A stretch of 64,000 bases of DNA from Desulfobaccales bacterium (GCA_049580385.1 JBAUPV010000030.1:577721-641720), one strand, 5' to 3'. Positions 1-64,000 are shown, counted from the first letter of the stretch. Numbers and translations are program-made. Notes: a model not told the origin generated them from the sequence alone.

Positions 1-165
1 TGTTTACTGTTTACTGTTTTCTGTGAAAGGCCAAGTCAAAAACAAAGATGTTTAAGAGAGACGGAAAACGGAAACCATTAATTTTTCATTTTCTGTGATA
101 GACCAAAGCAAAGTCAAGATTGCTTAGGACAGACGGAAAACAGAAAACAGAAAACAGAAAACCCT
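1..165. repeat. Heptamer tandem arrays bracketing two imperfect 53-nt direct repeats
   Basis: TGTTTAC TGTTTAC TGTTTTC at 1-21. GAAAACA x3 plus GAAAACC at 136-163, the reverse complement of the first array. Units 17-69 and 89-141 both start TTTTCTGTGA and end GACGGAAAAC, roughly 75% identical by hand alignment, period 72 nt. Lies just 3' of the agmatinase stop. Confidence 0.7.
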
Positions 166-169
166 CCTT

Positions 170-1048
170 TCACCGCCGGGAGTTTCGATAGATGTAGCCC
201 AGGGCCTTATAAAGGAGACGGGCGGCGGTGAATTCGCTCAGCCGCTGGCCCGGGATGGGGGCCAGTTCCACCAGGTCGAGGCCGATGATGGGGCCGCGGC
301 CAGCCAAGGCCGCCATGACGGCCAGCACCTGGTAATAAGTAAGACCGCCGGGCTCCGGGGTCCCCACCCCTGGCATGATGCCCGGGTCCAGGGCGTCCAG
401 GTCGATGCTCAGGTAGACCGGCCCGGATATGGCTTGGAGATGCTCCAGGGCGCTCTGCCAGCCCGGCGCAGTGTGCAGGTCCCGGGCCGCAAAGACCTTG
501 AGGCGCGGCGCCACCCGCAGGAGTTGGAACTCCTCCTGGGAGTAGCTGCGGATCCCCAGGAGGGTGAGGGGCCGGCCCAACTCGTAAACCCGGCGCAGGA
601 CGCAGGCGTGGGAGAATTTGCTGCCGTCGTAGGCGTCCCGGAGATCGGCGTGGGCGTCCAGGGCCACCACCGTCAGGTCCGGGTAGCGGGTCTGGGCTGC
701 CTGCACCAGGGCGGTGGTGATGGTGTGTTCGCCTCCCAGGGCGGCGATCAATTTCCCCTGCTGAATCCAGGGCTGCACCAGGCGGCGGATCTTGTCCAGC
801 ATGGCCTGGGGGCCGGAGGCCTCCTGGAGCACCGGCATGGCGGTGGCCAGACGGATGGAGGCCGCGGGTTCCCAATCGCCCTCTTCATCCCACAGCTCCA
901 CCTGCCGGGAAGCCGACAAGATGGCCTCCGGCCCTTCCCGGGTGCCGCCCCCGTAAGTGACCGTGGCTTCGTAGGGGACGGGCAGGATCACCGCTTCGGC
1001 TTCTTTCAAGGGCAGGGACCTGGCATCCAGAAAGGTTAGATTAGACAT
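170..1048 (-). CDS. speB: Agmatinase (arginase/ureohydrolase family)
   Basis: 292-aa ORF with the ureohydrolase Mn-binding signatures GGEHTIT, DAHADLRD and SIDLDALDP. Overlaps the upstream regulator gene by 8 nt. Confidence 0.85.
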   Translation of the reverse strand: MSNLTFLDARSLPLKEAEAVILPVPYEATVTYGGGTREGPEAILSASRQVELWDEEGDWEPAASIRLATAMPVLQEASGPQAMLDKIRRLVQPWIQQGKLIAALGGEHTITTALVQAAQTRYPDLTVVALDAHADLRDAYDGSKFSHACVLRRVYELGRPLTLLGIRSYSQEEFQLLRVAPRLKVFAARDLHTAPGWQSALEHLQAISGPVYLSIDLDALDPGIMPGVGTPEPGGLTYYQVLAVMAALAGRGPIIGLDLVELAPIPGQRLSEFTAARLLYKALGYIYRNSRR

Positions 1049-2417
1049 GGTCCGGCTTCCCCGACTCCACTTCTTTCAATTCCATCTCCTTCAGACGCCG
1101 GTAGATGGTGGCCAGGCCGATGCCCAGGAGGCGGGCGGCCAACTCCTTGTCGCCTTCGGTTCTCTTCAGGGTCTGGAGGATGGCCAGGCGCTCGATCTCC
1201 CCCATGGTAACACCCACCGGCAGGACGATCTTGTCGTCATCCGGGGAATGGCGGCGGATTTCGTCGGGCAGGTCCGTGAAGGCCACCAGATCGCCGGTGG
1301 TCAGGGCCACGGCCCGTTCCACCACGTTTTGCAGCTCGCGCACGTTCCCCGGCCAGGAATAACCCTCCAGGGCCCGCATGGCCTCCGGGCTGAACCCCAT
1401 GGCCGGGCGGCCGTTTTCCAGGCAGAACTTGTCCAGGAAGTGCAGGGCCAGCAGGGGGATGTCCTCGGGCCGCTCCCGCAAGGGTGGGACGACGAGGTGG
1501 ATGACGTGGAGCCTGTAAAACAGGTCCTTGCGGAAACGCCCGGCGGCCACCGCGGCCTCCAGGTCCAGGTTGGTGGCGGCGATCAGCCGGACGTCCACCT
1601 TCAGGGTCTGGGACCCTCCCACCCTTTCGAACTCTCCCTCCTGGAGCACCCGCAGCAGCTTCACCTGGGTGGGCGGGGGCATCTCGCTGATCTCATCCAG
1701 GAAGAGGGTGCCACCGTCGGCCAACTCGAAGCGGCCTTTGCGCTGCTGGGTGGCCCCGGTGAAGGACCCTTTCTCGTGCCCGAAGAGTTCCGACTCGATG
1801 AGTCCTTCCGGCAGGGCGCCGCAATTCACCCTGACGAAGGGCTTGGACCGGCGGGGGCTCTGGTAATGGATGGCCTCGGCGATAAGTTCTTTGCCCACCC
1901 CGCTCTCCCCGGAAAGGAGGGCGGTGCTTTTGGTGGGGGCTATCTGGCCGACTACCTGCATAAGCTTGAGGAAGGCCGCGGAGCGGCCCATCATGCGCCC
2001 ACTGGCGCTGCGCTCCTTCAGGGCCTGGCGCAGCCGCTCGTTTTCCACCAGGAGCTTTTGGGTCTCCAGGGCCCGGGTCACCACCTTACGCAGTTCACCC
2101 ATGCGGAAATCTTTGGTGATGAAGTCGTAAATCCCCCGCTTTAAGGCGGAGACGGCCTCATCCACGGTGGCGTGGCCGGAGATCATGATGGCGATGGCCT
2201 CGGGACGCAGGATGCGCAAGGCCCCGAAGAGCTCGGTGCCCACCATGTCCGGGAGCTTCAGGTCGATAATGGCCAGATCCACCGGGTGGCGCCGCACCTC
2301 ATCCAGGGCCGCCACCCCGCTGGCCGCGGCGTGAATCTCATGCCCCAGCTTCTTGAGGCCGGTGGCCAGGGTCTCCCGGGTGGGGGCATCGTCGTCCACT
2401 ACCAAGATGACGCTCAT
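1041..2417 (-). CDS. Sigma-54-dependent response regulator (NtrC family: receiver + AAA+ + Fis-type HTH)
   Basis: Receiver domain (VILVVDDD...DLKLPDM). AAA+ Walker A GESGVGKE, GAFTGA loop (GSFTGA), Walker B LFLDEI. C-terminal HTH LLGIGLATIYRRLKE. Confidence 0.9.
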   Translation of the reverse strand: MSVILVVDDDAPTRETLATGLKKLGHEIHAAASGVAALDEVRRHPVDLAIIDLKLPDMVGTELFGALRILRPEAIAIMISGHATVDEAVSALKRGIYDFITKDFRMGELRKVVTRALETQKLLVENERLRQALKERSASGRMMGRSAAFLKLMQVVGQIAPTKSTALLSGESGVGKELIAEAIHYQSPRRSKPFVRVNCGALPEGLIESELFGHEKGSFTGATQQRKGRFELADGGTLFLDEISEMPPPTQVKLLRVLQEGEFERVGGSQTLKVDVRLIAATNLDLEAAVAAGRFRKDLFYRLHVIHLVVPPLRERPEDIPLLALHFLDKFCLENGRPAMGFSPEAMRALEGYSWPGNVRELQNVVERAVALTTGDLVAFTDLPDEIRRHSPDDDKIVLPVGVTMGEIERLAILQTLKRTEGDKELAARLLGIGLATIYRRLKEMELKEVESGKPDHV

Positions 2418-2423
2418 TTTATG

Positions 2424-2470
2424 GCTCTCAGCTCTAAGCTCTCAGCTTTCAGCAGTCAGCTTTCAGCTTC
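2424..2470. repeat. Heptamer tandem array (GCTCTCA-type, about 6.5 units)
   Basis: GCTCTCA GCTCTAA GCTCTCA GCTTTCA GCAGTCA GCTTTCA GCTTC read directly, immediately upstream of the regulator start codon at 2417. Confidence 0.8.
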
Positions 2471-2499
2471 TTGTTTGGTTTCCTGGCTGAGATCTCATT

Positions 2500-2546
2500 A
2501 GCCTTCGTTTTTGGTTTTTTGCCTTTAGCTGATAGCTGACAGCTTC
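2500..2546. repeat. Left copy of a direct repeat flanking the four-helix-bundle pseudogene
   Basis: AGCCTTCGTTTTTGGTTTTTTGCCTTTAGCTGATAGCTGACAGCTTC. Matches 2925-2985 except for 3 small differences and two extra AGCTGAA heptamers in the right copy. Confidence 0.8.
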
Positions 2547-2564
2547 TTTATTAGCTCTCAGCCT

Positions 2565-2923
2565 TCAGTAGACAGCTTTCAGCTTTTTTATAAACGAGGT
2601 TAGCATTTGCTTAACTTCTCTGGTTTCTCGACTGAGATTCTCATAATCATTATCGCTAATAAATTTAAGATCATAAGACAGCAAGAGATGATACTCCAAT
2701 TCGGTGGCCGACCCCATGGCTATTTGCAGGAATCGGGGAAAATCGGCTTCGCTGTTTCTGCCACAGCCTTCGGAAATATTAGCCGGGATGGAGGCACTGA
2801 ACGGCGCAGTTGCCTGGTTAATCCACATAACTCTTGCCGCGGAAAGGTGGCTGTCACTTTATAGATATCTAAAGCCAATTGGTGGCTCTTCTGCCAAACT
2901 TTTTGTTTTTTAAAATCCCTCAT
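2565..2923 (-). pseudogene. Four-helix-bundle protein (23S rRNA intervening-sequence protein family), frameshifted
   Basis: The N-terminal half is in ORF 2720-2923 (MRDFKKQKVWQKSHQLALDIYKVTATFPRQELCGLTRQLRRS). The C-terminal half is in ORF 2565-2828, another frame (ASIPANISEGCGRNSEADFPRFLQIAMGSATELEYHLLL...). Together they reconstruct the family signature. The frame break is near 2795-2806. Confidence 0.7.
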
Positions 2924-2924
2924 C

Positions 2925-2985
2925 AGCCTTCGCTTTTGTTCTTTTGCCTTTAGCTGAAAGCTGAAAGCTGATAGCTGACAGCTTC
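2925..2985. repeat. Right copy of the direct repeat flanking the four-helix-bundle pseudogene
   Basis: AGCCTTCGCTTTTGTTCTTTTGCCTTTAGCTGAAAGCTGAAAGCTGATAGCTGACAGCTTC. See 2500-2546. Confidence 0.8.
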
Positions 2986-2989
2986 TCTC

Positions 2990-3658
2990 TCACAAACTGT
3001 CCAGCCAACCCAGGATCACCCGGCAGACCTCTTCCAGCAATTCCGGAGACAGGGCGCTGTGGTCCGTTTCAAAGGAATGGCCCACCCTGGGGATGACGTG
3101 CAGGTCGCTCCGCAGCGGTAGGCGCCCCAGCACTTCCGCCAGCAGGTCCAGATGGCAGAAGGGATCCCGGGCCCCCTCGATAAACAGGGTGGGACAAGGC
3201 AACAGATACAGCGGCTGGTCCCGCAGCTGCTCAGGCCGGCCGGGGGGATGCAGGGGGTAGCCCAGGAAGACCAGGCCGCTGGCCCCCACCTCCTGGGCCA
3301 CCAGTTGAGCGGCCAGGCGGGCTCCCATCGATTTTCCCCCCAAGTACAGCGCCAGCCCCTGAAACTCCTTAAGTTCCGCCACGTACTCCAACACCAGGCG
3401 GTAGGCGCCCTCCAGGGCCTCGTCCGGATCAGGCCGTTTCCGCCCATCTTCGGAGTAGGGAAAATTGAAGCGCACCGTGACCAGACCCTGGCGGGCCAAT
3501 TTTTCGTGCAGCCCGGCGATCAGGGGATGGTCCATGTTACTGTTGGCCCCGTGGGCCAGGACCAGGATGCCGGCCATGGTAGTGGTGCGGGGCACTCCCA
3601 GCACGGCCCGGATGGTCCGGCCGCCGTCGATGGCTAAGGTGAAGGGGCGTAATTCCAT
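2990..3658 (-). CDS. Alpha/beta hydrolase (dienelactone hydrolase/KANL3-like)
   Basis: 222 aa. Nucleophile elbow GGKSMGAR (G-x-S-x-G), LVLAHGAN oxyanion region, C-terminal GARD...VGHSF consistent with an Asp/His triad. Confidence 0.7.
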   Translation of the reverse strand: MELRPFTLAIDGGRTIRAVLGVPRTTTMAGILVLAHGANSNMDHPLIAGLHEKLARQGLVTVRFNFPYSEDGRKRPDPDEALEGAYRLVLEYVAELKEFQGLALYLGGKSMGARLAAQLVAQEVGASGLVFLGYPLHPPGRPEQLRDQPLYLLPCPTLFIEGARDPFCHLDLLAEVLGRLPLRSDLHVIPRVGHSFETDHSALSPELLEEVCRVILGWLDSL

Positions 3659-3938
3659 AATCTACTTCCAGGGCGGGACGCCGCCCGGGGGCTCGGAGAC
3701 CTTTCCAGACCTGGCCTCGCCGTTTCGAGGCAGGGTGAACCTTAAAAAAGCCTCAACATTTACCTCTTTAGCACGAATTCTCGATAATGTATAGGGTGCC
3801 CCGATCAAGGCTTCCAGCTTGCGCCATTGCACCCCAGGGGCGGGGCGGGCGCAACGTTGGGACTGCCAGTGGTGGTTTAGTGATGGCTGCCATGGGGATG
3901 CCTCGGAATTGCCAGGGGATTTCCAACTCGGTTTTAGT

Positions 3939-4019
3939 CCCCCCTTTGAAAAAGGGGGGCAGGGGGTATTTAAGATAACTTCCTGAAATCCCGCTAAATC
4001 CCCCTTTTCCCAAGGGGGA
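3939..4019. repeat. Two G5-6/C5-6 hairpins in a 400-nt non-coding gap
   Basis: CCCCCCTTT-GAA-AAAGGGGGG (3939-3959) and TCCCCCTT-TTCCC-AAGGGGGA (3999-4019). Same style as the hairpin cluster at 57876-57969. Confidence 0.6.
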
Positions 4020-4067
4020 CTTTATTACCCTGGAAACTTAGGTTTTCTTGATTTAAGGCCATACTAT

Positions 4068-4919
4068 TTACGAAGCCCAAGACCGGTCTCCGTCCGGCAG
4101 GTCCGCCTCATCAAGAAAGACTCGCTTCGGCCTCACCCCCGCCAACTCCTGCCAAAGGCCGGCTCCCTGCCGCCCGGGGGTGGAACCGGCGAGGGGGACG
4201 GGGACCAGATGTTCCCAGCCCCCCAGATGCACCACCCGCGGATACCTGTCCAGGCAATCCCTAAGCCGCCTGGCCTGCAGCCGCTCCCGGCGCCGGGTTT
4301 CAGGGTCGCGCCTCAGGGACCACCATGGCGTTTGCTGCACGGCCAGGCGGGCCCGCCGGTACTCCCGGGCCATATAGGCAGCCAAGGGCTCATCCTTCGT
4401 GGTCAACAAGGCCCTCACGTTTTCCGGAGCCAGCAGCTCCCGGGCATAGCGGGGCAGGTGCCTCCGGGAGAGCCTTCCCAGGTCCAGGGGGCGCCAGGGA
4501 ATGGCGGAGCGCCGGCCATAGTCCCGAGCCGCCCGGACCTCGAAGGGCAGGGCCACCTGGGCCGCCAGGCGCCGGATGGCCAGGTGGCCGGCGGCGGCTG
4601 GGGGCAGCCCCTCCAGGGCCTGCTCCAGCAGACGCTGCCAGCGGGAACCCTGGCGCTCCCGGTAACGCAGGGAAAAACGGCTGACCTCCACGGTCACCAA
4701 ATCCGGTTTAAAGTGCCGTAAGAGCTTAAGGGCCCGGGCATAGCCCAGGGGGTCGCCGTGCACCGTGCCGATGAGGATGAGCGAGGGGGAGGCTGGGTTT
4801 TTTGAGGGGGGGAAAGGAGGAGCCTTTGGCAAGCGCTCCCCCGCTGCAGGCGCCAAACCCTCCCAGCCCGCATCAGGGGATAGATAAAGGTCCTGCTTTT
4901 GATGATCGGGATTCAGCAT
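4068..4919 (-). CDS. Hypothetical protein, possibly TraB/GumN family
   Basis: 283 aa. LILIGTVHGDPLGYARALKLLRHFKPDLVTVEVS resembles the TraB-family N-terminal LGTAH...PD.V.VEL block. VVHLGGWEHL near the C-terminus. Weak, from memory. Confidence 0.4.
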   Translation of the reverse strand: MLNPDHQKQDLYLSPDAGWEGLAPAAGERLPKAPPFPPSKNPASPSLILIGTVHGDPLGYARALKLLRHFKPDLVTVEVSRFSLRYRERQGSRWQRLLEQALEGLPPAAAGHLAIRRLAAQVALPFEVRAARDYGRRSAIPWRPLDLGRLSRRHLPRYARELLAPENVRALLTTKDEPLAAYMAREYRRARLAVQQTPWWSLRRDPETRRRERLQARRLRDCLDRYPRVVHLGGWEHLVPVPLAGSTPGRQGAGLWQELAGVRPKRVFLDEADLPDGDRSWAS

Positions 4920-5029
4920 ATCTTCGGAAACGCTGGCGTCTCGCCTGTGTTTTCCTGTAGCCGCAGGCTGCAGCAGGCGCTGGCCGGGGCCTGAGCGCCG
5001 GATCAGGGGGCGGACCGGCCCGCCGCGCT

Positions 5030-5088
5030 GCTATGGGCGGCCGTAGGCCGCCCATAGCTAGCGTATGATTTGGTGGGCAATGCCCACC
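5030..5088. repeat. Two strong palindromic hairpins
   Basis: GCTATGGGCGGCC-GTA-GGCCGCCCATAGC (13-bp perfect stem, 5030-5058) and GGTGGGC-AAT-GCCCACC (5072-5088). No adjacent U-run on either strand. Confidence 0.7.
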
Positions 5089-5113
5089 CTACACCTTCGC
5101 CAAGTGGCTGTCT

Positions 5114-5166
5114 TGAGTTTCGAGTTTCGAGTTTTGAGTTTTGAGCTGACAGCTGATAGCTGAATG
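5114..5166. repeat. Heptamer tandem arrays (GAGTTTC/GAGTTTT then AGCTGAC/AGCTGAT/AGCTGAA)
   Basis: GAGTTTC GAGTTTC GAGTTTT GAGTTTT GAGCTGAC AGCTGAT AGCTGAA read directly, abutting the stop of the 5167-6666 gene. Confidence 0.8.
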
Positions 5167-6666
5167 CTATTCCTGCACAAACTCCCGCCCCTCTTTCAGG
5201 GCCGCCTCCGCCCGGGACAGTTGCCGTCCCAGGTAGATGGCGTGGTTGATGTCCGAGAGGGCCACATCCCGGGCGATTTCGTGCTGCAGGCGCGCCGCCC
5301 TCTGACCGCGATATTCCTTCAAGGTGACGTCCTGGAAGCGGTGCTCCACCAGGATGGCCTGGCGGTCCAGGGTGATCCGGAAGTAGCCCATGGGGTCCAG
5401 CCTCACCTTGAAGGGGCGCTTGCCGATGACCAGCAGGGCCCGGTCCAGCTCCCGGGGGTCCAATCCCAGGGAATGGCTGATGACCACCAGGGCCCCGGGA
5501 GGCATGGCGGCCCGCGCCGCCACCCAGGCCTGGATGGCCATGAGCCCGTAAAGATTCAGGGGATAAGCGTCCATGGCGTTATGGGTCCGGAAGGTGGCGC
5601 CCAGGGTCAAACGGCCTTCAAACCGGCGGAAAAACAGGGACACCAGACAGGGGCGGCCCTCTACCCGGGTCAGGTCCCGGGGGTCGTCCCACAAGGTTAC
5701 GTAAGCCTTGCGATCCTCCCGGTCCCGCTTGAGCCGCTCGGCGCAGGCCGCCAGGTTGTCCAGGCCAAAATACTGGCGCAGGCGGTGGCCGTAATTGTAG
5801 GTCTCGTCCGGGCGCTGCTCTCCCCGCAGGATGTCCTCCTGGTAACGCCGCAGCTTTTCGGGGTCGAGATTGACGGCCTTAAGTTTAGCGTCGCCCTCGA
5901 ACCTGGGTTTTTCCACCACCACCTTGACGTGTTGCAGTTCCAGGCGCTCCCCTTTGGCCAGGTTGACCCGGCGGCCAAAACGGCCGAGCAGATAGAGGAC
6001 CTCCTTCCAGGCATCCAGGATATCTTCCCGCACCACCACGTGGCCCCGGGGGTTGCTGGGGTAGTATTGCAACTCCACCTCGGGGAGGGGGACTTTTAAT
6101 CTCTGAAGATTTTCCAGCCCTTTATTAAAGAGTTCCGGTTGCCATGATGCAAAAAATTCCTGGATCGAGGATATTACCGCCTCTCCCTGGGGGTCGCCTA
6201 ACCTCCTCACTTGCAATGAACCTGAAAAATCGTCAGGGCGCACCAAATCGTCCAGGATTCTAGAGGTTTGCCTAATCCGGCAGGTCCCCACCTCTTTTTG
6301 CCCTGCAGTGGCCTGATATCTTATAAGAGATGAATCCTTCCTTTCCAGTCCGAGGGCAAAAAAGTTTTCTAACTCTTCATACGACCCGGAGCGATCATGA
6401 CCGCAAATGAGCAACAGGCGAATCTGCGGGTTGTAAAGCAGATTCCTGAGCAGCTCCCTCAGACCGTTGCCGTAGAGGCTGCCGAAGACCGCAATGGGGC
6501 TGCTGGCCGGGTCCAGATCCACCCCGGCCTGCCGGAAGCGCTCGCGGACATAATCGACCCGGGACCACAGGGTCACCACCCCAATGACCCCGTAGGGATT
6601 GATGATGCTGAGGCGATCCCGGAAATGGAGAGGCTCAAATTTGAGTCCGACTGCCATGCCGCCCAT
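5167..6666 (-). CDS. Three-part fusion: MtrA-like N-domain, thymidylate-synthase-like core, DUF4346-like C-domain
   Basis: N-terminus IGVVTLWS...FGSLYGNGLRELLRNLLYNPQIRLLLICGHDRSG resembles MtrA-type corrinoid-subunit folds. Core RPCLVSLFFRR...LTLGATFRTHNAMDAYPLNLYGL resembles the ThyA PCH/YQRS.D..LG.PFN block. C-terminus DPMGYFRITLDRQAILVEH. Start moved from 6780 to the ATG at 6666 or 6657, because the 38-aa leader looks non-coding. Confidence 0.6.
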   Translation of the reverse strand: MGGMAVGLKFEPLHFRDRLSIINPYGVIGVVTLWSRVDYVRERFRQAGVDLDPASSPIAVFGSLYGNGLRELLRNLLYNPQIRLLLICGHDRSGSYEELENFFALGLERKDSSLIRYQATAGQKEVGTCRIRQTSRILDDLVRPDDFSGSLQVRRLGDPQGEAVISSIQEFFASWQPELFNKGLENLQRLKVPLPEVELQYYPSNPRGHVVVREDILDAWKEVLYLLGRFGRRVNLAKGERLELQHVKVVVEKPRFEGDAKLKAVNLDPEKLRRYQEDILRGEQRPDETYNYGHRLRQYFGLDNLAACAERLKRDREDRKAYVTLWDDPRDLTRVEGRPCLVSLFFRRFEGRLTLGATFRTHNAMDAYPLNLYGLMAIQAWVAARAAMPPGALVVISHSLGLDPRELDRALLVIGKRPFKVRLDPMGYFRITLDRQAILVEHRFQDVTLKEYRGQRAARLQHEIARDVALSDINHAIYLGRQLSRAEAALKEGREFVQE

Positions 6667-6917
6667 TATACTGCAACTGCTGGTTTGGGCAAAAGGCAAA
6701 AGGCCATTGGGAACTAGGCGCAAAAAAAGGCAAAAAGGCTGAAAAACCAGAATTTGGCTCTCTCGCTTCCAACTTTTCATTTGCCGGGGGCAGCCGCCGC
6801 CGCGGTTCTGCGGCTGCTATTAGCCATCAGCTTTTCTCCTCGAATATTGCCCTCCGGGAAGGCAAGATTTATCTTTTTGACTGAGCCGGTGCCGCCGGTT
6901 GAGGAAAACTTGGAAAG

Positions 6918-6933
6918 TGGCTGTCCCTCTGCT
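6918..6933 (+). promoter_or_regulatory. Candidate sigma-54 (-24/-12) promoter for the GAF gene
   Basis: TGGCTGTCCCTCTGCT: GG at 6919-6920 and GC at 6931-6932, the canonical 12-nt offset. The -12 reads CTGCT against consensus TTGCW. Lies 84 nt upstream of the ATG at 7016. Confidence 0.4.
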
Positions 6934-7015
6934 CCCGTATCTGATAAGATAGACTCGGTTGCGGAGGGTTCGCCGAGAATTCCGCGGGCAGGGAGATTTC
7001 AAAGGAGGGCCGGGC

Positions 7016-8083
7016 ATGCCGTCGTCCAAAGAAAGAGTGTATTTGCACAGCTTCCAGGAGATCACGAAGGCCATGAGTTCTCACCTGGGGGTCGACCGGG
7101 TGCTGGAAACCGTGGTGCAGGAACTCACCCAGACCATGGGCCTCAAGGGGGCGACCATCCGCCTGGTCAACCCCAAAACCAACACCCTGGAGCTGGTCGC
7201 CTCGGTGGGCCTGAGTGAGGGGTACCTGCACAAAGGGGCGGTGGACCTGGACAAGAGCCTTACCGAGTCGCTCAGCGGCCGGCCGGTGGCCATTTTTGAC
7301 GCCGCCAACGATCCCCGCATGCAGTATCCCAAGGAGGCCGCAGCCGAAGGGATCGCCAGCATGGTGGCCATCCCCATGATTTTCAAGGGGAAGGTCATCG
7401 GGGTGGTTCGCCTGATCAGCGGCGAACCCCGGGAGTTCACCCTGGAAGAAGTCAATTTCGCCAGCACCGTGGCGGAGATCGGCGCCCAACTGATCAGCAA
7501 CGCCAGGATCTATGAAGCCCGGGTCCGGGAACTCAACTTCCTTAAAGGTCTGCTGGAGGTCTCCAAGGCGGTGAATTCGACCCTGGAGGTCAAGAAGGTG
7601 CTCCATCTACTGGTGAAAACCGCAGTCAACGCCCTGGACATCAAGGCGGCGGCGGTCCGCCTGTTGGATGAGAATCGTCGGAAGCTGGAATTAGTGGCTT
7701 CCTACGGCCTGAGTGACCGCTACCTCAACAAGGGTCCGGTGCTCTCCGACAAGTCCATCGCCGAGGCCATGATGGGCAAGGCGGTTTCCATCTACGACGT
7801 GGCCAGCGACGGCCGGGCCACCTATCCCAAGGAGGCCGGCGAGGAAGGCATCAAGTCCATCCTCTCGCTGCCCATCACCCTCAAGGGCAACGTCATCGGG
7901 GTGATGCGCATCTACACCGGCAAGTATCAGGAGTTTTCCGACGATGAAATCACCTTCATCTCCTCCCTGGCGGAGCAGGCGGCCCTGGCCATGGAAAATG
8001 CCCGCATGTACCAGAAACTCAAAGGGGAATATGAGGAACTGATGAGCGACATGTACCGGTTCGCCGGTTTCACCCGCTTTTGA
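7016..8083 (+). CDS. Tandem GAF-domain protein (no output domain)
   Basis: Two internally similar halves (...GATIRLVNPKTNTLELVASVGLSEGYL... / ...AAAVRLLDENRRKLELVASYGLSDRYL...), each ending in a V.G.(V/M)R.Y(S/T)GE..EF block. RBS AAAGGAGGG precedes the ATG at 7016. Confidence 0.8.
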   Translation: MPSSKERVYLHSFQEITKAMSSHLGVDRVLETVVQELTQTMGLKGATIRLVNPKTNTLELVASVGLSEGYLHKGAVDLDKSLTESLSGRPVAIFDAANDPRMQYPKEAAAEGIASMVAIPMIFKGKVIGVVRLISGEPREFTLEEVNFASTVAEIGAQLISNARIYEARVRELNFLKGLLEVSKAVNSTLEVKKVLHLLVKTAVNALDIKAAAVRLLDENRRKLELVASYGLSDRYLNKGPVLSDKSIAEAMMGKAVSIYDVASDGRATYPKEAGEEGIKSILSLPITLKGNVIGVMRIYTGKYQEFSDDEITFISSLAEQAALAMENARMYQKLKGEYEELMSDMYRFAGFTRF

Positions 8084-8168
8084 AGAGGCCATTATTCCGA
8101 AGGGTGGCAGGGGCGGTTAACCTCCCGCCCCTGTCTCAATTAGGCCGGCTCATTTTCGGGCCCCGTTC

Positions 8169-8849
8169 TCACAATTTCCCCAAAGGCGGCCAGCGGCTGG
8201 TAAAGGCGCGCTCCCCCAGGTGGCGGGCCAGAGCCAACCAGTGGCGGCCACTGGTGGCAAAATAACCCTGCTCCAGCCAAAGCCGGCCGGAGCTGATTAC
8301 CGGCGGGCTGAGCAGGCGCAGGCGGGTAAAGCGTTGGAGCCGAATCACCAGGTCCAGGTCCTCGGGCCGGCGATGGGCAAAGCCACCCAGGGCCTGGAAC
8401 AGCTCCCGTTTCAGGATGAGGACCTGGTCGCCATAGGGCAGGCCCAGCAGGCGGCTGCGCCAGTTGGCCCCCCGGGCGATAAACCTGAGCGCCGGCAGGG
8501 GCGGGTCGAGAGCCAGTTCAAAGGCGCCGGCGGCAAAGGTGGGATCTACCGCGGCCCGGCGCAATGCCGCCAGATGGGCGGGAGCCATCAGGGTGTCGGC
8601 GTGCAGGAAGGCCAGGAGGCCGCCCCGGGCGGCCCGGGCCCCGGCGTTCATCTGGCAGCCCCGGCCGCGGGGAGCCCGCAGGCGGCGGACCCAAGGATGG
8701 CGGCCCGCCACCTCCCAGGTGGCGTCGTCGCTGCCGCCGTCCACCAGGATGATCTCCAGGTCGGAGGCGGGCGGCAGCTGCGCCAGGGTCGCAGCCAGGA
8801 GCGGCGCTTCGTTCAACACCGGCAAAATGATGGATAGGCGCGGATTCAT
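8169..8849 (-). CDS. Family-2 glycosyltransferase
   Basis: MNPRLSIILPVLNEA...EIILVDGGSDD...FLHAD: GT2 N-terminal signature with DxD-like DGGSDD. Start set at the ATG at 8849, because the longer ORF overlaps the divergent gene. Confidence 0.8.
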   Translation of the reverse strand: MNPRLSIILPVLNEAPLLAATLAQLPPASDLEIILVDGGSDDATWEVAGRHPWVRRLRAPRGRGCQMNAGARAARGGLLAFLHADTLMAPAHLAALRRAAVDPTFAAGAFELALDPPLPALRFIARGANWRSRLLGLPYGDQVLILKRELFQALGGFAHRRPEDLDLVIRLQRFTRLRLLSPPVISSGRLWLEQGYFATSGRHWLALARHLGERAFTSRWPPLGKL

Positions 8850-8909
8850 CGGCTCACAGTGATCCCTGCCCTGACCCAGAACCCTCCGGCAAAATTTCCG
8901 GCTCGAATC

Positions 8910-9578
8910 ATGAGCAGCCTGTGCATCATTTTCGCCAAAGAGCCGGTCCCTGGGCAAGTAAAAACCCGCCTGACCCCACCTTTCAGCCCTGGGGAGGCGG
9001 CCCGCCTCTATGGCGCTTTTTTGGCGGATGTCCTGGAGGAAACAGCCCGCATTCCCGAAATGGAGTGCGCCCTGGCTTATGCCCCACCCGGAGCGGGGAA
9101 ATTTTTCCGGGATTTGGCGCCCGGAGTGCGGCGGTTTCCCCAGGAGGGCCGTGATTTGGGAGAGCGCCAGGCCCGGGCCTTTGCTTGGGGCGCAGCCGCC
9201 GGTTTTCAAAACGTTCTGATCCGGGGCAGCGATACCCCGGACCTTCCCGGGGCCATCCTCTCGCAGGCCCGGCGGAGATTGGCCTCCGGGCCAGCCCGGG
9301 TGGTCTTGGGACCCGCCCTGGACGGCGGCTATTATCTGGTGGGACTCAGAGACCCCCAGCCGCAGCTATTTGCGGGGATTTCCTGGTCCAGCGCCGCGGT
9401 TCTGGCCGAGACCCTGAGCCGGGCCCGGGAACTCTCCCTGAGCGTCCATCTTCTGCGCTACTGGCAGGATATTGATAACTATGCGGATCTGATGGCTTTC
9501 CTGAAGAGGCCGCATCCGTCCCCCCGGGCCGGTTGGCGCAGTGACCGGATCGCCCGGGAGTTGTTGGCCGGTATCTGA
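8910..9578 (+). CDS. DUF2064-type (CofC-like nucleotidyltransferase fold) protein
   Basis: MSSLCIIFAKEPVPGQVKTRLTPP...IRGSDTPDL...GPALDGGYYLVGL. Divergent from the GT2 gene, 60 nt apart. Confidence 0.65.
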   Translation: MSSLCIIFAKEPVPGQVKTRLTPPFSPGEAARLYGAFLADVLEETARIPEMECALAYAPPGAGKFFRDLAPGVRRFPQEGRDLGERQARAFAWGAAAGFQNVLIRGSDTPDLPGAILSQARRRLASGPARVVLGPALDGGYYLVGLRDPQPQLFAGISWSSAAVLAETLSRARELSLSVHLLRYWQDIDNYADLMAFLKRPHPSPRAGWRSDRIARELLAGI

Positions 9579-9580
9579 GG

Positions 9581-9630
9581 CAGTGAGCAGTGAGCAGTTA
9601 CTGGCCACTGACTACTGGCCACTGATCACT
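9581..9630. repeat. Short tandem repeats (CAGTGAG x2; CTGGCCACTGA x2)
   Basis: CAGTGAGCAGTGAGCAGTTACTGGCCACTGACTACTGGCCACTGATCACT read directly after the stop at 9578. Confidence 0.75.
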
Positions 9631-9646
9631 ATTTTTCCTGATGGTT

Positions 9647-9675
9647 TTGCCCCTCTCAAGTGTTTCCATTATAAT
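9647..9675 (+). promoter_or_regulatory. Candidate sigma-70 promoter
   Basis: -35 TTGCCC (9647-9652), 17-nt spacer, -10 TATAAT (9670-9675). Lies 34 nt upstream of the ATG at 9709. Confidence 0.45.
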
Positions 9676-9708
9676 GGATGGGGTCATTATCCGGTGCCTT
9701 GAGGCTAA

Positions 9709-10431
9709 ATGCCAGAACCGATAACCGAAAACTCCGATAGAGACAACGGCTTTCAGGGGACAGTCCCCTGGTTGCGCCCCTTAATCTTCCTCCTGGTGCT
9801 GGCGGTCCTGTTGATTATCGGCCGGGCCTTGCATCTCCAGGAGTATCTCCAGGAAGACCGTCTGGGTCGCTTGATTGCCTCTTGCGGGATATGGGGGCCG
9901 TTGGTCTATCTGCTGATTTGGGCCATCGCGCCGTCGCTGTTCATCCCGGCGCTGCCCCTGGTCGTGGCCGGCGGTATCCTGTTCGGCCCCGTGGGGGGAG
10001 TGGTTTACTCCATCCTGGGCGCCTCGGCCGGTTCGTCGCTCGCCTTCCTGGTGTCCCGCTACCTGGCCAGGGACTGGGTGGCGGCCAAAATCAGCGGCTC
10101 CAAGTTGGCTCACCTGGATGAGCTGGTGGGCCGGCACGGCTGGAAAATCGTGGCCTTCACCAGGCTCGTCATCGTGCTGCCGTTTTTCTTGCTCAATTAC
10201 GCCTTCGGCCTCACCCGGGTCGGTTTTTGGCCGTATGCGCTGGCCACCCTGTTCGCCCTGCTCCCTTCCATCACTGCCACTGTATTGGTGTCCAGCAACC
10301 TCTTGGGTCTCCTCCGGGGCCAGGTTTCCATATGGCTGCTCCTGGGGATCCTCTTGCTGGCGGTGGTCGGCCTGCTGCCCTTGATTTACCGGAGAGTCAA
10401 GGCGCAGCAAGGAGAGTCGGTGGAACTCTGA
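9709..10431 (+). CDS. TVP38/TMEM64 (DedA-related) membrane protein
   Basis: 240 aa, multiple TM helices. Family block VVAGGILFGPVGGVVYSILGASAGSSLAFLVSRYLARDWV. Confidence 0.8.
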   Translation: MPEPITENSDRDNGFQGTVPWLRPLIFLLVLAVLLIIGRALHLQEYLQEDRLGRLIASCGIWGPLVYLLIWAIAPSLFIPALPLVVAGGILFGPVGGVVYSILGASAGSSLAFLVSRYLARDWVAAKISGSKLAHLDELVGRHGWKIVAFTRLVIVLPFFLLNYAFGLTRVGFWPYALATLFALLPSITATVLVSSNLLGLLRGQVSIWLLLGILLLAVVGLLPLIYRRVKAQQGESVEL

Positions 10432-10449
10432 TGCAATGTTTAAGGCGGA

Positions 10450-11430
10450 ATGATAAGAATGGCTGGTAAAAGGAGGCAGAGGCGGCTTCTCTGGCTGATC
10501 CCCGTGATGCTGCTGTCGGCCTGGTGGGCCCTATCCTGGTGGCCGCACCTGGCGGTGGGGACCCCCTCGGCGGATGAAGTTCCGCCCGGGGTCCTGATCA
10601 AGGCGGAGCAACTGAAGGTCCTTATCGATAAAAAGGTCCCTCATCTCCGCATTATCGATTTTCGCCCCCTGACCAATTATTATCTGGGGCACATCCCGGG
10701 CGCCATCCATATCTGGCGGCCCGAAACCGAAAACCGGGACCAGTCCTTTCCGGGCCAGCCGCCCGCGGCCAAGCAACTGGAAACCGTTTTAGGCCGCCTG
10801 GGGGTCGGCAACCGGGACACCCTCATCATCTATTCGGACCAATGCGACCAGACCCACCTCTGGTGGCTCCTGGCTTACTACGGTTTGCCCCCCAACCGGA
10901 TGAGGTTGCTGGACGGCGGCTTCGAGGCCTGGAAGGCCAAAGAATTTCCCACCCAGCTCACTGCGCCCCAGTTCCAGCCGGTATCTTTCCGGTTCCCGTC
11001 AAAGTCCGGGGTAGGCACCCTGCTGGCCACTCTGCAGCAGGTCAAAGGAGCTCGTGGGGGGCCCCAGCAGGTCATCCTGGACGCGCGGCGTCAGTCGTTC
11101 TTTTCGGGAGAGGGGACCAAAGAAGGCGCGGCCCGGCCCGGACGTATCCCCGGCGCGGTGTCGGTCTTCTGGGAGGAGAACCGGGTGGCCTCGGGGCCTC
11201 TTAAAGGCTGCTGGAGGAGCCCCGGGGAACTTCGGGAGCTTTATGCCTCCCGGGGGGTGACCCCGGACAAGGACATTTATATCTACACCCACCACGAACG
11301 CTGCGCCGCTTTTAGCCTGGTGAGCCTCTACCTGGCGGGCTATCCCCTGGAGAAGCTGCACCTCTACGCCGGTTCCTGGATCGAATGGAGCCGCAGCCGG
11401 GAGCCCGCGGAGACCGGGCCGGCCAGCTAA
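10450..11430 (+). CDS. Membrane-anchored/exported tandem-rhodanese sulfurtransferase
   Basis: N-terminal RRQRRLLWLIPVMLLSAWWAL anchor. Two rhodanese-like halves (HIPGAIHIW...; RIPGAVSVFW...). Candidate active-site loop HHERCAAFS. Confidence 0.75.
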   Translation: MIRMAGKRRQRRLLWLIPVMLLSAWWALSWWPHLAVGTPSADEVPPGVLIKAEQLKVLIDKKVPHLRIIDFRPLTNYYLGHIPGAIHIWRPETENRDQSFPGQPPAAKQLETVLGRLGVGNRDTLIIYSDQCDQTHLWWLLAYYGLPPNRMRLLDGGFEAWKAKEFPTQLTAPQFQPVSFRFPSKSGVGTLLATLQQVKGARGGPQQVILDARRQSFFSGEGTKEGAARPGRIPGAVSVFWEENRVASGPLKGCWRSPGELRELYASRGVTPDKDIYIYTHHERCAAFSLVSLYLAGYPLEKLHLYAGSWIEWSRSREPAETGPAS

Positions 11431-11460
11431 TTTTTGCGGTTGCCGCTCCCTGATCCGACC

Positions 11461-12990
11461 CTAGCCGCTGATAGTCTTCTCCACCTGGATCTGGTGGGCC
11501 TTGAGCAGTTTCCACAGGGTTACCCGGCTGATGCCCAGAAGGCGGGCTGCCTCGCCCTTCCTGCCGCCGGTCTTGCTGATGGCCTCCAGGAGACGCTGCC
11601 GCGGCAGGGTGGCCCTGGGCGGCGACGCGGCCAGCCTGGCCTTCCCCGGCCCCTCCTTGGGGCCTTCTTTGGCCCGGCGGCCCAAGGCCGGCAGATGCTC
11701 CTTGCCAATGAGGCCTTCGGGGCAGAGCACAAAGGCGTATTCAATGACGTTGATGAGCTCCCGGACGTTACCGGGCCAGTCATGGGCGGCCAGAAGCTCC
11801 ATGACCTCCGGGTCAAGGCCGGTGATGGGCTTGCGGGTCTGGCGGCGGCCCCGTTCGATGAAGGCCTTGGCCAGCAAGGGGATATCCTCCCGCCGCTCCC
11901 TGAGGGGAGGCAGATGGATGGGGATGACCCCGATGCGGTAAAAGAGGTCCTCCCGGAAGCGGCCCAAAGCCATGAGACGGTGAAGGTCCTTGTTGGTGGC
12001 GGTGATCACCCGCACGTCCACCGTGATGGGCAGGTGGTCTCCCACTTTTTCGATGGTCTTTTCCTGGAGGACCCTTAAGAGCTTGGCCTGAGTAGCCAGG
12101 GGCAAATCTCCCACTTCATCCAGGAAGATGCCGCCGCCGTTGGCCGCCTCGAAGCGCCCCACGCGGGTGCGGTCGGCCCCGGTGAAGGCCCCTTTGACGT
12201 GGCCGAAAAGTTCGCTCTCCAACAATGACTCGTTGAGGGCGGCGCTGTTCACCTTGATGAAGGGTCCCTGGCGCCGGGGACCGAGACGGTGGATGGCCGC
12301 GGCCACCAGCTCCTTGCCGGTGCCGGATTCGCCGTAGATGATCACCGGCGCCTGGGATTGGGCGGCGGCGGAAATCAGGGTGAAGAGCTGCACCATCACC
12401 GGGGACTTGCCGATGATCCCGTGAAAGGCTTCCTCCTGTCCCAGCTCCCGGCGCAGGCTGGAGATGAAGAGCTGCATCATGTCCGGGGACGTCGAAGGCA
12501 AGGCGCGGCCCAGGTCTTCCCGGCTCAGCTCCCGGCGCAGGTGGGAGATGACGCGCTCTTTGGCCACCATCTCCCGGAGGTCGGTGAGGTTTTCGACTCC
12601 GGCCACCACCCGGCCGGCCCGATCCTGCAGGACGGCGCCATTCTTGAGAACCTGGATGTGGCTGCCGTCCTTGCGCTCCAGGGTGCATTGGCGGCGGCGT
12701 ACTGAGCCGCCCCGGAACAGCTCGCACTCCTTCCTCCCCCCCCGGCTTCCCGCATCCAGACAGTTTGGACACCTGAGGATGGTACAGGGTTGGCCTAGCA
12801 GGTCTTCCCGGCTGTAGCCGGTGATCTCCTCCAGGGCGGCATTGACTGCCAGGATGGCGCCCTGGGGGTCCACGATCAACAGGCCGTCCATCATGGTATC
12901 GATGACGGTCTTCCAAAACCCTTCCGGTTCCTGGCCGAATAGATTGTCCTTCAGGTGCGCCAGTGAGTCGGCGGGGGTCTCTTGGCTCAT
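11461..12990 (-). CDS. Sigma-54-dependent transcriptional activator with N-terminal PAS domain
   Basis: PAS (LLIVDPQGAILAVNAALEEITGYSREDLLGQPC) followed by a Cys-rich stretch (CTILRCPNCLD...C). AAA+ GESGTGKE, GAFTGA, IFLDEV. C-terminal HTH LLGISRVTLWKLLK. Confidence 0.9.
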   Translation of the reverse strand: MSQETPADSLAHLKDNLFGQEPEGFWKTVIDTMMDGLLIVDPQGAILAVNAALEEITGYSREDLLGQPCTILRCPNCLDAGSRGGRKECELFRGGSVRRRQCTLERKDGSHIQVLKNGAVLQDRAGRVVAGVENLTDLREMVAKERVISHLRRELSREDLGRALPSTSPDMMQLFISSLRRELGQEEAFHGIIGKSPVMVQLFTLISAAAQSQAPVIIYGESGTGKELVAAAIHRLGPRRQGPFIKVNSAALNESLLESELFGHVKGAFTGADRTRVGRFEAANGGGIFLDEVGDLPLATQAKLLRVLQEKTIEKVGDHLPITVDVRVITATNKDLHRLMALGRFREDLFYRIGVIPIHLPPLRERREDIPLLAKAFIERGRRQTRKPITGLDPEVMELLAAHDWPGNVRELINVIEYAFVLCPEGLIGKEHLPALGRRAKEGPKEGPGKARLAASPPRATLPRQRLLEAISKTGGRKGEAARLLGISRVTLWKLLKAHQIQVEKTISG

Positions 12991-13056
12991 AGGTCCTCCG
13001 CCCGGGGAGGGAGGTCGAATTCCCCAGGTTAAATGTTGGCGTTGCAGCCATTAACC

Positions 13057-13082
13057 AATGTTAACCATAAACCATTAACATT
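13057..13082. promoter_or_regulatory. Inverted repeat, candidate activator-binding site (UAS)
   Basis: AATGTTAA-N10-TTAACATT, perfect 8-bp arms. About 95 bp upstream of the -24 element at 13162 and 67 bp upstream of the divergent activator gene. Confidence 0.4.
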
Positions 13083-13134
13083 GTCAACAAGCGCCAGCGG
13101 CAGTTGTCATTATGTGATGTAATAACAGTATGTT

Positions 13135-13147
13135 AATCAAAATATAA
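13135..13147 (+). promoter_or_regulatory. IHF-like site between the UAS and the -24/-12
   Basis: AATCAAAATATAA against consensus WATCAANNNNTTR; one mismatch in the TTR part. Confidence 0.3.
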
Positions 13148-13161
13148 CTATTTCTTAACCT

Positions 13162-13177
13162 TGGCAGACTTCTTGCT
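13162..13177 (+). promoter_or_regulatory. Sigma-54 (-24/-12) promoter
   Basis: TGGCAGACTTCTTGCT against consensus TGGCAC-N5-TTGCW. GG at 13163-13164 and GC at 13175-13176 have the exact 12-nt offset. Divergent from a sigma-54 activator gene. Confidence 0.65.
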
Positions 13178-13307
13178 GTTCATCGTTAGACGGGGAAGCG
13201 CGGGTTGAACTGCCGCCCCAGACCGCACCCCACCGAGCCAACCTGCGACGGGAGAGGCCCGGGGAAATTTCTTGGAAAATATCTTACCTAAGGGACCTGA
13301 CTGAGCC

Positions 13308-13550
13308 ATGAAGAAAGCTCCGAACCTCGAGCCGAAATTGTTTGTCACTGACTTGGCCGTCCTGAACAAGATTTACCAAGCCGCCAAACTTTGTTTAAAA
13401 AGACCTTCCTTAACCACCAAAATGGCGCTGGAATCGACCATTGCCGAAGCGGAACAGACATTTTCATCCCCCCAATATTGCCCCCTGGGAGGCCCCGGAA
13501 CGGGATACGAGGATTTGGTCCTGAAGAACCCCCGGCCCTCAGGGTATTAA
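13308..13550 (+). CDS. Hypothetical 80-aa protein (uncertain)
   Basis: First ORF downstream of the sigma-54 promoter, ending 15 nt before the Usp gene. Weak RBS, no recognisable motif. Confidence 0.3.
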   Translation: MKKAPNLEPKLFVTDLAVLNKIYQAAKLCLKRPSLTTKMALESTIAEAEQTFSSPQYCPLGGPGTGYEDLVLKNPRPSGY

Positions 13551-13565
13551 TTAAGGAGGTAAGGC

Positions 13566-14045
13566 ATGTTTCAGAAAATTTTGGTGCCGATGGATGGTTC
13601 GGCGCTGGCCGCCAGGATTATCCCCCAGGTGGCGGACCTGGCCAAAAGCCAAAACGCCGAAGTCGTCCTGCTCAATGTCTATCCCGACTGGGGCGAGGCC
13701 ACCTCCCCGGAGGTGAAGGCACTCATCGAAGGCGAAGTGAAGCAATGCGAGGCATTTCTGGCCCAGGCCGCCCAGGATTTGACGGCCCAGGGGGTGCAGA
13801 CCAAGGTTGCCTGTGTCCAAGGCACGCCGGCTCATGAAATTATCAATTATGCCAACCAAAACGGACTGGACCTGATCGCCATGGCCACCCACGGCCGGGG
13901 CGAAGTCGCCTGGGTCCTGGGCAGCGTGGCCGAAAAGGTGATGAGTCACGCCACCGTGCCGGTGCTGCTCTTCCGGGTGCTGGGGATTAAACCGCCGAAA
14001 ACCAAGGTAGATTTCCTGGACCTGCTCGACCGGGGCATTCCCTGA
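13566..14045 (+). CDS. Universal stress protein (UspA family)
   Basis: MFQKILVPMDGS...DLIAMATHGRG...GSVAEKVMSHATVPVLL, a classic Usp signature. RBS AAGGAGG. Confidence 0.85.
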   Translation: MFQKILVPMDGSALAARIIPQVADLAKSQNAEVVLLNVYPDWGEATSPEVKALIEGEVKQCEAFLAQAAQDLTAQGVQTKVACVQGTPAHEIINYANQNGLDLIAMATHGRGEVAWVLGSVAEKVMSHATVPVLLFRVLGIKPPKTKVDFLDLLDRGIP

Positions 14046-14115
14046 ACCCGGTGCCGGCGGGTCGCTGTATCCAGATCTTTTTGCCATATTCCCTAATTCA
14101 TTTCAGGAGGATTCC

Positions 14116-15279
14116 ATGCGAAAAAAAGGGTTGGTGATTTTGGGCGTGATTGCCCTACTGACGGTGGCGGCCACCCTGCTCTGGGCCGCGCCGTCTTTCG
14201 CCGACAAACTGTCCGAGGCCATTGCCCAGACACCCCAGGGCACCGGCCCGGGCATGATCCATCCCGGCGCCCCCAAGGGCTTTTTTGGGATTCCCGGGGC
14301 CCCTCACCATTTCTTCTTATTTTACATCCTATGGGGCATCTGGGTCGGCTGGATCTTCTCATCAGTAGGCGCCTTCGGCGGCATCATGGCCGGTGTGGGC
14401 CATATCAGTGTCTTCGGGCTCTCTGATTACGCCAGCGGTTTCAAAAATACCAGCCCCGGTTTGAACAAGCTGATGACCGATGCCATCCGCACCAGCAACC
14501 AGTATCTGGTGGGATTGTCGGCCTTGATTTCTTCCTTTACCTATTACCGCATGGGACGGCTGGTGCTGCCCCTGGGCTTATGTTTGGCCATTGGCGGCAT
14601 TCTCGCCGGCTACCTGGTCCCCCTGCTTACTGTGGGTCACATGAATGTCAGCCTCTATGTGGGCTTTTTCGGGGTCATCGTCTTCGCCGTGGCCTTCGTG
14701 CTCTTCTATGAAACCACATCTAAAGGCCAGGAGAAAAAGAAGGCTGCCAAGGCCGCAGCCAAGGCCTTTGAAGAAGCTCATATCAAGAAAACTACGCAGG
14801 TCAGCGCTGAGCATGTCAAAGGGGTGCAGGTCACCCATTGGGGCCTGAGCAAGATCTCTTTCACTTTTTATGGCCAGGAATTCTCCTTCAATCCCCTCTG
14901 GCCCCTGCTGGGCGGCTTTGTCATCAATGGCATCTCCGCCTTGATCGGGGTGGGAGGCGGCTTCCTCTATGTCCCTTTCCTCACCTCGGTGGCCGGTCTG
15001 CCCATGTTCATCGTGGCCGGCACTTCGGCCCTGGCGGTGCTGGTGGGCATGTTTGTGAACATCTTCAATATGATGGTGATGCGGCACGTGCCCGTGGATT
15101 TCCTTTTGATTAGCACCGAACTGATTGGCATCGCCATCGGCTCCGTGCTCGGTCCGCTCACCTCCAAGAACATCCCTGAAATCTGGCTGAAACGCATCTT
15201 CGTGATCCTGGCGGTGTACGTGGGCATCGGTTATCTCACCAAGGGCTTTATGGGTCATTCCATCTTACCGGGAATGTAG
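14116..15279 (+). CDS. TauE/SafE-family anion (sulfite/sulfonate) exporter-like membrane protein
   Basis: 387 aa. Two hydrophobic halves split by a Lys-rich loop (QEKKKAAKAAAKAFEE). Family-like block GVGGGFLYVPFLTSVAGLPMFIVAGTSALAV. Confidence 0.75.
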   Translation: MRKKGLVILGVIALLTVAATLLWAAPSFADKLSEAIAQTPQGTGPGMIHPGAPKGFFGIPGAPHHFFLFYILWGIWVGWIFSSVGAFGGIMAGVGHISVFGLSDYASGFKNTSPGLNKLMTDAIRTSNQYLVGLSALISSFTYYRMGRLVLPLGLCLAIGGILAGYLVPLLTVGHMNVSLYVGFFGVIVFAVAFVLFYETTSKGQEKKKAAKAAAKAFEEAHIKKTTQVSAEHVKGVQVTHWGLSKISFTFYGQEFSFNPLWPLLGGFVINGISALIGVGGGFLYVPFLTSVAGLPMFIVAGTSALAVLVGMFVNIFNMMVMRHVPVDFLLISTELIGIAIGSVLGPLTSKNIPEIWLKRIFVILAVYVGIGYLTKGFMGHSILPGM

Positions 15280-15343
15280 GAAAATCGAGCCAAAACAGAG
15301 AGAAGGTCCGGCCTGGTCCGGCCCTCCCTCTTGGTAAACAACC

Positions 15344-15937
15344 ATGGAGATGCCTTCCCTTTATCTCTTTCTGGATCCTTACCTGATTTGGTTTTACCGG
15401 CTGACAGGGCAGGGAGGGTGGAATTTTGTCATCGGCACCTCGGTGTTGGCCGTCCTGGCCATGCTGGTTGGTGAATTTACCTCCTCCCTGGCGTCTTTGC
15501 TGGTGCATCGGCACTTCACTCAGGTAGCCGGCGAAGCCAAGAAATATCAGGATTTGTCCATGGAGGCATTGAAGGCGGGTGACAGACCGGCCTATGAGGC
15601 GGCCAATAAACTGGCCAACGAGGCCTTCGGCCATGCCTTTTTCCAGCAGCTTACCATGTCCGCGACCTTCCTCTGGCCCGCCTTCTTCGCCTTGGCCTGG
15701 ATGTCCTACCGCTTTGCGGACCTAAAGTTCCCCGTGCCCTACCTCCATTTCTCCTTAGGGTATGTCGCGGTGTTCCTGTTTCTTTTTGTGGCCGCCTACT
15801 TTGTCTTTAAGCCGCTGAAGTACAGGATTCCCTATTTCCGCCGCATCAAAGCGATGTTGGACGCCTCCAGCCATGCGGCTCAGGAAATGAAAAGTTTTGC
15901 CGATCTGCCGGCGCCGGGCGCCGAGGGCAAGCCCTGA
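15344..15937 (+). CDS. Hypothetical integral membrane protein
   Basis: 197 aa with about 4 hydrophobic helices. Same strand and tight spacing within the operon. No motif recognised. Confidence 0.55.
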   Translation: MEMPSLYLFLDPYLIWFYRLTGQGGWNFVIGTSVLAVLAMLVGEFTSSLASLLVHRHFTQVAGEAKKYQDLSMEALKAGDRPAYEAANKLANEAFGHAFFQQLTMSATFLWPAFFALAWMSYRFADLKFPVPYLHFSLGYVAVFLFLFVAAYFVFKPLKYRIPYFRRIKAMLDASSHAAQEMKSFADLPAPGAEGKP

Positions 15938-16006
15938 AGGCGGAGGGCCGGCCTGCGCCTGACCATCCTAGGTTCTTATGGAAATAGTGATGGGTAAACA
16001 AAAGAC

Positions 16007-16015
16007 TGATATAAT
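16007..16015 (+). promoter_or_regulatory. Candidate extended -10 promoter (internal)
   Basis: TGaTATAAT at 16007-16015 in an AT-rich 100-nt gap, 30 nt upstream of the ATG at 16045. No good -35. Confidence 0.35.
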
Positions 16016-16044
16016 CAAAATAAATAATTTACAGGAAGGCTGCC

Positions 16045-18138
16045 ATGGCAAAGGAAGTTTTTAGCATCTGCTTTATGTGTACGCAGCGGTGCCCCATTCG
16101 CATCCTGGTGGAAAATGACGATGTGAAGTGGATCGAAGGCAATCCCCACGTGGCCGGCATCGAGGGAGCCCTGTGCGCCAAGGGTTCCGCGGGCCTGGGG
16201 CTGTTGCACGACAGCGAGCGGCCGCAGTATCCCATGATCCGCGTCGGTCCCCGGGGCGCCGGCCAATGGCAACGAGCCACCTGGGACGAGGCCCTCGATT
16301 TCGTGGCCGCCAAACTCCAGGACATCGTCCGGGAACACGGCCCCCAGAGTCTCATTTGGGCAGAGCGGAACAATCTCAACACCCACATTGTCAAGGCCTT
16401 CATGAACGCCCTGGGCTCCCCTAACCATGTCACTCATGAATCCCTGTGCAGGGGCTCGGTGATCACGGCTGTCAACACCCTGACGGGGTTCCCGTATGCC
16501 CCGGCGGACGTGGGCGTCGACTATGCCAACACCCGGCACATGATCATGTATGGCCGCAATCTCTTTGAGGCCCTGGAAATCAAGTCTATCAACAATCTCC
16601 TGGGCGCCATGGAGAAGGGGGCCAAACTCACCTATATCGACCCCCGGATCAGCGTCACCGCCACCAAGGCCGACCGCTACTGGATGATCCGCCCCGGCAC
16701 TGACCTGGCCCTCAACTACGCCCTGATCCGGACCATCCTGAAAGAGCGTCTTTACGATCAGGTCTACGTCAAGCAATGGGTCACGGGGCTCAAGGAGCTG
16801 GAAGCCTTTGTGGAGCCCTATACCCCGGAGTGGGCCGAGCAGGAGACCGGCATCCCGGCCAACGAGATCGTCGAACTGGCCCGGGAGGCCGCGGCCGTCA
16901 AGCCGGCGGTGGTCTTCCATTACGGTTATCGGGGCTCGCATCACACCGATGAGATCTACATACGCCGTTCCATGATCATCCTCAATGCCTTGATGGGCTC
17001 AATCGAGGCCAAGGGTGGCATATTTTTCAAAAAAACGCCCAAGGACGCCGGCCGCGGCGACATCGGCCGGTATTCCGCCCAGGTATTCCCCAAGATTAGC
17101 CAGCCCCGGTTTGATGGCGCCGGGGGGGCGGCCTTTCCCATTATCAATGCCTTCCACGGCAATGTCCAGCAGTTGGCCCATGCCATCCTGGATCAGGACC
17201 CCTATCCTATCAAGGCTCTGATCGCCAACCGCTTCGACCCCTTGGCCTCCATCCCGGACGCCGCCGCCACCCGGCGGGCCCTGGATCAACTGGACCTCGT
17301 CGTCGCCCTGGAGGCCAACTTCAGTGAAACCGCCTGGTACGCCGACGTCATCTTGCCGGAGTCCATCTATCTGGAGCGCTCCGACTGCATCCAGTTGGTC
17401 ACGGGCCTCAAGCCCGCGCTCTACATGCGCCGGCAGGCGGTGACGCCCCGGTACGACAGCCTGCCCGCCTGGCTGATCATCAAGAAACTGGCCCAGCGCC
17501 TGGGCCTGGAGCGGTACTTTCCTTATGAGACCATCGAGGACATCTGGAATTTTCAGCTTAAGAACCTGGGGGTAAAGATCGAGGATTTTGAGGCTACGGG
17601 CTTTGTGCCTCTGTCGGACAAGCCTATCCTCTGGGACCGGGAAAAGGGCATCAAGTTCAAAACTCCTTCAGGCAAGATAGAGTTGGTAAGTTCCCTGATG
17701 GAAAATGCCGGCATCCCCTCGTTTGTGCCTTACACTCACAGGCCGGAGCCGCCGGCAGACCATTTCCGCCTGATAGTGGGGCGCTGCGCGGCGCATACCC
17801 ACATCTCCACCCAGAACAATTGCTACTTGAACGAATTGGTGCCGGAAAATGAATTGTGGATTAATACCCAACCTGCCGGCCGTTTAGGGATCAAGAATGG
17901 GGCCTATGTCGAGGTGTCTTCGCCGTTGGCCGTTGGTAAAATTAAGGCGAAGGTGACGGACGCCATCCATCCGGAAGCGGTATTCATGCTGCACGGCTTC
18001 GGCAAGACGGTGCCGGCCCAAACCCGCTCCTACCACAAGGGCGTCAGCGACGCCCTGCTGGAGGAAAATGTTACCGACCCGGTGGGGGGCAGCCCGGGCC
18101 TACACGAGACCATGGTGCAGGTGCGATCCCTCAACTAA
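16045..18138 (+). CDS. Molybdopterin (bis-MGD) oxidoreductase catalytic subunit, PsrA/PhsA-like, no Tat signal
   Basis: 697 aa. The N-terminus starts directly with the Fe-S motif CFMCTQRC...C(AKG), with no twin-arginine leader. Candidate Mo-ligand region NHVTHESLCRGS. Typical MopB length and C-terminal beta-barrel region. Confidence 0.85.
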   Translation: MAKEVFSICFMCTQRCPIRILVENDDVKWIEGNPHVAGIEGALCAKGSAGLGLLHDSERPQYPMIRVGPRGAGQWQRATWDEALDFVAAKLQDIVREHGPQSLIWAERNNLNTHIVKAFMNALGSPNHVTHESLCRGSVITAVNTLTGFPYAPADVGVDYANTRHMIMYGRNLFEALEIKSINNLLGAMEKGAKLTYIDPRISVTATKADRYWMIRPGTDLALNYALIRTILKERLYDQVYVKQWVTGLKELEAFVEPYTPEWAEQETGIPANEIVELAREAAAVKPAVVFHYGYRGSHHTDEIYIRRSMIILNALMGSIEAKGGIFFKKTPKDAGRGDIGRYSAQVFPKISQPRFDGAGGAAFPIINAFHGNVQQLAHAILDQDPYPIKALIANRFDPLASIPDAAATRRALDQLDLVVALEANFSETAWYADVILPESIYLERSDCIQLVTGLKPALYMRRQAVTPRYDSLPAWLIIKKLAQRLGLERYFPYETIEDIWNFQLKNLGVKIEDFEATGFVPLSDKPILWDREKGIKFKTPSGKIELVSSLMENAGIPSFVPYTHRPEPPADHFRLIVGRCAAHTHISTQNNCYLNELVPENELWINTQPAGRLGIKNGAYVEVSSPLAVGKIKAKVTDAIHPEAVFMLHGFGKTVPAQTRSYHKGVSDALLEENVTDPVGGSPGLHETMVQVRSLN

Positions 18139-18156
18139 GTTTCCCGGAGGAAAATT

Positions 18157-18681
18157 ATGAGTCAGTATTATCTCATCCAGGACCAGAAAAAGTGCATCGG
18201 CTGTCTGAGCTGCGAGGTGCATTGCAAGAGCAATAAGGGTCTGCCCCTGGGTCCCCGCCTGGGCCAGATCATCCCCGTAGGCCCCAAGATGGTGGCGGCA
18301 GCCCCCCGCATGGGTTTTATCTTTATGCCCTGTTTCCATTGTTCCGAACCGTGGTGCGTGCCGGTGTGCCCCACCGGGGCGATGCGCAAGCGGCCCAAAG
18401 ACGGCATTGTTTACGTGGAGCAGTCCCTGTGCGTGGGCTGCAAAAGCTGTATCACCGCCTGTCCCTGGGGCGCGCCCCAGTGGCATCCGCAACTGGGCAA
18501 AGCTGTAAAATGCGACTACTGCATGGACCGCATCGACGAGGGCCTGAAACCGGCTTGCGTCACCAAGTGCGTCACCCATTGCCTGCAGTTCGGCCTCGCC
18601 GAGCAATTGGATACTACCCGGCGGGAACGCCTGGCCAAAGCGGTGGCCTTCGAGCTGGATACCGTGGTCAGCGGCCACTGA
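18157..18681 (+). CDS. 4x[4Fe-4S] ferredoxin-type electron-transfer subunit (PsrB/DmsB-like)
   Basis: CIGCLSCEVHC, CFHCSEPWCVPVCP, CVGCKSCITACP, CDYCMDR...ACVTKC. Confidence 0.85.
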   Translation: MSQYYLIQDQKKCIGCLSCEVHCKSNKGLPLGPRLGQIIPVGPKMVAAAPRMGFIFMPCFHCSEPWCVPVCPTGAMRKRPKDGIVYVEQSLCVGCKSCITACPWGAPQWHPQLGKAVKCDYCMDRIDEGLKPACVTKCVTHCLQFGLAEQLDTTRRERLAKAVAFELDTVVSGH

Positions 18682-18694
18682 GGTGAGGACGGAA

Positions 18695-21600
18695 ATGATG
18701 GTCGCCCAGTACGCCCCTATTCAGATTAATATCTTCACTTTTCCGGGCAAAGGCCTGGAAGAAGCCGAAGGCGTGCGAGACGCCTTTATGGCGGCCTTGA
18801 AGGAGCGGGCCCTTGACGAACTGGGCCCCCTGGACGTGCAACTGATGGGCTGGCGGGGCATCGAGGGCCGGGACGTCATGGTGGAGGTGCGCCAAAATGG
18901 CGACTCCAGTCTCTACGAACTGGTCACCCCGGATATGGCCTCCCGCATCGTCCAGAGCCACCTGGAGGAGCACCGGCCGGTGCAGCGCTGGGCGGTGGGC
19001 AAAGACTTCGAGGCTTATTACGAGGGCCAGACCGTCCGGATATCAGAACTTCTGGGAAAGATCGACCCGCTCTCTTTGGAGGATTACCAGGATTACGACG
19101 GCTACAAGAGCCTGCTGTCCTTTTACAGTCAGGGCTTCGATTCGTTTCTGCAGAAGGTGGTGGCCTCCGGTTTTTGCGAGTTCTCCCGAACCCGGAGCCT
19201 TCCTTGCGGCACCGCCTGGTGTACCTTCCGGGCGGAGAAGCAACGGCCCCTCCTGGTAGTCAATGCCGCGCCCCCCTTTCCTTCAGCCACCGCAGATTTG
19301 CTGCTCCTGGAGGGCTGTCCCCATCAGGTCTTGGAGGGCATTATCCTGGCTGCCAAGACCCTCCAGGCCGAGGTGGCGGTGGTCTACTTGCCGGCCAACG
19401 CCCCGCTGGCAGTGGAGCGGCTGCAAGCCGCCTGGACCAGGCTGACCGAGAGCCGGATTCTGCCGGAAGCCGTACCGCTGAAACTGATCATTATTTCCGG
19501 AGAATCGCGGTTTATGGTGGAGGACGAAAACCAGTTCATCCAGGCCCTGCAGTCTCTGCTGCCTCGGGACCTTCTTACGAAATACGGGGGTTCCCCCTTT
19601 CTGGTCCATAGCCTGGGCACCCTGGCGTCGCTCCCCTTCATCGCCCAGACGCCGGTCTCCGTCTTCCGGAAATTGGGGATCGCCTGCTCCTCCGGCACCA
19701 TGATCTTCCGCCTGATGGGCGCCGTGGAAACCCCCGGTTTTGTGGAAGTCGCCGTTTCCTCCACCCTGGAGGAGGTGATCAATGGTCCGGGGGGCGGCTT
19801 CCGGCACGGCCGCAAACCAAAGGCCGTCCTGGTGGGGGGGCCTCTGGGGGGCGTCTTTCCGCTGCACCTGCTAAAGCTCAGTCTGAACCACGAGACCCTC
19901 CTGGAAATGGGCGGTTCCCTGGCCCTGGGGACCATCCAGGTCCTCGACGAGCGGGATTGTATCGTCGCCCTGGCGCTGGAGCAGTTCGAATTTATCTTGC
20001 AGCAACCGGGGGCCCAGTGCTCCACTTGCCGCGCCGGCCTCCTTACGGTTAAAGACTTGTTGCACCGGGTTGCCTCAGGCGAGGCCGGCCCGGATGCCCT
20101 GGAAGAGCTGGAGCGCGCCTGTGTGGCCTTGAAGAAAAAGGCCGGCTGTCACCTGGGAAGCCAGGCGGTGAACCCCATCCTCACTTCGCTCCACTATTTC
20201 CCGGATGAATACCGGATGCACACGGACAACAAGCATTGTCCGGCCCGGGTCTGCCCCAAGCTCCTGCTGGCCCCTTGCCACGCGGCCTGCCCGGCCGGGA
20301 TCGACATTCCCAGCTACATGGCCCTGGTGGCTCAGGGCCGGTTCGTGGAAGCCCTGGAAGTTATCCGCCAGGACAACCCCTTTCCCTGGGTCTGCGGTCT
20401 CATCTGTCCGCACCCCTGCGAACGGAGCTGTGTGCGGGGCAACCTGGACCAGCCCCTCAACATCAAATACCTGAAGGCCTTTGTGGCCGATTATGCCACC
20501 CGGCACGGCGAATACGCCCCTTTGCAGCCGGAGGCGCCCAATGGCCATCGCGTCGCCGTGGTCGGCTCCGGACCCGCTGGTCTATCTTGCGCCCATTACC
20601 TGACCTTGCAAGGTTACGCGGTGACCGTCTTCGAGGCCCTGCCGGAGGCCGGCGGCCTCTTCATTGCCGGGATTCCCGAATATCGCCTGCCCCGGGAGGT
20701 GGTGCGCAAGGAAGTGGAGCTGATCCGTTCTCTGGGGGTGGAAATTCGGACCGCGGTGACGGTGGGCCGCGACGTCACCCTGGAGGAACTGCGCCGGCGA
20801 GGCTATGAGGCCTTTTTCCTGGGGATCGGGGCCCATCTGGGCTACAAGTTGAAGATCGAAGGCGAAAATGACTTTCCCCAGGTCTATGACGTGATCTCTT
20901 TCCTGCGTCAGGTTAACCTGGGCAATAAACTGAAGCCGGCGGACAAGGTGGTGATCATCGGCGGCGGCAACGCGGCCATGGACGCGGCCCGGACCTGCGT
21001 GCGCCTGGGCTGCCGGGAGGTTCACGTCTCTTACCGCCGCACCAAGAAGGAGATGCCGGCCCATCCCGAGGAAATTGAGCAGGCCCTGGAGGAAGGGGTC
21101 CAGATTCATTTTCTGACGGTGCCCATCAAGATCGGCGGCGAACAGGGCCGGGTGCAATACCTGGAATGCCTCCGGGCCGAGTTGGGCCGTCCGGACGCTT
21201 CCGGACGCCGCCGCCCCATCTCCATTGCCGACAGCAACTACTTGATCGAGGTCGGGGCGGTGATCACTGCCATCGGCCAGCAGCCCGATCTCTGCCCCTT
21301 CCCGGTACCGCCGGTGGAGACCAGCCCCTGGTGCACCATCGTCACCGAGAAAGGCAGTACCAGCACCAGCGTGAGGGATATCTTCTCCGGCGGCGACGCG
21401 GTCACCGGTCCGGCCACGGCGGTGGAAGCCATCGCCGCCGGCAAACAGGCCGCCCTGGAGATTCACCATTTTCTGTCCCGGGACCAGGGTCCGCTGCCGC
21501 AGGCCAGGCCCCAGAAGCGCGGCCGGGTGCCCTTCCTGGCCATCCCGGCCGAGGAGAAGATTGCCAACCAGCGGGTGCCCACGCCGTTTTTGGATATGGA

Positions 21601-22096
21601 ACAGCGCCGCCATAACTTCGAGCGGGTGGAACTCGACTACTCCCCGGAAGAGGCCCAGAGAGAGGCGCAGCGTTGCTTGCGGTGCGACGTCTGCATCCGT
21701 TGCGGCGCCTGCGAGCGGGTTTGCCGGGATACCATGCAGGTCTATGCCCTGAAGTTTACCCAGATCAGCCCCACGGAGCGGGTGCTCAGCGACTACCACC
21801 GGGCCCGGGAGCGCTGTATCGCCTGCGGCGCCTGCGCCCTGATATGCCCCACCGGGGCCATCGACTACCTGGAGGGGCCGGAGCACCGGGAAATACGCCT
21901 TTGCGGCACCGTCTTAAACCGCCTCGAGGAGCCCAAATGCCCCGGTTGCGGCGGCCCCTTGCCTCCGGTCCGCTATCTCGATTATGTCGCCTCCCACAGC
22001 GACGCGGTCACAGGCAAGCAGGTGCTGCGCCGGTTCTGCTCCGCTTGCGCCCGGGAAAAACGGGCCCAGGAGTTTGTCAACCTGGCCGGGACCTAG
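18695..22096 (+). CDS. Fusion flavo-Fe-S protein: NuoF-like (degenerate) + GltD-like NAD(P)H:FAD oxidoreductase + 2x[4Fe-4S] ferredoxin
   Basis: NuoF-like VVNAAPPFPS...LLLEGCPHQVLEGIILAAK. GltD-like CP...CHAACPAGIDIPSYM...NPFPWVCGLICPHPCERSCVRG, VAVVGSGPAGLSCA, VVIIGGGNAAMD. C-terminal CLRCDVCIRCGACERVC and CIACGACALICPTGAI. The ORF opens at GTG 18683; the ATG at 18695 follows GAGGTGAGGA. Confidence 0.8.
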   Translation: MMVAQYAPIQINIFTFPGKGLEEAEGVRDAFMAALKERALDELGPLDVQLMGWRGIEGRDVMVEVRQNGDSSLYELVTPDMASRIVQSHLEEHRPVQRWAVGKDFEAYYEGQTVRISELLGKIDPLSLEDYQDYDGYKSLLSFYSQGFDSFLQKVVASGFCEFSRTRSLPCGTAWCTFRAEKQRPLLVVNAAPPFPSATADLLLLEGCPHQVLEGIILAAKTLQAEVAVVYLPANAPLAVERLQAAWTRLTESRILPEAVPLKLIIISGESRFMVEDENQFIQALQSLLPRDLLTKYGGSPFLVHSLGTLASLPFIAQTPVSVFRKLGIACSSGTMIFRLMGAVETPGFVEVAVSSTLEEVINGPGGGFRHGRKPKAVLVGGPLGGVFPLHLLKLSLNHETLLEMGGSLALGTIQVLDERDCIVALALEQFEFILQQPGAQCSTCRAGLLTVKDLLHRVASGEAGPDALEELERACVALKKKAGCHLGSQAVNPILTSLHYFPDEYRMHTDNKHCPARVCPKLLLAPCHAACPAGIDIPSYMALVAQGRFVEALEVIRQDNPFPWVCGLICPHPCERSCVRGNLDQPLNIKYLKAFVADYATRHGEYAPLQPEAPNGHRVAVVGSGPAGLSCAHYLTLQGYAVTVFEALPEAGGLFIAGIPEYRLPREVVRKEVELIRSLGVEIRTAVTVGRDVTLEELRRRGYEAFFLGIGAHLGYKLKIEGENDFPQVYDVISFLRQVNLGNKLKPADKVVIIGGGNAAMDAARTCVRLGCREVHVSYRRTKKEMPAHPEEIEQALEEGVQIHFLTVPIKIGGEQGRVQYLECLRAELGRPDASGRRRPISIADSNYLIEVGAVITAIGQQPDLCPFPVPPVETSPWCTIVTEKGSTSTSVRDIFSGGDAVTGPATAVEAIAAGKQAALEIHHFLSRDQGPLPQARPQKRGRVPFLAIPAEEKIANQRVPTPFLDMEQRRHNFERVELDYSPEEAQREAQRCLRCDVCIRCGACERVCRDTMQVYALKFTQISPTERVLSDYHRARERCIACGACALICPTGAIDYLEGPEHREIRLCGTVLNRLEEPKCPGCGGPLPPVRYLDYVASHSDAVTGKQVLRRFCSACAREKRAQEFVNLAGT

Positions 22097-22140
22097 TCCC
22101 TGGCCGTCCCTGGATGTCGATCCACCCTTCTTATTTAAAT

Positions 22141-22206
22141 GTAGGATAAAGACCGACTTGGGGGCTGGTAAGAGTCCTATGGAAAAATCAGACTCATGCG
22201 GACAGC
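22141..22206 (+). promoter_or_regulatory. 66-nt conserved element, copy A
   Basis: GTAGGATAAAGACCGACTTGGGGGCTGGTAAGAGTCCTATGGAAAAATCAGACTCATGCGGACAGC. Aligns without gaps to copies B, C and D. Ends 212 nt upstream of the ATG at 22419. Confidence 0.75.
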
Positions 22207-22418
22207 TTTTCAACCTGGGCTGTGAGAGTTTAGGGGCGTGAAGAAATGAGTTTTCCGAAGTTTGCCGATCAGCAGAGCAGTTTTTAAATGTGCGGAGAAT
22301 TTGGCCTGGATGGCCGTCCGTTTCTAAGCCGAGGTTCAGTTTAACTGCTGGCGGCTAACAGCAGGAGCTATCTCCCCGAATTCGCGGCGAACAGCCCACA
22401 TCAGCAAAGGAGAAGAAA

Positions 22419-23582
22419 ATGTCGTATTACATGTATGACGGGTCCACGGAAGTGACTCCCTGGGAAAGGATGTTCGCCACCATGAATGGCGAAAAGCTTG
22501 ATAGGGTCCCGGTGCATCTCTACCCGCGCTGGACCGCTCTCGAATACCTGGGGCTTACCTTCAAGCAGTCATGGGATGATCCCGATCTGTATGCCAAGGC
22601 GCAGATCATGGCTCAGCAGCGGTTCCAGTATGACTGTGCCGTCGACTTCGATATGATGGGACCGGTTGAAGAAGCCATCGGTGCGACCCTCAAGTACCCC
22701 GAGGATGATGTCCCCCAGATTGCCGAGCCCTTCATCAAGACCAAAGAGGACATGAAGAAGGCCAAATGGAAGCTCGATCCGCGCAAAGACGGCAATATGC
22801 CCAAGGTTCTGCACTGCATCAAGAGCCTGAAGTCAGGGCTGATCAAGGCAGGCAACGGCACCCAGAAGGTGCCCATTATGACCTGGGGCAGTTGCCCTTC
22901 CCGGACCGCCGCCTGTCTGACAGGTTTCAAGGAGTGGTTCCTGATCGTCGCCCGGGACCCGGATTGGGCCCTCGAACTCATGCAAGCCGCCATGGACGGC
23001 TGGCTGCAAATGGTCATTGCCGCTCATGAAGCGGGAGCCGACTGCGTTTGGGTCAACGACCCGGTTTCCTCGGCCGACTGCATCTCCAGGAAACATTATG
23101 AAACCTTGACCCAGCCGTTTGAACGCAAGTTCATCGAGGCCATCCGGCGTGAAACCGGTATGAAGATCATCTTCCATCCTTGTGGGAACTGGCATGACCG
23201 TCTCGATCTCGTCTATCAGAACCAAGCCGACGGCTATTTCCTAGGCCCGATGAATATCGATCTTTGCACCCAAAAGGCTGTCGAGGTCAGAGACGCCGGT
23301 CTCAATCCGCACCTGAAGTTCCTTAACGGCAATTTCGGTGCGGCCACCAAGAGTTCTACGGCGGACCGGAAGCCCGTCCCTTATGCCACCACCCTCAAAT
23401 TCGGCACCCCTGAGGAACTTATCGAGGAGAGCAGGATTATCATCGAGACCGTTGAAGGCGGTGGTCTGCGCTGCATGCTCGGCCCCAACTGTTGGGAGCC
23501 GAAGGGGGCCGCTAACATCAACCGCGATGCGGTGGTCTACGCGGCGCGCCGGCACGGCAGTTACCTCAAAAAAGAAGAGTAA
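22419..23582 (+). CDS. URO-D-family methyltransferase (MtaA/MtbA/MtsA-like, Zn type)
   Basis: 387 aa. N-terminal ...ERMFATMNGEKLDRVPV... typical of the family. Zn motif H-x-C (IFHPCGNW) plus downstream Cys (LRCMLGPNCW). Confidence 0.75.
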   Translation: MSYYMYDGSTEVTPWERMFATMNGEKLDRVPVHLYPRWTALEYLGLTFKQSWDDPDLYAKAQIMAQQRFQYDCAVDFDMMGPVEEAIGATLKYPEDDVPQIAEPFIKTKEDMKKAKWKLDPRKDGNMPKVLHCIKSLKSGLIKAGNGTQKVPIMTWGSCPSRTAACLTGFKEWFLIVARDPDWALELMQAAMDGWLQMVIAAHEAGADCVWVNDPVSSADCISRKHYETLTQPFERKFIEAIRRETGMKIIFHPCGNWHDRLDLVYQNQADGYFLGPMNIDLCTQKAVEVRDAGLNPHLKFLNGNFGAATKSSTADRKPVPYATTLKFGTPEELIEESRIIIETVEGGGLRCMLGPNCWEPKGAANINRDAVVYAARRHGSYLKKEE

Positions 23583-23591
23583 ATCGGGAGG

Positions 23592-24236
23592 ATGACGGTG
23601 GAAATATTAGCGGAAATCGCCAAAGCGGTCTATGACGGAGATGAGCCGAAAACACTCGAGCTTGTCAAGAAGGCGATGGCTGAAGGCGTAGGCGCCCAGG
23701 ACATCGTGGATAAGGGGTTGGTAAAGGGGCTCCACGAATGTGGCGCCGGCTACGAGGCCGGAGAGAAGTTCATCCCCGAGATGCTGATGGCGGCTGAAGC
23801 CATGAAGGCCTCCATGGCGGTTCTCAAACCGCATCTCGTGGTCGGGGAGTCCGTCGGCGGCAAGGTCGTGTTGGCCACAGTTGAAGGCGACGTCCATGAC
23901 ATCGGCCTCGAACTGGTTGCCACCATGCTGGGCAGCGCCGGCCTGGAAGTCAATTTCATGGGGCCGGACGTGGAAACATCCCGCATCATCGCGGCGGTAA
24001 AGGAGGACAAACCTCAATTGCTGGGATTATCCGCGCTGCTTACCAACACGATGGATACTATGCCCGTGATCATCAAGAAACTTGAGCAGGAAGGCCTCAG
24101 AAGTTCGCTCAAGGTAATCATCGGGGGCGCCCCGGTTTCTCAGGATTTCGCGGACCTGATCGGGGCGGACGGCTACGCCTACGATGCCGCCGCGGCCGTT
24201 CCGGTGGCGAAAAAGCTGGTGAGCCAAGTGGCCTGA
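23592..24236 (+). CDS. Corrinoid (B12-binding) protein, MtaC/MtbC/MtsB-like
   Basis: B12-binding DxHxxG motif EGDVHDIGLELV, followed by LLGLSALLT and IIGGAP. N-terminal helical cap domain. The true start may be GTG 23598, which has better spacing from GGGAGG. Confidence 0.85.
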   Translation: MTVEILAEIAKAVYDGDEPKTLELVKKAMAEGVGAQDIVDKGLVKGLHECGAGYEAGEKFIPEMLMAAEAMKASMAVLKPHLVVGESVGGKVVLATVEGDVHDIGLELVATMLGSAGLEVNFMGPDVETSRIIAAVKEDKPQLLGLSALLTNTMDTMPVIIKKLEQEGLRSSLKVIIGGAPVSQDFADLIGADGYAYDAAAAVPVAKKLVSQVA

Positions 24237-24271
24237 TGATCCCAAGTTCCCGGTAACCCGTAAGTGATGCC

Positions 24272-24313
24272 AATCGGCTATCTCGTCTTAAACGGGATAG
24301 CCGATTTCTTTTC
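24272..24313 (+). terminator. Rho-independent terminator
   Basis: AATCGGCTATC (24272-24282) pairs perfectly with GATAGCCGATT (24296-24306), followed by TCTTTTC. Lies 36 nt after the corrinoid-protein stop. Confidence 0.7.
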
Positions 24314-24409
24314 ACAAAATCATGTTGTATTAAATAGAGCCTTCCGCCCCCTCCGGGAACTGAGCATTGGAGATGCGGTATCCGTAATATTCAATGGTCG
24401 CAAGGGGAG

Positions 24410-24685
24410 ATGGAAAGGCTTGAGAGAGTGATCTCGCCAAAGTACAACCCCGATCCCTGGAAGAAGTGGATGGACAGGCTCGATAAAATCTATGGAAATG
24501 GTTCCATCTTCGAGAAGATGTATGCCATCGCCCAGGAGGTTCCTGCCAACGCTTACGCCATCGATATAGTTCCGAAACGCTGGTGGAAGCCGAACCCGCC
24601 CTGGTGGAATAACTCCGATACGGCGCCGTGGAGGAGAGGAACCGGCTGCTTCGCGAGATCCCTCGAAAAGAAGACCCCCGGATAG
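24410..24685 (+). CDS. Hypothetical 91-aa Trp/Pro-rich protein (uncertain)
   Basis: ORF in a lower-GC gap between convergent genes. Composition is protein-like (WWKPNPPWWNN), but the SD abuts the ATG. Confidence 0.25.
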   Translation: MERLERVISPKYNPDPWKKWMDRLDKIYGNGSIFEKMYAIAQEVPANAYAIDIVPKRWWKPNPPWWNNSDTAPWRRGTGCFARSLEKKTPG

Positions 24686-24731
24686 CCACTCAGTTGGCGT
24701 CGATCCTGCCAACCCCGTCAGACTTACAGCT

Positions 24732-25607
24732 TTAAGCAGCCTGGCGCGCCCGGAACCCCTTGATCCACTTCATGCCGTGGGGGTCTCTCCCTTCTATCAG
24801 GTCGGCAGCTTGCAGGGCACTCGCTTCTTGCTTTTTTAACGGGTTGCAGATCGGGCAGGTCAAACCGGCTTCCACTGAGAGCGCCAGAAAAACTGCAGTC
24901 AGGGTTTCCCGGTCGGGCATACCAAAGGAGATGTTGGATGCGCCCATGGTAATATTGACCCCGAAGCTGTTGACGATCATGCGTACGGCCTCCAGAACCA
25001 TCTTGCCAGCTCGCCACTCGGTTCCCAGCGTTAAGACGAGAGGGTCGATCACGATGTCCTCGGCGGGGATTCCCAGTTTGCCAGCCTCTTCGATGATCTT
25101 GGCGGCATTCTGAAATCTTTCGTCAGCGGTCTTGGGGATACCGGTATCTCCGCTGCATAGCCCAATGACCGGGCAGCCATACTCTTTAATCAGAGGCAAC
25201 ACCGCCTTGAGGCGCTTGGTTTCCGCACTCACCGAATTCACCAAGGGCCTGGCCCCGTCTTTACAGTAGTAGTTGAGAGCCGCTGCCAGCGTCTCAGTTC
25301 TGGGAGAATCGATGCAGATCGGAAAGTCATCCGTTGCTGCTCTGATTTCCTTGATAATTTGAACCATCAGGACGGACTCATCGGCGCCAGGCACTCCGGC
25401 ATTCACGTCCAGGATCCCGGCCCCCGCGGCAATCTGGGCCAGGGCATCCCTGCGAACCATATCGAATCTGCCCTCGCTCAGTTCAGCCCGCAGCACCTTT
25501 CGGCCGGTGGGGTTTATCCTTTCCCCGATGATCACCACCCCCTGGTCACGGCAGATGCGCGTTTCCTTTTTCGCTGATTTAACTAAAGTAGTAAGATTGG
25601 TCGTCAT
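24732..25607 (-). CDS. Pterin-binding methyltransferase (methyl-H4folate:corrinoid, AcsE/MtrH/MetH-domain-like)
   Basis: VIIGERINPTGRK...AGAGILDVNAG...ICIDSP...LVNSVS, a TIM-barrel pterin-binding signature. Start set at the ATG at 25607 (MTTNLTTLVK). Confidence 0.8.
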   Translation of the reverse strand: MTTNLTTLVKSAKKETRICRDQGVVIIGERINPTGRKVLRAELSEGRFDMVRRDALAQIAAGAGILDVNAGVPGADESVLMVQIIKEIRAATDDFPICIDSPRTETLAAALNYYCKDGARPLVNSVSAETKRLKAVLPLIKEYGCPVIGLCSGDTGIPKTADERFQNAAKIIEEAGKLGIPAEDIVIDPLVLTLGTEWRAGKMVLEAVRMIVNSFGVNITMGASNISFGMPDRETLTAVFLALSVEAGLTCPICNPLKKQEASALQAADLIEGRDPHGMKWIKGFRARQAA

Positions 25608-25897
25608 TGGGTCGCACTCCTTCCGGTGGCAAAATTTCCATAACCCCCATGGGGCAAAATGATCTGGTTCCTCAAGGGACGAGTCATCCAGAAAGTGAAG
25701 ATCTCCGTGATGACCTTCCCAGCGCCGGTACTCGTTGCTGGGAGAGATTGGGTCACGCACGGAGATCTGCAGCAGCTGGGCCAGGAGGATGCCATCCTGG
25801 CGCAGCGGTTTAAGCCTTTAGGGGCGAGAGCCCCCTGGGAGCCTGCCGTCCCCGCTAAAGTCAGAGACGCATCCGGGCAGGCGCCAGCCAGCCTCTC

Positions 25898-26722
25898 TTA
25901 TTCAGTTACTCCCAGCTTTTTGACTTCATCCATCACGGCGGGTTCCACCACCGGGACGACTGCTTTTTCCTTCTCCATGGCGTCTTTCTCGGGAATTGCG
26001 AAGGTCCCCGGTACCACGGTGACCAAACCATGGATGTTGACTATGGGATAGCCGTCGTGGACCCAACCCCTGAATCCATCAGTGACATTAATGATTTTCC
26101 CGGAATAGCCCATGTCGATCATAATCTTATGGACGATGGCGCCTCGATTGGAACCATTTTCAGGAGTCCCGGCCTTGCACATGAGGTAGTAGGTGGCCGT
26201 GGAGTCCGGGGCGATACTCGGGAGCAGCCAGTAAGCCAGGCCGGTGTCCAGGCGGATTGCTCCGGGGACATGCCCCGCCGCGAATTCCGATTCCATACGC
26301 ACATCCAGGAGGTGAATTTTAGGATTTTTCCAGCCTTCCTGCTCAATCCAAAGTTTGTAGAAATCGTCGGCGGAAATCCCTATGCCATACTGCCACATTA
26401 TGGGACGAAATTCATTCTGGCCGTTTTCGAAAAGCTCCTTGGGGGTCAGGACTGCTCCCGTATGACGCGGAGTCAGGGTTTTGCTGATGATGTAATTCTT
26501 ACCCCGGCCCATGGCCTCGAGTTGTTCCTTAGTCCAGGGCTTCTTGGAAAACTCCAGGATCTGTTTTTCCGTCCAGTCTTTGCTGGGGCCTACGCCCTGG
26601 TCCTGGGCGCCCTGAGCTTTGGCGGCCCCCTCCTCTGCCGCCAAGGCGAGAGAACCAGTGAAGAGAATGGCCACCAAGATGGCAAATACCGATACAACCG
26701 CGCTCCTTCTAAGTTTTTCCAT
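25898..26722 (-). CDS. Exported single-domain rhodanese-like sulfurtransferase
   Basis: Signal peptide MEKLRRSAVVSVFAILVAILFTGSLALAAEE. Rhodanese block HLLDVRMESEFAAGHVPGAIRL and active-site loop YYLMCKAGTPENGSNRG. RBS AAAGGAG before the ATG at 26722. Confidence 0.75.
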   Translation of the reverse strand: MEKLRRSAVVSVFAILVAILFTGSLALAAEEGAAKAQGAQDQGVGPSKDWTEKQILEFSKKPWTKEQLEAMGRGKNYIISKTLTPRHTGAVLTPKELFENGQNEFRPIMWQYGIGISADDFYKLWIEQEGWKNPKIHLLDVRMESEFAAGHVPGAIRLDTGLAYWLLPSIAPDSTATYYLMCKAGTPENGSNRGAIVHKIMIDMGYSGKIINVTDGFRGWVHDGYPIVNIHGLVTVVPGTFAIPEKDAMEKEKAVVPVVEPAVMDEVKKLGVTE

Positions 26723-26966
26723 CTTACCAACGCTCCTTTCTTGGGGGTGAGGATTCACTGCTCTCCTAATGGACAACCCGGCCGCAAAATACGATTTCTG
26801 CCCTTTCACCTCCATACTGCGGGTTTAAAGTATGGCCCTTTGGGCCCAAAACCGCCCAGGTGGGCCCAAGCGTAGTCGGCCGGAAAAGAGCCGCAGGGGT
26901 GATCCCTAATAATGGTGCGCAGTTTGGATGGCCCCAATTCTTAAATGCCACGGACTGGCCGCGAAC

Positions 26967-27032
26967 GCTGTCCGGGAGAGTCTGATTTTTTTATAGGATA
27001 ATCCCTCTCCTATAAGTCCGCATTTGTCCTAC
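26967..27032 (-). promoter_or_regulatory. 66-nt conserved element, copy C
   Basis: Minus-strand read: GTAGGACAAATGCGGACTTATAGGAGAGGGATTATCCTATAAAAAAATCAGACTCTCCCGGACAGC. Ends 244 nt upstream of the rhodanese ATG at 26722. Confidence 0.75.
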
Positions 27033-27204
27033 ATTTTGTCGCTTTAGATTAACTGGAGAAAAAAATGGTGTTAATCATTCCGGTTAGCCACCGGGAGGGT
27101 AGGAGGGAAAGCCCTTGGAGGTCCAAAGGGCTGCGAGGGAATCAAAAATCTCCGGGAAGTGGTGCGGGGGCAAAGGAGGCTATCGATGGGTCAGGAAGAC
27201 CCTC

Positions 27205-27831
27205 CTAAATTTCCCCGGCCCCAGGGCAGGCAGATTTGGGAGCCAGGTTAAATCCGATGAGGATCGTACCTAATTCAGGTTTCCCAGTCTCCCAACCAAA
27301 GTGCTCCTTGAGATAAAGGTCGGCCGATCCCAGGGGCGAGGCCGAGAGAATGTCCTCAACGCCGGGAATCCCTTCTAATTCAGGAAACCTCAAGCCCCGA
27401 AAAACGAAAACCGGCCGTTGACCGGCATTTTGCTTTATTCTGTCATAGTAAACGGCAAAATTCTTGCCGATGACCTTAACCTTCTCGCTTTTTTTCAATG
27501 ATTCCAGGCGCTCCGGGTCACAGACCTCCTCGCCGATGACCACACCACCCATTACCCAGGAGAGGCAGGGCTCCGAGGCGTGCCTGAAGTCATTATTGTT
27601 CAAAACCACGCAGACCATCCGTCTAGCGAGAACAGTTAAAACCCCTTCGTTGCAATACTTGCCTAATCCCCCCAGGCCTCGCTCCTGAAGCTCTTCCTCA
27701 AATCGCCTGAGGATTCCCCGATCGTTCTCATCAATCCAGCCAACAGCCAGTATCCCTCTGGTGTTGCGCAAGGCTTTTTCTACGCTGGGCTTACATTTTC
27801 CCGGGTCATAGCAGCAATTGCCACTAGGCAT
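27205..27831 (-). CDS. Hypothetical Cys-rich protein
   Basis: 208-223 aa, lower GC than its neighbours. N-terminal CCYDPGKC cluster plus scattered Cys. No SD at either candidate start (TTG 27876 or ATG 27831). Family not recognised. Confidence 0.5.
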   Translation of the reverse strand: MPSGNCCYDPGKCKPSVEKALRNTRGILAVGWIDENDRGILRRFEEELQERGLGGLGKYCNEGVLTVLARRMVCVVLNNNDFRHASEPCLSWVMGGVVIGEEVCDPERLESLKKSEKVKVIGKNFAVYYDRIKQNAGQRPVFVFRGLRFPELEGIPGVEDILSASPLGSADLYLKEHFGWETGKPELGTILIGFNLAPKSACPGAGEI

Positions 27832-27942
27832 GTCAAAATCCGATTCGATAAGGATAAGTATCAGGCCGAGCGCCAAGATTTTTATATCGAGGCATCATTT
27901 ACAGAGATTATATAATCTAAATTGATCTAAAATGGGAGTGAA

Positions 27943-30207
27943 GTGATTCCGGCCCAGGGGCGCTCCCATGTTGGCAAGGGCTCCGCGGGCCTGAGTGGCA
28001 ATATGGGAACCACCGGAAAAAGCAAACCCGATCCTCCTCTCCTGAGGCCCCTCGCTTTTCTGATCATGGCCATGCTTCTGGTCGTTCTTCTCTTGCTGGC
28101 GCTGGTCCGGCAGGACCGTCAGCCTTGGAAATCCTATCAAGAGGCCTACCGCCTAAACCAGGCCCAGAAACTGGCAGAATCGTTGCGAGGTAAGATTCCG
28201 GAAGTGGAGATCCGGGACAGATGCAAAACCATAACCCAGGCGCCTTTCCGGGTGAAAGAACTGAGGCCGATTATTACCGGCAAGGAGGAAAGGTGCCTCA
28301 CCTGCCACGATGGCCTGGAGGAGGTTAGCCCCTCCCATCCGGTGGAGGAATTCGGTTGCGTAATCTGCCACGGGGGTCAGGGAATCGGGGTGACGGTGGC
28401 TGTCGCCCACCAGGGCCTCATCGGCGGCCGCAATCCCTCGGACCTGTCAGTCGCCAGCCAGACCTGCGGCGGCGCAGGGGGGCAATGTCATGCGGGCCGA
28501 AGATTGGTAGCCCAAAACGAGGTAACCCGGGTGCGTTGCGGCGTAATGGCGACCATGAGTGGAGTCATTGCCAGCCTGCGTTACTCGTGGGCGGCTCAAA
28601 CCTCGGATGAGGCCCGCTATGCCTCTGTAGGAGTTAAAAATCCTGCTCCCCAGCCGGGCACTTTAGCTGAATTATTGACGCTTCCCCGGATGGGGCCGAT
28701 ATCTGGAAATGGGCCTGCCGGTTCCGAGGGACTGGTCCCAGCCTCTTCGGGAGAGCTTGCCGCCGATCACTGGCGCAAGCTCTGTGCCTCATGCCACCTC
28801 TGGAACAGAAAAGACCGCGGCCCCTCGGCCCATTCCTCAGGCTGCGCCGCCTGCCACGCTCTCTATAACCCCAAAGCGACCTACGAGGGCGCTGATCCGA
28901 CTCTACCCCGGGGGCAACCCGGTTACTCGAGACTGCACCGCCTGACCACCGCCATACCGGTGAGTCAATGTCTGCGGTGCCATAATCGCTCTGGACGTCT
29001 GGGAATTTCCTACACCGGCCTGGAAGAGGCGGACGGTTATGGCACCCCTTACCGGCAAGGGCGGCCCAACCTGGAGGCCCTCTCGGGAGGTAGAGATGTA
29101 CGCCATTTAGTCCCTGACATCCACTTTGAACGAGGAATGGCCTGTATAGACTGCCATTCCGGCAAGGAAGTCATGGGTGACGGCAACATTTACAGCCACA
29201 TGCGCCAACAGGTCGAAATTCGTTGTAACGACTGCCATGGCAGCTTCGGCCGGCCTCCCCGCACCAAGGTCTTGGGCGCAGAGGATGAAGAGGCCCTCTG
29301 GAGGGCCAGGGCCCTGGGGCTGGGCGATCTCCGGGGCCGGGAGGTGGGAATTACCCGGCGGGGGACGGCTATTTTGAATCTGCGCAAAGAGGATGGCAAG
29401 ATGATCCTCACCAGCAAACTGGACCGGAAAGATCACCTGTGCCCGACCATTACCACTGACCGGGATCATGCCATTCCCGGCCATGGCGCGGATCGCCTGG
29501 AATGCTCGGCCTGCCACTCCCGCTGGGCGCCCCAGTGTTACGGCTGCCACGACTACCGGCATCGCGGTGACCAGGGACTGGATAATCAGACCCAAGTCAA
29601 AACCGAGGGACTGTGGCAGGAAACCAGGGACTATTATCGATTTGACAATCCCACCCTGGGAATCGATTCACGCCAGCGGGTATCCCTGGTGGTGCCCGGC
29701 TGCCAGGTGGTCTATACCGAGTTGGCGCCAGATGGAACGGTGATGGCCGGTAACGACAAAAAAGTGTTCACGGGCGCGGGTATAGGCCACGGTATCGTCT
29801 CAACCCCCATCTCGCCTCATACGACGCGCCCCGAAGTTCGCTCCTGCCAGGAGTGTCATGCCGATCCGAAGACCCTGGGTATTGGGCAGGGCTTGTTCCA
29901 GCCCGGTAAGCGCTGGGCAGCGAACACCTTCGTTTCTTTGGTGCAACCGGAGATCAACCCGCTGGGTTTTGCCTGGGAGAGCCTTGCCGATCCCCAGGGG
30001 CGCCCTTTGGCAGCCACGACGCATGACGGCGCTCGCCCTTTTAATGGGGAAGAATTGAGACGCATTCTCGAGGTGGCCCCCTGCCTTCCCTGTCATGGCC
30101 GTTATGATGATCCGATCTGGTCGAATCCGGCGGCGGCCTTCGTTAGGGCCAAATTGCCATTGCATCAGCGGCAGGTGGGCCGCTGGTTGGACGGAACTGG
30201 AAAATGA
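27943..30207 (+). CDS. Membrane-anchored multiheme cytochrome c (11 CxxCH + 1 CX6CH)
   Basis: TM anchor LAFLIMAMLLVVLLLLALV. CxxCH motifs: CLTCH, CVICH, CASCH, CAACH, CLRCH, CIDCH, CNDCH, CSACH, CYGCH, CQECH, CLPCH, plus CGGAGGQCH. Starts at GTG 27943 after GGGAG (alternative ATG 28003). Confidence 0.85.
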   Translation: MIPAQGRSHVGKGSAGLSGNMGTTGKSKPDPPLLRPLAFLIMAMLLVVLLLLALVRQDRQPWKSYQEAYRLNQAQKLAESLRGKIPEVEIRDRCKTITQAPFRVKELRPIITGKEERCLTCHDGLEEVSPSHPVEEFGCVICHGGQGIGVTVAVAHQGLIGGRNPSDLSVASQTCGGAGGQCHAGRRLVAQNEVTRVRCGVMATMSGVIASLRYSWAAQTSDEARYASVGVKNPAPQPGTLAELLTLPRMGPISGNGPAGSEGLVPASSGELAADHWRKLCASCHLWNRKDRGPSAHSSGCAACHALYNPKATYEGADPTLPRGQPGYSRLHRLTTAIPVSQCLRCHNRSGRLGISYTGLEEADGYGTPYRQGRPNLEALSGGRDVRHLVPDIHFERGMACIDCHSGKEVMGDGNIYSHMRQQVEIRCNDCHGSFGRPPRTKVLGAEDEEALWRARALGLGDLRGREVGITRRGTAILNLRKEDGKMILTSKLDRKDHLCPTITTDRDHAIPGHGADRLECSACHSRWAPQCYGCHDYRHRGDQGLDNQTQVKTEGLWQETRDYYRFDNPTLGIDSRQRVSLVVPGCQVVYTELAPDGTVMAGNDKKVFTGAGIGHGIVSTPISPHTTRPEVRSCQECHADPKTLGIGQGLFQPGKRWAANTFVSLVQPEINPLGFAWESLADPQGRPLAATTHDGARPFNGEELRRILEVAPCLPCHGRYDDPIWSNPAAAFVRAKLPLHQRQVGRWLDGTGK

Positions 30208-32147
30208 GGATTCCGGTAAACCTGAGACTGGCGATGGCTCTCTGCATCTGGGTCGGAGCTGTATGGGCTTTGCCCTGCCTCGGTTCTCCGGCCCCGAGTC
30301 CGGGACCGGAGGTGGGTCATTCTCCAGCGGGCCTTGCGTGTCCCGGTGGCCCTAAAGGCAGATCGGATTGCCCCTGGGCGCCTGGGGGGCTCATAAGCAA
30401 CCCCGCTGATTTAACTCCTGCTGCCCGTACCTGCGGCCGCTGCCATCAAGAACAGGAGCACTGGGTAAAAAGATCCCTCATGGCCACCGCCAGCGGGATC
30501 ATCAACCAGACCCGGTTTCTCTGGGGAGCCCAGCCGGATGCAGCGCCGCGCTATGGGGCTGCGGCAATTGCGGGGCTGCGGCTCCTGCCCACCCAGGAGG
30601 CCTCGGGGGCCCTGGTGGACGACCTGCTCCGCCGCCGCTGCCTGCGCTGCCATCTCGGGGCCTCCGATCCGAGGAGCCCTGAAGGGGCCGCAGGTGATGC
30701 CGGGGCGAAGGGCGGGTCGGCTTGTGCGGCGTGCCATATCGTGAACGAGAGCGAGAGAATTGGGCCGGACCAGAAAGTGCCCGGGAAGGGAGGACAACCA
30801 GGACCTTATCGCCTGACCACATCTGTGCCCACTTCCCAATGTCTCCACTGCCACCGCGAGAATCACGCGGGCGCCGATTACGCAGGACTTTTCGAGCGGG
30901 ATCAATCGGTATCCTCTAACTTTGAGGCCACGGACCCCGGTTTAGTTCCTCAGCTCTATGGCAATTCGTATCACTTCCTGCTGCCTGATATTCATTACGA
31001 ACGCGGGATGCATTGCATCGATTGCCACCCGATGGAAGAAATCATGGGCGAGGGAACCATCCACTCTCAATCTCAGGAGCAGGTAGGCTTACGGTGCACG
31101 GACTGTCACGGCAGCCCGGGGAAACCGCCCCACAGCCGCCGGGTGACCATTGCCGACCAGCGGGCCCTGCGGGCGGCCCGCGCCAATCCCCACTACGATC
31201 TCGAAATCGGCCAAAAGGTTATTGTCACCTCAAAAGGCTACCTGCTGACGAACACCCGGGAAGAGAAAGGAGGCAGGTTCCTGCTGGTGTCCAAGGTTGA
31301 TGGCAAAATACATCAAATTCCGACCCTGGCCCGGGAAGGTCCGGGAAAAGGGCCGCTTGACCATCGCCTCCCCGGCCACCTGAATAAAATGGAGTGCGCC
31401 GCCTGCCATGCCGCCTGGACTTTCCAGGATCTCGGGTTGCACTTGCTGCGGCTGGACGCCGCCGATTACCAGCCCTGGATCTGGCTCACCCAGCAGGATG
31501 ATCCGCAGGCTACACGGATTCTCAGGGAAGAGCTGGTGAAGCCGCCGGGACAGAGAAATTTGCCGCACTCTCGAGACTATCTTACTGGCAAAGCCTCCCC
31601 TGGCATCTGGTTGGCAGGCTACTCCAGGCGCAGCTGGGAGGGGATCATTTTGGGCGTCGATTACCGGGGGCTGGTAAGCGCCTTCCGGCCTCAATATCAG
31701 TATTGGGTCAGCCGGGTGGATGCCGGAGGGCGGGTGCTCCTCGATTCTGTCACCCCGACCACGGCGGCTGGGCGGGCGGCCCTTGCCTGGAACCCTTATA
31801 CCCCCCACACGACCAGGCGTCAGACCCGCGCTTGCTGGGACTGCCACGGAAATACACGCGCCTTGGGCTTGGGTGAGATGTTGATCCGGGCCAAAGATGG
31901 GCAGCCGCTGGGGCTGACCAGGCCAAACGCCGACGGCCTGGGCATTGGGTTCGAGCTGGACCAGGTGATTGATGGGCAGGGGCGGAGCCTGCAGACCACC
32001 ACCAGGCCTGGAGCCGCATTTCTCGATCGAGAGCGGCTTAGGCGGCTGGACGCCGGTAATCCCCTTTATGTGAAATACCTTTTGGAGTATTATGCGAACA
32101 AGGAAGCCTATGGAGATCCCGCGGGTTTCACAGACCCCAAAAAGTGA
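30204..32147 (+). CDS. Periplasmic multiheme cytochrome c (8 CxxCH), paralog of the preceding gene
   Basis: Signal peptide MRIPVNLRLAMALCIWVGAVWALPC. CxxCH motifs: CGRCH, CLRCH, CAACH, CLHCH, CIDCH, CTDCH, CAACH, CWDCH. ATGA start/stop overlap with the upstream gene. Shared blocks include DIH(F/Y)ERGM.CIDCH. Confidence 0.85.
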   Translation: MRIPVNLRLAMALCIWVGAVWALPCLGSPAPSPGPEVGHSPAGLACPGGPKGRSDCPWAPGGLISNPADLTPAARTCGRCHQEQEHWVKRSLMATASGIINQTRFLWGAQPDAAPRYGAAAIAGLRLLPTQEASGALVDDLLRRRCLRCHLGASDPRSPEGAAGDAGAKGGSACAACHIVNESERIGPDQKVPGKGGQPGPYRLTTSVPTSQCLHCHRENHAGADYAGLFERDQSVSSNFEATDPGLVPQLYGNSYHFLLPDIHYERGMHCIDCHPMEEIMGEGTIHSQSQEQVGLRCTDCHGSPGKPPHSRRVTIADQRALRAARANPHYDLEIGQKVIVTSKGYLLTNTREEKGGRFLLVSKVDGKIHQIPTLAREGPGKGPLDHRLPGHLNKMECAACHAAWTFQDLGLHLLRLDAADYQPWIWLTQQDDPQATRILREELVKPPGQRNLPHSRDYLTGKASPGIWLAGYSRRSWEGIILGVDYRGLVSAFRPQYQYWVSRVDAGGRVLLDSVTPTTAAGRAALAWNPYTPHTTRRQTRACWDCHGNTRALGLGEMLIRAKDGQPLGLTRPNADGLGIGFELDQVIDGQGRSLQTTTRPGAAFLDRERLRRLDAGNPLYVKYLLEYYANKEAYGDPAGFTDPKK

Positions 32148-32514
32148 GTAGGGCCAGGGTGCAGCCCATGGCCAGCAGAATCGCCAGATGGATGCTGAAG
32201 CGGTACCTATGCGCCGCATCGGGCTGGGCGGCGCCGGGAACCCAGGGGAGGACGGCGAGCAGGCCCAATGAGGCGAGAGGGATAATCAGTCCCGCCCAGA
32301 GGGCTGGCAGGTAGCGCAGCAGTACTTGAAGCCAGATGATGAGCCAGGGAGCGGTTATTTCGCCCACGGCTCGATTCTCCGGAGTCACCGTGGAATAGCC
32401 TGGAGGCCAGAGCAAGGCCAGCCCTAGCAGAATCAAGGCCAGGAGCATTGCCGCCAGCAATTCTCTGACAATCAGCTCTTTGCGTCTGGCGAATCTGGAA
32501 CGGCTTTCCGGCAT
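32128..32514 (-). CDS. Cytochrome b C-terminal part (b6f subunit-IV/PetD-like), 3 TM
   Basis: 128 aa with 3 hydrophobic helices. GEITAPWLIIWLQVLLRYLPALWAGLIIPLASLGLL aligns by eye to the PetD ...LPEWYFFP.FQILR..PNKL.G.L... region. Overlaps the 3' end of the convergent cytochrome gene by 20 nt. Confidence 0.65.
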   Translation of the reverse strand: MPESRSRFARRKELIVRELLAAMLLALILLGLALLWPPGYSTVTPENRAVGEITAPWLIIWLQVLLRYLPALWAGLIIPLASLGLLAVLPWVPGAAQPDAAHRYRFSIHLAILLAMGCTLALLTFWGL

Positions 32515-32586
32515 TATACCAACTTGCTGGGCAGGAGTTTTCAGTTGGGCGGTGCCAAGACCTTAGCAAACTTGCTAGCCGATTAT

Positions 32587-33066
32587 ATGTTACCGATTAG
32601 AAAAAACAAGCATCCCGAGTCTCGCCCGGGACGTCGCAGATTTGTGCTTTCCCTGGGATGGTCCCTGCTGGGGCTGGCCTTTGCCGGGGTGACCTGGATG
32701 ACCGGGGGGTTCCTCGGTGGGGCTCGGGCCCGCTCAGATCCGGAACCGGCGAATTTCGGTCCCCCCGGCGCTTACCGCATCGGCTCAGTGGTCAAATTGG
32801 GCCGGATAGTTCTCTTGCGAGATGCAACCGGTTTCTGGGCTGTATTTGCCGTTTGTCCCCATTTAGGCTGCCAGCCTGCCTTTGATGAGAACCGGCGGAT
32901 ATTTGTCTGCCCGTGCCATGGAAGTCAGTTCGACCCGGAGGGGCGTTTCCTGGCGGGGCCCGCTAAAAGGGGCATGAGTTTGGCCGCGTTGCGTTTGGAC
33001 AGCCTCGGGGCGCTGGTAGCCTATCCGCAAGAAAAGGTCAAGGCTGGTGACAGGTTTAACCCGTGA
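32587..33066 (+). CDS. Rieske [2Fe-2S] protein with Tat signal
   Basis: PGRRRFVLSLGWSLLGLAFAG twin-arginine leader. Cluster boxes CPHLGC and CPCHGS. Confidence 0.85.
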   Translation: MLPIRKNKHPESRPGRRRFVLSLGWSLLGLAFAGVTWMTGGFLGGARARSDPEPANFGPPGAYRIGSVVKLGRIVLLRDATGFWAVFAVCPHLGCQPAFDENRRIFVCPCHGSQFDPEGRFLAGPAKRGMSLAALRLDSLGALVAYPQEKVKAGDRFNP

Positions 33067-33689
33067 GATTCGATAAGTTCTTAGAGCACATCCATCCGTC
33101 TAAAATTTCGGAAGATCGCATCCGCATAAGCTCCACGTTTTGTCTGGGAGGCGCGGCGTTTTTTCTTTTCATTACCTTAGGCGTTACCGGCCTGCTCCTG
33201 GCCATTTACTATCTGCCCAGCGCCGCAGGGGCCAAGGCAGGGATCCACGATCTAACCTATGTGGTTCCCTTCGGCTGGCTCATCCGCGCCCTTCATTTTT
33301 GGGCCGGCCAACTCATGCTCGTGGCTATTCTTTTGCATACCGGGCGCGTGGTGGCGGCGCGTGCCTACCTACCCCCGCGGCAGGGAAATTGGCTGATCGG
33401 AGTGGCGCTCTTGCTCATTACCGGTGGCCTCGATTTTTCCGGCTACGTGCTGCGTTGGGACTCGCAAACCTTTTGGGCAGCTCAAGTAATGTCTCAGCTT
33501 CTGGAGCGGGTGCCGCTAATCGGCCCTGAACTGCAACAAATCCTGCTGGGCGGACCTCAAATCACCGAGTCCGGACTCTTGCGTTTCTATGCCTTTCATT
33601 GCCTCTTGGGGCCGGTGCTGTGCTTATCATTGATCATGTATCATTTTTGGCGGGTCCGGCGCGATGGGAACCTGGGAAAATCGCTCTGA
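33063..33689 (+). CDS. Cytochrome b, N-terminal (b6-like) part, 4 TM, two His pairs
   Basis: 208 aa. RALHFWAGQLMLVAILLH and FHCLLGPVLCLSLIMYH heme-ligand pairs. GTG start overlaps the Rieske stop. Confidence 0.8.
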   Translation: MRFDKFLEHIHPSKISEDRIRISSTFCLGGAAFFLFITLGVTGLLLAIYYLPSAAGAKAGIHDLTYVVPFGWLIRALHFWAGQLMLVAILLHTGRVVAARAYLPPRQGNWLIGVALLLITGGLDFSGYVLRWDSQTFWAAQVMSQLLERVPLIGPELQQILLGGPQITESGLLRFYAFHCLLGPVLCLSLIMYHFWRVRRDGNLGKSL

Positions 33690-33737
33690 TAGCCTGATAG
33701 ATTGCCAGCCAGATAGCGTCTGGCCGCGGAGGTCAAG

Positions 33738-33767
33738 TTGACATTCCGCGTAAATTTGCGTTACCAT
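33738..33767 (+). promoter_or_regulatory. Candidate sigma-70 promoter
   Basis: -35 TTGACA (33738-33743), 18-nt spacer, -10 TACCAT (33762-33767), upstream of the low-GC gene at 33901. Confidence 0.4.
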
Positions 33768-33900
33768 CCCGGCGAAGGGAAAATTGGGCTTCGAGAAGAG
33801 GACCGCTTGAGAGAATTTACTCGGGCCAAAAGGCTCCAAAATCTCGGTGGGCAGAAATAACAATGGATGTGGAATAATCCCGGTTAGGAGGGTTAACATC

Positions 33901-34380
33901 ATGGCCAAAAGGATCATAAGTCTCTTGGTGTTGCTAATTCTTTTTATGGCTCTACCCATTGCCGCGGTAGAAGTATCCTCTGAATTCAAACCTGGTTCAG
34001 AGCCGGATGGTTTCAGGGGTATAAAGTGGGGAACCGATATATCAACTTTGAAAGGGATGAAATTAATAAAAGATGATGGACCCGAGAAATATTACCAGAA
34101 AAAAGACGACAATATGACCATAGGTGCTTCTCAACTTAGCGAGATCACCTATGGTTTTAAGGATGGGAAATTTGATAGTGTAATAATACATACAAAGGGA
34201 TATGTAAATTATGGTCATTTAAAAGATGCTTGTATCGAGAAATATGGAAAAGGGATAAAAACGGGGGTTGGTGAATCATTTGCCTGGGTTGGGAATAAAA
34301 CCTGGGTGAAGCTCAGGTATGAGAAGGACAAGGATGAAGGAGTCCTGATATCTTCGGTAATCCCCCAGGGGGGTTGTTAA
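33901..34380 (+). CDS. Hypothetical secreted protein (low-GC gene)
   Basis: Signal peptide MAKRIISLLVLLILFMALPIAAVE. RBS TAGGAGGG. Markedly AT-richer than its neighbours. No motif recognised. Confidence 0.65.
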   Translation: MAKRIISLLVLLILFMALPIAAVEVSSEFKPGSEPDGFRGIKWGTDISTLKGMKLIKDDGPEKYYQKKDDNMTIGASQLSEITYGFKDGKFDSVIIHTKGYVNYGHLKDACIEKYGKGIKTGVGESFAWVGNKTWVKLRYEKDKDEGVLISSVIPQGGC

Positions 34381-34446
34381 AGGAGCCCGGTAGGTGAAGA
34401 TCGTTTAGGCCTCGGTTGGGTTCGAGCGGAGATCTGAATAGGAACT

Positions 34447-34512
34447 GTAGGACAAAAACCGACCAGCCACCGTAAGTAAATCCTATAAATAAATAGGACA
34501 CTTCCCGATTGC
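34447..34512 (+). promoter_or_regulatory. 66-nt conserved element, copy D (most divergent)
   Basis: GTAGGACAAAAACCGACCAGCCACCGTAAGTAAATCCTATAAATAAATAGGACACTTCCCGATTGC. Keeps GTAGGAC, ACCGAC, TCCTAT and TAGGAC at the same columns. Ends 94 nt upstream of the ATG at 34607. Confidence 0.6.
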
Positions 34513-34606
34513 GGTCCATCCGGGCTCAGGCATCTAGTAATAACAAAACACCAGAGACCGCCGGTCAGGGCGACGGTTAAGGTTTATCTGAGAAAAGGAG
34601 CGCATA

Positions 34607-34882
34607 ATGAGGCTGAAAAAGATTATTTTCATCGGATTGTGCCTGGTTTTGAGTGCTGGGCTGATCCACCTGAATGTGGGTGTCTGCCAACAGCCCAAGC
34701 CGGATGAAACGGGGACCAAACTGCCTGCGGCTACGCCCGCAGGCAAGACGCCGGCTCCCCAGCCCCCCTGTAACACGCCTGCCAAGGCGCCCGGGGAGGT
34801 CAAACCGGAAAGTAAGCCGGCAGCTCCGGCAATACCTCCGGCCAAGGAACCCGCCAAGCCTGAGGAAAATGAGGGATGTTAG
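34607..34882 (+). CDS. Small secreted Pro/Ala/Lys-rich protein
   Basis: 91 aa. Signal peptide MRLKKIIFIGLCLVLSAGL, then low-complexity PKPDETGTKLPAATPAGKTPAPQPP..., C-terminal Cys. RBS AAAAGGAG. Confidence 0.6.
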   Translation: MRLKKIIFIGLCLVLSAGLIHLNVGVCQQPKPDETGTKLPAATPAGKTPAPQPPCNTPAKAPGEVKPESKPAAPAIPPAKEPAKPEENEGC

Positions 34883-35120
34883 CCCCGCGCCTGGGCGCCC
34901 TCATCTGCAATCCTGAGCGTTGCCACTTCCTGGACGCCCGGCCCTAGGCCCAAGAGGAACCCGGCCGCGGGAAGGAGCGTCCAGGCCGCTATTAGGGAAG
35001 GCTCTCCTGGGGCATTGTCCTGAGCTCAAGGCCCGGGATTAATCCTCCCTATATTGGAAAACCTGGCTCCCTCTATCGCCGCCCACCCCCGTACCTCATA
35101 CGGCCGCCCACCCCCGCAAA

Positions 35121-35186
35121 GTAGGACAGATACCGACCTTGTGATGGCAAAAGGTCCTATAAGATAATCAGACTCATGCGGACAAT
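35121..35186 (+). promoter_or_regulatory. 66-nt conserved element, copy B
   Basis: GTAGGACAGATACCGACCTTGTGATGGCAAAAGGTCCTATAAGATAATCAGACTCATGCGGACAAT. Ends 155 nt upstream of the ATG at 35342. Confidence 0.75.
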
Positions 35187-35341
35187 ATTTTCCCGGCGTT
35201 TATGCTTATATTGCAGGTGGAAAGGACCGGCTTCTTCGATGGCTTCTTAATCAAAGGAGGGCTGTGGCCGGAAGGGCGGGAGCGGTTTTGCTGTCATGGG
35301 AGTTCGCAGCTAAAAACTTATCCGAAAGGGAGGTGCGAGGC

Positions 35342-36451
35342 ATGAAAAGGGCAATGGTTTTCGGTTTCTTCGCAGTATTGGTGGCAAGCCTGGCCTTGGG
35401 CGCAGGCCCCGTATTGGCGGAGGAGAGTTTCACGGTGGGCTGGCAACCGTATTACATTGACAGTTACTCGCCCGCGATTATTCAGGAACTCCATTTGACG
35501 GATAAATACCTTCCCGGGGTGAAAGTCGAATACCAGGAAGGTTTGCACACTGCCCTGTTTGCGGCCAGAGTTCTGGCGGGCCGGATCCAGGTGGGGTACG
35601 GGGAAGCCAATCCCTTAAACATCGTATGCAGCAATCGGGCCCAAGGCGAGGTCCGGGAAGTTATCTGCACCAGCAACTCACCCGGTCAGCGCTGCGCCTT
35701 GTTGTTGACCCGGCTCGATGCTCCCGACTTCAAGACGCCCCTGGATGCGATGAAATGGCTGGATGGCAAGATCGTCGCCTCCCCCTGGGGCAGTTGCGCT
35801 GACAAGTTTATGCGGATAGCCATGGATAAGCTGCAGATAAAGCCGGCGCAGTACCTTAATCAGAGCATCGAAATTATCAGCACGAATTTCAAGATCAAGA
35901 AGATTGACGCCGCGGCCGTGTGGGAACCGACCGCCTCGAGGGTAGGCACCCTGGCGGGCCTGGGAATCGCCAAGCTGGCTGCTACCGGCGAGGTCTGCGG
36001 CGATAGGGATGTCGGGATGATGATGATGCGCGGCGAATTCATCGATAAACATCCCGATCTGGCGAAAGGTTGGCTCAAGTGCGAACTGGAAGCTGAGCGC
36101 TTCATGGCTGATCCCAATAATTGGCAGAAGGCCGTGGCCATGATCGCCAAACACGCGGTGGGAATGCCCGAGAGGGCCATCTGGTTCGGCCTCTACGGCG
36201 AGATCCCCAAGAACGTTGGTGGAGTTAACCCCAAAACGGTTATGCCATTTACTATTGATGCTGAACTCAACAACTACATCCATGAGCTTTATAAATTCCA
36301 GGTTGCGCATAAGGAGGTTTCTACCGCAGCTCCCCCTGCCAACCTCATTGATGACCATCTCGCGGTGGAGGTGCTGAAGGAAGCCGGCCTGACGTCGCCT
36401 ATCGGCCAGATTAATGCGCTCCCGGCTGATCAAAATCCCTTCAAGCAGTAA
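35342..36451 (+). CDS. ABC transporter substrate-binding protein (NMT1/SsuA/TauA-like, NitT/TauT family)
   Basis: Signal peptide MKRAMVFGFFAVLVASLALGAGPVLA. Size and periplasmic-binding-protein composition fit, and NitT/TauT-type permease and ATPase genes follow. RBS GGGAGG. Confidence 0.7.
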   Translation: MKRAMVFGFFAVLVASLALGAGPVLAEESFTVGWQPYYIDSYSPAIIQELHLTDKYLPGVKVEYQEGLHTALFAARVLAGRIQVGYGEANPLNIVCSNRAQGEVREVICTSNSPGQRCALLLTRLDAPDFKTPLDAMKWLDGKIVASPWGSCADKFMRIAMDKLQIKPAQYLNQSIEIISTNFKIKKIDAAAVWEPTASRVGTLAGLGIAKLAATGEVCGDRDVGMMMMRGEFIDKHPDLAKGWLKCELEAERFMADPNNWQKAVAMIAKHAVGMPERAIWFGLYGEIPKNVGGVNPKTVMPFTIDAELNNYIHELYKFQVAHKEVSTAAPPANLIDDHLAVEVLKEAGLTSPIGQINALPADQNPFKQ

Positions 36452-36556
36452 CGGCTTTTAAGTTTGGGCGCCATACTCCTCTGGCCTGGATGACGGAGGG
36501 TTTTCAGGCCAGAGGAGGCCTTAGGCAAACCAGGTCATTTTAGAGACACACTGAGA

Positions 36557-37483
36557 GTGCCAATGGAACCGGAAGAAATACTCCATTCAGAAGAAGCCCA
36601 GGCCCTGGCCGAGCAGGGAAGGCAACCTCCTGCGCCTGAAGAAGAAGAGATGCAGCCCCTGACGTGGGAAATAACGATGGCCCGCATCAGGCATGCCCTG
36701 CGAACTTCGGCGCCGTACCTGGGAGCATTGGGATTACTGTCCACCCTGCTCGCCTATTGGCTGCTGACGGAAGTCTTTAAGGCGCCGCTGTTCGCCAAGA
36801 TTCCCGGTCCGGTAGCAGTGGCGAACGAATGGTTTTCGCATCATCCCATGTTCGGCATATCCATTTACAGCAGCGTCTATTACCGGCACATTTGGGCAAG
36901 CTGCTGGCGGATTATCCAGGCTTTTCTCCTGGCGACCGTGCTCGGGGTGCCGCTTGGATTGTTCATGGGGTGGAAAAAGGTCTTCAAGGATTATACCTTT
37001 CCGCTTTTTGAATTGCTTCGGCCTATCCCCATGCTGGCTTGGGTGCCGCTGGCGATTCTGATGTTTCCGGGCTACGAAGCGAGCGTTATTTATGTGACCT
37101 TCCTGGGCTCCTTTTTCGTCACCACCCTGAACACCCTTCTCGGCGTCGAATCAATCGATGAGGCCTACTTCAGGGCGGCGCTTTGCTTGGGATCCAAGCC
37201 GCGGCATCTCTTTTTTCACGTTATCCTGCCCGGAGCCCTGCCGTTTATCTTCACGGGGCTGCAAATCAGCATGGGCTACGCCTGGTTTTGCCTGGTGGCC
37301 GGAGAGATGATCGCCGGCAGCTATGGCCTGGGTTATCTTATCTGGAACTCCTACATGCAGTTCCAGGAACCAGTGCTGATAATCGCCATGATCACCCTGG
37401 GATTTTTGGGATGGTTCAGCAGCGCCTTGATCCGCGTGCTGGCCAGGCGCTTGATGCAATGGCAAGTAAGGGAGATGGCTTGA
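36557..37483 (+). CDS. ABC transporter permease 1 (SsuC/TauC-like)
   Basis: 308 aa, 6 TM. EAA-type loop SIDEAYFRAALCLGSKPRHLFFHVILPGALP. Confidence 0.8.
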   Translation: MPMEPEEILHSEEAQALAEQGRQPPAPEEEEMQPLTWEITMARIRHALRTSAPYLGALGLLSTLLAYWLLTEVFKAPLFAKIPGPVAVANEWFSHHPMFGISIYSSVYYRHIWASCWRIIQAFLLATVLGVPLGLFMGWKKVFKDYTFPLFELLRPIPMLAWVPLAILMFPGYEASVIYVTFLGSFFVTTLNTLLGVESIDEAYFRAALCLGSKPRHLFFHVILPGALPFIFTGLQISMGYAWFCLVAGEMIAGSYGLGYLIWNSYMQFQEPVLIIAMITLGFLGWFSSALIRVLARRLMQWQVREMA

Positions 37484-38373
37484 TGATACTCAGTCAAACC
37501 CTAGGGAAAGATGGCGAGGCGCTGGCGCCAAAACCGGCAATCTCCTCCGAGGCCACGGCGGGAAAGATTAGTATTCGAGACGTGTCCATCGTTTACGACC
37601 CGGAAGGGACCCACGTTGTCGCAGTCGACAGCTGCTCCCTGGAAATTCCGGCCGGAGAGTTCTGTGTCGTCGTGGGGCCGTCCGGCTGTGGCAAGACGAC
37701 GCTGCTCAATGCCATCGCCGGGTTCCATGGGGTCACGTCGGGCGAAATCTATATGGACGATGACCTGCTCTGCTCGGCTGAGAGAACGACGAAACCCGGA
37801 GCCGACCGCATCGTGGTTTTTCAGAACGGGGCGCTCTTCCCGTGGAAGACGGTCCTGGAAAACATCGTCTACGGCCCGATGATCCAGGGAAAGATGTCCC
37901 GCCAGGAGGCCATTGCCGCCTGTCATGAACTGCTTATCCAAATGGGGCTGAGCGGAATTTCCCACAGATATCCGAGCGAGATCTCCGGCGGGATGCGCCG
38001 CCGGGTCGAGATTGCCCGGGCCATGATGAACGATCCCAAGGTGTTGCTGCTGGATGAGCCCTTCCGGGCCATGGACGCCCTGACCAAGACGGTGGTCCAG
38101 AAATACCTGCTGGATGTCTACGATGCTTCCAATAAGACCGTCTTCTTCATCACCCACGACCTGGATGAGGCCATATTTCTGGGCAGCAGGGTCATCGTGG
38201 TCACCAGCCGGCCAGCCCGGGTCAAGAGGATTATCAATATAGAAATACCTCGGCCACGTGACTTCCGGGTGCTCACATCCGAATATTACCGGAAACTGAA
38301 GGAGGAAACCCTGGAAGCGGTCCACGAAGAGGCCCAGAAGGCTTTTGAGGCTGGCGAACGGGAGATGGCTTAG
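37483..38373 (+). CDS. ABC transporter ATP-binding protein 1
   Basis: Walker A GPSGCGKTT, signature ISGGMRRR, Walker B LLLDEPF. ATGA overlap with the permease stop; the longer ORF from 37183 is rejected. Confidence 0.85.
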   Translation: MILSQTLGKDGEALAPKPAISSEATAGKISIRDVSIVYDPEGTHVVAVDSCSLEIPAGEFCVVVGPSGCGKTTLLNAIAGFHGVTSGEIYMDDDLLCSAERTTKPGADRIVVFQNGALFPWKTVLENIVYGPMIQGKMSRQEAIAACHELLIQMGLSGISHRYPSEISGGMRRRVEIARAMMNDPKVLLLDEPFRAMDALTKTVVQKYLLDVYDASNKTVFFITHDLDEAIFLGSRVIVVTSRPARVKRIINIEIPRPRDFRVLTSEYYRKLKEETLEAVHEEAQKAFEAGEREMA

Positions 38374-38427
38374 CCCGGTGACGGGATTGCCACTGGCGGC
38401 TACGCCAGTTAAGAGGGGAAGTTTTAT

Positions 38428-39243
38428 ATGTCGGCGCCACCTAAAGGATCCAAGAATGGCAGCCTCGGTAAAAAGGTCCAGAAGGTCCTGACGGATAGGT
38501 CAGCCTACCGGGGCTGTTTTTCTATCATCGTCTTCCTGATCATCTGGGAGTTAGGCACCAGGTACGGCCTGCCAATCCTCAAGTCTATTCCGCCTCCGAG
38601 CGCGGTTCTGATTGCGTTCAAAGAGTCGTTCGTGGACCCGGCGTATTGGGGTGACTGGGGGAATAGCTTTGTACGGATTGGCCTCGGCTTCATTTTGGCC
38701 CAGATCATCGGCATTCCCCTGGGGCTGCTCATGGGAACCAGCCGCTACTTTCGGGAATTGAGTCTGCCGGTATTCGAGGTCTTGCGGCCCATACCGCCCC
38801 TGGCCTGGGTTCCCGCCGCGGCCCTTTTCTGGCCGACCCCTGAGATGAGTATCGTTTTCGTCACCTTTCTGGGCGCTTTTTTCGTGACGATCCTGAATAT
38901 CGTGGGCGGGGCCCGGAGTATCGACGCCCGCTTCATCCGGGCGGCTGTTTCGCTCGGGTCCAGCCGTAGAGATATCTTCTGGCGAATCGTTCTTCCCGCG
39001 ACCTTGCCCAGTATCATCGTGGCTTTGACGGTGGGCATCGGCGTCTGCTGGAACACGGTGGTGGCGGCCGAGATGCTCGCCGGCCACTCCGGCCTGGGGT
39101 TTCTGACCTGGCGGGCCTATGTGACCTTCACCTATCCCTTGATCGTGGTCGGCATGATCAGCATCGGCGTAGCCGGCTACATCTCCAGCGCTATTATCCG
39201 GCTTTTGGGAAGTCGTATGACGCCGTGGCTCAAAACCAGTTAA
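38428..39243 (+). CDS. ABC transporter permease 2
   Basis: 271 aa. EAA-type loop SIDARFIRAAVSLGSSRRDIFWRIVLPATLP. Paralog of permease 1. Confidence 0.8.
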   Translation: MSAPPKGSKNGSLGKKVQKVLTDRSAYRGCFSIIVFLIIWELGTRYGLPILKSIPPPSAVLIAFKESFVDPAYWGDWGNSFVRIGLGFILAQIIGIPLGLLMGTSRYFRELSLPVFEVLRPIPPLAWVPAAALFWPTPEMSIVFVTFLGAFFVTILNIVGGARSIDARFIRAAVSLGSSRRDIFWRIVLPATLPSIIVALTVGIGVCWNTVVAAEMLAGHSGLGFLTWRAYVTFTYPLIVVGMISIGVAGYISSAIIRLLGSRMTPWLKTS

Positions 39244-39264
39244 TGCCGGTTACCATAGTAGAGG

Positions 39265-40167
39265 ATGACTGAAATGCCGCAACCGATTGCCAACGGGCAG
39301 AACGGCCACTACCAAGTCCTGGCGCAGGCCGCGTCGGCCGAGATGATTGTAGAGAACGTGCGTAAGAGCTACGGGATCCACCCGGTGGTCCAGGTGCTGG
39401 AGGATTGCTCCCTGGTGCTGGAGAACCGTAAGCTCACGGTTTTGATCGGTCCTTCGGGCTGCGGCAAGAGCACCCTGATCAACATCCTGGCCGGCTATGA
39501 CCTGCCGGATTCGGGAAAGGTCACCATCGACGGCCAACCGGTCAGGGGACCGGGACGCGACCGTCTGGTAGTCTTTCAAGAAACCGCTCTCTTTCCCTGG
39601 ATGACCACCTTTCAGAACGTCAGTTACGGGCCCCAGGTTCGGAAGGAAATGGGCAAGGAAGCCTTGCAGGCGGAAACGATGAAGCTGCTTAAGCTGGTCG
39701 GGCTCGAAGCCTTCGCAGACAAGTATCCCTCACAACTTTCGGGCGGCATGATGCGCAGGGCCGAATTGGTCAGGGCCTTGATTAACCGGCCCAAGGTCAT
39801 GCTCATGGACGAACCGTTCCGGGGACTGGACGCCATGACCCGGGAGTTGATGCAGGAGTATTACGTCCGTCTCTTCGAGACCAAACCCGGGACCAACCTG
39901 TTTGTGACCACGGAGATCGATGAGGCCATTTTCCTGGCGGACCGGCTCGTGATCATGAGCAACCGGCCAGCCAGCATCAGAAAGGTCATCGACATCAATC
40001 TGCCCAGGCCGCGCCAGTTCCAGATGCTCACTTCCAAGGAATATCTGGGATATAAGAAGGATGCCTTGGAAATACTTCATGTGGAAGCCATGAAGGCCTT
40101 TGCTAAGGGTAAGCAGGACGCTGCCGACTTTATGGAGGCATATTCAAAGACCGCAGGCAATCCTTGA
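39265..40167 (+). CDS. ABC transporter ATP-binding protein 2
   Basis: Walker A GPSGCGKST, signature LSGGMMRR, Walker B MLMDEPF. The start may be the ATG at 39274, which has better SD spacing. Confidence 0.85.
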   Translation: MTEMPQPIANGQNGHYQVLAQAASAEMIVENVRKSYGIHPVVQVLEDCSLVLENRKLTVLIGPSGCGKSTLINILAGYDLPDSGKVTIDGQPVRGPGRDRLVVFQETALFPWMTTFQNVSYGPQVRKEMGKEALQAETMKLLKLVGLEAFADKYPSQLSGGMMRRAELVRALINRPKVMLMDEPFRGLDAMTRELMQEYYVRLFETKPGTNLFVTTEIDEAIFLADRLVIMSNRPASIRKVIDINLPRPRQFQMLTSKEYLGYKKDALEILHVEAMKAFAKGKQDAADFMEAYSKTAGNP

Positions 40168-40295
40168 TGAGGGCTAATTCATCCCAAAATATCTTCGGGT
40201 ACCGGAAATGGATTCCGGGCGTGGGCAATAGGCTGATGTTGGCGTCTTGGGCGGGATGCCGGCAGGCGACCCCCGGCATATAAATTGACTTCATT

Positions 40296-40338
40296 ATTCG
40301 ATATTTCTATAATTTAAGATATATAGATGTTATCGAAT
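40296..40338. promoter_or_regulatory. Inverted repeat in the AT-rich gap upstream of yeeE-like gene
   Basis: ATTCGATA (40296-40303) and TATCGAAT (40331-40338), perfect 8-bp arms with a 27-nt AT-rich spacer, inside a 250-nt gap. Confidence 0.35.
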
Positions 40339-40417
40339 CCGGTCACCTGGCAATAATCGAGGGTTTCTTATCTCCTTTCGGCATTAGACCCCGGACATTG
40401 CCTGCAGGAGATTCGTC

Positions 40418-41608
40418 ATGGCGGTTAACTCTCCATTGCTCAAAGAACTTAAGAGGGGCTACAGCCTTCTCTTCGAAAAGCAATGGCATCCGCTCGTGGG
40501 AGGGTTATTGATCGGGCTTCTGGCCATAATGATTGAGGCCTGGTCGCGGCCTTGGGGCATTGTGGCAGGAATCCGCAATTGGGCCGATTGGCTTTTTTAC
40601 GGAGTGGGCCTGTACGCCCACAAGCCGGAAAACCCCTTGCTCTTTTCCCCATCCGTGATGGATCTGGGCCTTATCCTGGGAAGCCTTGCCGCGGCGCTGC
40701 TGGCCAAAGAATTTGCCTTGCAAAGGCCTCCGAAACTCGAAGCAGTTAAGGGCCTGGTGGGGGGCCTGTTCATGGGAGTGGGCTCCTCGCTGGCTCTGGG
40801 ATGCAACGTCGGGGCTTTTTTCTCTCCTCTGGTCAACCTGTCCGCCAACGCTTTGTTGATGATGATCGGGTTGATCTGCGGCGCCTATCTCGGTCTTCGC
40901 TACATCCTCTGGGAAGTGGAAAACCTTCCTGCCCCCAGTCCCGCCTCAGCCGTAACTTCTCCCAAGCAGACCCCAACGTTCAATTGGAAGACGGCTCATC
41001 CCTATTTGGGCGCCCTGGTCTTGGTTGGCCTGGTGTTGGCGGCCCATCTCTATGGCAAGTTTTCCTATGGCGAAGCTGGGGGATTGCTGCTCTTTGGAGC
41101 CGCTTTCGGGGTCGTGATCCAGCGTTGCCGTTTCTGCTTTGTGCGCGCCTTTCGGGACCCCTTTATGACTGGTGAATCCGAGATCGGCAAGGCCGTGGCC
41201 ATCAGCATTATCATTGCCGTCATCGGTATTGCGGTGCTCAAGGCGACCGGCCTCAGGAGAGAGACCATGTATGTGATACCAGCCTTCGGTTGGGGCTCCT
41301 TGGTGGGAGGAGTCATTTTTGGCATCGGCATGGTCGTTGCCGGAGGCTGCGGCAGTGGGACCCTTTGGAGAGTGGCCGAAGGGAATATGAAGTTATGGAT
41401 TGCCTTGTTTGCTTTTGCCACCTCCAACTCCCTTATGACTGGATGGCTGCTAGCCTGGGGGATTCGTCCAACACTGGGTTCAGCAGTCTTCCTACCCCAC
41501 TACGTAGGTTGGGAAGGGGCCATCTTTTTGGTCATTGGCATTGCTCTGATCTGGTTAGTGATTCTTGCCTGGAATGAACAGACCAACAAATTCACCGTGG
41601 AACTCTGA
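40418..41608 (+). CDS. YeeE/YedE-family sulfur-compound (thiosulfate-type) transporter
   Basis: 396 aa, polytopic. Conserved Cys loops LALGCNVGAFF and VAGGCGSGTLWR, plus QRCRFCF. Confidence 0.8.
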   Translation: MAVNSPLLKELKRGYSLLFEKQWHPLVGGLLIGLLAIMIEAWSRPWGIVAGIRNWADWLFYGVGLYAHKPENPLLFSPSVMDLGLILGSLAAALLAKEFALQRPPKLEAVKGLVGGLFMGVGSSLALGCNVGAFFSPLVNLSANALLMMIGLICGAYLGLRYILWEVENLPAPSPASAVTSPKQTPTFNWKTAHPYLGALVLVGLVLAAHLYGKFSYGEAGGLLLFGAAFGVVIQRCRFCFVRAFRDPFMTGESEIGKAVAISIIIAVIGIAVLKATGLRRETMYVIPAFGWGSLVGGVIFGIGMVVAGGCGSGTLWRVAEGNMKLWIALFAFATSNSLMTGWLLAWGIRPTLGSAVFLPHYVGWEGAIFLVIGIALIWLVILAWNEQTNKFTVEL

Positions 41609-41684
41609 GGTCGAAGCGTATCGGGGAACTGCGCCGTGCCGGCTGCTAATTGGGGATGTTACCAAACCATAAGGGGGAACTCGC

Positions 41685-41924
41685 ATGGATGACCTCAAAC
41701 CCGACGAAGTTCTGGATTGCCGGGGCCTTAGTTGCCCTATGCCGATTCTCAAGATTAAGAGAGCCATAGCCAACATGAGCGCCGGCCAGGTCCTGGAGGT
41801 CTTGGGAACCGACCCCGGAACCAGGAACGACCTCCCTGCCTGGGCCAAACGGACCGGGAACGAGTATCTTGGCGAGAAAGAAGGAAGCGGTTTCATTCAC
41901 TTTTTTGTTCGAAAAGCCTCGTAG
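41685..41924 (+). CDS. TusA/SirA-family sulfur carrier
   Basis: 79 aa. LDCRGLSCPMPILKIKRAI with the CPxP active-site Cys. Confidence 0.85.
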   Translation: MDDLKPDEVLDCRGLSCPMPILKIKRAIANMSAGQVLEVLGTDPGTRNDLPAWAKRTGNEYLGEKEGSGFIHFFVRKAS

Positions 41925-41962
41925 CGACTGCAACCCAGATCCTCTGATCCGGAAGGGGAATC

Positions 41963-42268
41963 ATGGAAGAAACGTTGGGAATATTGGTAGCCACGAAGGA
42001 TTCCCTGGAACACCTGCTGGGATTGGTGGCCGCGGCTCAAAAGAAGGGATTGCGCCTGGTTATCTTTCTGACCGCGGAGGGAGTCTTGCTCTCCCAGGAG
42101 CCCCGCTTCAGGGAACTTGCGGGCCGGGCGGAAATATCTTTGTGCGATGTCGGTTTCAAAGGCTTTGGGCTGCAAGGAGAGGTGCCTGGTCTGGAAAAGA
42201 AGGATTTCGCCACCCAGGCCAAGCACGCGGAAATGCTGGCAGACTGCAATTATTATTTCATGTTGTGA
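41963..42268 (+). CDS. DsrE/DsrF-like small protein
   Basis: 101 aa. LGILVATKD...LVIFLTAEGV...ISLCDVGFKGFGL fits the DsrE-fold pattern. From memory. Confidence 0.55.
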   Translation: MEETLGILVATKDSLEHLLGLVAAAQKKGLRLVIFLTAEGVLLSQEPRFRELAGRAEISLCDVGFKGFGLQGEVPGLEKKDFATQAKHAEMLADCNYYFML

Positions 42269-42280
42269 GGGTGCTTCAAC

Positions 42281-42571
42281 ATGCCTGCGAAAAAAGTGGC
42301 GATCCTGGCGCGCCACCCCCATCGCCAGTATGAGGCATTGCGGTCCAGCTTGGGGTGCCTCCTGGAAAACCATGAGGTGACTTACCTGGTGCTGGGGTAC
42401 GAGGTAGACCTGGACCAGGCCTATAGCGAGAACCTGGAGTTTTTGGATGAAATGGAAGGGACTCGCTTCAGCAATCACCCGGACAATGTGGAGAAGCATG
42501 GCTTCGGTTATCTTGACCTGGCCCAGATAGGGGAGTTGCTGCGAGAGCAGGACATCGTCATTCCTTTCTGA
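42281..42571 (+). CDS. DsrE/DsrF-like small protein
   Basis: 96 aa. KKVAILARHPH...VTYLVLGYEV. Size, position and beta-alpha pattern are consistent with a DsrF-type partner. Confidence 0.45.
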   Translation: MPAKKVAILARHPHRQYEALRSSLGCLLENHEVTYLVLGYEVDLDQAYSENLEFLDEMEGTRFSNHPDNVEKHGFGYLDLAQIGELLREQDIVIPF

Positions 42572-42579
42572 GAGGGGAT

Positions 42580-42753
42580 ATGAAGATTTTACACGTGTTT
42601 CGGCATCCGCCGGATGAGGTGGTTCTGGAATTGGCGGCTATCGTTTCCCGGGAGAGAGAGGCCGCCGAATTTCCACTGTATCAGGATGGGGTCGATTATG
42701 ATCTGCTGTTGGAGTTGATACTTAGCAACGACCAGGTAATTACCTGGTGGTAA
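42580..42753 (+). CDS. 57-aa ORF, possibly a truncated DsrH-like protein (absent from the ORF track)
   Basis: Hand translation: MKILHVFRHPPDEVVLELAAIVSREREAAEFPLYQDGVDYDLLLELILSNDQVITWW. GAGAGGGG lies 2 nt before the ATG, which is 9 nt after the previous stop. Confidence 0.45.
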   Translation: MKILHVFRHPPDEVVLELAAIVSREREAAEFPLYQDGVDYDLLLELILSNDQVITWW

Positions 42754-43185
42754 GACGAAGAAATATAAGCCCATGGCAAAGGGAAAAAGAAGTTCAGCTT
42801 CCGCTATTTCCCGATAAATGAGCCAGCCGCTCAGAATCCCAGCCTCATTAGCCGTTAGCCTCCAGCCATTTGAGCAGACTGGGGTTGTGGATAGCCTCCA
42901 GTGCGAAGGCGCCGGGCCCATCTCCCCGCCATCTTAAAGGCGGCGCACCTGGTTCCGCCGGCACGCCAGTTCTGCCTCAGCCATACCCATTGGCGTTGAC
43001 CCAAGCGCCCTGCAGCGGCCTGATGTCCATCTCCGGGGCGCCAGTCTCATTCCCCTGCTACCCATTTGCGGATAAACAGAGCACCCCATTAATCAGAATT
43101 TTTCCATAATATCAAAGTAGATAGATGAGTGCCGCGTTTGTTCTGATATACTTTAAAAATAATTCAGGCCCAGGGAAAACCCTCG

Positions 43186-44040
43186 ATGTCATATACACGC
43201 ATTATTATTCTGTTATCGCTAACCATGATTTTATTTGCGAGTAATTCCCTGCTATGCAGGGCCGCTCTCAAGAGTACCAGCATTGACGCAGCCAGCTTTA
43301 CGACAATTCGCTTAATTTCCGGAGCGATTATACTGTGGGTGATAGTGCGAACGAATCACGGCACCCATGTCGGTGGCGGCAACTGGCCGTCAGCTTTTAT
43401 GCTGTTCGTTTATGCTATCGGATTTTCTTTCGCCTATATCAGTCTATCTGCCGCAACCGGTGCCTTACTGCTCTTCAGTGCCGTAGAGGCGACCATGATC
43501 AGCCATGGGATTTGGATGGGAGAACGTCTGCGCAGAGTACAGCTTCTCGGCCTCGTCCTCGCCTTCAGTGGATTTGTCGGTCTGTTGCTGCCAGGGCTCA
43601 CGGCCCCTCCCCTGGGCGGTTCCATATCGATGTTAATCGCCGGGGTGGCTTGGGGCATATATTCTTTGCGCGGGAGAGGGGCGAGAGATCCCGTCAAGTC
43701 AACTGCAGGGAATTTCCTGCGCGCCGTCCCCATGGCGCTGGCACTGAGTATATTGAGCTTTAAAGGCGCCACTCTCGATAATGCCGGAGTCGTCTATGCG
43801 ATAGCGTCGGGCGCCCTGGCTTCTGGAATAGGGTACTCCATCTGGTATATGGCCTTACCCGCCTTAAAGGCTACCAGCGCCGCCATAGTGCAACTCTGTG
43901 CCCCGGTTATTGCGGCCCTGGGTGGCCTCGTCTTGCTTGGTGAGCCTATAACCATGCGCCTGGCGCTGGCCTGCGTAGCTATACTCGGTGGGATCGCCCT
44001 GGCAATTCTGGAGAAGCGCAATGGTAACTTCGCCAACTAG
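43186..44040 (+). CDS. EamA/DMT-family transporter
   Basis: 284 aa, 10 TM in two similar halves. Lower GC than the neighbouring genes. Confidence 0.75.
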   Translation: MSYTRIIILLSLTMILFASNSLLCRAALKSTSIDAASFTTIRLISGAIILWVIVRTNHGTHVGGGNWPSAFMLFVYAIGFSFAYISLSAATGALLLFSAVEATMISHGIWMGERLRRVQLLGLVLAFSGFVGLLLPGLTAPPLGGSISMLIAGVAWGIYSLRGRGARDPVKSTAGNFLRAVPMALALSILSFKGATLDNAGVVYAIASGALASGIGYSIWYMALPALKATSAAIVQLCAPVIAALGGLVLLGEPITMRLALACVAILGGIALAILEKRNGNFAN

Positions 44041-44124
44041 ATCGTTCCAACTGGCACCCCGCCAGGAGGCGTTCGCCTAATGCAGCACCTCGGGGCACCA
44101 ACAGTTTTCGGAACCATGCTGCAA

Positions 44125-44133
44125 TGGTATAAT
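44125..44133 (+). promoter_or_regulatory. Extended -10 promoter
   Basis: TGgTATAAT at 44125-44133, with a weak -35. Would give a leader of about 180 nt before the ATG at 44321. Confidence 0.45.
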
Positions 44134-44221
44134 GGAAAAGTCGACCCCGCCAACGCTACGATTTAGGCCCCGCTTTCCTGATCCTGGCGCTGGGGGTTAT
44201 TCCCCGATCAGGGCCTTCGGG

Positions 44222-44335
44222 CTCTGCCGCTGCCACCGGCAAGGCTGAGGTGCGGCGGGAAAATGTGAGAACCCGGGTGAAATGCCCGGTTGGCAAGCAA
44301 CTGCAAAGGCGAAGCCGGTAATGAGTCCGACCATT
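44222..44335 (+). promoter_or_regulatory. Cobalamin-riboswitch-like leader
   Basis: GCCGC (44226-44230) and GCGGC (44252-44256) form a stem that closes onto GGGAAAA. GAGAA follows. Hairpin CCGGG-UGAAAUG-CCCGG at 44273-44289. Then GUUGGCAAGCAACUGCAAAGG. This order matches the remembered B12-element core (AGGGAA / NCCGGUGNNAAUCCGG / GCUG.C..GCA.C.G.AA.GG). The 3' B12 box is only partial (AGUCCGACC, over the start codon). Confidence 0.5.
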
Positions 44336-46171
44336 CGTATCCTTGGCCGTCCGCAGCCTATAACCGTTGAGGATGGTTCGACTCTTTTGAAGGCGCTGGT
44401 TGCGGCAGGATTTTCCGTCGCGGCCGATTGCGGCGGCAAGGGCAAATGCGGCCGCTGCAAGGTCAAGGTTCATAAAGGGGCATCGCGTCTGCCGCTCGCG
44501 CCGGTGGAGAGCAAACGCCTCGGAGACGCGGAGGCCGCCCGGGGCTTGCGGCTGGCCTGTCAACATGCGGCTGTTGATGGGCTGGTTTTGGAAGTCGTCG
44601 AAGAGTTGTATCGGCAGGAAGTCTACAAAAGGCTTGGGATTGGCCTTGGCCGGCCTTTACCGGTGAGCCCCTCTGTCCACCTGGTTCCTCTTCCCGGTGG
44701 GGAAATTGAAAGTGCCTTGGCGGCAGCAGGGCTTCTCAAGGAGGTCGACTGGCCGGCCATCCTGCCGGACGCCGGGCGTTGCCAACCCCCCGCCGGTGAG
44801 AGACCTGCCGTGTCCGCTGGTCTTCCCCCATCGTGCTGCTCTGCGCTCGTCACCGAGTTTAACCGGGTAATCGGGCTGGTGGCGCCCTCTTTTGCGCCTT
44901 ACGGGGTCGCAGTCGATTTGGGGACCAGCACCATAGCCGTCTACCTGGGCAACCTGCAAACAGGAGAAGTCCTCGGCATCGAGAGCGCCCGCAATCCTCA
45001 AATCTCCTTCGGAGCCGATGTCATGAGCCGGATCACGGCTTGCAGGGATCCCAAGGATGCGGAAACCCTGAGAGAGATGGCCCGTGGGACCATATCTGCC
45101 TGCATCCGGACCCTGGGCCGGCGCTATGACCTTCCCCAGGAAAGTCTGGTGGACGCGCTGGTGGTGGGAAACTCCACCATGATCCACATTCTCCTGGGAG
45201 CCCCCGTGCACGGCCTGGGAGTCGCCCCCTATCGGCCCCTATTTCATGAAAGCCTCAAAGTTCGAGCGCAGGAAATCGGATTGCCGCTCCATGCGGGCGC
45301 CTTCGTGCAAACTCTCCCTCTGCCCTCGGCCTTTGTAGGCGCCGATACGATGGCCGCCTGGTTGTGGGTGGAGCGTACTGGGGATGAAGGCCCGACGCTG
45401 CTTTTGGACCTGGGGACCAACGGAGAGATGGTGCTTTCGGTAAACGGCCGCCTGTGGGCCACCTCCTGCGCCACCGGTCCCGCCTTCGAAGGCGCCACCC
45501 TCAGTTGCGGCATGGCCGGAATGCCCGGCGCCATCGAGAAGGTGGCCTTCCTGGATGGGGCTCTGGAACTGAAGGTGATCGGGGACTCCGCAGATCCTGC
45601 CATCCGCCCGCAGGGCCTTTGCGGTTCTGGCGCCATGTCGGCGCTGGCGGCTCTCCTGAAGTGCGGCATCATTCGTCCTGACGGGAGATTCGAGCCGGGT
45701 TTGCATCATAAGTCTCTGCGGCGTACGCCTGCAGGAGTCGAATTCATTCTCGCTTCGGCTAAACAGGCTGCCAATGGACGGCCTGTCGTCATGACCCAGA
45801 AAGATGTTCGGGAATTACAGCTTGCCAAGGGCGCCGTCGCCACCGGGATTAAGTTCCTCTGTAAGGCTGCAGGAATCCGGGCGCCGGCACGCATACTTCT
45901 GGCCGGAGCCTTTGGCAACGTTATTGCGGCAGAGGATGCCATTACTATGGGTATGGTCCCCAGGATCGATGCCGGCAGAATCGCCGGAATCGGCAATGCC
46001 GCCGGGCTGGGGGCCTCACTGGCCCTCTTGGATATTCGGGGCCGCCGGCGTGCCGAGGCGCTGCTTCACGAAATGGAGGTGGTAGAAATGGGCGACGCCC
46101 CGGGTTTCAGAGAGGCCTTCTTTGCAAGCCTTGCCTTTCCGGAAGGACGGCAAGCGGACCGAGAGCTTTAA
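44321..46171 (+). CDS. RACo-type reductive activator of corrinoid proteins ([2Fe-2S] ferredoxin + ASKHA ATPase)
   Basis: N-terminal plant-type ferredoxin (CGGKGKCGRCKV...LACQ). ASKHA phosphate motifs DLGTSTIAVYL and LDLGTNGEM. Confidence 0.8.
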   Translation: MSPTIRILGRPQPITVEDGSTLLKALVAAGFSVAADCGGKGKCGRCKVKVHKGASRLPLAPVESKRLGDAEAARGLRLACQHAAVDGLVLEVVEELYRQEVYKRLGIGLGRPLPVSPSVHLVPLPGGEIESALAAAGLLKEVDWPAILPDAGRCQPPAGERPAVSAGLPPSCCSALVTEFNRVIGLVAPSFAPYGVAVDLGTSTIAVYLGNLQTGEVLGIESARNPQISFGADVMSRITACRDPKDAETLREMARGTISACIRTLGRRYDLPQESLVDALVVGNSTMIHILLGAPVHGLGVAPYRPLFHESLKVRAQEIGLPLHAGAFVQTLPLPSAFVGADTMAAWLWVERTGDEGPTLLLDLGTNGEMVLSVNGRLWATSCATGPAFEGATLSCGMAGMPGAIEKVAFLDGALELKVIGDSADPAIRPQGLCGSGAMSALAALLKCGIIRPDGRFEPGLHHKSLRRTPAGVEFILASAKQAANGRPVVMTQKDVRELQLAKGAVATGIKFLCKAAGIRAPARILLAGAFGNVIAAEDAITMGMVPRIDAGRIAGIGNAAGLGASLALLDIRGRRRAEALLHEMEVVEMGDAPGFREAFFASLAFPEGRQADREL

Positions 46172-46174
46172 CCT

Positions 46175-48400
46175 ATGAGTCGTTTGCTATCATTACTTGC
46201 GCCAAAACTCCGCAGCCGGCTGGTGCTTCTGGTGCTCCTGGCTGTCCTGCCATCTCTGGGGCTGATGTTCTACATGGGATTGGAAGAACATCAGATACAG
46301 TCGGCTGACCTGGAGATGAACACCCTGCGGCTTACTCGCCTGGCAGCCGGCCACTTGAGCCAGGCTATCGAAGGAACCCGCCAGTTGCTTACGGGGCTTT
46401 CCCAGTTGCGCGAGGTCCGCGAGGGTGATTTCGAGGAGAGCAGAGAGCTCTTTGTAAATCTACTCAAGGAATTTCCATATTATGTGAACCTGGGCATGAT
46501 TGACGACAACGGCGATATCGTCTGCAGCGGCTGGCAATCTGAGGCGCCCGTTCATTTGGGAGACCAGGGTTATGTCCAGCGCGCCCTGAAGACGGGCGAT
46601 TTTGTGATAAGCGGTTATCAACTGGAGAGCTCCAGCGGAAAACCGGTAATCTATTTCGTTTATCCGGTAAAGGGTTTGGTGTCTGAGGTTTATGCCGCTC
46701 TCGACCTCTCCTCGATCAAAACTATCGACATTGCGGCGCAACTCCCAGCCGGCGGAGTGTTTCTGGTCCTAGATTACAATGGCGTGATTCTGGCCCGGTA
46801 CCCTGCTCCTGAAAAGTGGATCGGCCAACTTATGCCTGCCGATTGGCCCTTTTTGGGCTATTTGATGGTCCCTTTCGAGCCGGTGGTTGACGCCGGTACG
46901 GATGAAGGCCGGGGCTCGCTCGTGGCCATTAATGGCGGCGACCTGAAACCGGAGCGGCTCTATGGGATCACCACGATTCATGCCGCTCCGGAGACGAACA
47001 TCTACGTAAGCATCGGGATGTCGAAGGAAACGGCTTTCGCCGCGATTAATCGCGTATTCCAAAGGAATGTTACAGGTGTGGTCCTGGTTGGTATTCTGGC
47101 ACTGGTGGCGGCCTGGATAGGCGGCGACGTCTTTATTTTGCGCCGCCTGAAGGATCTCGTCGGCGCCACCAAACGCATGGCTTCCGGAGATCTGGGCGTG
47201 CGGGTCAGGCCGTTCGGCGATCGTGACGAACTTAGCATATTGGCTTCCTCGTTCAACGAAATGGCCGAATCGCTCGACGCCCGCACCACGCAGGTGCGCC
47301 AGGCTGAGGCCAAGTACCGCACCCTTGTAGAGCAGATCCCGATGGTCACTTATACCGCGCCCCTGGACAAGGCTCGCGGCGCCTTCTACATCAGCCCGCA
47401 GATTGAATCGATCCTGGGGTACTCTCCTAAAGAGTGGCTGGCTGACCCGGGATTGTGGGTCAAGCTACTCCACCCGGAGGATCGGGATCGGGTTTTGGCG
47501 GAAAGTCAGAGAGCCCCCCTGGATTCTAACGGGGCAGTATTTCGGTCTGAATACCGTATACTTACCAGAAAAAGCGACGTGTTGTGGCTCCGCGACGAGG
47601 CCACGGCGGTGAGAAGTGGACTGGCTGAGCCTGAGTTTTTACAGGGAATCATGTTCGATGTCACGGATCAAAAACGGTTTGAAGAAGAACTTAAGAGTTC
47701 CCATGAAAGAATGCGCGAGCTTGCCGCTCACATAGAAGGCGTGCGGGAAGAAGAAAGAACCCGGATTGCCCGGGAGATCCACGACGAACTGGGCCAGGCG
47801 CTCACAGGTATCAAGATCGATCTGGCCTGGATGAACAAGAAACTCCAGTTTCCCGATGGAGCCACCGAGACAGGCTTGCTGTTAAAGAGGATAACAGGCA
47901 TGAAGGATACCATCGACGCCACGGTGCAAGTGGTGCGAAAGATCAGCGCCGAACTCAGGCCGGGTATCCTCGATGGGTTCGGTCTGCCGGCGGCCATCGA
48001 ATGGCAGGCTGCGGAGTTTCAGGACCGTACCGGTTTACAGTGCCAAATCAGCGCCATTCCTGAGGATCTGGATCTGGCTGAAAGGCCTTCTTCAGCAATT
48101 TTTCGAATTTTCCAGGAACTTTTGAATAACGTCGTCCGCCACGCCAACGCCAGCAAGGTAAGTATCAGCTTGAGGAAGAGGAGGGGAATGCTGATCCTGG
48201 AGGTTCAGGACAATGGCAGAGGAATTTCCGAGAACGAAAAATACAAGGCAAATTCCTTCGGGCTTTTGGGAGTCCGGGAGCGAGTGGCGATCCTGGGTGG
48301 CAAGTCCAGCATTAAAGGCGTCCAGGGGCAGGGGACGATTGTCACCATAAGGATTCCCCTTCCAGGCGAATCAGGAACTAATAACCACATCAAAGCCTAG
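46175..48400 (+). CDS. Sensor histidine kinase (periplasmic Cache-like domain, HAMP, PAS, HisKA_3, HATPase)
   Basis: Two TM segments flank a periplasmic region of about 270 aa. HAMP RMASGDLGVRV...FNEMAESL. H-box RIAREIHDELGQ. N/G boxes NNVVRHANA and DNGRGI...GLLGVRERV. Confidence 0.85.
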   Translation: MSRLLSLLAPKLRSRLVLLVLLAVLPSLGLMFYMGLEEHQIQSADLEMNTLRLTRLAAGHLSQAIEGTRQLLTGLSQLREVREGDFEESRELFVNLLKEFPYYVNLGMIDDNGDIVCSGWQSEAPVHLGDQGYVQRALKTGDFVISGYQLESSSGKPVIYFVYPVKGLVSEVYAALDLSSIKTIDIAAQLPAGGVFLVLDYNGVILARYPAPEKWIGQLMPADWPFLGYLMVPFEPVVDAGTDEGRGSLVAINGGDLKPERLYGITTIHAAPETNIYVSIGMSKETAFAAINRVFQRNVTGVVLVGILALVAAWIGGDVFILRRLKDLVGATKRMASGDLGVRVRPFGDRDELSILASSFNEMAESLDARTTQVRQAEAKYRTLVEQIPMVTYTAPLDKARGAFYISPQIESILGYSPKEWLADPGLWVKLLHPEDRDRVLAESQRAPLDSNGAVFRSEYRILTRKSDVLWLRDEATAVRSGLAEPEFLQGIMFDVTDQKRFEEELKSSHERMRELAAHIEGVREEERTRIAREIHDELGQALTGIKIDLAWMNKKLQFPDGATETGLLLKRITGMKDTIDATVQVVRKISAELRPGILDGFGLPAAIEWQAAEFQDRTGLQCQISAIPEDLDLAERPSSAIFRIFQELLNNVVRHANASKVSISLRKRRGMLILEVQDNGRGISENEKYKANSFGLLGVRERVAILGGKSSIKGVQGQGTIVTIRIPLPGESGTNNHIKA

Positions 48401-48419
48401 CGTTAGCGGAGAAGCCGAG

Positions 48420-49061
48420 ATGCCCAGAGTATTGGTTGCCGATGATCACGCCATCATGAGGCGTGGTTTGAAACACATCCTGGAGGAAGAATTCCACAGT
48501 ATCATATTCGGGGAAGCCAGCAACGGTCAGGAGGCGCTCGATCTGGCCTGGAAGCAGGACTGGGATATTGTGATCCTCGACATCACCATGCCCGGCCGCG
48601 GCGGACTCGACATACTGAAAGAGTTGAAACAGTTCCGCCCGAAACTGCCGGTGCTGGTCCTTAGTATGCACTCGGAAGATCAGTTTGCGGTGCGCGTCTT
48701 GAAGGCCGGCGCCTCAGGCTATATGACCAAGGAAAACGTTCCTGAGGAACTGGTCAAGGCCTTCAAGAAAGTGCTGGCAGGCGGGAAATACGTCAGCGCC
48801 TCTCTTGCGGAAAAATTGGCTCTCCGCCTGGAAATCGATGACGAGAAGCCCTTATATGAAACGCTCTCGGATCGCGAATACCAGGTACTCTGTCTGATCG
48901 GCTCGGGGAAAACCGTCAAACAGATATCCGAGGAGCTAGCGCTCAGCATCAAAACGATCAGCACCTACCGCACCAGGATCCTGGAAAAGCTCAGAATGAC
49001 CTCGAACGCGGAACTGACCCATTATGCCCTGAAACACAAATTGGTGGATTGTGACCTTTAG
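48420..49061 (+). CDS. NarL/LuxR-family response regulator
   Basis: Receiver domain (RVLVADDH...DITMPG). C-terminal LuxR HTH (LSDREYQVLCLIGSGKTVKQISEELALSIKTISTYRTRILEKL). Confidence 0.9.
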   Translation: MPRVLVADDHAIMRRGLKHILEEEFHSIIFGEASNGQEALDLAWKQDWDIVILDITMPGRGGLDILKELKQFRPKLPVLVLSMHSEDQFAVRVLKAGASGYMTKENVPEELVKAFKKVLAGGKYVSASLAEKLALRLEIDDEKPLYETLSDREYQVLCLIGSGKTVKQISEELALSIKTISTYRTRILEKLRMTSNAELTHYALKHKLVDCDL

Positions 49062-49133
49062 GAGTGCCGGCAATGGCTCGGTGAAGAGGAACTGAGCTGA
49101 GCTTATCATAACAGACCAGGAAAGAGGACGCCC

Positions 49134-49697
49134 ATGAAGCGCAACAAGAGATGGGGCATGACCCTGGCGGTGCTGCTGGCCGTCTTCCTTGCTGCTGCGG
49201 CCTGGGGTCAACTGCGAATCCAATCGGGGGCCTTGACCGACGCCTTAAAGGATAACATCCGGCACCCGCCGAAATTGGAGGAGTTGATCTTCCGGCTCAC
49301 CAACGACGCTCGCCGCCAGAACGGCCTCCCCGACCTGGAGCCGGATGAGGCGCTGTCGGAAGCGGCCCGGAATTACAGCGACGAGTTGCTGAAGGGCAAC
49401 TTCTTCAGCCATAAAGACCTCCAGGGCAGGGGCCCCCAGCAGCGCCTGGATGAGGAACAACCGGCGAAGCAGGCGTATGCTTATCGCGTGGGCGAGAATA
49501 TTGCCGGTTTTTCCAGACTCGATTATTCTGACACTAAAACCCTAGCCCGGATGATCATGGATGGTTGGATGACTTCCCCGGCCCACCGGCAGAATATTCT
49601 CCAGCCTCTCTATACCCATTTAGGGGTGGGGGTGTCGATCCAGGGAACAGAGCTGCGGGTCACTCAGGAATTTGCCAGAAGGACGGCCCTGAGATAG
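49134..49697 (+). CDS. Secreted CAP/SCP (YkwD-like) domain protein
   Basis: Signal peptide. NFFSHKD, GENIA and WMTSPAHRQNIL...THLGVGV motifs. Confidence 0.75.
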   Translation: MKRNKRWGMTLAVLLAVFLAAAAWGQLRIQSGALTDALKDNIRHPPKLEELIFRLTNDARRQNGLPDLEPDEALSEAARNYSDELLKGNFFSHKDLQGRGPQQRLDEEQPAKQAYAYRVGENIAGFSRLDYSDTKTLARMIMDGWMTSPAHRQNILQPLYTHLGVGVSIQGTELRVTQEFARRTALR

Positions 49698-49904
49698 ATC
49701 AGGCTCGCCATTAAGAACTCCTTAGCCTTTCCGTTAATCCCCCATCCACCTGTCGCCCCGGGGGGGGGAGGGAAAAACTCGAGTGGAAGCCTATGAGAGT
49801 GAGACGTCCAGAGACTAACCCCTCAGGGCCCTGCTCAAACAACTGCCTGAAACCGACCCGAAAGATTAGCGAAGCGAATCTGAAACTTAGGTCAAACCAG
49901 TCTC

Positions 49905-51077
49905 ATGCTCAGGAAACCATGCCATTCGAACGAAGCGCAACCGGCCAGCGCCGGGCATCCGGCGACAGCCCTGGATACCCGCCTGAACGAATTTCTCACG
50001 AAGTGCCGTTCAGGACGTACACCCCGCGAATGCCTGATATGCCAGAAAAATTGTGAATTCCTGCGCAGCACCATGACTCCCAGACAACTGGCTGAAAAGC
50101 TGAAAGAGGATTATGGCTTTGACGCTACCATTCCCTTTTCCTGCAACCTTTGCAGCCTGTGTGGCGAGCTTTGCCCTGAAGGTTTGGACGTTGGCGGTCT
50201 CTGCCAGGAAGTCAGGACCTACCTTTCCTCTCAAGGCCTGTCCCCTCTGCCCCAGCACAAACCGGTTATCAGCCATCAGCGGTGGAGCTCCTCCAGGGTT
50301 TTCACGTTAGCCAAAGCAAATCGCCTGAACCAGGCAGACACTCGACAGGTTTTTTTCCCGGGGTGCAATCTCGCTGCCTATTCACCTGACCTGGTGGCGA
50401 AAACCTTTGAGCATTTGCGCAGCAAAATGCCCCATACCGGGATCATCCTTAACTGCTGCGGCGCTCCCAGCTATCTGCTGGGTGAAATGACTCTATTCCA
50501 AGGCATCCTGGAGGGAATCGACCGGCAGCTGAAAGCCCTGGGGGCCTCTGAAATCATAACGGCCTGCCCCGGGTGCTACCAGTTTCTCAAGGTTCATGCC
50601 CCTCAATGGAAGATCAGCGGCCTCTACGATGTGTTGGTTGAAGTCGGGCTACCGGAGAGGGACTTTGGGACCGCGGCAGCTATTTTTGCCATCCATGATT
50701 CTTGTCCGGTTCGCCATGAGGCGGCATTCCGGCAGTCCGTTCGGGAGGTGCTGCAGAAACTGGGGTGCCGCACCGCAGAGATGAAGTTCAGCGGGGAAAG
50801 GACACGCTGTTGTGGGGGAGGGGGCATGATGGCCGCAATAAATCCCGGGCTCTCCGGGAAGATTGCCCGGCGGCGCGTGGAGGAAACTCCCCATGATATC
50901 GTGACTTACTGCGCCGGATGCCGCGAGAATTTCGCCCGCCAGGAAAAGGGAGCACTGCATGTGTTAGACCTGGTATTTAATTCCAACTGGCAGCAGGACA
51001 GCACGAAGCCGCCTGGCGCTGGCCTTAAGAAGTGGAAGAACCGCTGGGACTTAAAGCGTCGGTTAAAGCGGAGCTAG
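49905..51077 (+). CDS. HdrD/GlpC-like Fe-S oxidoreductase with two CCG domains
   Basis: CNLCSLCGELCPEG ferredoxin motif. CCG-type blocks FFPGCNL...NCCGAP and HDSCP...RCCGGGG. Confidence 0.7.
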   Translation: MLRKPCHSNEAQPASAGHPATALDTRLNEFLTKCRSGRTPRECLICQKNCEFLRSTMTPRQLAEKLKEDYGFDATIPFSCNLCSLCGELCPEGLDVGGLCQEVRTYLSSQGLSPLPQHKPVISHQRWSSSRVFTLAKANRLNQADTRQVFFPGCNLAAYSPDLVAKTFEHLRSKMPHTGIILNCCGAPSYLLGEMTLFQGILEGIDRQLKALGASEIITACPGCYQFLKVHAPQWKISGLYDVLVEVGLPERDFGTAAAIFAIHDSCPVRHEAAFRQSVREVLQKLGCRTAEMKFSGERTRCCGGGGMMAAINPGLSGKIARRRVEETPHDIVTYCAGCRENFARQEKGALHVLDLVFNSNWQQDSTKPPGAGLKKWKNRWDLKRRLKRS

Positions 51078-51145
51078 ACCCTGGCGACCATGAATGGTCT
51101 ATCCCCAAAGCGCCTTACCGACAAAAATTCGGAAGAAGGTTTGAG

Positions 51146-51736
51146 ATGGAAGAACCGATGGCAAAAGAGTCTTGCCTGAACAGCAGGCGCGGTTTCGTCA
51201 AGGGAGTCTTTGGAGGGTGTGCGGCGGTGTTGCTGTCCGGTGTGGTTGTCCCTTCTGCCTTCGCCGCTCCAGCGGGACCGGCCCGGCCTGGGAGCGATGC
51301 CGAACTGGCGGAATGGTCCAAACAGCGATTTCTTTTTCACTGGAACTGCTCCCAGGCGGTGCTGGAAGCCCTTGGTCCCAGGTATGGGCTCGATTACAAT
51401 TTGGCCGTGAAAATCGCCTGCGCCTTCGCCGCGGGTGAATGGAAGGGTAAGACCTGTGGCTCTTTCACCGCTGGTTACATGGCGATCGGTCTGGCGCATG
51501 GGGCGATCCCTAAGAAAGAAGACCATTATGACGTTAAGCCGGTCCATGAGCGGTTGGTGCGATTTGACCAAGCCATGCTGGCCGCCTTCGGCACCCTGGA
51601 CTGCAGCGCCTTGCTGGGTACGGACATGGGCACTCCCCAGGGGATTAAAGAGGCGGCTGACCGGGGAATGTTTACCAAGGTATGTCCCAAAACCGTAGTG
51701 GCGGCGGTGACTGGAATCCTGAAGATCAACGTCTGA
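51146..51736 (+). CDS. C_GCAxxG_C_C-family redox protein with Tat-type signal
   Basis: SRRGFVKGVFGGCAAVLLSGVVVPSAFA leader. NCSQAVLEAL, KTCGSFTAG and LDCSALL...VCPK Cys pattern. Confidence 0.65.
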   Translation: MEEPMAKESCLNSRRGFVKGVFGGCAAVLLSGVVVPSAFAAPAGPARPGSDAELAEWSKQRFLFHWNCSQAVLEALGPRYGLDYNLAVKIACAFAAGEWKGKTCGSFTAGYMAIGLAHGAIPKKEDHYDVKPVHERLVRFDQAMLAAFGTLDCSALLGTDMGTPQGIKEAADRGMFTKVCPKTVVAAVTGILKINV

Positions 51737-51870
51737 GGGTGTCGGTAGGGCGGGCCTCCGTGCAGGTGGGGCGGGCCTCCTTGCCCGCCATGTGGAGGCG
51801 GCCAGGGACGGCGCCCCACCCAAGCAAAGCGTAAAATCCAAGCCAGGCGCGGCGCAGGAAGGCAGAGGAG

Positions 51871-52398
51871 ATGAGAAGAACGATAAGAGAGCAAGCACCG
51901 GAAACGACCGTTTCCCTGGCGGACGCCCCGCTGGGGGGAATTGTTCTTTCCTTTACCGCCAAGGGGTTGGCAGCCCTCGATTTTGCCGAAGAGGCCGGCG
52001 AGATAGTCCGGGAGCGCACCTCCCTAGCAGAGACGGTTGCTCCCATGATCGGGAGGGTGGTCAAGGAACTGCGCGCCTTTTTTGCGGGAGCGCCTACGGA
52101 TTTTCGGGACCTGCCCCTGGACCTGCAGGGCACGCCCTTCCAACTCAGGGTCTGGCAGGAATTGCGCCGCATTCCCTGGGGCGCCACCATCTCCTACCGG
52201 GAATTGGCTCGACGGGCCGGCTCCCCCAAGGCCTTCCGGGCCGCGGGCCAAGCCAACGCCGTTAACCCCATCCCCATCATCATTCCCTGCCACCGGGTCA
52301 TCTCGGCCGACGGCGGGCTCGGCGGCTACAGCTCCGGCCTGTGGCGCAAATGCTGGCTCCTGAAGCACGAAGGAGTTAGGCAAAAAGGTTGTAGGTAA
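51871..52398 (+). CDS. ogt: Methylated-DNA--protein-cysteine methyltransferase
   Basis: Active site IIIPCHRVI. WGATISYRELA helix-turn-wing. Confidence 0.85.
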   Translation: MRRTIREQAPETTVSLADAPLGGIVLSFTAKGLAALDFAEEAGEIVRERTSLAETVAPMIGRVVKELRAFFAGAPTDFRDLPLDLQGTPFQLRVWQELRRIPWGATISYRELARRAGSPKAFRAAGQANAVNPIPIIIPCHRVISADGGLGGYSSGLWRKCWLLKHEGVRQKGCR

Positions 52399-52435
52399 AA
52401 ATAGGGGTGCGGCCCCACCGGCGCCCAGCGCCACC

Positions 52436-53404
52436 CTAGGCCCTTACATGGCCCTGCACCTCGTAACCCTCTTCTTGGAGCTTCCCGGCGAAATAGGGAA
52501 TGGTCTGCTTCAGCCCCTGCTCCAGGGAAATCTCGGGTTGCCAGCCCAATAAGTCCCTGGCCCTGGAAATATCCGGGCGGCGCCGCCCCGGGTCGTCGGG
52601 CGGCAGAGGCCGATGGCTGATGGGCGAGGGGCTTTTCACCATCGATTTGACCTTGGTAGCCAGCTCCAGGATGGTAAATTCATCAGGGTTGCCCAGGTTC
52701 ACCGGGTCATGCACCCCCTCTTGGTTCATCAGGCGCACCAGGGCCTCCACCAGGTCGGAGACATAGCAAAAGGAGCGGGTCTGTTGGCCCTGGCCATAGA
52801 TGGTGATCTCGCCGCCGGTCAAGGCCTGGACGATGAAATTGCTCACCACCCGGCCGTCATTAATGGCCATCCGGGGACCGAAGGTGTTGAATATGCGGGC
52901 GATGCGGATATCTACCCCATTCTGGCGGTGATAATCCATCATCAGGGTTTCCGCCACCCTCTTGCCTTCGTCGTAGCAGCTCCGCACTCCTATACAGTTG
53001 ACGTTGCCCCAATATTCCTCTTTTTGGGGATGGACCAGGGGATCACCGTAGACCTCGGAGGTGGAGGCCAACAGGATGCGGGCCTTGACCCTTTTCGCCA
53101 GCCCCAGCATGTTGAGGGTTCCCAGGACATTAGTCTTGATAGTCTTCACCGGGTTGTATTGGTAGTGCACCGGCGAGGCGGGGCAGGCCAGGTGATAGAT
53201 CTGGTCCACCTCCAGCATGACGGCAGTGACCACGTCCTGGCGGATCAGCTCCAGGCGGGGATTGTCCCTCAGGGGGTCCAGGTTCTTCTTGGAGCCGGTG
53301 AAGTAATTGTCCAGACAAAGGACTTCATGGTTCTGGGCAAGGAGCCGCTCCACCAAATGGGAGCCGATGAATCCTGCCCCGCCGGTTACCAGCACGCGGG
53401 CCAT
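52436..53404 (-). CDS. UDP-glucuronate decarboxylase (UDP-xylose synthase), SDR family
   Basis: [17 protein letters not shown]...[12 protein letters not shown]...STSEVYG...YDEGKR. Start set at the ATG at 53404 after GGAAGGAG. Confidence 0.85.
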
Positions 53405-53554
53405 AATTGCCGTTCTCCTTCCCTCGAATAATTGCCCCCCATTGTAACCTCCCCGGGCCGCCAGGTAAATTCCAGATTGACACAATCCCCAAATAACTGA
53501 GAATATACGGGTATAGACGATGCCGCTTATCCTTATTTAGCGTGGGGTGAAACT

Positions 53555-54139
53555 ATGCTTGGGCGCACGGAACGGCTTAGCTTTCCAGGGTTGCGATCCT
53601 GGGGAAAACCCTTCTTGTTTCTGGCGATGGCCTTGCTGCTGGCCGGCTGTTCCCAGAAATCCCAAAAATCCGCTGAGGAATTGCGAGGCGAGATTCAGGA
53701 TCTCAAAAAGGAAGTCAAATCCATGCAGGAGAAGTTGGACAAATTGCAGGCCAACCAACAGGCCATGCTGGCCCTCCTGCAGAAACCCGTCCAGCCGCCG
53801 CCGGCCGCGGAGTTAGTTCCGCCGCCGCCTCCGCAGCCGCCGCCTCCGCAGATTCTGACGGTCAGCCAGTTGCTGGCCAACAAGGACCGCCTCCTGGGCA
53901 GCCGGGTCACGGTGAGGGGCATGCCGGGACCGGTGATTATGCACCACAAGTCCTTGCTCCTGCTGGCCCCGGAAGGGATGGTGGAGGTCCTCCTGGGCAG
54001 CCTCCCGGATGAAAAATTGGTGGCCCGCCTCACCTCCACCCCCCTGGAGAAGCCGATAACCGTCACCGGGGTTGTGGGCCCGCCGGCCCCGGATTCCAGC
54101 GCCAAGCTGGCAATCACCGCCGAGGCCGTGGATTTCTGA
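53555..54139 (+). CDS. Hypothetical lipoprotein with coiled-coil and Pro-rich linker
   Basis: Lipobox LLLAGC. EELRGEIQDLKKEVKSMQEKLDKLQ, then PPPPQPPPPQ. Confidence 0.6.
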   Translation: MLGRTERLSFPGLRSWGKPFLFLAMALLLAGCSQKSQKSAEELRGEIQDLKKEVKSMQEKLDKLQANQQAMLALLQKPVQPPPAAELVPPPPPQPPPPQILTVSQLLANKDRLLGSRVTVRGMPGPVIMHHKSLLLLAPEGMVEVLLGSLPDEKLVARLTSTPLEKPITVTGVVGPPAPDSSAKLAITAEAVDF

Positions 54140-54156
54140 GGAGGAATGAACCTCCG

Positions 54157-55572
54157 GTGTCGGCCTGGCGCACCATAAGCCGGCGGCTGTTGAGTAAAAA
54201 GCCGGTTGTCTCTGGCCGCGGCCTGACCCTGAGCCGCAGCCTGAATCGTCTGGACCTGATGGTCATGGGGGTGGCCCAGATCATCGGCGCCGGCATCTTC
54301 GTCATCTCCGGCGTGGGCATCCGGATCGCCGGGCCGGGGATGCTCCTCTCCCTGCTGCTGGCGGGAACCGCCTGCACCCTGGCGGCCCTGTGCTATGCCG
54401 AGTTGGCGGCCATGATGCCCCTGGCCGGCAGCGTTTACACATACGCCTACGGCATCTTCGGGGAGCTGGCCGCCTGGATCATCGGCTGGGACCTGATCCT
54501 GGAATACGGCATGGGCGCGGCCACGGTGGCCTCCGGCTGGTCCAGCTACCTGCAGGACCTGATGCTGGGATTCGGTTGGCGCCTGCCTCAATGGGCCAGC
54601 GGCCCGCCCTTCAGCCAGCCGGGCCGGGTGCTCAATCTGCCCGCGGCCCTGGTGGTCGCCGGGTTCGCGGTCCTGCTCATCCTCCGCACCCGCATCAGCG
54701 CCCTGATCGCCCGCGGCTTCGTAGTGGGGAAACTGACGGTGCTGGCCTTCATTATAGCCCTGGGGGCAGCCTTTGTGCGGCCGCACCACTGGCTGCCGCT
54801 GATGCCCAATGGCGCCGGCAGCATTATCGGGGCCTCCGCCCTGGTCTTTTTCGCCTACCTGGGCTTCGACGTGGTGGCCATCGCTGCCGAAGAAGCCCGC
54901 AATCCGGACCGGGATGTGCCTTTCGGCATTATCGGCTCCCTGGTCGTTTGCAGCCTCATCTACCTGGCGGCGGTATTGGTGCTGCTGGGCATGGTTCCCT
55001 ACGCCCAGGTGAACCCGGGCTCTCCCTTTTCCAGCGCTTTTCGCCAGGTGGGCCTGCCCTGGGCTGCGGCCCTGGTGGGGGTGGGAGCCCTGGTCGGCAT
55101 CACCGGTGTCCTGTACATGCTAATGTGGGCCCAGCCGCGGTTGCTGTTCGCCATGGCCCGGGATGGCCTCCTACCCCCATGGGTGTCGGCTCTACACCCC
55201 CGCTTCCAAACCCCATACCGCTCAACAATTTGCTGCGGGGCCGGGGTGGCCCTGGTGGCCTCCCTCACCCCCATAGAGAAGCTGGCCTATCTCTGCAACA
55301 TCGGCACCCTGTTCGCCTTCTTTTTGGTGTGCCTGGGGGTTCTGGTCCTGCGCCTGGTCCAGCCGGAGGAGCCCCGCCCTTTCCGCTGCCCCTGGGGCAA
55401 GACCGTGGCCGTGGCCGGGGCCCTGGTCTGCCTGGCCCTGATGCTTTCCATGCCGGCCAGTTCCTGGTGGCGGTTAGTGCTGTGGCTCCTGGCGGGATTG
55501 ACGGTCTATTTCCTGTACGCCTATCGAAGCGGCCACTTCCGGGAGGACGAGGGTCGGGGTGATGCAGATTAA
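54157..55572 (+). CDS. APC-family amino-acid permease
   Basis: 471 aa, 12-13 TM. GVAQIIGAGIFVISG and AFFAYLGFDVVAIAAEEARNPDRDVP family blocks. GTG start. Confidence 0.85.
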   Translation: MSAWRTISRRLLSKKPVVSGRGLTLSRSLNRLDLMVMGVAQIIGAGIFVISGVGIRIAGPGMLLSLLLAGTACTLAALCYAELAAMMPLAGSVYTYAYGIFGELAAWIIGWDLILEYGMGAATVASGWSSYLQDLMLGFGWRLPQWASGPPFSQPGRVLNLPAALVVAGFAVLLILRTRISALIARGFVVGKLTVLAFIIALGAAFVRPHHWLPLMPNGAGSIIGASALVFFAYLGFDVVAIAAEEARNPDRDVPFGIIGSLVVCSLIYLAAVLVLLGMVPYAQVNPGSPFSSAFRQVGLPWAAALVGVGALVGITGVLYMLMWAQPRLLFAMARDGLLPPWVSALHPRFQTPYRSTICCGAGVALVASLTPIEKLAYLCNIGTLFAFFLVCLGVLVLRLVQPEEPRPFRCPWGKTVAVAGALVCLALMLSMPASSWWRLVLWLLAGLTVYFLYAYRSGHFREDEGRGDAD

Positions 55573-55691
55573 CAGGGAGGGAATCATAGGGGGAGGCCAG
55601 GCGCCAGCGGCCCCGGGGCCTTGATGATGGACCCGCCATCGAGCCTTGGCGGCGCCGGTCTTGGAAAAATTACCCCAAAGCCTCAGGGGAT

Positions 55692-56123
55692 CTAAACCGG
55701 CTTATTCACCAGCAGCCAGTAGAAGCCCATCTCCGCCACGGTCTTGGCGAAGGACTCGAATTCCACCGGCTTGACCACGTAGCTGTTCACCCCCAGGCGA
55801 TAGCACTCCTCGATATCCCGGTCTTCGTGGGATGAGGTCAGGACCACCACCGGAATGGTCCGGGTGCGCTCGTCGTCCTTCAGCCTCTGGAGCACCTCCA
55901 GGCCACTCACCTTGGGAAGCTTCAGGTCCAGGAGAATCACCTTCAGGTGGTTGGCCTGCCCGGCGAACGAGCCGGTGTTGAAGATAAAATCGAGGGCCTC
56001 GGCGCCGTCCTTGACCACCTGCACCCGGTTGGCCAGATTGTGTTTCTGCAGGGAACGCAAGGTGAGTTCCACGTCGTGGGGGTTGTCCTCTACCAGCAGT
56101 ATCTCCGCATCCTTATAATTCAT
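55692..56123 (-). CDS. Single-domain response regulator (CheY-like)
   Basis: 143 aa. [10 protein letters not shown]...LLDLKLPK...VVVLTSS...VVKP. Confidence 0.85.
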
Positions 56124-56174
56124 GGCATTTCCAGATGGCGCCGGATTTTCCCAACCCGGCGCCGGTCTCGTCCC

Positions 56175-56750
56175 TTAAAGATTTTTTAGATCGCCCAGGG
56201 TAAACAGCGCCTCAACCTGGGGGACGGCCGCGGCCACCGCTTCCCGGCCCCCTTCCTGCCGGTCCACCAGGATCAGGACCTTGACTACCTGGAGACCGAA
56301 GTCCCGGGCCGCGGCAATGGCCTTGAGCGTGGACCCCCCGGTGGTGATGACGTCTTCCAGGATCACCACCCGGTCTCCGGGCCGGACGTCACCCACCAGC
56401 AGTCCGCCGGCGCCGTGATCCTTGGCCTGTTTGCGCACCGAGAAGGCGCCTACGGGCCGGCCCTTGAGAAAGCTGGTGAGGGCGACGGCGTGGGCGATGG
56501 GGTCCGCGCCCAGGGTGAGGCCGCCCACCGCCTCCACCTCTAGACCCCGGAGCATCTCCCAAAAAATCTCGCCGATGAGAGATAGGCCCTCAGCATTATG
56601 GGTGGTGGGCCGGCAGTCTATATAGTAGGGACTCTCCCGCCCGGACGCCAGCCTAAAGGGTTGCTGGGGACGGTAGTAATAAGATTTTTGCCTGAGGAGC
56701 TGCCGCAATCTTTCCTTGCGCAGGTCTGTTTCGCCTTCCCGGCTGCTCAT
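56175..56750 (-). CDS. pyrE: Orotate phosphoribosyltransferase
   Basis: PRPP-binding motif VVILEDVITTGGS. Start set at the ATG at 56750. Confidence 0.8.
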   Translation of the reverse strand: MSSREGETDLRKERLRQLLRQKSYYYRPQQPFRLASGRESPYYIDCRPTTHNAEGLSLIGEIFWEMLRGLEVEAVGGLTLGADPIAHAVALTSFLKGRPVGAFSVRKQAKDHGAGGLLVGDVRPGDRVVILEDVITTGGSTLKAIAAARDFGLQVVKVLILVDRQEGGREAVAAAVPQVEALFTLGDLKNL

Positions 56751-56897
56751 AACTATTTGCCCCCGTCCCGGCTTAACAAATGGGCCCGGTTCCCATCTAA
56801 TTAAACAAATTGGCGCTGCCGGCCTTGGAGTTGGCCGGAGAACGCCGCCGCCCTGCAGCACGGCAAGACCGGGCTGAAGGGCCTGAAGGGGGAAAAA

Positions 56898-56978
56898 ATG
56901 GCCCTGGGAATCTTGGTCTATTGGACTTCACTCAGTTACCTCTACCTCAACTTGCTCGTCTGGTGGGCTGCCAGATAG
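56898..56978 (+). CDS. 26-aa hydrophobic mini-ORF (uncertain)
   Basis: Hand translation: MALGILVYWTSLSYLYLNLLVWWAAR. GAAGGGGGA lies upstream of the ATG. Not in the ORF track because it is under 60 aa. Confidence 0.3.
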   Translation: MALGILVYWTSLSYLYLNLLVWWAAR

Positions 56979-57093
56979 ATAAGCCGCCAGGTTAAAGGCA
57001 ACGGAAACCTGGGCCGTCACCAAAGGACCGCAGCCCTGGCCCGGGTTACTGGAACCACCACTCACCCCCAGCCCTGAGCTTAAGGAGGCAGGA

Positions 57094-57192
57094 ATGAGAG
57101 TTCTGGCCAGCAGAATCGGGATTTGGATGTTCGTGCTTTTCGGCCTCATCTGCCTGGTGAGCCTGCTCCAGAAGAGTTTCGTCTACTGGTGA
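57094..57192 (+). CDS. 32-aa single-TM mini-protein (uncertain)
   Basis: Hand translation: MRVLASRIGIWMFVLFGLICLVSLLQKSFVYW. Strong SD TAAGGAGG 5 nt before the ATG. The 3' end overlaps the convergent NUDIX gene by 10 nt. Confidence 0.45.
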   Translation: MRVLASRIGIWMFVLFGLICLVSLLQKSFVYW

Positions 57193-57755
57193 TCCCCCAA
57201 TTCCTTGAGCCTGAAATATTCGTCCAGGATGCTCTTGGTGGCGCGGAAGGGAATCTGGTCCCAGGGGATCTCACCAATGGCAAAGACCCCGATATCCAGG
57301 ACTTCCTCCCCCGGGGCCATTTGCCCTTCCAGATATTCGGTCAGATAGGCGACCACCACGGTGTCGCTGTCCTTGTAGGAGTAAACCCCCAGGAGCCGGT
57401 CCACCCGCACCTTTAGGTTGGCCTCCTCCTCAACCTCACGCACCACCGCCTCCTCCAACAACTCCCCCACATCCATGAAGCCGCCGGGCAACACCCAGAG
57501 GCCGTAGCCCGGGTGCACGGCGCGGCGCGTCATGACCACCCCGCCATCCTTGGGGACCACGGCAATGACCGCCACCTTGGGGTCTTCATAGAGGACGTAC
57601 CGGCAAACATGGCATACCAGCCGCTCCGGGCCTGCGGACTTAACGATGCGCCTTTCCAAAGGCCCGCCGCACTGGGGGCAGAACTTGTAGGTGTGGGTCG
57701 ATTTAAAGGCCACTTCCCTTGCCTTTTTCTGATTAGAGAGCAACCAGAAGGCCAA
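57183..57755 (-). CDS. NUDIX hydrolase with N-terminal zinc ribbon
   Basis: CPQCGG...CHVCRY zinc ribbon. Nudix box GGFMDVGELLEEAVVREVEEEANL. Confidence 0.85.
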   Translation of the reverse strand: MAFWLLSNQKKAREVAFKSTHTYKFCPQCGGPLERRIVKSAGPERLVCHVCRYVLYEDPKVAVIAVVPKDGGVVMTRRAVHPGYGLWVLPGGFMDVGELLEEAVVREVEEEANLKVRVDRLLGVYSYKDSDTVVVAYLTEYLEGQMAPGEEVLDIGVFAIGEIPWDQIPFRATKSILDEYFRLKELGDHQ

Positions 57756-57875
57756 ATGAGCCTTGCTAAATCAGCATAGGGGTCAGTAGTGTCCGTCCAG
57801 GTTTTTGCTAATCTGCCGTGTAATCTGGGCTGCCGAATCTTCTTTATTTAACTTATGGAGTTATGTTGTTTTTTC

Positions 57876-57969
57876 CCCTCTCCCCCAAAATGGGGGAGAG
57901 GGCAGGGTGAGGGGGAAGTAATCAGTTGCCACCCCTCACCCCAGCCCTCTCCCCTCACAGGGGAGAGGG
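57876..57969. repeat. Cluster of three GC-rich hairpins
   Basis: CCCTCTCCCCC-AAAAT-GGGGGAGAGGG (57876-57902). GGGTGAGGGG...CCCCTCACCC (57905-57941). CCCTCTCCCC-TCACA-GGGGAGAGGG (57945-57969). The outer two share the same arms. Confidence 0.75.
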
Positions 57970-58035
57970 AGTTTTGGCGTTTCCGGGCTGCCCCCGTCTT
58001 CTCTGTCTTAATGCTTACTGCCACATTTTCAATCT

Positions 58036-59154
58036 TCATTCGCCGGCCCTTATCCAAAATCTCTGCCGGACACTACTCGCCAGGGGTCCGGTTTGCCAGG
58101 GCAAACCCCCGGGCCGACCCGGCGGGGCCTCTTTAGGCAAGGCAACCGCGGCTGACTCCCTTGGCCTCGTGGCGGCAAGTTTGGCCTGGATCACCTCGCT
58201 GTTTGGCTCATTAACGCCGGAAACCACGCTGAGGGGCGTGGGGCAAAAGGTCAGGGCGAATACCAAAATGGTGAAGAAGCCGAGCCAGCGCCGGCGAGTG
58301 TCCAGGGGCAACCAATAGTAGGACGGCGGGGGATGGCGCCATCCCATGAAGCTGAGCAGTACGGCCCATATCAGCCAACCATACCAGAAAATCAGTCCGC
58401 AGGCCACCAGCAGCCCCAGGAAGACCAGGGAAATTCGGCGATGGTATTCCGGGACCAGGGCATAGCTGACGTGGCCGCCGTCCAGTTGGCCCACCGGGAT
58501 CAGGTTCAGGGAGGTGACCAACATCCCGATCCAACCGGCAAAGGCCACCGGATGCAGGATGACCTGCGCCTGCGGCGACAAATTGCCGAAGGCCAGCCAG
58601 CTCAGTAACTGGTATAAGAGAGGCTCGCCCAAGGCCAGCATTTCATGGCCGCCTTGCATCACCGTGACGGTGGAGAGTTTCAGGCCCACCAGGGTCACCG
58701 GGATGGAGACCGCCACTCCGATCAACGGCCCGGCGCAACCCACGTCCATCAAGGCCCGCTTGTCCTGGATGGGGGAACGGATGCGGATAAAGGCCCCAAA
58801 GGTGCCGATGAAGAAGGGGATGGGTGGAGCCGGGATGAAGAAGGGCAGGGTCACCGCCAGCTGGTGGCGCCGGGACACCAGATAGTGTCCCATTTCGTGG
58901 GCCCCCAGGATCAGCAGCAGGGTGAAAGAAAACGGCACTCCCCGGTAAAGGAGCCCAGGTTCGGTCAAGGGGTTTACCCCTTGCTGAATGGCCCCGGCGG
59001 CGATGGTCGTAGCGACGGTCGCCAAAAACAATACCAGGGGCAGGGCCAGCCGCCGCGGGCTTAGCGGTCCGGGCGCCCGGGGGCTGGCCGGGCCGGGCCC
59101 TGCTCCCCTCGCTTCCGGCGCCTGGGGGGGCCAGAGGGTGGGGTCCGGCGTCAT
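58036..59154 (-). CDS. Site-2 protease family (peptidase M50) membrane metalloprotease
   Basis: HEMGHYLVSRRH (HExxH) in a TM segment, downstream NLIPVGQLDGGH. The start at ATG 59154 forms an ATGA overlap with the upstream gene's stop. Confidence 0.8.
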   Translation of the reverse strand: MTPDPTLWPPQAPEARGAGPGPASPRAPGPLSPRRLALPLVLFLATVATTIAAGAIQQGVNPLTEPGLLYRGVPFSFTLLLILGAHEMGHYLVSRRHQLAVTLPFFIPAPPIPFFIGTFGAFIRIRSPIQDKRALMDVGCAGPLIGVAVSIPVTLVGLKLSTVTVMQGGHEMLALGEPLLYQLLSWLAFGNLSPQAQVILHPVAFAGWIGMLVTSLNLIPVGQLDGGHVSYALVPEYHRRISLVFLGLLVACGLIFWYGWLIWAVLLSFMGWRHPPPSYYWLPLDTRRRWLGFFTILVFALTFCPTPLSVVSGVNEPNSEVIQAKLAATRPRESAAVALPKEAPPGRPGGLPWQTGPLASSVRQRFWIRAGE

Positions 59155-59879
59155 TTCAGCCCCACCATTTGTCTTAAGGCCGCCATCTCCGGCGCCGTCA
59201 GCAGGCGATAGCTGGCCCGGGCCAGCCTTCCCAGGCGCAAAGGGCCGAAGGCGATGCGCTTCAGCTTCAACACCGGATGCCCGACCTTTTCCAGGAGGCG
59301 CTTCACCAGATGGTGGCGGCCCTCCCATACCGTGAGCTCCAAAACGGTCTTATCCTCCTGCCGTTTAATGACCTCCACCTCGGCGGCCACCCGCCTGCCG
59401 TCGATGGAGACGCCAGCTCTCAACTCCGCCAGGACCCGGCGCTCCACCTGTCCGGCTACCGTCAGCCGGTAGCTGCGGGGCACCTGGTGGCTGGGGTGCG
59501 TCAGCCGGTGGGCCAACTCCCCGTCGCTGCTGAGGAGCAGCAAGCCGGTGGCGTCATAATCGAGACGGCCCACCGGATAGAGGCGGCCCCGGAGATCTTC
59601 CGGCAACAGATCCATCACCAGCCGCCGCCCCTGGGGATCCCGCCGGGTGCAGATAAAGCCGTAGGGCTTGTGCAGCACCACGGTCAGCGGCGGGGCTGCC
59701 GCGGAGACCGGGCGGTCGTCCAGAAGCACCACCTCCCGGGCCGGATCCACCCTGGTGCCCATCTCGGTAACCACCCGGCCGTTGACCCTGACCCGGCCGG
59801 CCCGGATCAACTCCTCCGCCGCTCGTCGGGAAGCCACCCCGGCCCGCGACAGGAATTTTTGCAGACGCTCTTCCGACAT
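59151..59879 (-). CDS. Pseudouridine synthase, RsuA/RluB family (S4 domain + catalytic domain)
   Basis: S4 domain RLQKFLSRAGVASRRAAEELIRAGRVRVNG. Catalytic motif YPVGRLDYDATGLLLLS. Start set at the ATG at 59879. Confidence 0.85.
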   Translation of the reverse strand: MSEERLQKFLSRAGVASRRAAEELIRAGRVRVNGRVVTEMGTRVDPAREVVLLDDRPVSAAAPPLTVVLHKPYGFICTRRDPQGRRLVMDLLPEDLRGRLYPVGRLDYDATGLLLLSSDGELAHRLTHPSHQVPRSYRLTVAGQVERRVLAELRAGVSIDGRRVAAEVEVIKRQEDKTVLELTVWEGRHHLVKRLLEKVGHPVLKLKRIAFGPLRLGRLARASYRLLTAPEMAALRQMVGLK

Positions 59880-59880
59880 A

Positions 59881-59975
59881 AGTAAAAAGTAAAAAGTAAA
59901 AATCGGTTTCTCTGTACACTCTGCGCCTCTGCGGTGAGAAATAAGAACGGGGTTCACCGCAGAGACGCAGAGGAC
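59881..59975. repeat. AGTAAAA x3 heptamer array plus a 20-bp imperfect inverted repeat (REP-like)
   Basis: AGTAAAAAGTAAAAAGTAAAA at 59881-59901. CTCTGCGCCTCTGCGGTGAG (59919-59938) against TTCACCGCAGAGACGCAGAGG (59953-59973), with CGCAGAG iterated three times. Confidence 0.7.
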
Positions 59976-59992
59976 GCAGAGGTAAGAGCCTT

Positions 59993-61048
59993 TTAACTTT
60001 TGCCTTTTTGACACGGCAGGTTGAAGCCAATGGCCTCCCGCACTGCGGCCGTGGTTTCTTTGGCCTGTTCCCGGGCCCGTTTATTACCCTCTTCCAGGAT
60101 GTCCCGGACTTCATCCGGGTGGGCCTCGAAGTGGCGCCGCCGCTCCTGAAGGGGAGCCATATTCTCGAGCAAGGCCTCAGCCAGCAGCTTTTTACAATCG
60201 ACGCACCCCAGGGCCGCGCCCCGGCAATCCTCTATAATCTCGGCGGCCCTCTCTTTGGGCAGGTTGAGGCGATGAAAAGGGAAGGCCAGGCAGCGGTCCG
60301 GCTCCCCGGGGTCCCGCCGGAAGGGGCGCAGGGTATCGGTGGTCATCTGGCGCACCTTTTGGGCCATAACCGCAGGGGGGTCGCTCAGATAGATGCAGTT
60401 GTCATAACTTTTGCTCATCTTGCGGCCATCGGTGCCGGTGAGTTTGGGAATCTCGGTGAGCAGGGCCTCCGGCTCCGGGAAGATGGGCCGATAGAGGTGG
60501 TTGAACCGCCGGGCGATCTCCCGGGTCATCTCCACATGGGGCACCTGGTCCACCCCCACCGGCACCCCCTCGGCCTTGTACATCAGGATGTCGGCGGCCT
60601 GGAGCACCGGGTAGCCCAAAAACCCGTAGGTGGTCAGGTCCTTGTGGGCCAACGCCTCGATCTGGTCCTTGTAGGTGGGGTTGCGCTCCAGCCAGGGCAC
60701 CGGGGTAAACATGCCGAAGATGAGATAGAGCTCGGCGTGCTCCGGAATGGCCGACTGCACGAAGAGGGTCGATTTCTTGGGGTCGAGCCCGGCGCTCAGC
60801 CAATCGATGATCATCTCCGGGATGAAGCGGCTGATGGCCTGGGGGGCCTCGTATTCCGTGGTGATGGCGTGCCAGTCGGCCACGAAATAATAGCAGCGGT
60901 AATGCTCCTGGAGATTGACCCAATTGTAGAGGGCGCCGTAGTAATTTCCCAGGTGCAGCCTGCCGGTGGGGCGCATGCCGCTAAGGATGCGCCTCTTGCC
61001 TGAGCCGGCGGCTGGTGGTTTTAAAGAAGCTTTCTCTGCCAATGCCAT
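59993..61048 (-). CDS. trpS: Tryptophan--tRNA ligase
   Basis: Class-I HIGH-type motif (TGRLHLGNY) and KMSKS (GRKMSKSYDN). 351 aa. Confidence 0.9.
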   Translation of the reverse strand: MALAEKASLKPPAAGSGKRRILSGMRPTGRLHLGNYYGALYNWVNLQEHYRCYYFVADWHAITTEYEAPQAISRFIPEMIIDWLSAGLDPKKSTLFVQSAIPEHAELYLIFGMFTPVPWLERNPTYKDQIEALAHKDLTTYGFLGYPVLQAADILMYKAEGVPVGVDQVPHVEMTREIARRFNHLYRPIFPEPEALLTEIPKLTGTDGRKMSKSYDNCIYLSDPPAVMAQKVRQMTTDTLRPFRRDPGEPDRCLAFPFHRLNLPKERAAEIIEDCRGAALGCVDCKKLLAEALLENMAPLQERRRHFEAHPDEVRDILEEGNKRAREQAKETTAAVREAIGFNLPCQKGKS

Positions 61049-61134
61049 TAGTAATCCTTACTTAATTCGGATTTTCCGTTCGTCCCAAGTTGGCCTATGA
61101 ACGCCGTGGTCCGCCAGTCCTTGCCTGGCATATC

Positions 61135-61398
61135 CTAAGCGTCTTGGAGCGACTCCAGGTAAGAGCTTAGGGAACTGACAGTGTGGCCCGGCGCAACTTC
61201 ATCCCCGGAACGGAGATCGTGGATGGCCACCCGCACAGGTTCCTCCAGGGTGCTGGGAAAGCTCTCCCCGCTGGCGTCGTTGACGGTAATATAGGCGCGC
61301 TTCCCCTGATATTTTATCCATTTCGTATATGATGCCTTCCCGGCGCAACTGGCCGCGAGATTGAAACCATGGGTTTTCATTGTTTCTTCGAGGCTCAT
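61135..61398 (-). CDS. Hypothetical 87-aa protein
   Basis: Clean ORF between trpS and the crotonase gene. No motif recognised. Confidence 0.45.
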   Translation of the reverse strand: MSLEETMKTHGFNLAASCAGKASYTKWIKYQGKRAYITVNDASGESFPSTLEEPVRVAIHDLRSGDEVAPGHTVSSLSSYLESLQDA

Positions 61399-61447
61399 CG
61401 TTTTTTACCTTGCCGGATGGCGGGATTTTCCCGGCCGCGCTGCCAAC

Positions 61448-62224
61448 TCAGCGCCCCCGCCATTCCGGGGTTCTCTTTTCCAGAAAGGCCTGCACGCCTT
61501 CCTCCGCATCCATGGTGCAGCAAAGAGCGGCAAAACGGTCGCTCAGCATGTTCATGGCCTGGCCGTAGGGAACATCCTGCATCCCATAAATTCCGGCCTT
61601 GCCGGCCTGCAAGGCCAAAGGGCTTTTGGCGGCCAATTTTTTGGCCAGTTCCAGGGTGGCTTCCTCCAGTTTATCACTGGGCACCACCTTGTTGACCAGT
61701 CCCAATCTCTGGGCCTCGGCCGCGGTGATGATATCTCCGGTCAGTACTAACTCCAGGGCCTTTTTGCGGCCGACGTTGCGGACCAAGGGCGCCGCCGGCC
61801 CCAGGCAGATGAGGCCGACATTGATGGCGGTGGTCCCGAATTTGGCGTCTTCCGCGGCCACCGTCAGGTCACAGGCAAAAGACAGGCCGGCGCCGTTGGC
61901 CAGGGCATACCCCTTGACCGAGGCGATGACCGGCTTTTTCATGCTGGCGATGGTGTGATTGTGTTCATCCATCAAGCGGATGAACTCGCGGTATTCCTGA
62001 TTGCTCTTCCCCTTGAATTCCTCCAGGGCAATCCCGGTGGAGAAATGTTTGCCATTGGCGTCGATCACCACTACCCGGATGCCGGGGTCCTTCTCCATTT
62101 CCCAAAGGGCGGCATTTAGCTCCCGGGCGAAAGGAACGTTGAAGGTGTTCATGGCCTGGGGGCGATTCAGGGTAATGATGCCGATCTGCTCCTGCCGGTC
62201 CACCAAAACGTTGGAATATTCCAT
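61448..62224 (-). CDS. Enoyl-CoA hydratase/isomerase (crotonase) family
   Basis: IGIITLNRPQAMN...GKHFSTGIAL...ASVKGYALANGAGLSFACD. RBS GGAGGAG before the ATG at 62224. Confidence 0.85.
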   Translation of the reverse strand: MEYSNVLVDRQEQIGIITLNRPQAMNTFNVPFARELNAALWEMEKDPGIRVVVIDANGKHFSTGIALEEFKGKSNQEYREFIRLMDEHNHTIASMKKPVIASVKGYALANGAGLSFACDLTVAAEDAKFGTTAINVGLICLGPAAPLVRNVGRKKALELVLTGDIITAAEAQRLGLVNKVVPSDKLEEATLELAKKLAAKSPLALQAGKAGIYGMQDVPYGQAMNMLSDRFAALCCTMDAEEGVQAFLEKRTPEWRGR

Positions 62225-62443
62225 AATCCGCTCTCCTCCTCTTCCAAGAGAAATCAATGTTCAGTTTTTTGGCGGCGCTTTTCTCAAAATATCGCGGGAA
62301 AAATCTAGTTGGGAACACGGCCAGCGGGTGGGATCTCGGGAAATGATTAATCCTGCCATATGGCTATTTTCGCTCAAAACGAGTGTTTTGCAAAGATTCC
62401 CAAGTGGCTCGGTTTCCTCGCGGGAGCTTTAGAAAAATATTCC

Positions 62444-63001
62444 TCATAGATATACTTCCATGAATTTCCTGAGTTCCTCCAGCAACAGGGCCGGCTGGCG
62501 CTGAGTGTCCAAACGCAGCAGGGGCTGGTCCTCGGGCCCCGGGGGGTCAAAATCCCTGGCCTGGGCCTCGAAGAGATCCACCCGGCCGTCGGAAACCGCC
62601 TGGGGGTCGGTGCGCCTGATCCCCAGACGCCGGCGGGCCTCCTCCGGGGGGCAGGCGCAATAAACGAAGATTGCGGGCGCCCGGTGCTCCCGGGCCAGTT
62701 GCCGCGCCCGCTCCCGGTTCCCGGCACGCTTAAAGGAGCCGTCCAGGATAACCCCGCTCCCCTCGGCCAGGTGCGCCGCGGCCAGGCGGAGCATCTCCGC
62801 GTAGGTCCGGGCCGAGAAATCTTCCGCATAAATCCCCTGGCCAAAGTCCGTTTCGGCCCGGTCGCCGGGAGCTAACCCCGCCAGGGCCTTGCGCACCCGA
62901 TCGCTCTCGATGACCGGCCAGCCCCTGGCCTGGCCCAGGGCCCGGGCCAGGGTGGATTTCCCTGCGCCCATCAGGCCGAAGATCACCACTAGGCCAGCCA
63001 C
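62444..63001 (-). CDS. P-loop kinase-like ATPase (AAA_33-type)
   Basis: Walker A GLMGAGKST. GTG start overlaps the upstream APH-like ORF by 13 nt. Confidence 0.7.
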   Translation of the reverse strand: MAGLVVIFGLMGAGKSTLARALGQARGWPVIESDRVRKALAGLAPGDRAETDFGQGIYAEDFSARTYAEMLRLAAAHLAEGSGVILDGSFKRAGNRERARQLAREHRAPAIFVYCACPPEEARRRLGIRRTDPQAVSDGRVDLFEAQARDFDPPGPEDQPLLRLDTQRQPALLLEELRKFMEVYL

Positions 63002-63990
63002 CGCTCCCCTTCCTCAGCGTACTCTCCGGCCAACCGGAAATAGGCCCTGGCCAGCTCTTTGGCCTGGGTCCTGGCCTGCGGGGCCAGTTCCGGGTCCTGG
63101 GCGGTGAAGGCGGCGATCTTGCCCCTGACGCAGGCCCGGTAGCACTTGTAAAAATCGAGCATCAGCAAGAGATCCGGGTCTGCGGTGGTCCGGGCCAGAT
63201 GCTCCACAAAGTGGCGGCTCAACTCGCGGAATCCGTGAAAATCGAGGTCCATGGCCAGGAAATCGACATCCGCCGCCACATCACCATATCTGAATCGGGG
63301 ATTAAATTCAATGCAGTCGAAGATATATACCTGGTCGGCCAGGCAGATGTTCTTCATGTGCAGGTCGCCGTGGCAGTCGCGGATGCGGCCTTCCCGGATG
63401 CGCCGCAAAAACAGGGCCCGGTGCTTACTCAGGAAAGAGAGGGCAAATTTTTCGATACGGTCCAAGATCTTTCGGGAAATCACCGGGCCCACCAGGTTCT
63501 CGATGCGGGAGAAATTCTCCTGGTGGTTATAGAGGACGATGGCCGGCTCCCCGAACTTGTGGATCCTGGGATTGCTGGCCGCCTGGGCGTAAAAGGGCGC
63601 CAGCCGGGCGATGATGGCGTCCAGGTGTTCCCGCGAGAGCTCCCCCCGGTCCGCCACTTCGTCCATCATGCGCTCCTGGGGCAGGCGCGCCATCTTCAAG
63701 GCGTAATCGACGGGCTGGCCCCGGCCCCCCAGACGCACCTTGGGCGCCAGGCCGCGGGAAGCGGTGATGGGCAGGACCTCCAGATAGATATCCGGGCAGA
63801 GACGGCGGTTCAGGAGTAGCTCTTCGTGCAAATAATGGTGGCGCCGGCGCAGGGTGGTAAAGTTGAGAAACTCCAACTCCACCGGCTTCTTGACCTTGTA
63901 GGCGAAGCGGTCGGTGAGGAAGACATAGGAGATATAGGTCTGGACCAGCAGCACCCGGGAGGTGGGCTCCTGGTAGGCCGCGGGGTCCAT
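62989..63990 (-). CDS. Aminoglycoside-phosphotransferase/protein-kinase-like fold protein
   Basis: Brenner motif CHGDLHMKNI and downstream IFDCIEF. 333 aa. Confidence 0.7.
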   Translation of the reverse strand: MDPAAYQEPTSRVLLVQTYISYVFLTDRFAYKVKKPVELEFLNFTTLRRRHHYLHEELLLNRRLCPDIYLEVLPITASRGLAPKVRLGGRGQPVDYALKMARLPQERMMDEVADRGELSREHLDAIIARLAPFYAQAASNPRIHKFGEPAIVLYNHQENFSRIENLVGPVISRKILDRIEKFALSFLSKHRALFLRRIREGRIRDCHGDLHMKNICLADQVYIFDCIEFNPRFRYGDVAADVDFLAMDLDFHGFRELSRHFVEHLARTTADPDLLLMLDFYKCYRACVRGKIAAFTAQDPELAPQARTQAKELARAYFRLAGEYAEEGERWLA

Positions 63991-64000
63991 GAGGGCCGCC

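What the first reader, a model, noticed from the sequence alone, without database searches (positions are those of the whole stretch)
22141..46171. Candidate undescribed system: corrinoid-dependent demethylation of an imported organosulfur compound coupled to a sulfur relay
Units linked by the shared 66-nt element, plus nearby genes, add up to a coherent but uncharacterised pathway.

Components:
- A NitT/TauT-type ABC importer (35342-40167).
- A Zn-type (H-x-C...C) URO-D-family methyltransferase, a corrinoid protein and a pterin methyltransferase (22419-25607).
- A RACo-type corrinoid reactivase (44321-46171).
- Sulfur-handling proteins: an exported rhodanese (25898-26722), and YeeE, TusA and three DsrE/F/H-like proteins (40418-42753).

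The Zn motif is the one MT2 enzymes (MtaA/MtbA/MtsA) use for thiol or thioether chemistry.

Inference: methyl groups move from a methylated sulfur compound (methylthiol, thioether or similar) via Co to H4folate. The released sulfur moiety is then handled by the rhodanese/TusA/DsrE relay. The substrate cannot be deduced from sequence.
Basis: inference. Interest (0 to 1): 0.8.

Follow-up and report, generated by a model that had tools for sequence, protein, structure and literature searches.

The report
Corrinoid methyl-sulfur/selenium methyltransferase regulon
An uncultured sulfate-reducer relative carries a co-regulated gene set that probably strips methyl groups from an imported methyl-sulfur (or methyl-selenium) compound with vitamin B12 and passes them to folate; it is a new variant of a known kind of system and its substrate is still unknown.

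Summary
The window comes from a Desulfobaccales MAG. Four copies of a 66-nt promoter/operator element, not the two or three implied, precede:
- the URO-D-type methyltransferase (MT) and corrinoid protein operon;
- a minus-strand rhodanese and H4folate-methyltransferase (MeTr) operon;
- a small secreted ORF;
- the NitT/TauT-type ABC operon.

The same element sits 150-365 nt upstream of the same genes in about 20 related MAG loci.

The MT belongs to a small, discrete, uncharacterised clade. Members share at least 48% identity, and the next relatives share 36% or less. Its His-x-Cys...Cys zinc triad is invariant, and published work treats that triad as the signature of S/Se methyltransferases rather than O-demethylases.

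- YeeE-TusA-DsrE-like has its own promoter and also occurs without the MT.
- Only the first small ORF was shown to have a DsrE fold.
- A conserved Tat-exported TRAP binding protein that follows the corrinoid gene in 22 loci is reduced here to a deletion remnant.
- The concept is not undescribed. Methanococcus SdmABC and the 'mlp' gene clusters are close analogues, and they are linked mainly to methyl-selenide use.

Whether the substrate is sulfur or selenium, and the direction of transfer, remain open. Transfer from a thioether to folate is thermodynamically uphill.

Verdict: partly supported; a new variant of a known kind.

The parts
22141..22206 (+). Shared 66-nt promoter/operator element, copy 1, 213 nt upstream of the MT gene
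   Evidence: PWM score 89.5 bits. The element sits at the same position in 17 related loci.
22419..23582 (+). URO-D superfamily corrinoid methyltransferase with a His253-x-Cys255...Cys358 zinc triad; member of a discrete uncharacterised clade
23592..24236 (+). Corrinoid (B12-binding) protein with a DxHxxG motif
   Evidence: Always adjacent to the MT in all loci.
24272..24306 (+). 15-bp-stem hairpin followed by a T-run (terminator or attenuator) after the corrinoid gene
24344..24673 (+). Remnant (C-terminal 110 codons) of a Tat-exported DctP-like TRAP binding-protein gene. About 1043 bp are deleted relative to the close relative L016.
24732..25607 (-). MeTr-type methyl-H4folate:corrinoid methyltransferase (pterin-binding)
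   Evidence: PRK07535, 288 bits against a cut-off of 259; Pterin_bind domain
25898..26722 (-). Exported single-domain rhodanese-like protein, upstream of MeTr on the same strand
   Evidence: The Rhod-MeTr pair is conserved in at least 12 loci.
26967..27032 (-). Shared element, copy 2, 245 nt upstream of the rhodanese gene
   Evidence: 86.1 bits; same position in 10 loci
34447..34512 (+). Shared element, copy 3
   Evidence: 73.8 bits
34607..34882 (+). Small ORF (91 aa) with a signal peptide and a Pro/Ala/Lys-rich body, downstream of element copy 3
   Evidence: No homologue was found in the fetched loci, so its reality as a gene is uncertain.
35121..35186 (+). Shared element, copy 4, 156 nt upstream of the ABC binding-protein gene
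   Evidence: 82.2 bits; same position in 5 sites across L006, L007, L027 and the window
35342..36451 (+). NMT1/SsuA/TauA-like periplasmic substrate-binding protein; ligand unknown
36557..37483 (+). ABC permease 1
37483..38373 (+). ABC ATPase 1. The start ATG overlaps the permease stop codon and has an AAGGGAG ribosome-binding site.
38428..39243 (+). ABC permease 2
39265..40167 (+). ABC ATPase 2
40285..40345 (+). Separate promoter (TTGACT-17-TATAAT) with an ATTCGATA...TATCGAAT palindrome, upstream of YeeE
40418..41608 (+). YeeE/YedE-family membrane protein (Sulf_transp), below the cut-offs of both the YedE/FdhT and the TsuA models
41685..41924 (+). TusA-like sulfur carrier (CPxP motif)
41963..42268 (+). 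Small protein with a DsrE-like fold and an invariant Cys61
42281..42571 (+). Conserved 96-aa protein of the TusA cassette; fold unknown
42580..42753 (+). Conserved 57-aa protein of the TusA cassette; fold unknown
43186..44040 (+). EamA/DMT-family permease; possible exporter (inference)
   Evidence: Adjacent to RACo-HK-RR in L008 and L009 as well.
44282..46171 (+). RACo-type ATP-dependent reductive activator of corrinoid proteins
46175..48400 (+). Sensor histidine kinase (periplasmic domain, HAMP, PAS, HisKA_3); probable regulator of the element (inference)
   Evidence: The element precedes the HK gene in L010-L012.
48420..49061 (+). NarL/LuxR-type response regulator

Best explanation
This is a two-component-regulated regulon for taking up a methylated chalcogen compound and demethylating it with a corrinoid.

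Proposed mechanism:
1. The most likely substrate is an anionic methylthio compound, that is, a methylthio-carboxylate or -sulfonate. A methylseleno analogue is not excluded.
2. The substrate enters through the NitT/TauT-type ABC system. In relatives it also enters through a Tat-exported TRAP binding protein, which is decayed in this strain.
3. The zinc (His-Cys-Cys) URO-D-type methyltransferase binds the S/Se atom and lets Co(I) of the corrinoid protein take the methyl group.
4. The MeTr-type enzyme passes the methyl group to H4folate, which feeds the methyl branch of the Wood-Ljungdahl pathway.
5. RACo re-reduces corrinoid that has been oxidised to an inactive state.
6. The kinase and response regulator next door switch on the units through the shared 66-nt promoter/operator.

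The periplasmic rhodanese belongs to the regulon. YeeE-TusA-DsrE-like is a separately promoted, general sulfur (or selenium) hand-off module that is a frequent neighbour, not a demonstrated part of the pathway.

What is shown and what is inferred:
- Shown: the gene identities, the zinc triad, the shared element and its conservation, and the neighbourhood conservation.
- Inferred: the substrate class, the direction of transfer, which regulator binds the element, and any hand-over of the chalcogen product.
For: - Parts list: an MT1-type URO-D enzyme, a corrinoid protein, an H4folate methyltransferase above its curated cut-off, and RACo.
- The His-x-Cys...Cys triad aligns with the HxC of MtaA 4AY7. 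It is invariant in the family and in its nearest outgroups. Kountz & Balskus (PMC10418091) report that this coordination sphere marks S/Se methyltransferases of the UroD superfamily, while O-methyltransferases replace the cysteines.
- Co-regulation: four element copies in the window, and 39 further copies at fixed distances upstream of the MT, rhodanese, binding-protein and kinase genes in relatives.
- MT and corrinoid protein are always adjacent. Their partner varies: MeTr in arrangements A, B and E, and a canonical MtaA-like enzyme in D. This fits the family being the substrate-specific half-reaction.
- Sulfur genes sit next to the MT in four different arrangements: rhodanese-MeTr; YeeE-TusA-DsrE-like; TauE; and CoA-disulfide-reductase-rhodanese plus tandem DsrC.
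- Uptake systems for organic anions: the ABC binding protein is nearest to TauA/SsuA, and the DctP-like protein keeps the G-x-K-I-R arginine.
- In Acidobacteriia the MT cluster lies between FTHFS, MTHFR and FolD.
Against: - No relative has been characterised. The family is known only from MAGs.
- Methyl transfer from a thioether to a pterin is uphill by roughly 30 kJ/mol (my own knowledge: the Mtr reaction and methionine synthase). Known sulfate reducers demethylate the sulfonium DMSP but not its thioether product.
- The same parts list (URO-D methyltransferases, corrinoid protein, YedE, TusA/DsrE-like, transporters) is the selenium-starvation response of Methanococcus (PMC11097638).
- The binding-protein matches are weak (36-51 bits), so the ligand class is a guess.
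- XylR_N-type regulators next to two Desulfobacterales loci hint at aromatic or hydrophobic effectors.
- The role of a periplasmic rhodanese in a cytoplasmic methyl transfer is unexplained.
Confidence: 0.42

Rival explanations
1. Selenium scavenging. The regulon releases selenium from methylated selenium compounds (dimethylselenide, methylselenol, Se-methyl amino acids). The methyl group goes to folate merely to recycle the corrinoid. The rhodanese, the YedE-like protein, TusA and the DsrE-like protein carry the selenium towards selenophosphate synthetase.
For: - Methanococcus induces SdmABC-like URO-D methyltransferases with a corrinoid protein, YedE, TusA/TusD and transporters under selenium starvation (PMC11097638).
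- More than 90% of type 1 mlp clusters are inferred to be selenium-linked, and ClMlp2 methylates selenide faster than sulfide.
- The window's YeeE scores best on the YedE/FdhT selenium model: 157.7 bits, against 118 for TsuA.
- YedF is a TusA-DsrE fusion (PMC5322559). Here TusA and a DsrE-fold protein are adjacent.
- Selenolate is a better leaving group, which eases the thermodynamic problem (my own knowledge).
- The host lineages (Syntrophobacterales, Desulfobacterales) are among the most selenoprotein-rich bacteria (my own knowledge).
Against: - All selenium-model scores are below their cut-offs.
- No selD, selA, selB or selenoprotein gene was found in the parts of the window that I scanned.
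- The DsrE-like protein lacks the CGxC motif of YedF.
- Two high-capacity importers and a dedicated H4folate methyltransferase look oversized for a trace element.
- The Acidobacteriia version sits among C1-folate enzymes with no chalcogen-carrier genes.
- The TusA cassette also occurs alone, next to an ArsR-type regulator and a DsrE2-like gene, which is a typical sulfur context.
Confidence: 0.2
2. Reverse direction: a split, MetH-like thiol S-methyltransferase. MeTr loads the corrinoid from methyl-H4folate, and the zinc MT methylates a thiol or sulfide. The sulfur could be imported, or delivered through YeeE/TusA. The products would be a thioether, methanethiol or DMS. This would be the unidentified 'thiol methylation' activity of anoxic peat and freshwater sediments.
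For: - The module composition equals the four modules of methionine synthase: a zinc thiol-binding barrel, a pterin barrel, a B12 domain and a reactivation function.
- This direction is exergonic (my own knowledge).
- The YeeE/TusA family imports sulfur into the cytoplasm (PMC11582611).
- In arrangement D an NADH persulfide-reductase-like gene lies directly upstream of the MT and could supply sulfide.
- The family occurs in peat, soil and lake MAGs of Acidobacteriia and Syntrophobacterales.
- EamA and TauE permeases could export the product.
Against: - A sensor-kinase-controlled regulon with binding-protein-dependent importers is the usual design of a catabolic pathway.
- No physiological benefit of methylating an imported thiol is evident.
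- In arrangement D a canonical MtaA-like enzyme is already present for the thiol-methylating half-reaction.
Confidence: 0.15
3. The MT is an O-demethylase for methoxylated aromatic acids derived from lignin. The transporters import vanillate- or syringate-like acids, and the sulfur genes are bystanders.
For: - Some URO-D-family MT1 enzymes are O-demethylases.
- The habitats are peat and soil.
- TRAP and MFS transporters lie nearby.
- XylR_N sigma-54 activators flank two loci.
- This direction is thermodynamically easy (my own knowledge).
Against: - The His-Cys-Cys triad is invariant, whereas O-methyltransferases of this superfamily replace the cysteines.
- The family profile scores 63.9 bits on MtaA.
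- The family's only curated model matches are to MtaA/CmuA-type models.
- Sulfur genes recur next to the MT in four arrangements.
Confidence: 0.07
4. There is no integrated pathway beyond the methyltransferase core. The MT system, the ABC importer and the sulfur-trafficking genes are independent modules that happen to lie together in a sulfur-rich genomic region.
For: - YeeE has its own promoter and operator.
- The TusA cassette occurs without the MT.
- Further sulfur genes (DedA-rhodanese; TauE with a PhsA-like reductase) lie upstream without the element.
- The Acidobacteriia and 48%-identity versions have no sulfur neighbours.
Against: - The shared element ties the MT-corrinoid, rhodanese-MeTr and ABC units together in about 20 loci.
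- The rhodanese is on the same strand as MeTr, directly upstream of it, and no terminator lies between them.
- Sulfur genes of different kinds recur beside the MT in rearranged contexts.
Confidence: 0.1

Closest known systems
Type 1 mlp gene clusters and Methanococcus SdmABC (Kountz & Balskus 2023, PMC10418091; Niess & Klein 2004, as cited in PMC11097638)
   Same: - URO-D-superfamily methyltransferases with a His-Cys-Cys zinc site, encoded next to a corrinoid protein and a RACE/RACo activase.
- Frequent neighbours in sulfur or selenium trafficking.
- Found only in anaerobes.
- Inferred methyl-S or methyl-Se (de)methylation.
   Different: - mlp clusters encode two or three Mlps and no H4folate methyltransferase. 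The window has a single MT of a separate clade (only 95 bits on TIGR01463, about 25% identity to an MtaA-like protein) plus a MeTr-type enzyme, binding-protein-dependent importers and a dedicated two-component regulon.
- I could not test membership of the Mlp1, Mlp2 or Mlp3 clades, because no reference sequences were available in the tools.
Methanogen methylthiol:CoM methyltransferases MtsA/MtsB and MtpA, and the MT2 enzymes MtaA and MtbA
   Same: - Same fold and zinc triad.
- A corrinoid-protein partner.
- MtsA and MtpA demethylate DMS, methanethiol and methylmercaptopropionate.
   Different: - The methyl acceptor there is coenzyme M (thioether to thioether, roughly isoenergetic). Here the partner is H4folate.
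- Scores are far below the MtaA and MtbA equivalog cut-offs: 67 against 400 and 75 against 600.
- The family has its own insertion of roughly 20 residues near residues 300-325.
Bacterial three-component methylotrophic systems with MT1, corrinoid protein, MT2 (H4folate) and an activase: O-demethylases Odm/Vdm/Mtv, chloromethane Cmu/Cdm, glycine betaine Mtg
   Same: - Overall logic: substrate to Co(I) to H4folate.
- A MeTr-like MT2 and a RACo-type activase.
- Gene clustering.
   Different: - Their MT1 enzymes act on O-, N- or halide-methyl donors and lack the His-Cys-Cys triad.
- CdmB matches at only 15 bits.
- None is known to be linked to rhodanese, TusA or YeeE genes.
Cobalamin-dependent methionine synthase MetH
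   Same: Same four functions: a zinc-thiolate barrel, a pterin barrel, a B12 domain and reactivation. MeTr and the corrinoid protein hit the MetH model at 119 and 109 bits.
   Different: - Here the functions are on separate polypeptides.
- The thiol barrel is URO-D-type, not the Hcy-binding PF02574 type.
- Reactivation is by ATP-dependent RACo, not by the AdoMet domain.
YeeE(TsuA)-YeeD(TsuB) and SoxT-TusA sulfur import modules
   Same: A YeeE-family membrane protein directly followed by a TusA-like carrier.
   Different: - Scores are below the TsuA cut-offs.
- The pair is followed by a three-gene cassette (one DsrE-fold protein and two unknowns) that is conserved in Thermodesulfobacteriota.

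Membership tests
URO-D superfamily corrinoid methyltransferases (SCMT-like branch: MtaA/MtbA/MtsA/Mlp) | URO-D TIM-barrel fold, detectable by PF01208 | tested here: met
   131 bits against a cut-off of 23.9. The best PDB match is MtaA 4AY7.
URO-D superfamily corrinoid methyltransferases (SCMT-like branch: MtaA/MtbA/MtsA/Mlp) | His-x-Cys...Cys zinc ligands | tested here: met
   H253, C255 and C358 are invariant. The HxC aligns with the HiCGN of MtaA. Zinc binding itself was not tested.
URO-D superfamily corrinoid methyltransferases (SCMT-like branch: MtaA/MtbA/MtsA/Mlp) | Adjacent cognate corrinoid protein | tested here: met
   Adjacent in every locus examined.
MtaA/CmuA family (TIGR01463) and the MtaA and MtbA equivalogs | Score above the curated cut-off | tested here: not met
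   95.4 against 235.4; 66.8 against 400; 75.3 against 600. Other family members score 107-108 bits.
Type 1 mlp gene cluster (Kountz & Balskus) | At least an Mlp2 and an Mlp3 encoded together with a corrinoid protein and a RACE protein | tested here: not met
   The window has only one URO-D gene. Arrangement D has two. Clade assignment to Mlp1-3 could not be made without reference sequences.
Type 1 mlp gene cluster (Kountz & Balskus) | No H4folate methyltransferase in the cluster | tested here: not met
   MeTr is present and lies in the same regulon.
Bacterial MT1-CP-MT2(H4folate)-activase methylotrophic systems | A pterin-binding MT2, a corrinoid protein and a RACo/RamA-type activase encoded together | tested here: met
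   RACo lies 18 kb from the MT in the window but is adjacent to it in L008 and L009.
Bacterial MT1-CP-MT2(H4folate)-activase methylotrophic systems | Demonstrated methyl transfer from substrate to H4folate | not testable with these tools
   Needs enzyme assays.
Aromatic O-demethylase MT I (OdmB/VdmB/MtvB type) | Zinc-ligand cysteines replaced by carboxylates or non-ligands; clusters with O-demethylases | tested here: not met
   Both cysteines are invariant. The criterion comes from PMC10418091. No phylogeny against reference O-demethylases was possible.
NitT/TauT-family ABC importer | NMT1/SsuA/TauA-type binding protein with BPD_transp_1 permeases and ABC ATPases | tested here: met
   NMT1_2, 38.6 bits against a cut-off of 24.7. 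The SsuA_fam match (50.9) is below its cut-off of 163.5. TauA 6SSY scores 36.5 bits.
DsrE/DsrF/DsrH (TusBCD) family | DsrE-like fold | tested here: met
   Met for 41963-42268 only: pLDDT 92.7, with top Foldseek hits 3PNX, 2QS7 and 2PD2. One homologue carries PF02635.
DsrE/DsrF/DsrH (TusBCD) family | Three paralogous DsrE-fold subunits forming a hetero-hexamer | tested here: inconclusive
   The second ORF shows no similarity to the first by hhalign and has no PDB hit. Its single-sequence model is unusable (pLDDT 53). The third ORF was not tested.
YedE/FdhT (selenium) versus TsuA (thiosulfate) subfamilies of YeeE | Score above the curated cut-off of either model | tested here: not met
   157.7 against 350 for YedE/FdhT; 118 against 400 and 108.7 against 645 for the two TsuA models.

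The most novel reading that the evidence does not exclude
This clade is the missing bacterial enzyme that lets sulfate reducers and peat Acidobacteria feed methyl groups from methylated sulfur compounds (methanethiol, DMS, methylthio-acids) into the folate pathway. The unfavourable thioether-to-folate step is made feasible because sulfurtransferases and redox proteins encoded alongside (rhodanese, TusA/DsrE-like, DsrC, persulfide reductase) capture the thiolate or sulfide leaving group. That would be a new principle: coupling a corrinoid methyl transfer to a sulfur relay.
Probability: 0.12. Interest if true: 0.85.

Novelty: new variant of a known kind. Interest (0 to 1): 0.55.

Why it matters
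Anoxic wetlands, peat and sediments cycle large amounts of methanethiol, DMS, methylthio-acids and methylated selenium. The bacterial, non-methanogen enzymes that remove or add these methyl groups under anoxia are essentially unidentified.

This clade pairs a thiol-type corrinoid methyltransferase with a folate methyltransferase. It comes with importers, a dedicated regulator and a clear promoter motif. That gives a concrete, synthesisable set of four proteins for testing how sulfate reducers, syntrophs and Acidobacteria handle methyl-sulfur or methyl-selenium compounds.

The 66-nt element also provides a ready marker for finding the rest of the regulon in MAGs.

Tried and rejected
- Riboswitch or RNA element. 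Rfam gave no hit at gathering threshold on the whole window, nor at E of 1 or less on the leader regions. The inverted repeat TAGGA...TCCTA shows no compensatory changes between copies. I therefore treat the element as DNA: a promoter plus an operator.
- Sequence-level assignment of the three small ORFs to DsrE/F/H. Pfam at E of 10 or less, NCBIfam and PDB phmmer all gave nothing. Only the fold search on the first ORF worked. The single-sequence AF2 model of the second ORF was unusable.
- Phylogenetic placement against named MtsA, MtpA, Mlp1-3 and O-demethylases. No reference sequences can be fetched with these tools. I used curated HMM scores, PDB profile scores and an exhaustive HMMER scan instead.
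- The upstream TauE, PhsA-like reductase and NuoF/GltD operon as part of the regulon. It has no element copy, and its synteny holds only in close relatives with MT identity of 91% or more. I left it out.
- The multihaem cytochrome and Rieske/cytochrome b genes between the units. They are conserved neighbours, and a cytochrome b gene also sits upstream of the MT in Desulfobacterales. They have no element copy and no evident role, so I left them out.
- Annotating the gaps in L010, L013 and L026. This gave only an integrase, ParA, an HdrD-like protein and a transporter, which were not informative.
- Literature searches for a described bacterial methanethiol, DMS or MMPA to H4folate system, or for Desulfobaccales corrinoid methyltransferases. 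They found none.

Full report
**Source and gene map.** The window is from an uncultured Desulfobaccales bacterium (Thermodesulfobacteriota). The MT protein is 95-97% identical to genes in Desulfobaccales and 'delta proteobacterium' MAGs, including the closed chromosome OY969108.1.

| Coordinates | Strand | Product |
|---|---|---|
| 22419-23582 | + | URO-D-type methyltransferase (MT) |
| 23592-24236 | + | Corrinoid protein, DxHxxG motif |
| 24732-25607 | - | MeTr-type pterin methyltransferase (PRK07535, 288 bits, cut-off 259) |
| 25898-26722 | - | Exported rhodanese (signal peptide) |
| 35342-40167 | + | NitT/TauT-type ABC system: binding protein, permease, ATPase, permease, ATPase |
| 40418-41608 | + | YeeE |
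| 41685-41924 | + | TusA |
| 41963-42753 | + | Three small ORFs |
| 43186-44040 | + | EamA permease |
| 44282-46171 | + | RACo |
| 46175-48400 | + | HAMP-PAS-HisKA_3 sensor kinase |
| 48420-49061 | + | NarL/LuxR-type response regulator |

ATPase 1 starts at the ATG at 37483, which overlaps the permease stop codon.

**The shared element.** The repeat finder recovered the two direct copies and one inverted copy.
- A position weight matrix finds exactly four copies in the window: 22141-22206 (+), 27032-26967 (-), 34447-34512 (+) and 35121-35186 (+). They score 74-90 bits, and the next best position scores -12.6.
- The copies precede the MT-corrinoid operon, the rhodanese-MeTr pair, a small secreted Pro/Ala/Lys-rich ORF (34607-34882) and the ABC operon.
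- A matrix built from the four window copies alone finds 39 further sites of at least 20 bits in 1.35 million positions of related loci. They lie 150-365 nt upstream of the MT (17), the rhodanese (10), the ABC binding protein (5) and, in L010-L012, the sensor kinase (3).
- The consensus is GTAGGAcAAAtAC.GACtt-N13-aTCCTATaaAAaAATCAGACtC-N3-CgGACAGc. It contains a TAGGA/TCCTA inverted repeat and a -35/-10-like pair.
- Rfam finds nothing in these regions, and the inverted repeat shows no compensatory changes.
- I read the element as a promoter with operator sites. The adjacent kinase and regulator are the probable controllers. This is an inference, based on the element preceding the kinase gene in L010-L012 and on the element being absent from lineages where no homologous kinase or regulator was seen near the MT.

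**What the element does not cover.**
- YeeE has its own near-consensus sigma-70 promoter (TTGACT-17-TATAAT, 40285-40313) with a different palindrome.
- The cassette of TusA and three small ORFs also occurs without any MT, next to an ArsR-type regulator and a DsrE2-like gene (L035 and L036).
- The first small ORF is a real, conserved protein (92 clusters). Its predicted structure (pLDDT 92.7) best matches DsrE/DsrF-like structures 3PNX, 2QS7 and 2PD2 (TM 0.66-0.74).
- The second and third small ORFs are conserved but show no detectable similarity to the first or to any PDB entry. A single-sequence model of the second was unusable.
- 'Three DsrE/F/H-like proteins' is therefore confirmed for one ORF only.

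**A missed component.**
- In 22 related loci the corrinoid gene is followed by a 452-aa DctP-like TRAP binding protein. It has a twin-arginine signal (SRRDFSRIA) and a conserved CGEMTCAEKC motif.
- It keeps the G-x-K-I-R arginine that TRAP binding proteins use for a carboxylate or sulfonate group.
- DctQM membrane genes follow it in Syntrophobacteraceae and Desulfobacterales loci.
- In the window a deletion of about 1043 bp has left only the last 110 codons (24344-24673). In the closest complete relative the gene carries a TAG nonsense codon.
- This sub-lineage seems to be losing the TRAP route and keeping the ABC route.

**The methyltransferase.**
- Its only PDB relatives by sequence are MtaA (4AY7; 39 bits alone, 63.9 bits with the family profile), several uroporphyrinogen decarboxylases (38.8 bits or less) and, marginally, the chloromethane methyltransferase CdmB (15 bits).
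- The HPCGN of the query aligns with the HiCGN zinc site of MtaA.
- H253, C255 and C358 are invariant in the family, in its nearest outgroups and in a canonical MtaA-like protein.
- All curated models are missed by a wide margin: TIGR01463 at 95 against 235, MtbA at 75 against 600, MtaA at 67 against 400.
- The family is small and discrete. In the word-indexed search, members share at least 48% identity and the next hits share 30% or less. In an exhaustive HMMER scan of 1.84 billion cluster representatives it collapses to one full-length representative. The next full-length relatives share 36% or less, and only 14 hits reach 1e-30.
- All members come from metagenomes or MAGs of Thermodesulfobacteriota and Acidobacteriota.

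**Neighbourhoods.** MT and corrinoid protein are always adjacent. Beyond that there are six arrangements.

| Arrangement | Lineage and MT identity | Genes around MT and corrinoid protein |
|---|---|---|
| A | Desulfobaccales, 85-100% | As in the window |
| B | Syntrophobacteraceae, about 80% | DctPQM or ABC systems, kinase-regulator, sometimes rhodanese-MeTr |
| C | Desulfobacterales, about 73% | cytochrome b, then MT, corrinoid protein, DctP, Usp, DctQM and TauE; YeeE-TusA-small ORFs divergent |
| D | Syntrophobacteraceae, about 72% | CoA-disulfide-reductase-rhodanese (persulfide-reductase-like), then MT, corrinoid protein, a canonical MtaA-like enzyme (above the PRK06252 and TIGR01463 cut-offs) and a tandem DsrC; plus RACo and an MFS permease; no MeTr |
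| E | Acidobacteriia, 65% | MeTr, DUF1638, MT and corrinoid protein, embedded among FTHFS, MTHFR and FolD; no sulfur genes |
| F | 48% | MT and corrinoid protein only |

Two points follow.
- The family is the constant partner of the corrinoid protein, while the second methyltransferase varies between a folate type and a thiol type. This fits the family being the substrate-specific half-reaction.
- Different kinds of sulfur-handling genes recur beside it in four arrangements.

**Comparison with the literature.**
- Kountz & Balskus (PMC10418091) described 'type 1 mlp gene clusters': SCMT-like URO-D methyltransferases, a corrinoid protein and a RACE activase, without a folate methyltransferase.
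- They argue that a His-Cys-Cys sphere marks S/Se methyltransferases, whereas O-methyltransferases of the superfamily replace the cysteines.
- They link most clusters to methyl-selenide use. Their evidence is co-occurrence with Sec machinery, Methanococcus voltae sdmABC, and ClMlp2 methylating selenide faster than sulfide.
- In M. maripaludis, selenium starvation induces the Sdm-like operon, YedE, TusA/TusD and several transporters (PMC11097638).
- YedF is a TusA-DsrE fusion associated with YedE and SelD (PMC5322559).
- YeeE-family proteins with a TusA-like partner import thiosulfate or sulfane sulfur (PMC11582611).
- Searches for a described bacterial methanethiol, DMS or MMPA to folate system, or for anything on Desulfobaccales corrinoid enzymes, found nothing.

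**Interpretation.** The best-supported reading is a regulon for uptake and corrinoid-dependent demethylation of an anionic methyl-chalcogen compound, with the methyl group going to H4folate. Desulfobaccales can oxidise methyl-H4folate through the reverse Wood-Ljungdahl pathway (established knowledge for Desulfobacca).
- For this reading: the sensor-kinase and importer design typical of catabolism, the zinc triad, the constant MT-corrinoid pair, and the folate enzymes next to the Acidobacteriia version.
- Against a plain thioether substrate: methyl transfer from methyl-pterin to a thiol releases about 30 kJ/mol (the Mtr and MetH reactions; my own knowledge). The reverse is therefore uphill unless the donor is activated, the chalcogen is selenium, or the product is removed.
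- This keeps three alternatives alive: selenium scavenging, which shares nearly the whole parts list; the reverse reaction, a split MetH-like thiol methylase that could be the unidentified thiol-methylating activity of peat; and, less likely because of the cysteine ligands, O-demethylation.
The rhodanese is periplasmic, the YeeE unit is separately controlled, and by analogy it imports sulfur.

**Novelty and verdict.** This is a new variant of a known kind. It has the architecture of bacterial MT1-corrinoid-MT2(folate)-activase systems, but its MT1 comes from the thiol/selenol-type branch so far known from methanogen Mts/Mtp enzymes and from Mlp/Sdm clusters. It also has a defined regulon and importers. 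The substrate and the direction of transfer remain open.

Noticed in passing
window 24344-24673, compared with L016 11917-12959: About 1043 bp are deleted, removing three quarters of a conserved Tat-exported DctP-like gene. The closest complete relative carries a TAG nonsense codon at a conserved Tyr codon of the same gene. The gene appears to be decaying in this sub-lineage while staying intact in 20 other loci.
   Followed up: yes
window 34447-34882: A fourth copy of the shared element lies 95 nt upstream of a 91-aa ORF with a signal peptide and a Pro/Ala/Lys-rich body ending in NEGC. No homologue was found in the fetched loci.
   Followed up: partly
window 40285-40345: The near-consensus promoter TTGACT-17-TATAAT in front of YeeE is flanked by and overlaps an ATTCGATA...TATCGAAT palindrome. 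This is probably the operator of another regulator. The same TusA cassette sits next to an ArsR-type gene in L035 and L036.
   Followed up: partly
window 14116-22096: An operon-like row of genes: TauE-family permease, a 197-aa unknown, a PhsA/PsrA-like molybdoenzyme without a Tat signal (582.7 bits to PhsA, cut-off 694), a 4Fe-4S protein, and a 1137-aa NuoF-GltD fusion. It looks like a cytoplasmic NAD(P)H-linked reductase for thiosulfate, polysulfide or a selenium oxyanion. It has no shared element, and its synteny with the MT holds only in close relatives.
   Followed up: partly
window 9709-12990: A DedA/VTT-family membrane protein is followed by a two-domain rhodanese (326 aa), next to a divergent PAS-sigma-54 activator. 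This is another sulfur- or selenium-flavoured unit in the same region.
   Followed up: no
window 27205-34380: Two multihaem cytochromes (754 and 647 aa), a Rieske protein, a b6-type cytochrome b and two unknown ORFs lie between the regulon units. A cytochrome b gene also sits directly upstream of the MT in Desulfobacterales loci (L017, L019, L032). The reason for this association is unknown.
   Followed up: partly
L034 (same contig as L022) 8206-14102; also L023, L025, L026: A variant cluster: a CoA-disulfide-reductase-rhodanese fusion, then the MT, the corrinoid protein, a canonical MtaA-like methyltransferase and a 218-aa tandem DsrC/TusE protein. It has no folate methyltransferase and resembles the published mlp/Sdm clusters.
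   Followed up: partly
window 49905-51736; L029 12092-12649: In the window an HdrD-like CCG protein is followed by a C_GCAxxG_C_C redox protein. A C_GCAxxG_C_C gene also lies directly beside the MT-corrinoid pair in the Acidobacteriia locus.
   Followed up: no
window 2423-2988 and 5130-5165: Clusters of 7-nt-period repeats (AGCTNNC/AGCTGAn) occur in direct and inverted orientation in intergenic DNA. Their nature is unknown.
   Followed up: no
window 1639-1895 and 12062-12318: A 203-nt direct repeat at 70% identity, with a further 31-nt match beside it, is explained by two paralogous sigma-54 activator genes (1041-2417 and 11461-12990, both on the minus strand).
   Followed up: yes
window 5167-6780 (-): A 537-aa protein combines a thymidylate-synthase-like region with a C-terminal PterinBD-DUF4346 domain, which is an unusual architecture.
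   Followed up: no
L032 439-2031 and L033 19708-21152: XylR_N-type sigma-54 activators flank the MT-corrinoid-DctPQM operons in Desulfobacterales, where the 66-nt element is absent. Different lineages regulate the same core in different ways.
   Followed up: no

Follow-up and report, generated by a model that had tools for sequence, protein, structure and literature searches.

The window, by which we mean the whole stretch of 64,000 nucleotides from a sulfate-reducer-type Desulfobaccales bacterium that was analysed, carries a corrinoid methyltransferase module whose genes converge from both strands. Its core consists of the following features:

22141-22204, + strand: copy 1 of a ~64-nt element, ~215 nt upstream of the MT I gene
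22419-23582, + strand: MT I, an MtaA-like URO-D-family corrinoid methyltransferase of 387 aa with a His253/Cys255/Cys358 triad, putative metal ligands (Pfam and NCBIfam HMMs, AF2)
23592-24236, + strand: corrinoid protein of 214 aa, with B12 cap and Rossmann domain and the motif DVHDIG (profile HMMs)
24272-24316, + strand: hairpin with a 15-bp stem (24272-24306) and the T-run TCTTTTCAC
24344-24685, + strand: 3' remnant, the last ~111 codons, of a gene for a Tat-signal DctP-like solute-binding protein (comparison with related loci)
24732-25607, - strand: MT II, methylcorrinoid:H4folate methyltransferase of the pterin-binding type, with 291 aa counted from the conserved Met (profile HMMs)
25898-26722, - strand: exported rhodanese-like protein (Pfam Rhodanese, 37 bits), upstream of MT II in the rhodanese-MT II unit
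26969-27032, - strand: copy 2 of the ~64-nt element, upstream of the rhodanese-MT II unit
27205-27831, - strand: conserved protein of 208 aa, assigned to no family, with a tentative nitroreductase/BluB-like fold (AF2 pLDDT 77; VIA Z 8.4)

The sequence-only reading had described three genes here, with the motifs IFHPCGNW and LRCMLGPNCW, EGDVHDIG, and GERINPTGRK, DVNAG and ICIDSP; genes and motifs were all found at the positions it gave, and profile HMMs returned its three assignments. The three-component module that it proposed does contain these parts, but the unit is larger and includes also an activase, regulators, importers and the exported rhodanese.

MT I matches Pfam URO-D (PF01208) with 131 bits, and its best NCBIfam models are MtaA/CmuA (TIGR01463, 95 bits) and methylcobalamin:CoM methyltransferase (87 bits). 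It falls below every NCBIfam subfamily or equivalog cut-off (95 against 235 bits for TIGR01463, 75 against 600 and 67 against 400 for the MtaA and MtbA equivalogs), and since these curated cut-offs are missed MT I represents a distinct, uncurated clade and not an orthologue of MtaA, MtbA or CmuA. The CmuA-type enzymes of halomethane metabolism are likewise MtaA-like, which counts, with the missed cut-offs, against the reading proposed below. Clustered at 90% identity, the MT I family falls into 62 clusters, none of them less than 48% identical to the query. Outside the family the closest 50%-identity cluster reaches 36% identity at most, and no characterised orthologue was found. The hosts of the family are Desulfobaccales, Syntrophobacteraceae, Desulfobacterales and Acidobacteria MAGs, the relatives being MAGs that derive from peat, soil and wetland. 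Purifying selection acts on the two methyltransferases and on the corrinoid protein, with dN/dS of 0.06-0.2 across the three and of 0.08-0.22 for MT I.

The AF2 model of MT I (pLDDT 90) has MtaA (4ay7/4ay8) as its top Foldseek match, with TM of 0.78/0.88 and E of 6.5e-19 for 4ay7, and the family profile scores 172 bits on 4AY7 with the HxC…C residues aligned. In this alignment H253, C255 and C358 correspond to HiCGN and pGC of 4AY7; the three residues are invariant in 55/55 family members and are present in 118 of the 129 nearest cluster representatives. These findings support a thiol-type His-Cys-Cys zinc site with putative ligands, and they agree with the earlier proposal that the URO-D enzyme is of the methylthiol/CoM type. 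Both motifs from which that proposal was made exist, although the C-terminal ligand would be C358 of GPNCW and not the cysteine in LRCML. His-Cys-Cys is the mark of S/Se-methyltransferases in the UroD superfamily, whereas O-demethylases have carboxylates or no ligand, a rule that is a correlation described in one preprint (PMC10418091); CdmB has no zinc (PMC13222342). The unusual feature of the MT I system would be this S-type metal site.

The Pfam match, together with the superposition of the model on HemE structures (TM ~0.73), could in principle indicate a genuine HemE that neighbours a B12 protein by coincidence. We rejected this candidate, the probability of which is negligible: the assignment to HemE that the sequence-only reading had named as contrary to its own view did not come out (TIGR01464 equivalog, 30 bits against a cut-off of 303), the predicted zinc triad is in place, MtaA ranks first, and the operon of MT I and the corrinoid protein is kept in 26 loci.

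The corrinoid protein scores 70 bits on B12-binding_2, 89 bits on B12-binding and 183 bits on TIGR02370, the last being below the cut-off of 215. Its best PDB match is 1Y80 (176 bits), it is also near 4JGI, and its DxHxxG motif can be read directly in the sequence as DVHDIG. The hairpin that follows had been taken for a clean terminator. It is real, being present at the matching place in all lineages with sequences that differ by compensating changes, but it is not the ancestral end of the operon, as ~20 related loci have it between the corrinoid gene and a gene for a DctP-like binding protein; it is intercistronic in the relatives and the effective operon end in the window. The gap between the convergent units is not empty but holds the remnant of this gene, from which ~1,040 bp were deleted from the start codon onward (junction ~24342/24343). 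The DctP-like gene is normally the next after the corrinoid gene and its product is Tat-exported; the intact gene in locus L013 encodes 454 aa (Pfam DctP, 56.6 bits), the copy in L016 has an in-frame stop, and in the window's clade the binding protein is decaying.

MT II matches Pterin_bind with 92 bits and PRK07535 (methyl-H4folate:corrinoid methyltransferase) with 288 bits, above the cut-off of 259; its open frame extends beyond the conserved Met to 25760. The best PDB match is 4O0Q (131 bits), which we take to be the MT II of a Desulfitobacterium O-demethylase, followed by AcsE (107 bits). The gene order and a conserved Sec-type signal peptide (…SLALA followed by AEE) confirm that this enzyme converges from the - strand behind an exported rhodanese, as had been described. 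The rhodanese has also a conserved Cys, and the two genes are paired in four different locus arrangements. VIA matches of the 208-aa protein are uniformly of the nitroreductase family, and in 9 loci its gene lies close to the MT II/rhodanese pair, while in L026 it follows the corrinoid gene.

The pairing of a Zn/thiol-type with a folate-type methyltransferase around one corrinoid protein, pointed out in the sequence-only reading, is supported. The combination of a URO-D-type MT I with a pterin-type MT II is by itself not unusual, being the architecture of bacterial O-demethylases and of Cdm. It would also fit an O-demethylase for lignin-derived methoxy-aromatic acids (vanillate, syringate, ferulate), with the aryl-methyl ether split by MT I and the acid taken up by means of TRAP/ABC binding proteins. 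Such an enzyme would agree with the closeness of MT II to 4O0Q, with the DctP-type binding protein in the module and with the peat, soil and wetland origin of the relatives, habitats that are rich in methoxy-aromatics. We consider it unlikely, however, since the predicted ligands of MT I are His-Cys-Cys with both Cys retained and not carboxylate-containing or absent, as the published rule would have it (PMC10418091), since the family profile reaches only 78 bits on the O-demethylase-related CdmB, and since the recurrent neighbours are sulfur proteins and not enzymes of the aromatic ring.

Further downstream the window contains:

34447-34485, + strand: left part of copy 3 of the ~64-nt element, upstream of a small exported-protein ORF
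34607-34882: small exported-protein ORF, downstream of copy 3
35121-35184, + strand: copy 4 of the element, upstream of the ABC importer
35264-40167, + strand: NitT/TauT-type (sulfonate-type) ABC importer (Pfam NMT1_2, BPD_transp_1, ABC_tran)
44282-46171, + strand: RACo-type reductive activase of corrinoid proteins, with 2Fe-2S, middle and ASKHA domains (Pfam)
46175-49061, + strand: histidine kinase (46175-48400) and LuxR/NarL-type response regulator (48420-49061)

The ~64-nt promoter/operator element has the pattern GTAGGA…TCCTA…AATCAGACTC…CGGACA and occurs four times in the window against 0.17 copies expected by chance; its position upstream of MT I and of the rhodanese-MT II unit is conserved in at least 14 related loci. 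Four units stand under this common cis element, namely the MT I-corrinoid protein operon, the rhodanese-MT II operon, the small gene and the ABC importer. We predict that it is probably bound by the LuxR-type response regulator. Orthologues of the kinase and the regulator adjoin the module in L008-L012, and those of RACo (76% identity) lie beside it in L008 and L009; in the window all three genes are placed 20 kb downstream of the MT I module. The RACo protein, with 242 bits on RACo_C_ter, 150 bits on Raco_middle and 42 bits on Fer2, would serve the MT I-linked corrinoid protein. In the importer the gene order is binding protein, permease, ATPase, permease, ATPase; the binding protein is TauA/SsuA-like (nearest structure TauA, 36 bits), and importer orthologues directly follow the MT I-corrinoid protein-DctP genes in L007, L013, L014 and L024.

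MT I, MT II, the rhodanese and the kinase are co-inherited, their distribution being identical (8/31 related genomes). The genome encodes CODH/ACS and three MTHFR genes; neither the homocysteine-binding module of MetH (PF02574) nor PF01717 was found in it. The direction of transfer would be catabolic, because the unit includes importers and a two-component sensor and the genome includes CODH/ACS and the three MTHFR genes. The flow could also be the reverse, from methyl-H4folate through MT II and the corrinoid protein to MT I and a thiol, as in a split MetH-like methionine synthase or in a sulfide/thiol methylase that makes methanethiol. Thiol methylation is natural for MtaA-type enzymes, RamA/RACo-dependent split MetH systems are known, and a MetH Hcy-binding domain or MetE was not found in the genome or in almost any relative. 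This reverse flow is nevertheless improbable, as the module is accessory, and the 23 of the 31 relatives that are without it have no MetE match either and, in all but two cases, no MetH match, those outside the genus being also without any URO-D gene. Moreover, two-component control and linkage to importers are not methionine/SAM regulation, and Rfam detected no riboswitch in the leaders of the module. A role as methionine synthase was rejected because the genes are patchily distributed.

A sulfur context for the catabolic system is suggested by the exported rhodanese, by genes for CoADR-rhodanese and DsrC-like proteins that flank MT I in L022-L026, by YeeE and TauE next to the module in L018/L019, by the protein with four rhodanese domains that adjoins a sister paralogue of MT I, and by the TauA/SsuA-like binding protein, because these occur in independent arrangements. 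The sulfur genes nearby may, however, be coincidental, because the host organisms are sulfur metabolisers. In two orders the module is accompanied by a multihaem cytochrome and a Rieske/cytochrome b chain.

We therefore propose, with a probability of about one half, an inducible four-component system of MT I, corrinoid protein, MT II and activase that transfers a methyl group from an imported and probably methyl-sulfur substrate to H4folate. The MtaA-like MT I would bind the imported methylated substrate at its His-Cys-Cys zinc site and hand the methyl group over to the corrinoid protein in its Co(I) state, and from there it would reach tetrahydrofolate through the pterin-type MT II. Wood-Ljungdahl enzymes encoded elsewhere in the genome would then oxidise or assimilate it, while the RACo protein would re-reduce corrinoid that has been oxidised to its inactive form. 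The ~64-nt element would co-induce the MT I-corrinoid protein operon, the rhodanese-MT II operon and the sulfonate-type ABC importer, probably through the LuxR-type regulator.

The most likely substrate class would be methanethiol, DMS or an anionic methyl-thioether (methylmercaptopropionate, DMSP, methylthio-sulfonate). TRAP binding proteins usually bind carboxylates, and the DctP-like protein is equally compatible with methoxy-aromatic acids, which counts against a methyl-sulfur substrate; a periplasmic rhodanese has no obvious role in cytoplasmic methyl transfer, which counts against the proposed system as a whole. More tentatively, and with less confidence, we suggest a methyl-sulfur:tetrahydrofolate methyltransferase system of sulfate reducers that would act on methanethiol/DMS or on an anionic thioether, for example MMPA, DMSP and perhaps methyl-coenzyme M. 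It would lie on an accessory island of ~25 kb whose genes are inherited together, and demethylation in the cytoplasm would there be coupled to the exported rhodanese, to genes of sulfur relay and of sulfonate-type transport and, in the two orders mentioned, to the multihaem cytochrome and Rieske/cytochrome b chain.

The predicted His-Cys-Cys site fits selenium as well as sulfur, and the substrate might be another chalcogen or metalloid compound (dimethylselenide, methylselenol, methylarsenicals), as was proposed for mlp gene clusters. An Mlp2 enzyme methylated selenide faster than sulfide (PMC10418091), and a neighbouring NuoF/GltD fusion scores 350 bits on YgfK, a 'putative selenate reductase subunit', below the cut-off. 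We regard such a demethylation as quite improbable, given that the scavenging of a trace element rarely calls for two importers, an H4folate methyltransferase of its own and a two-component sensor, that the conserved neighbourhood showed no selenium-specific genes, and that type 1 mlp clusters have at least two URO-D genes and are without an H4folate methyltransferase.

Among known systems, the soluble methylcobamide:coenzyme M methyltransferases MtaA/MtbA/MtsA of Methanosarcina (4AY7/4AY8) share with the module the URO-D TIM barrel, the aligned His-x-Cys…Cys and a DxHxxG corrinoid partner, and MtaA is the best match of MT I both by sequence profile and by structure. MT I is, however, only ~20% identical to the MtaA type, lies under all NCBIfam cut-offs, and has a family-specific insertion of ~21 residues between residues 270 and 335. 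Its host is bacterial and without methanogenesis, and the methyl sink would here be H4folate via the pterin-type MT II, so that MT I is cast as the substrate-side and not the CoM-side enzyme. With the bacterial O-demethylases and Cdm (OdmB/VdmB/MtvB/CdmB) the module has in common the four-part architecture, an H4folate-linked MT II, which in the window is closest to 4O0Q, a RACo/RACE-type activase and a corrinoid protein close to 4JGI/1Y80. It differs in the predicted His-Cys-Cys site, in place of the carboxylates or missing ligand of O-demethylases (PMC10418091) and of the zinc-free CdmB (PMC13222342), and in its conserved partners, which are the exported rhodanese, sulfonate-type importers and the two-component system.

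The type 1 mlp clusters of the Kountz & Balskus preprint, for which a methyl-S/Se role was proposed, resemble the module in having a bacterial SCMT-like URO-D protein with His-Cys-Cys, together with a corrinoid protein, an activase of the RACE type and neighbours related to sulfur. They contain, however, two or three URO-D paralogues of the Mlp1-3 series, Mlp2 and Mlp3 at the minimum, and are without an H4folate methyltransferase (PMC10418091). The window's module has one URO-D gene and a co-regulated, co-inherited H4folate methyltransferase and is thus set apart by gene content; of the variants, only L022-L026 resemble these clusters, having a pair of URO-D genes around a single corrinoid protein. 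The pterin and B12 modules of MetH, split forms included, have their homologues in MT II and in the corrinoid protein, and the zinc-thiolate-type methyl-transfer chemistry predicted for MT I is also like that of MetH. The module, however, has a URO-D barrel in place of the PF02574 homocysteine-binding module, and its distribution is patchy and accessory. The four-component design is known, but the MT I branch with its conserved partners has no characterised representative.

In peat, wetland and sediment, sulfate reducers and methanogens are competitors for methylated sulfur compounds. In the literature as far as searched, the genes that sulfate reducers use for these compounds have yet to be named, and only those of the archaeal mtsA type are counted in surveys. 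The MT I family, tight, well conserved and provided with a regulon that is defined and a promoter element that can be recognised, is a concrete candidate for these genes. If the substrate is indeed a methyl-sulfur compound, the family would provide a marker gene for the turnover of methyl-sulfur compounds by bacteria and for methyl groups diverted from methane. Even if the substrate differs, MT I and MT II, inherited together with the exported rhodanese and the kinase, would offer a clean system in which to learn the role of a periplasmic sulfurtransferase in a corrinoid pathway.

Three ORFs make up the core of the module, and all of them, with every motif quoted for them, were found where the sequence-only reading had placed them.

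22419-23582, plus strand: MT I, an MtaA-like corrinoid methyltransferase of the URO-D family, 387 aa
23592-24236, plus strand: corrinoid protein, 214 aa
24732-25607, minus strand: MT II, a pterin-binding methylcorrinoid:H4folate methyltransferase, 291 aa counted from the conserved Met

That reading had also placed an exported rhodanese ahead of MT II. The gene in question, on the minus strand and upstream of MT II, does encode a rhodanese domain with a conserved Cys behind a conserved Sec signal peptide, its true start being position 26722. The three genes belong to a regulon rather than to a triplet.

MT I matches the Pfam URO-D model with 131 bits, the match being confined to residues 14-275. 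The top NCBIfam models were MtaA/CmuA (95 bits, cut-off 235) and methylcobalamin:CoM methyltransferase (87 bits). Assignment to genuine uroporphyrinogen decarboxylase (HemE), which had been named as the outcome that would count against a methyltransferase, is ruled out by the HMM score of 30 bits against a cut-off of 303. Aligned along its whole length with MtaA (4AY7; 172 bits), the family profile places HpCGN opposite HiCGN and ganC opposite pGC. Residues H253, C255 and C358 are invariant in all 55 family members, and the His-Cys-Cys triad is present in 118 of the 129 nearest cluster representatives at 50% identity. The AF2 model (pLDDT 90, pTM 0.90) matched MtaA first (TM 0.78/0.88), followed by HemE structures and then by the zinc barrels of MetE and MetH. 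The family also has an insertion, about 21 residues long and located between positions 270 and 335, where model confidence is lowest.

HMMER, run exhaustively over 1.84 billion cluster representatives, returned a single full-length cluster at 663 bits; the one ranked below it among full-length clusters (189 bits, 35% identity) is the family of a paralogue encoded in the source genome (C13), 33% identical to MT I. A word-indexed search gave 62 clusters with identities of 48-98%. Few of the clusters are named, these being from MAGs of Syntrophobacteraceae and Acidobacteria, and no name is a functional one; in the literature we found no paper on the family that would give it a named bacterial counterpart.

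The corrinoid protein consists of a cap and a Rossmann domain (TIGR02370, 183 bits) and its closest structure is 1Y80. MT II scores above the PRK07535 cut-off (288 bits against 259) and, among PDB entries, matches 4O0Q (131 bits) ahead of AcsE (107 bits). The 4O0Q entry is the MT II of the Desulfitobacterium O-demethylase.

Binding of MT I to a corrinoid protein is a textbook pairing, and the two genes adjoin in all 26 loci that were retrieved from species-representative genomes of Desulfobaccales, Syntrophobacteraceae, Desulfobacterales and 'delta proteobacterium' MAGs. In about 20 of these loci a third gene lies 3' of the corrinoid gene; its 454-aa product bears a twin-arginine signal (SRRDFSRI) and matches Pfam DctP/TRAP weakly but significantly (56.6 bits). 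The gene is intact in L013 and L028, for instance. In the window about 1,040 bp of this DctP-like gene is missing, from the start codon to about codon 340, and only a 3' remnant persists. In the closest genome (L016, MT I 97% identical) the gene is interrupted by an in-frame stop and its RR motif is damaged, and in L003 most of it is gone, so that one shallow clade appears to have seen three independent decays of the gene. Strong purifying selection (dN/dS 0.06-0.2) meanwhile acts on MT I, MT II and the corrinoid protein. The hairpin that follows the corrinoid gene had been taken for a clean end of the operon. A terminator scan did confirm a 15-bp stem at 24272-24306 with a T-run after it. In the related loci, however, the structure is kept between the corrinoid and DctP-like genes, its sequence varying by lineage with compensating changes, and the hairpin is therefore ancestrally intercistronic.

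A variant arrangement was found in four loci (L022, L023, L025 and L026), which have neither the DctP-like gene nor a pterin methyltransferase nearby. Three of them begin with a sensor histidine kinase of 893 aa that carries a B12-binding module at its N-terminus, followed in order by an MFS transporter, a CoA-disulfide-reductase/rhodanese fusion, MT I, the corrinoid protein, a second URO-D methyltransferase and a tandem DsrC-like protein. L026 departs from this order, its second URO-D and corrinoid genes being located upstream. The variant is reminiscent of a thiol-to-thiol methyl relay.

The two convergent units of the window share an element of about 64 nt (GTAGGAyAAAnACCGAC-N17-TCCTATaaAAAAATCAGACtC..CGGACA), present in four copies where 0.17 matches to the core pattern are expected by chance.

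22141-22204: copy upstream of MT I
26969-27032, minus strand: copy upstream of the rhodanese-MT II unit
34447: third copy
35121-35184: copy upstream of the ABC importer

Its position is conserved in at least 14 related loci, including some in which the two units are divergent instead of convergent. Downstream of the third copy lies a small Pro/Lys-rich ORF (34607-34882, plus strand) with a signal-peptide-like N-terminus, which may be a member of the regulon. Control of the module by a riboswitch was rejected, since Rfam gave no match in a gathering scan of the whole window, nor in E-value scans of the leaders of MT I (22090-22430) and of the RACo/kinase/regulator operon (43950-44400), in the latter case even at E <= 1.

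Further partners are encoded at a distance in the window, together with an EamA transporter and YeeE.

35264-40167: NitT/TauT-type ABC importer
44282-46171: RACo-type activase
46175-48400: histidine kinase
48420-49061: LuxR-type regulator

Orthologues of these genes, the EamA transporter and YeeE included, directly adjoin the MT I, corrinoid protein and DctP-like genes in other arrangements (L007-L014, L018/19, L024). MT I, MT II, the rhodanese and the kinase share an identical distribution, namely 8 of 31 related genomes, and these 8 all belong to a single genus. Seven further genomes of that genus have none of the four genes, three of them being 90-97% complete. This co-inheritance binds the two convergent units far more firmly than their adjacency does.

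A conserved 208-aa protein (27205-27831, minus strand) adjoins the rhodanese-MT II unit in nine loci. It gave no match in Pfam or NCBIfam and no lead in the ESM Atlas, and its AF2 model (pLDDT 77) had no Foldseek match at E <= 0.001. Against VIA the matches were uniformly to the FMN nitroreductase/BluB-like fold, at a borderline Z of 8.4 that lies in the grey zone (Foldseek TM to this fold about 0.35). Conservation does not extend to the N-terminal Cys pair of the protein.

Multihaem cytochromes and a Rieske/cytochrome b cluster are encoded in the window at 27943-33689, within a few kb of the module. A cluster of the same type is found in the Desulfobacterales locus L019 (4199-15260), in the order multihaem cytochrome, Rieske protein, cytochrome b, subunit IV, MT I, corrinoid protein, DctP-like protein, Usp, DctQ, DctM and TauE/SafE. 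The two cytochromes b are 44% identical, and the linkage to the module recurs in two orders.

Regarding the substrate, a His-Cys-Cys site is the mark of S/Se-methyltransferases in the UroD superfamily, and in O-demethylases the Cys ligands are replaced by carboxylates or absent (Kountz & Balskus, PMC10418091). CdmB, an O-demethylase relative, is zinc-free (PMC13222342). Proteins of sulfur metabolism recur across arrangements that are independent of one another: the exported rhodanese is paired with MT II in four arrangements, the CoA-disulfide-reductase/rhodanese fusion and the DsrC-like protein flank MT I in L022-L026, YeeE and a TauE/SafE exporter adjoin the module in Desulfobacterales, and the sister paralogue of MT I has as neighbours a protein with four rhodanese domains and a Psr/Phs-like molybdoenzyme. 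The binding protein of the window's ABC importer (35264-36451) is TauA/SsuA-like. On these grounds a methylated sulfur compound is our preferred substrate, at roughly even odds, and it may be an anionic thioether. By way of caution, sulfur genes are abundant throughout these organisms, the zinc-ligand rule is a correlation, and a TRAP binding protein would fit methoxy-aromatic acids just as well.

The sister paralogue of MT I (33% identical, HxC...C kept) is part of a second system of the source genome, at G000:C13:116000-132000 (L049). The gene order there is a Liv-type ABC importer, a corrinoid protein, the URO-D methyltransferase, a 553-aa protein with four rhodanese domains, a Psr/Phs-like molybdopterin oxidoreductase, GrdB-like proteins and GntR.

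We also considered whether the module could serve as the methionine synthase of the order. Searches of the source genome (94.6% complete) found no MetH homocysteine-binding domain (PF02574) and no MetE/core-MetE (PF01717), and among the 31 order-level genomes, many of them 97-100% complete, PF02574 was missing in 29 and PF01717 in all. This gap is order-wide, whereas the module is present in 8 of the 31 genomes and URO-D genes are confined to one genus, so the module cannot fill it. The methionine synthase of the order is then none of the types searched.

The design in which an MT I, a corrinoid protein, an MT II and an activase feed H4folate is well known from acetogens and Desulfitobacterium. 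What is new is, first, an SCMT-like MT I branch with a predicted S-type site that lies outside every curated family. New too is the coupling of such a branch to an H4folate methyltransferase, which the mlp clusters lack. Likewise new are the conserved regulon, which takes in an exported rhodanese, a DctP-like protein exported by Tat, importers of the sulfonate type and a dedicated two-component system, and the accessory-island distribution of the system.

The source genome has six URO-D and three RACo genes and, besides an apparent FolP copy and an AcsE-like gene next to CODH/ACS, only two pterin methyltransferases; from these counts MT II may serve more than one MT I/corrinoid protein pair. 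A third cluster of methyltransferase genes is found at G000:C5:110000-127000 (L048), in the order GntR, URO-D (229 bits), pterin methyltransferase, DUF1638, RACo, a 742-aa protein and an MFS transporter. In this last-but-one protein about 530 N-terminal residues are without assignment, and a B12-binding module forms the C-terminal part.

The presence of importers and of an extracytoplasmic sensor kinase speaks for a methyl donor that is taken up and catabolised. Since the genome encodes CODH/ACS (CdhC, adjoined by the AcsE-like gene) and three MTHFR genes, the methyl-H4folate produced would be open to oxidation or assimilation.
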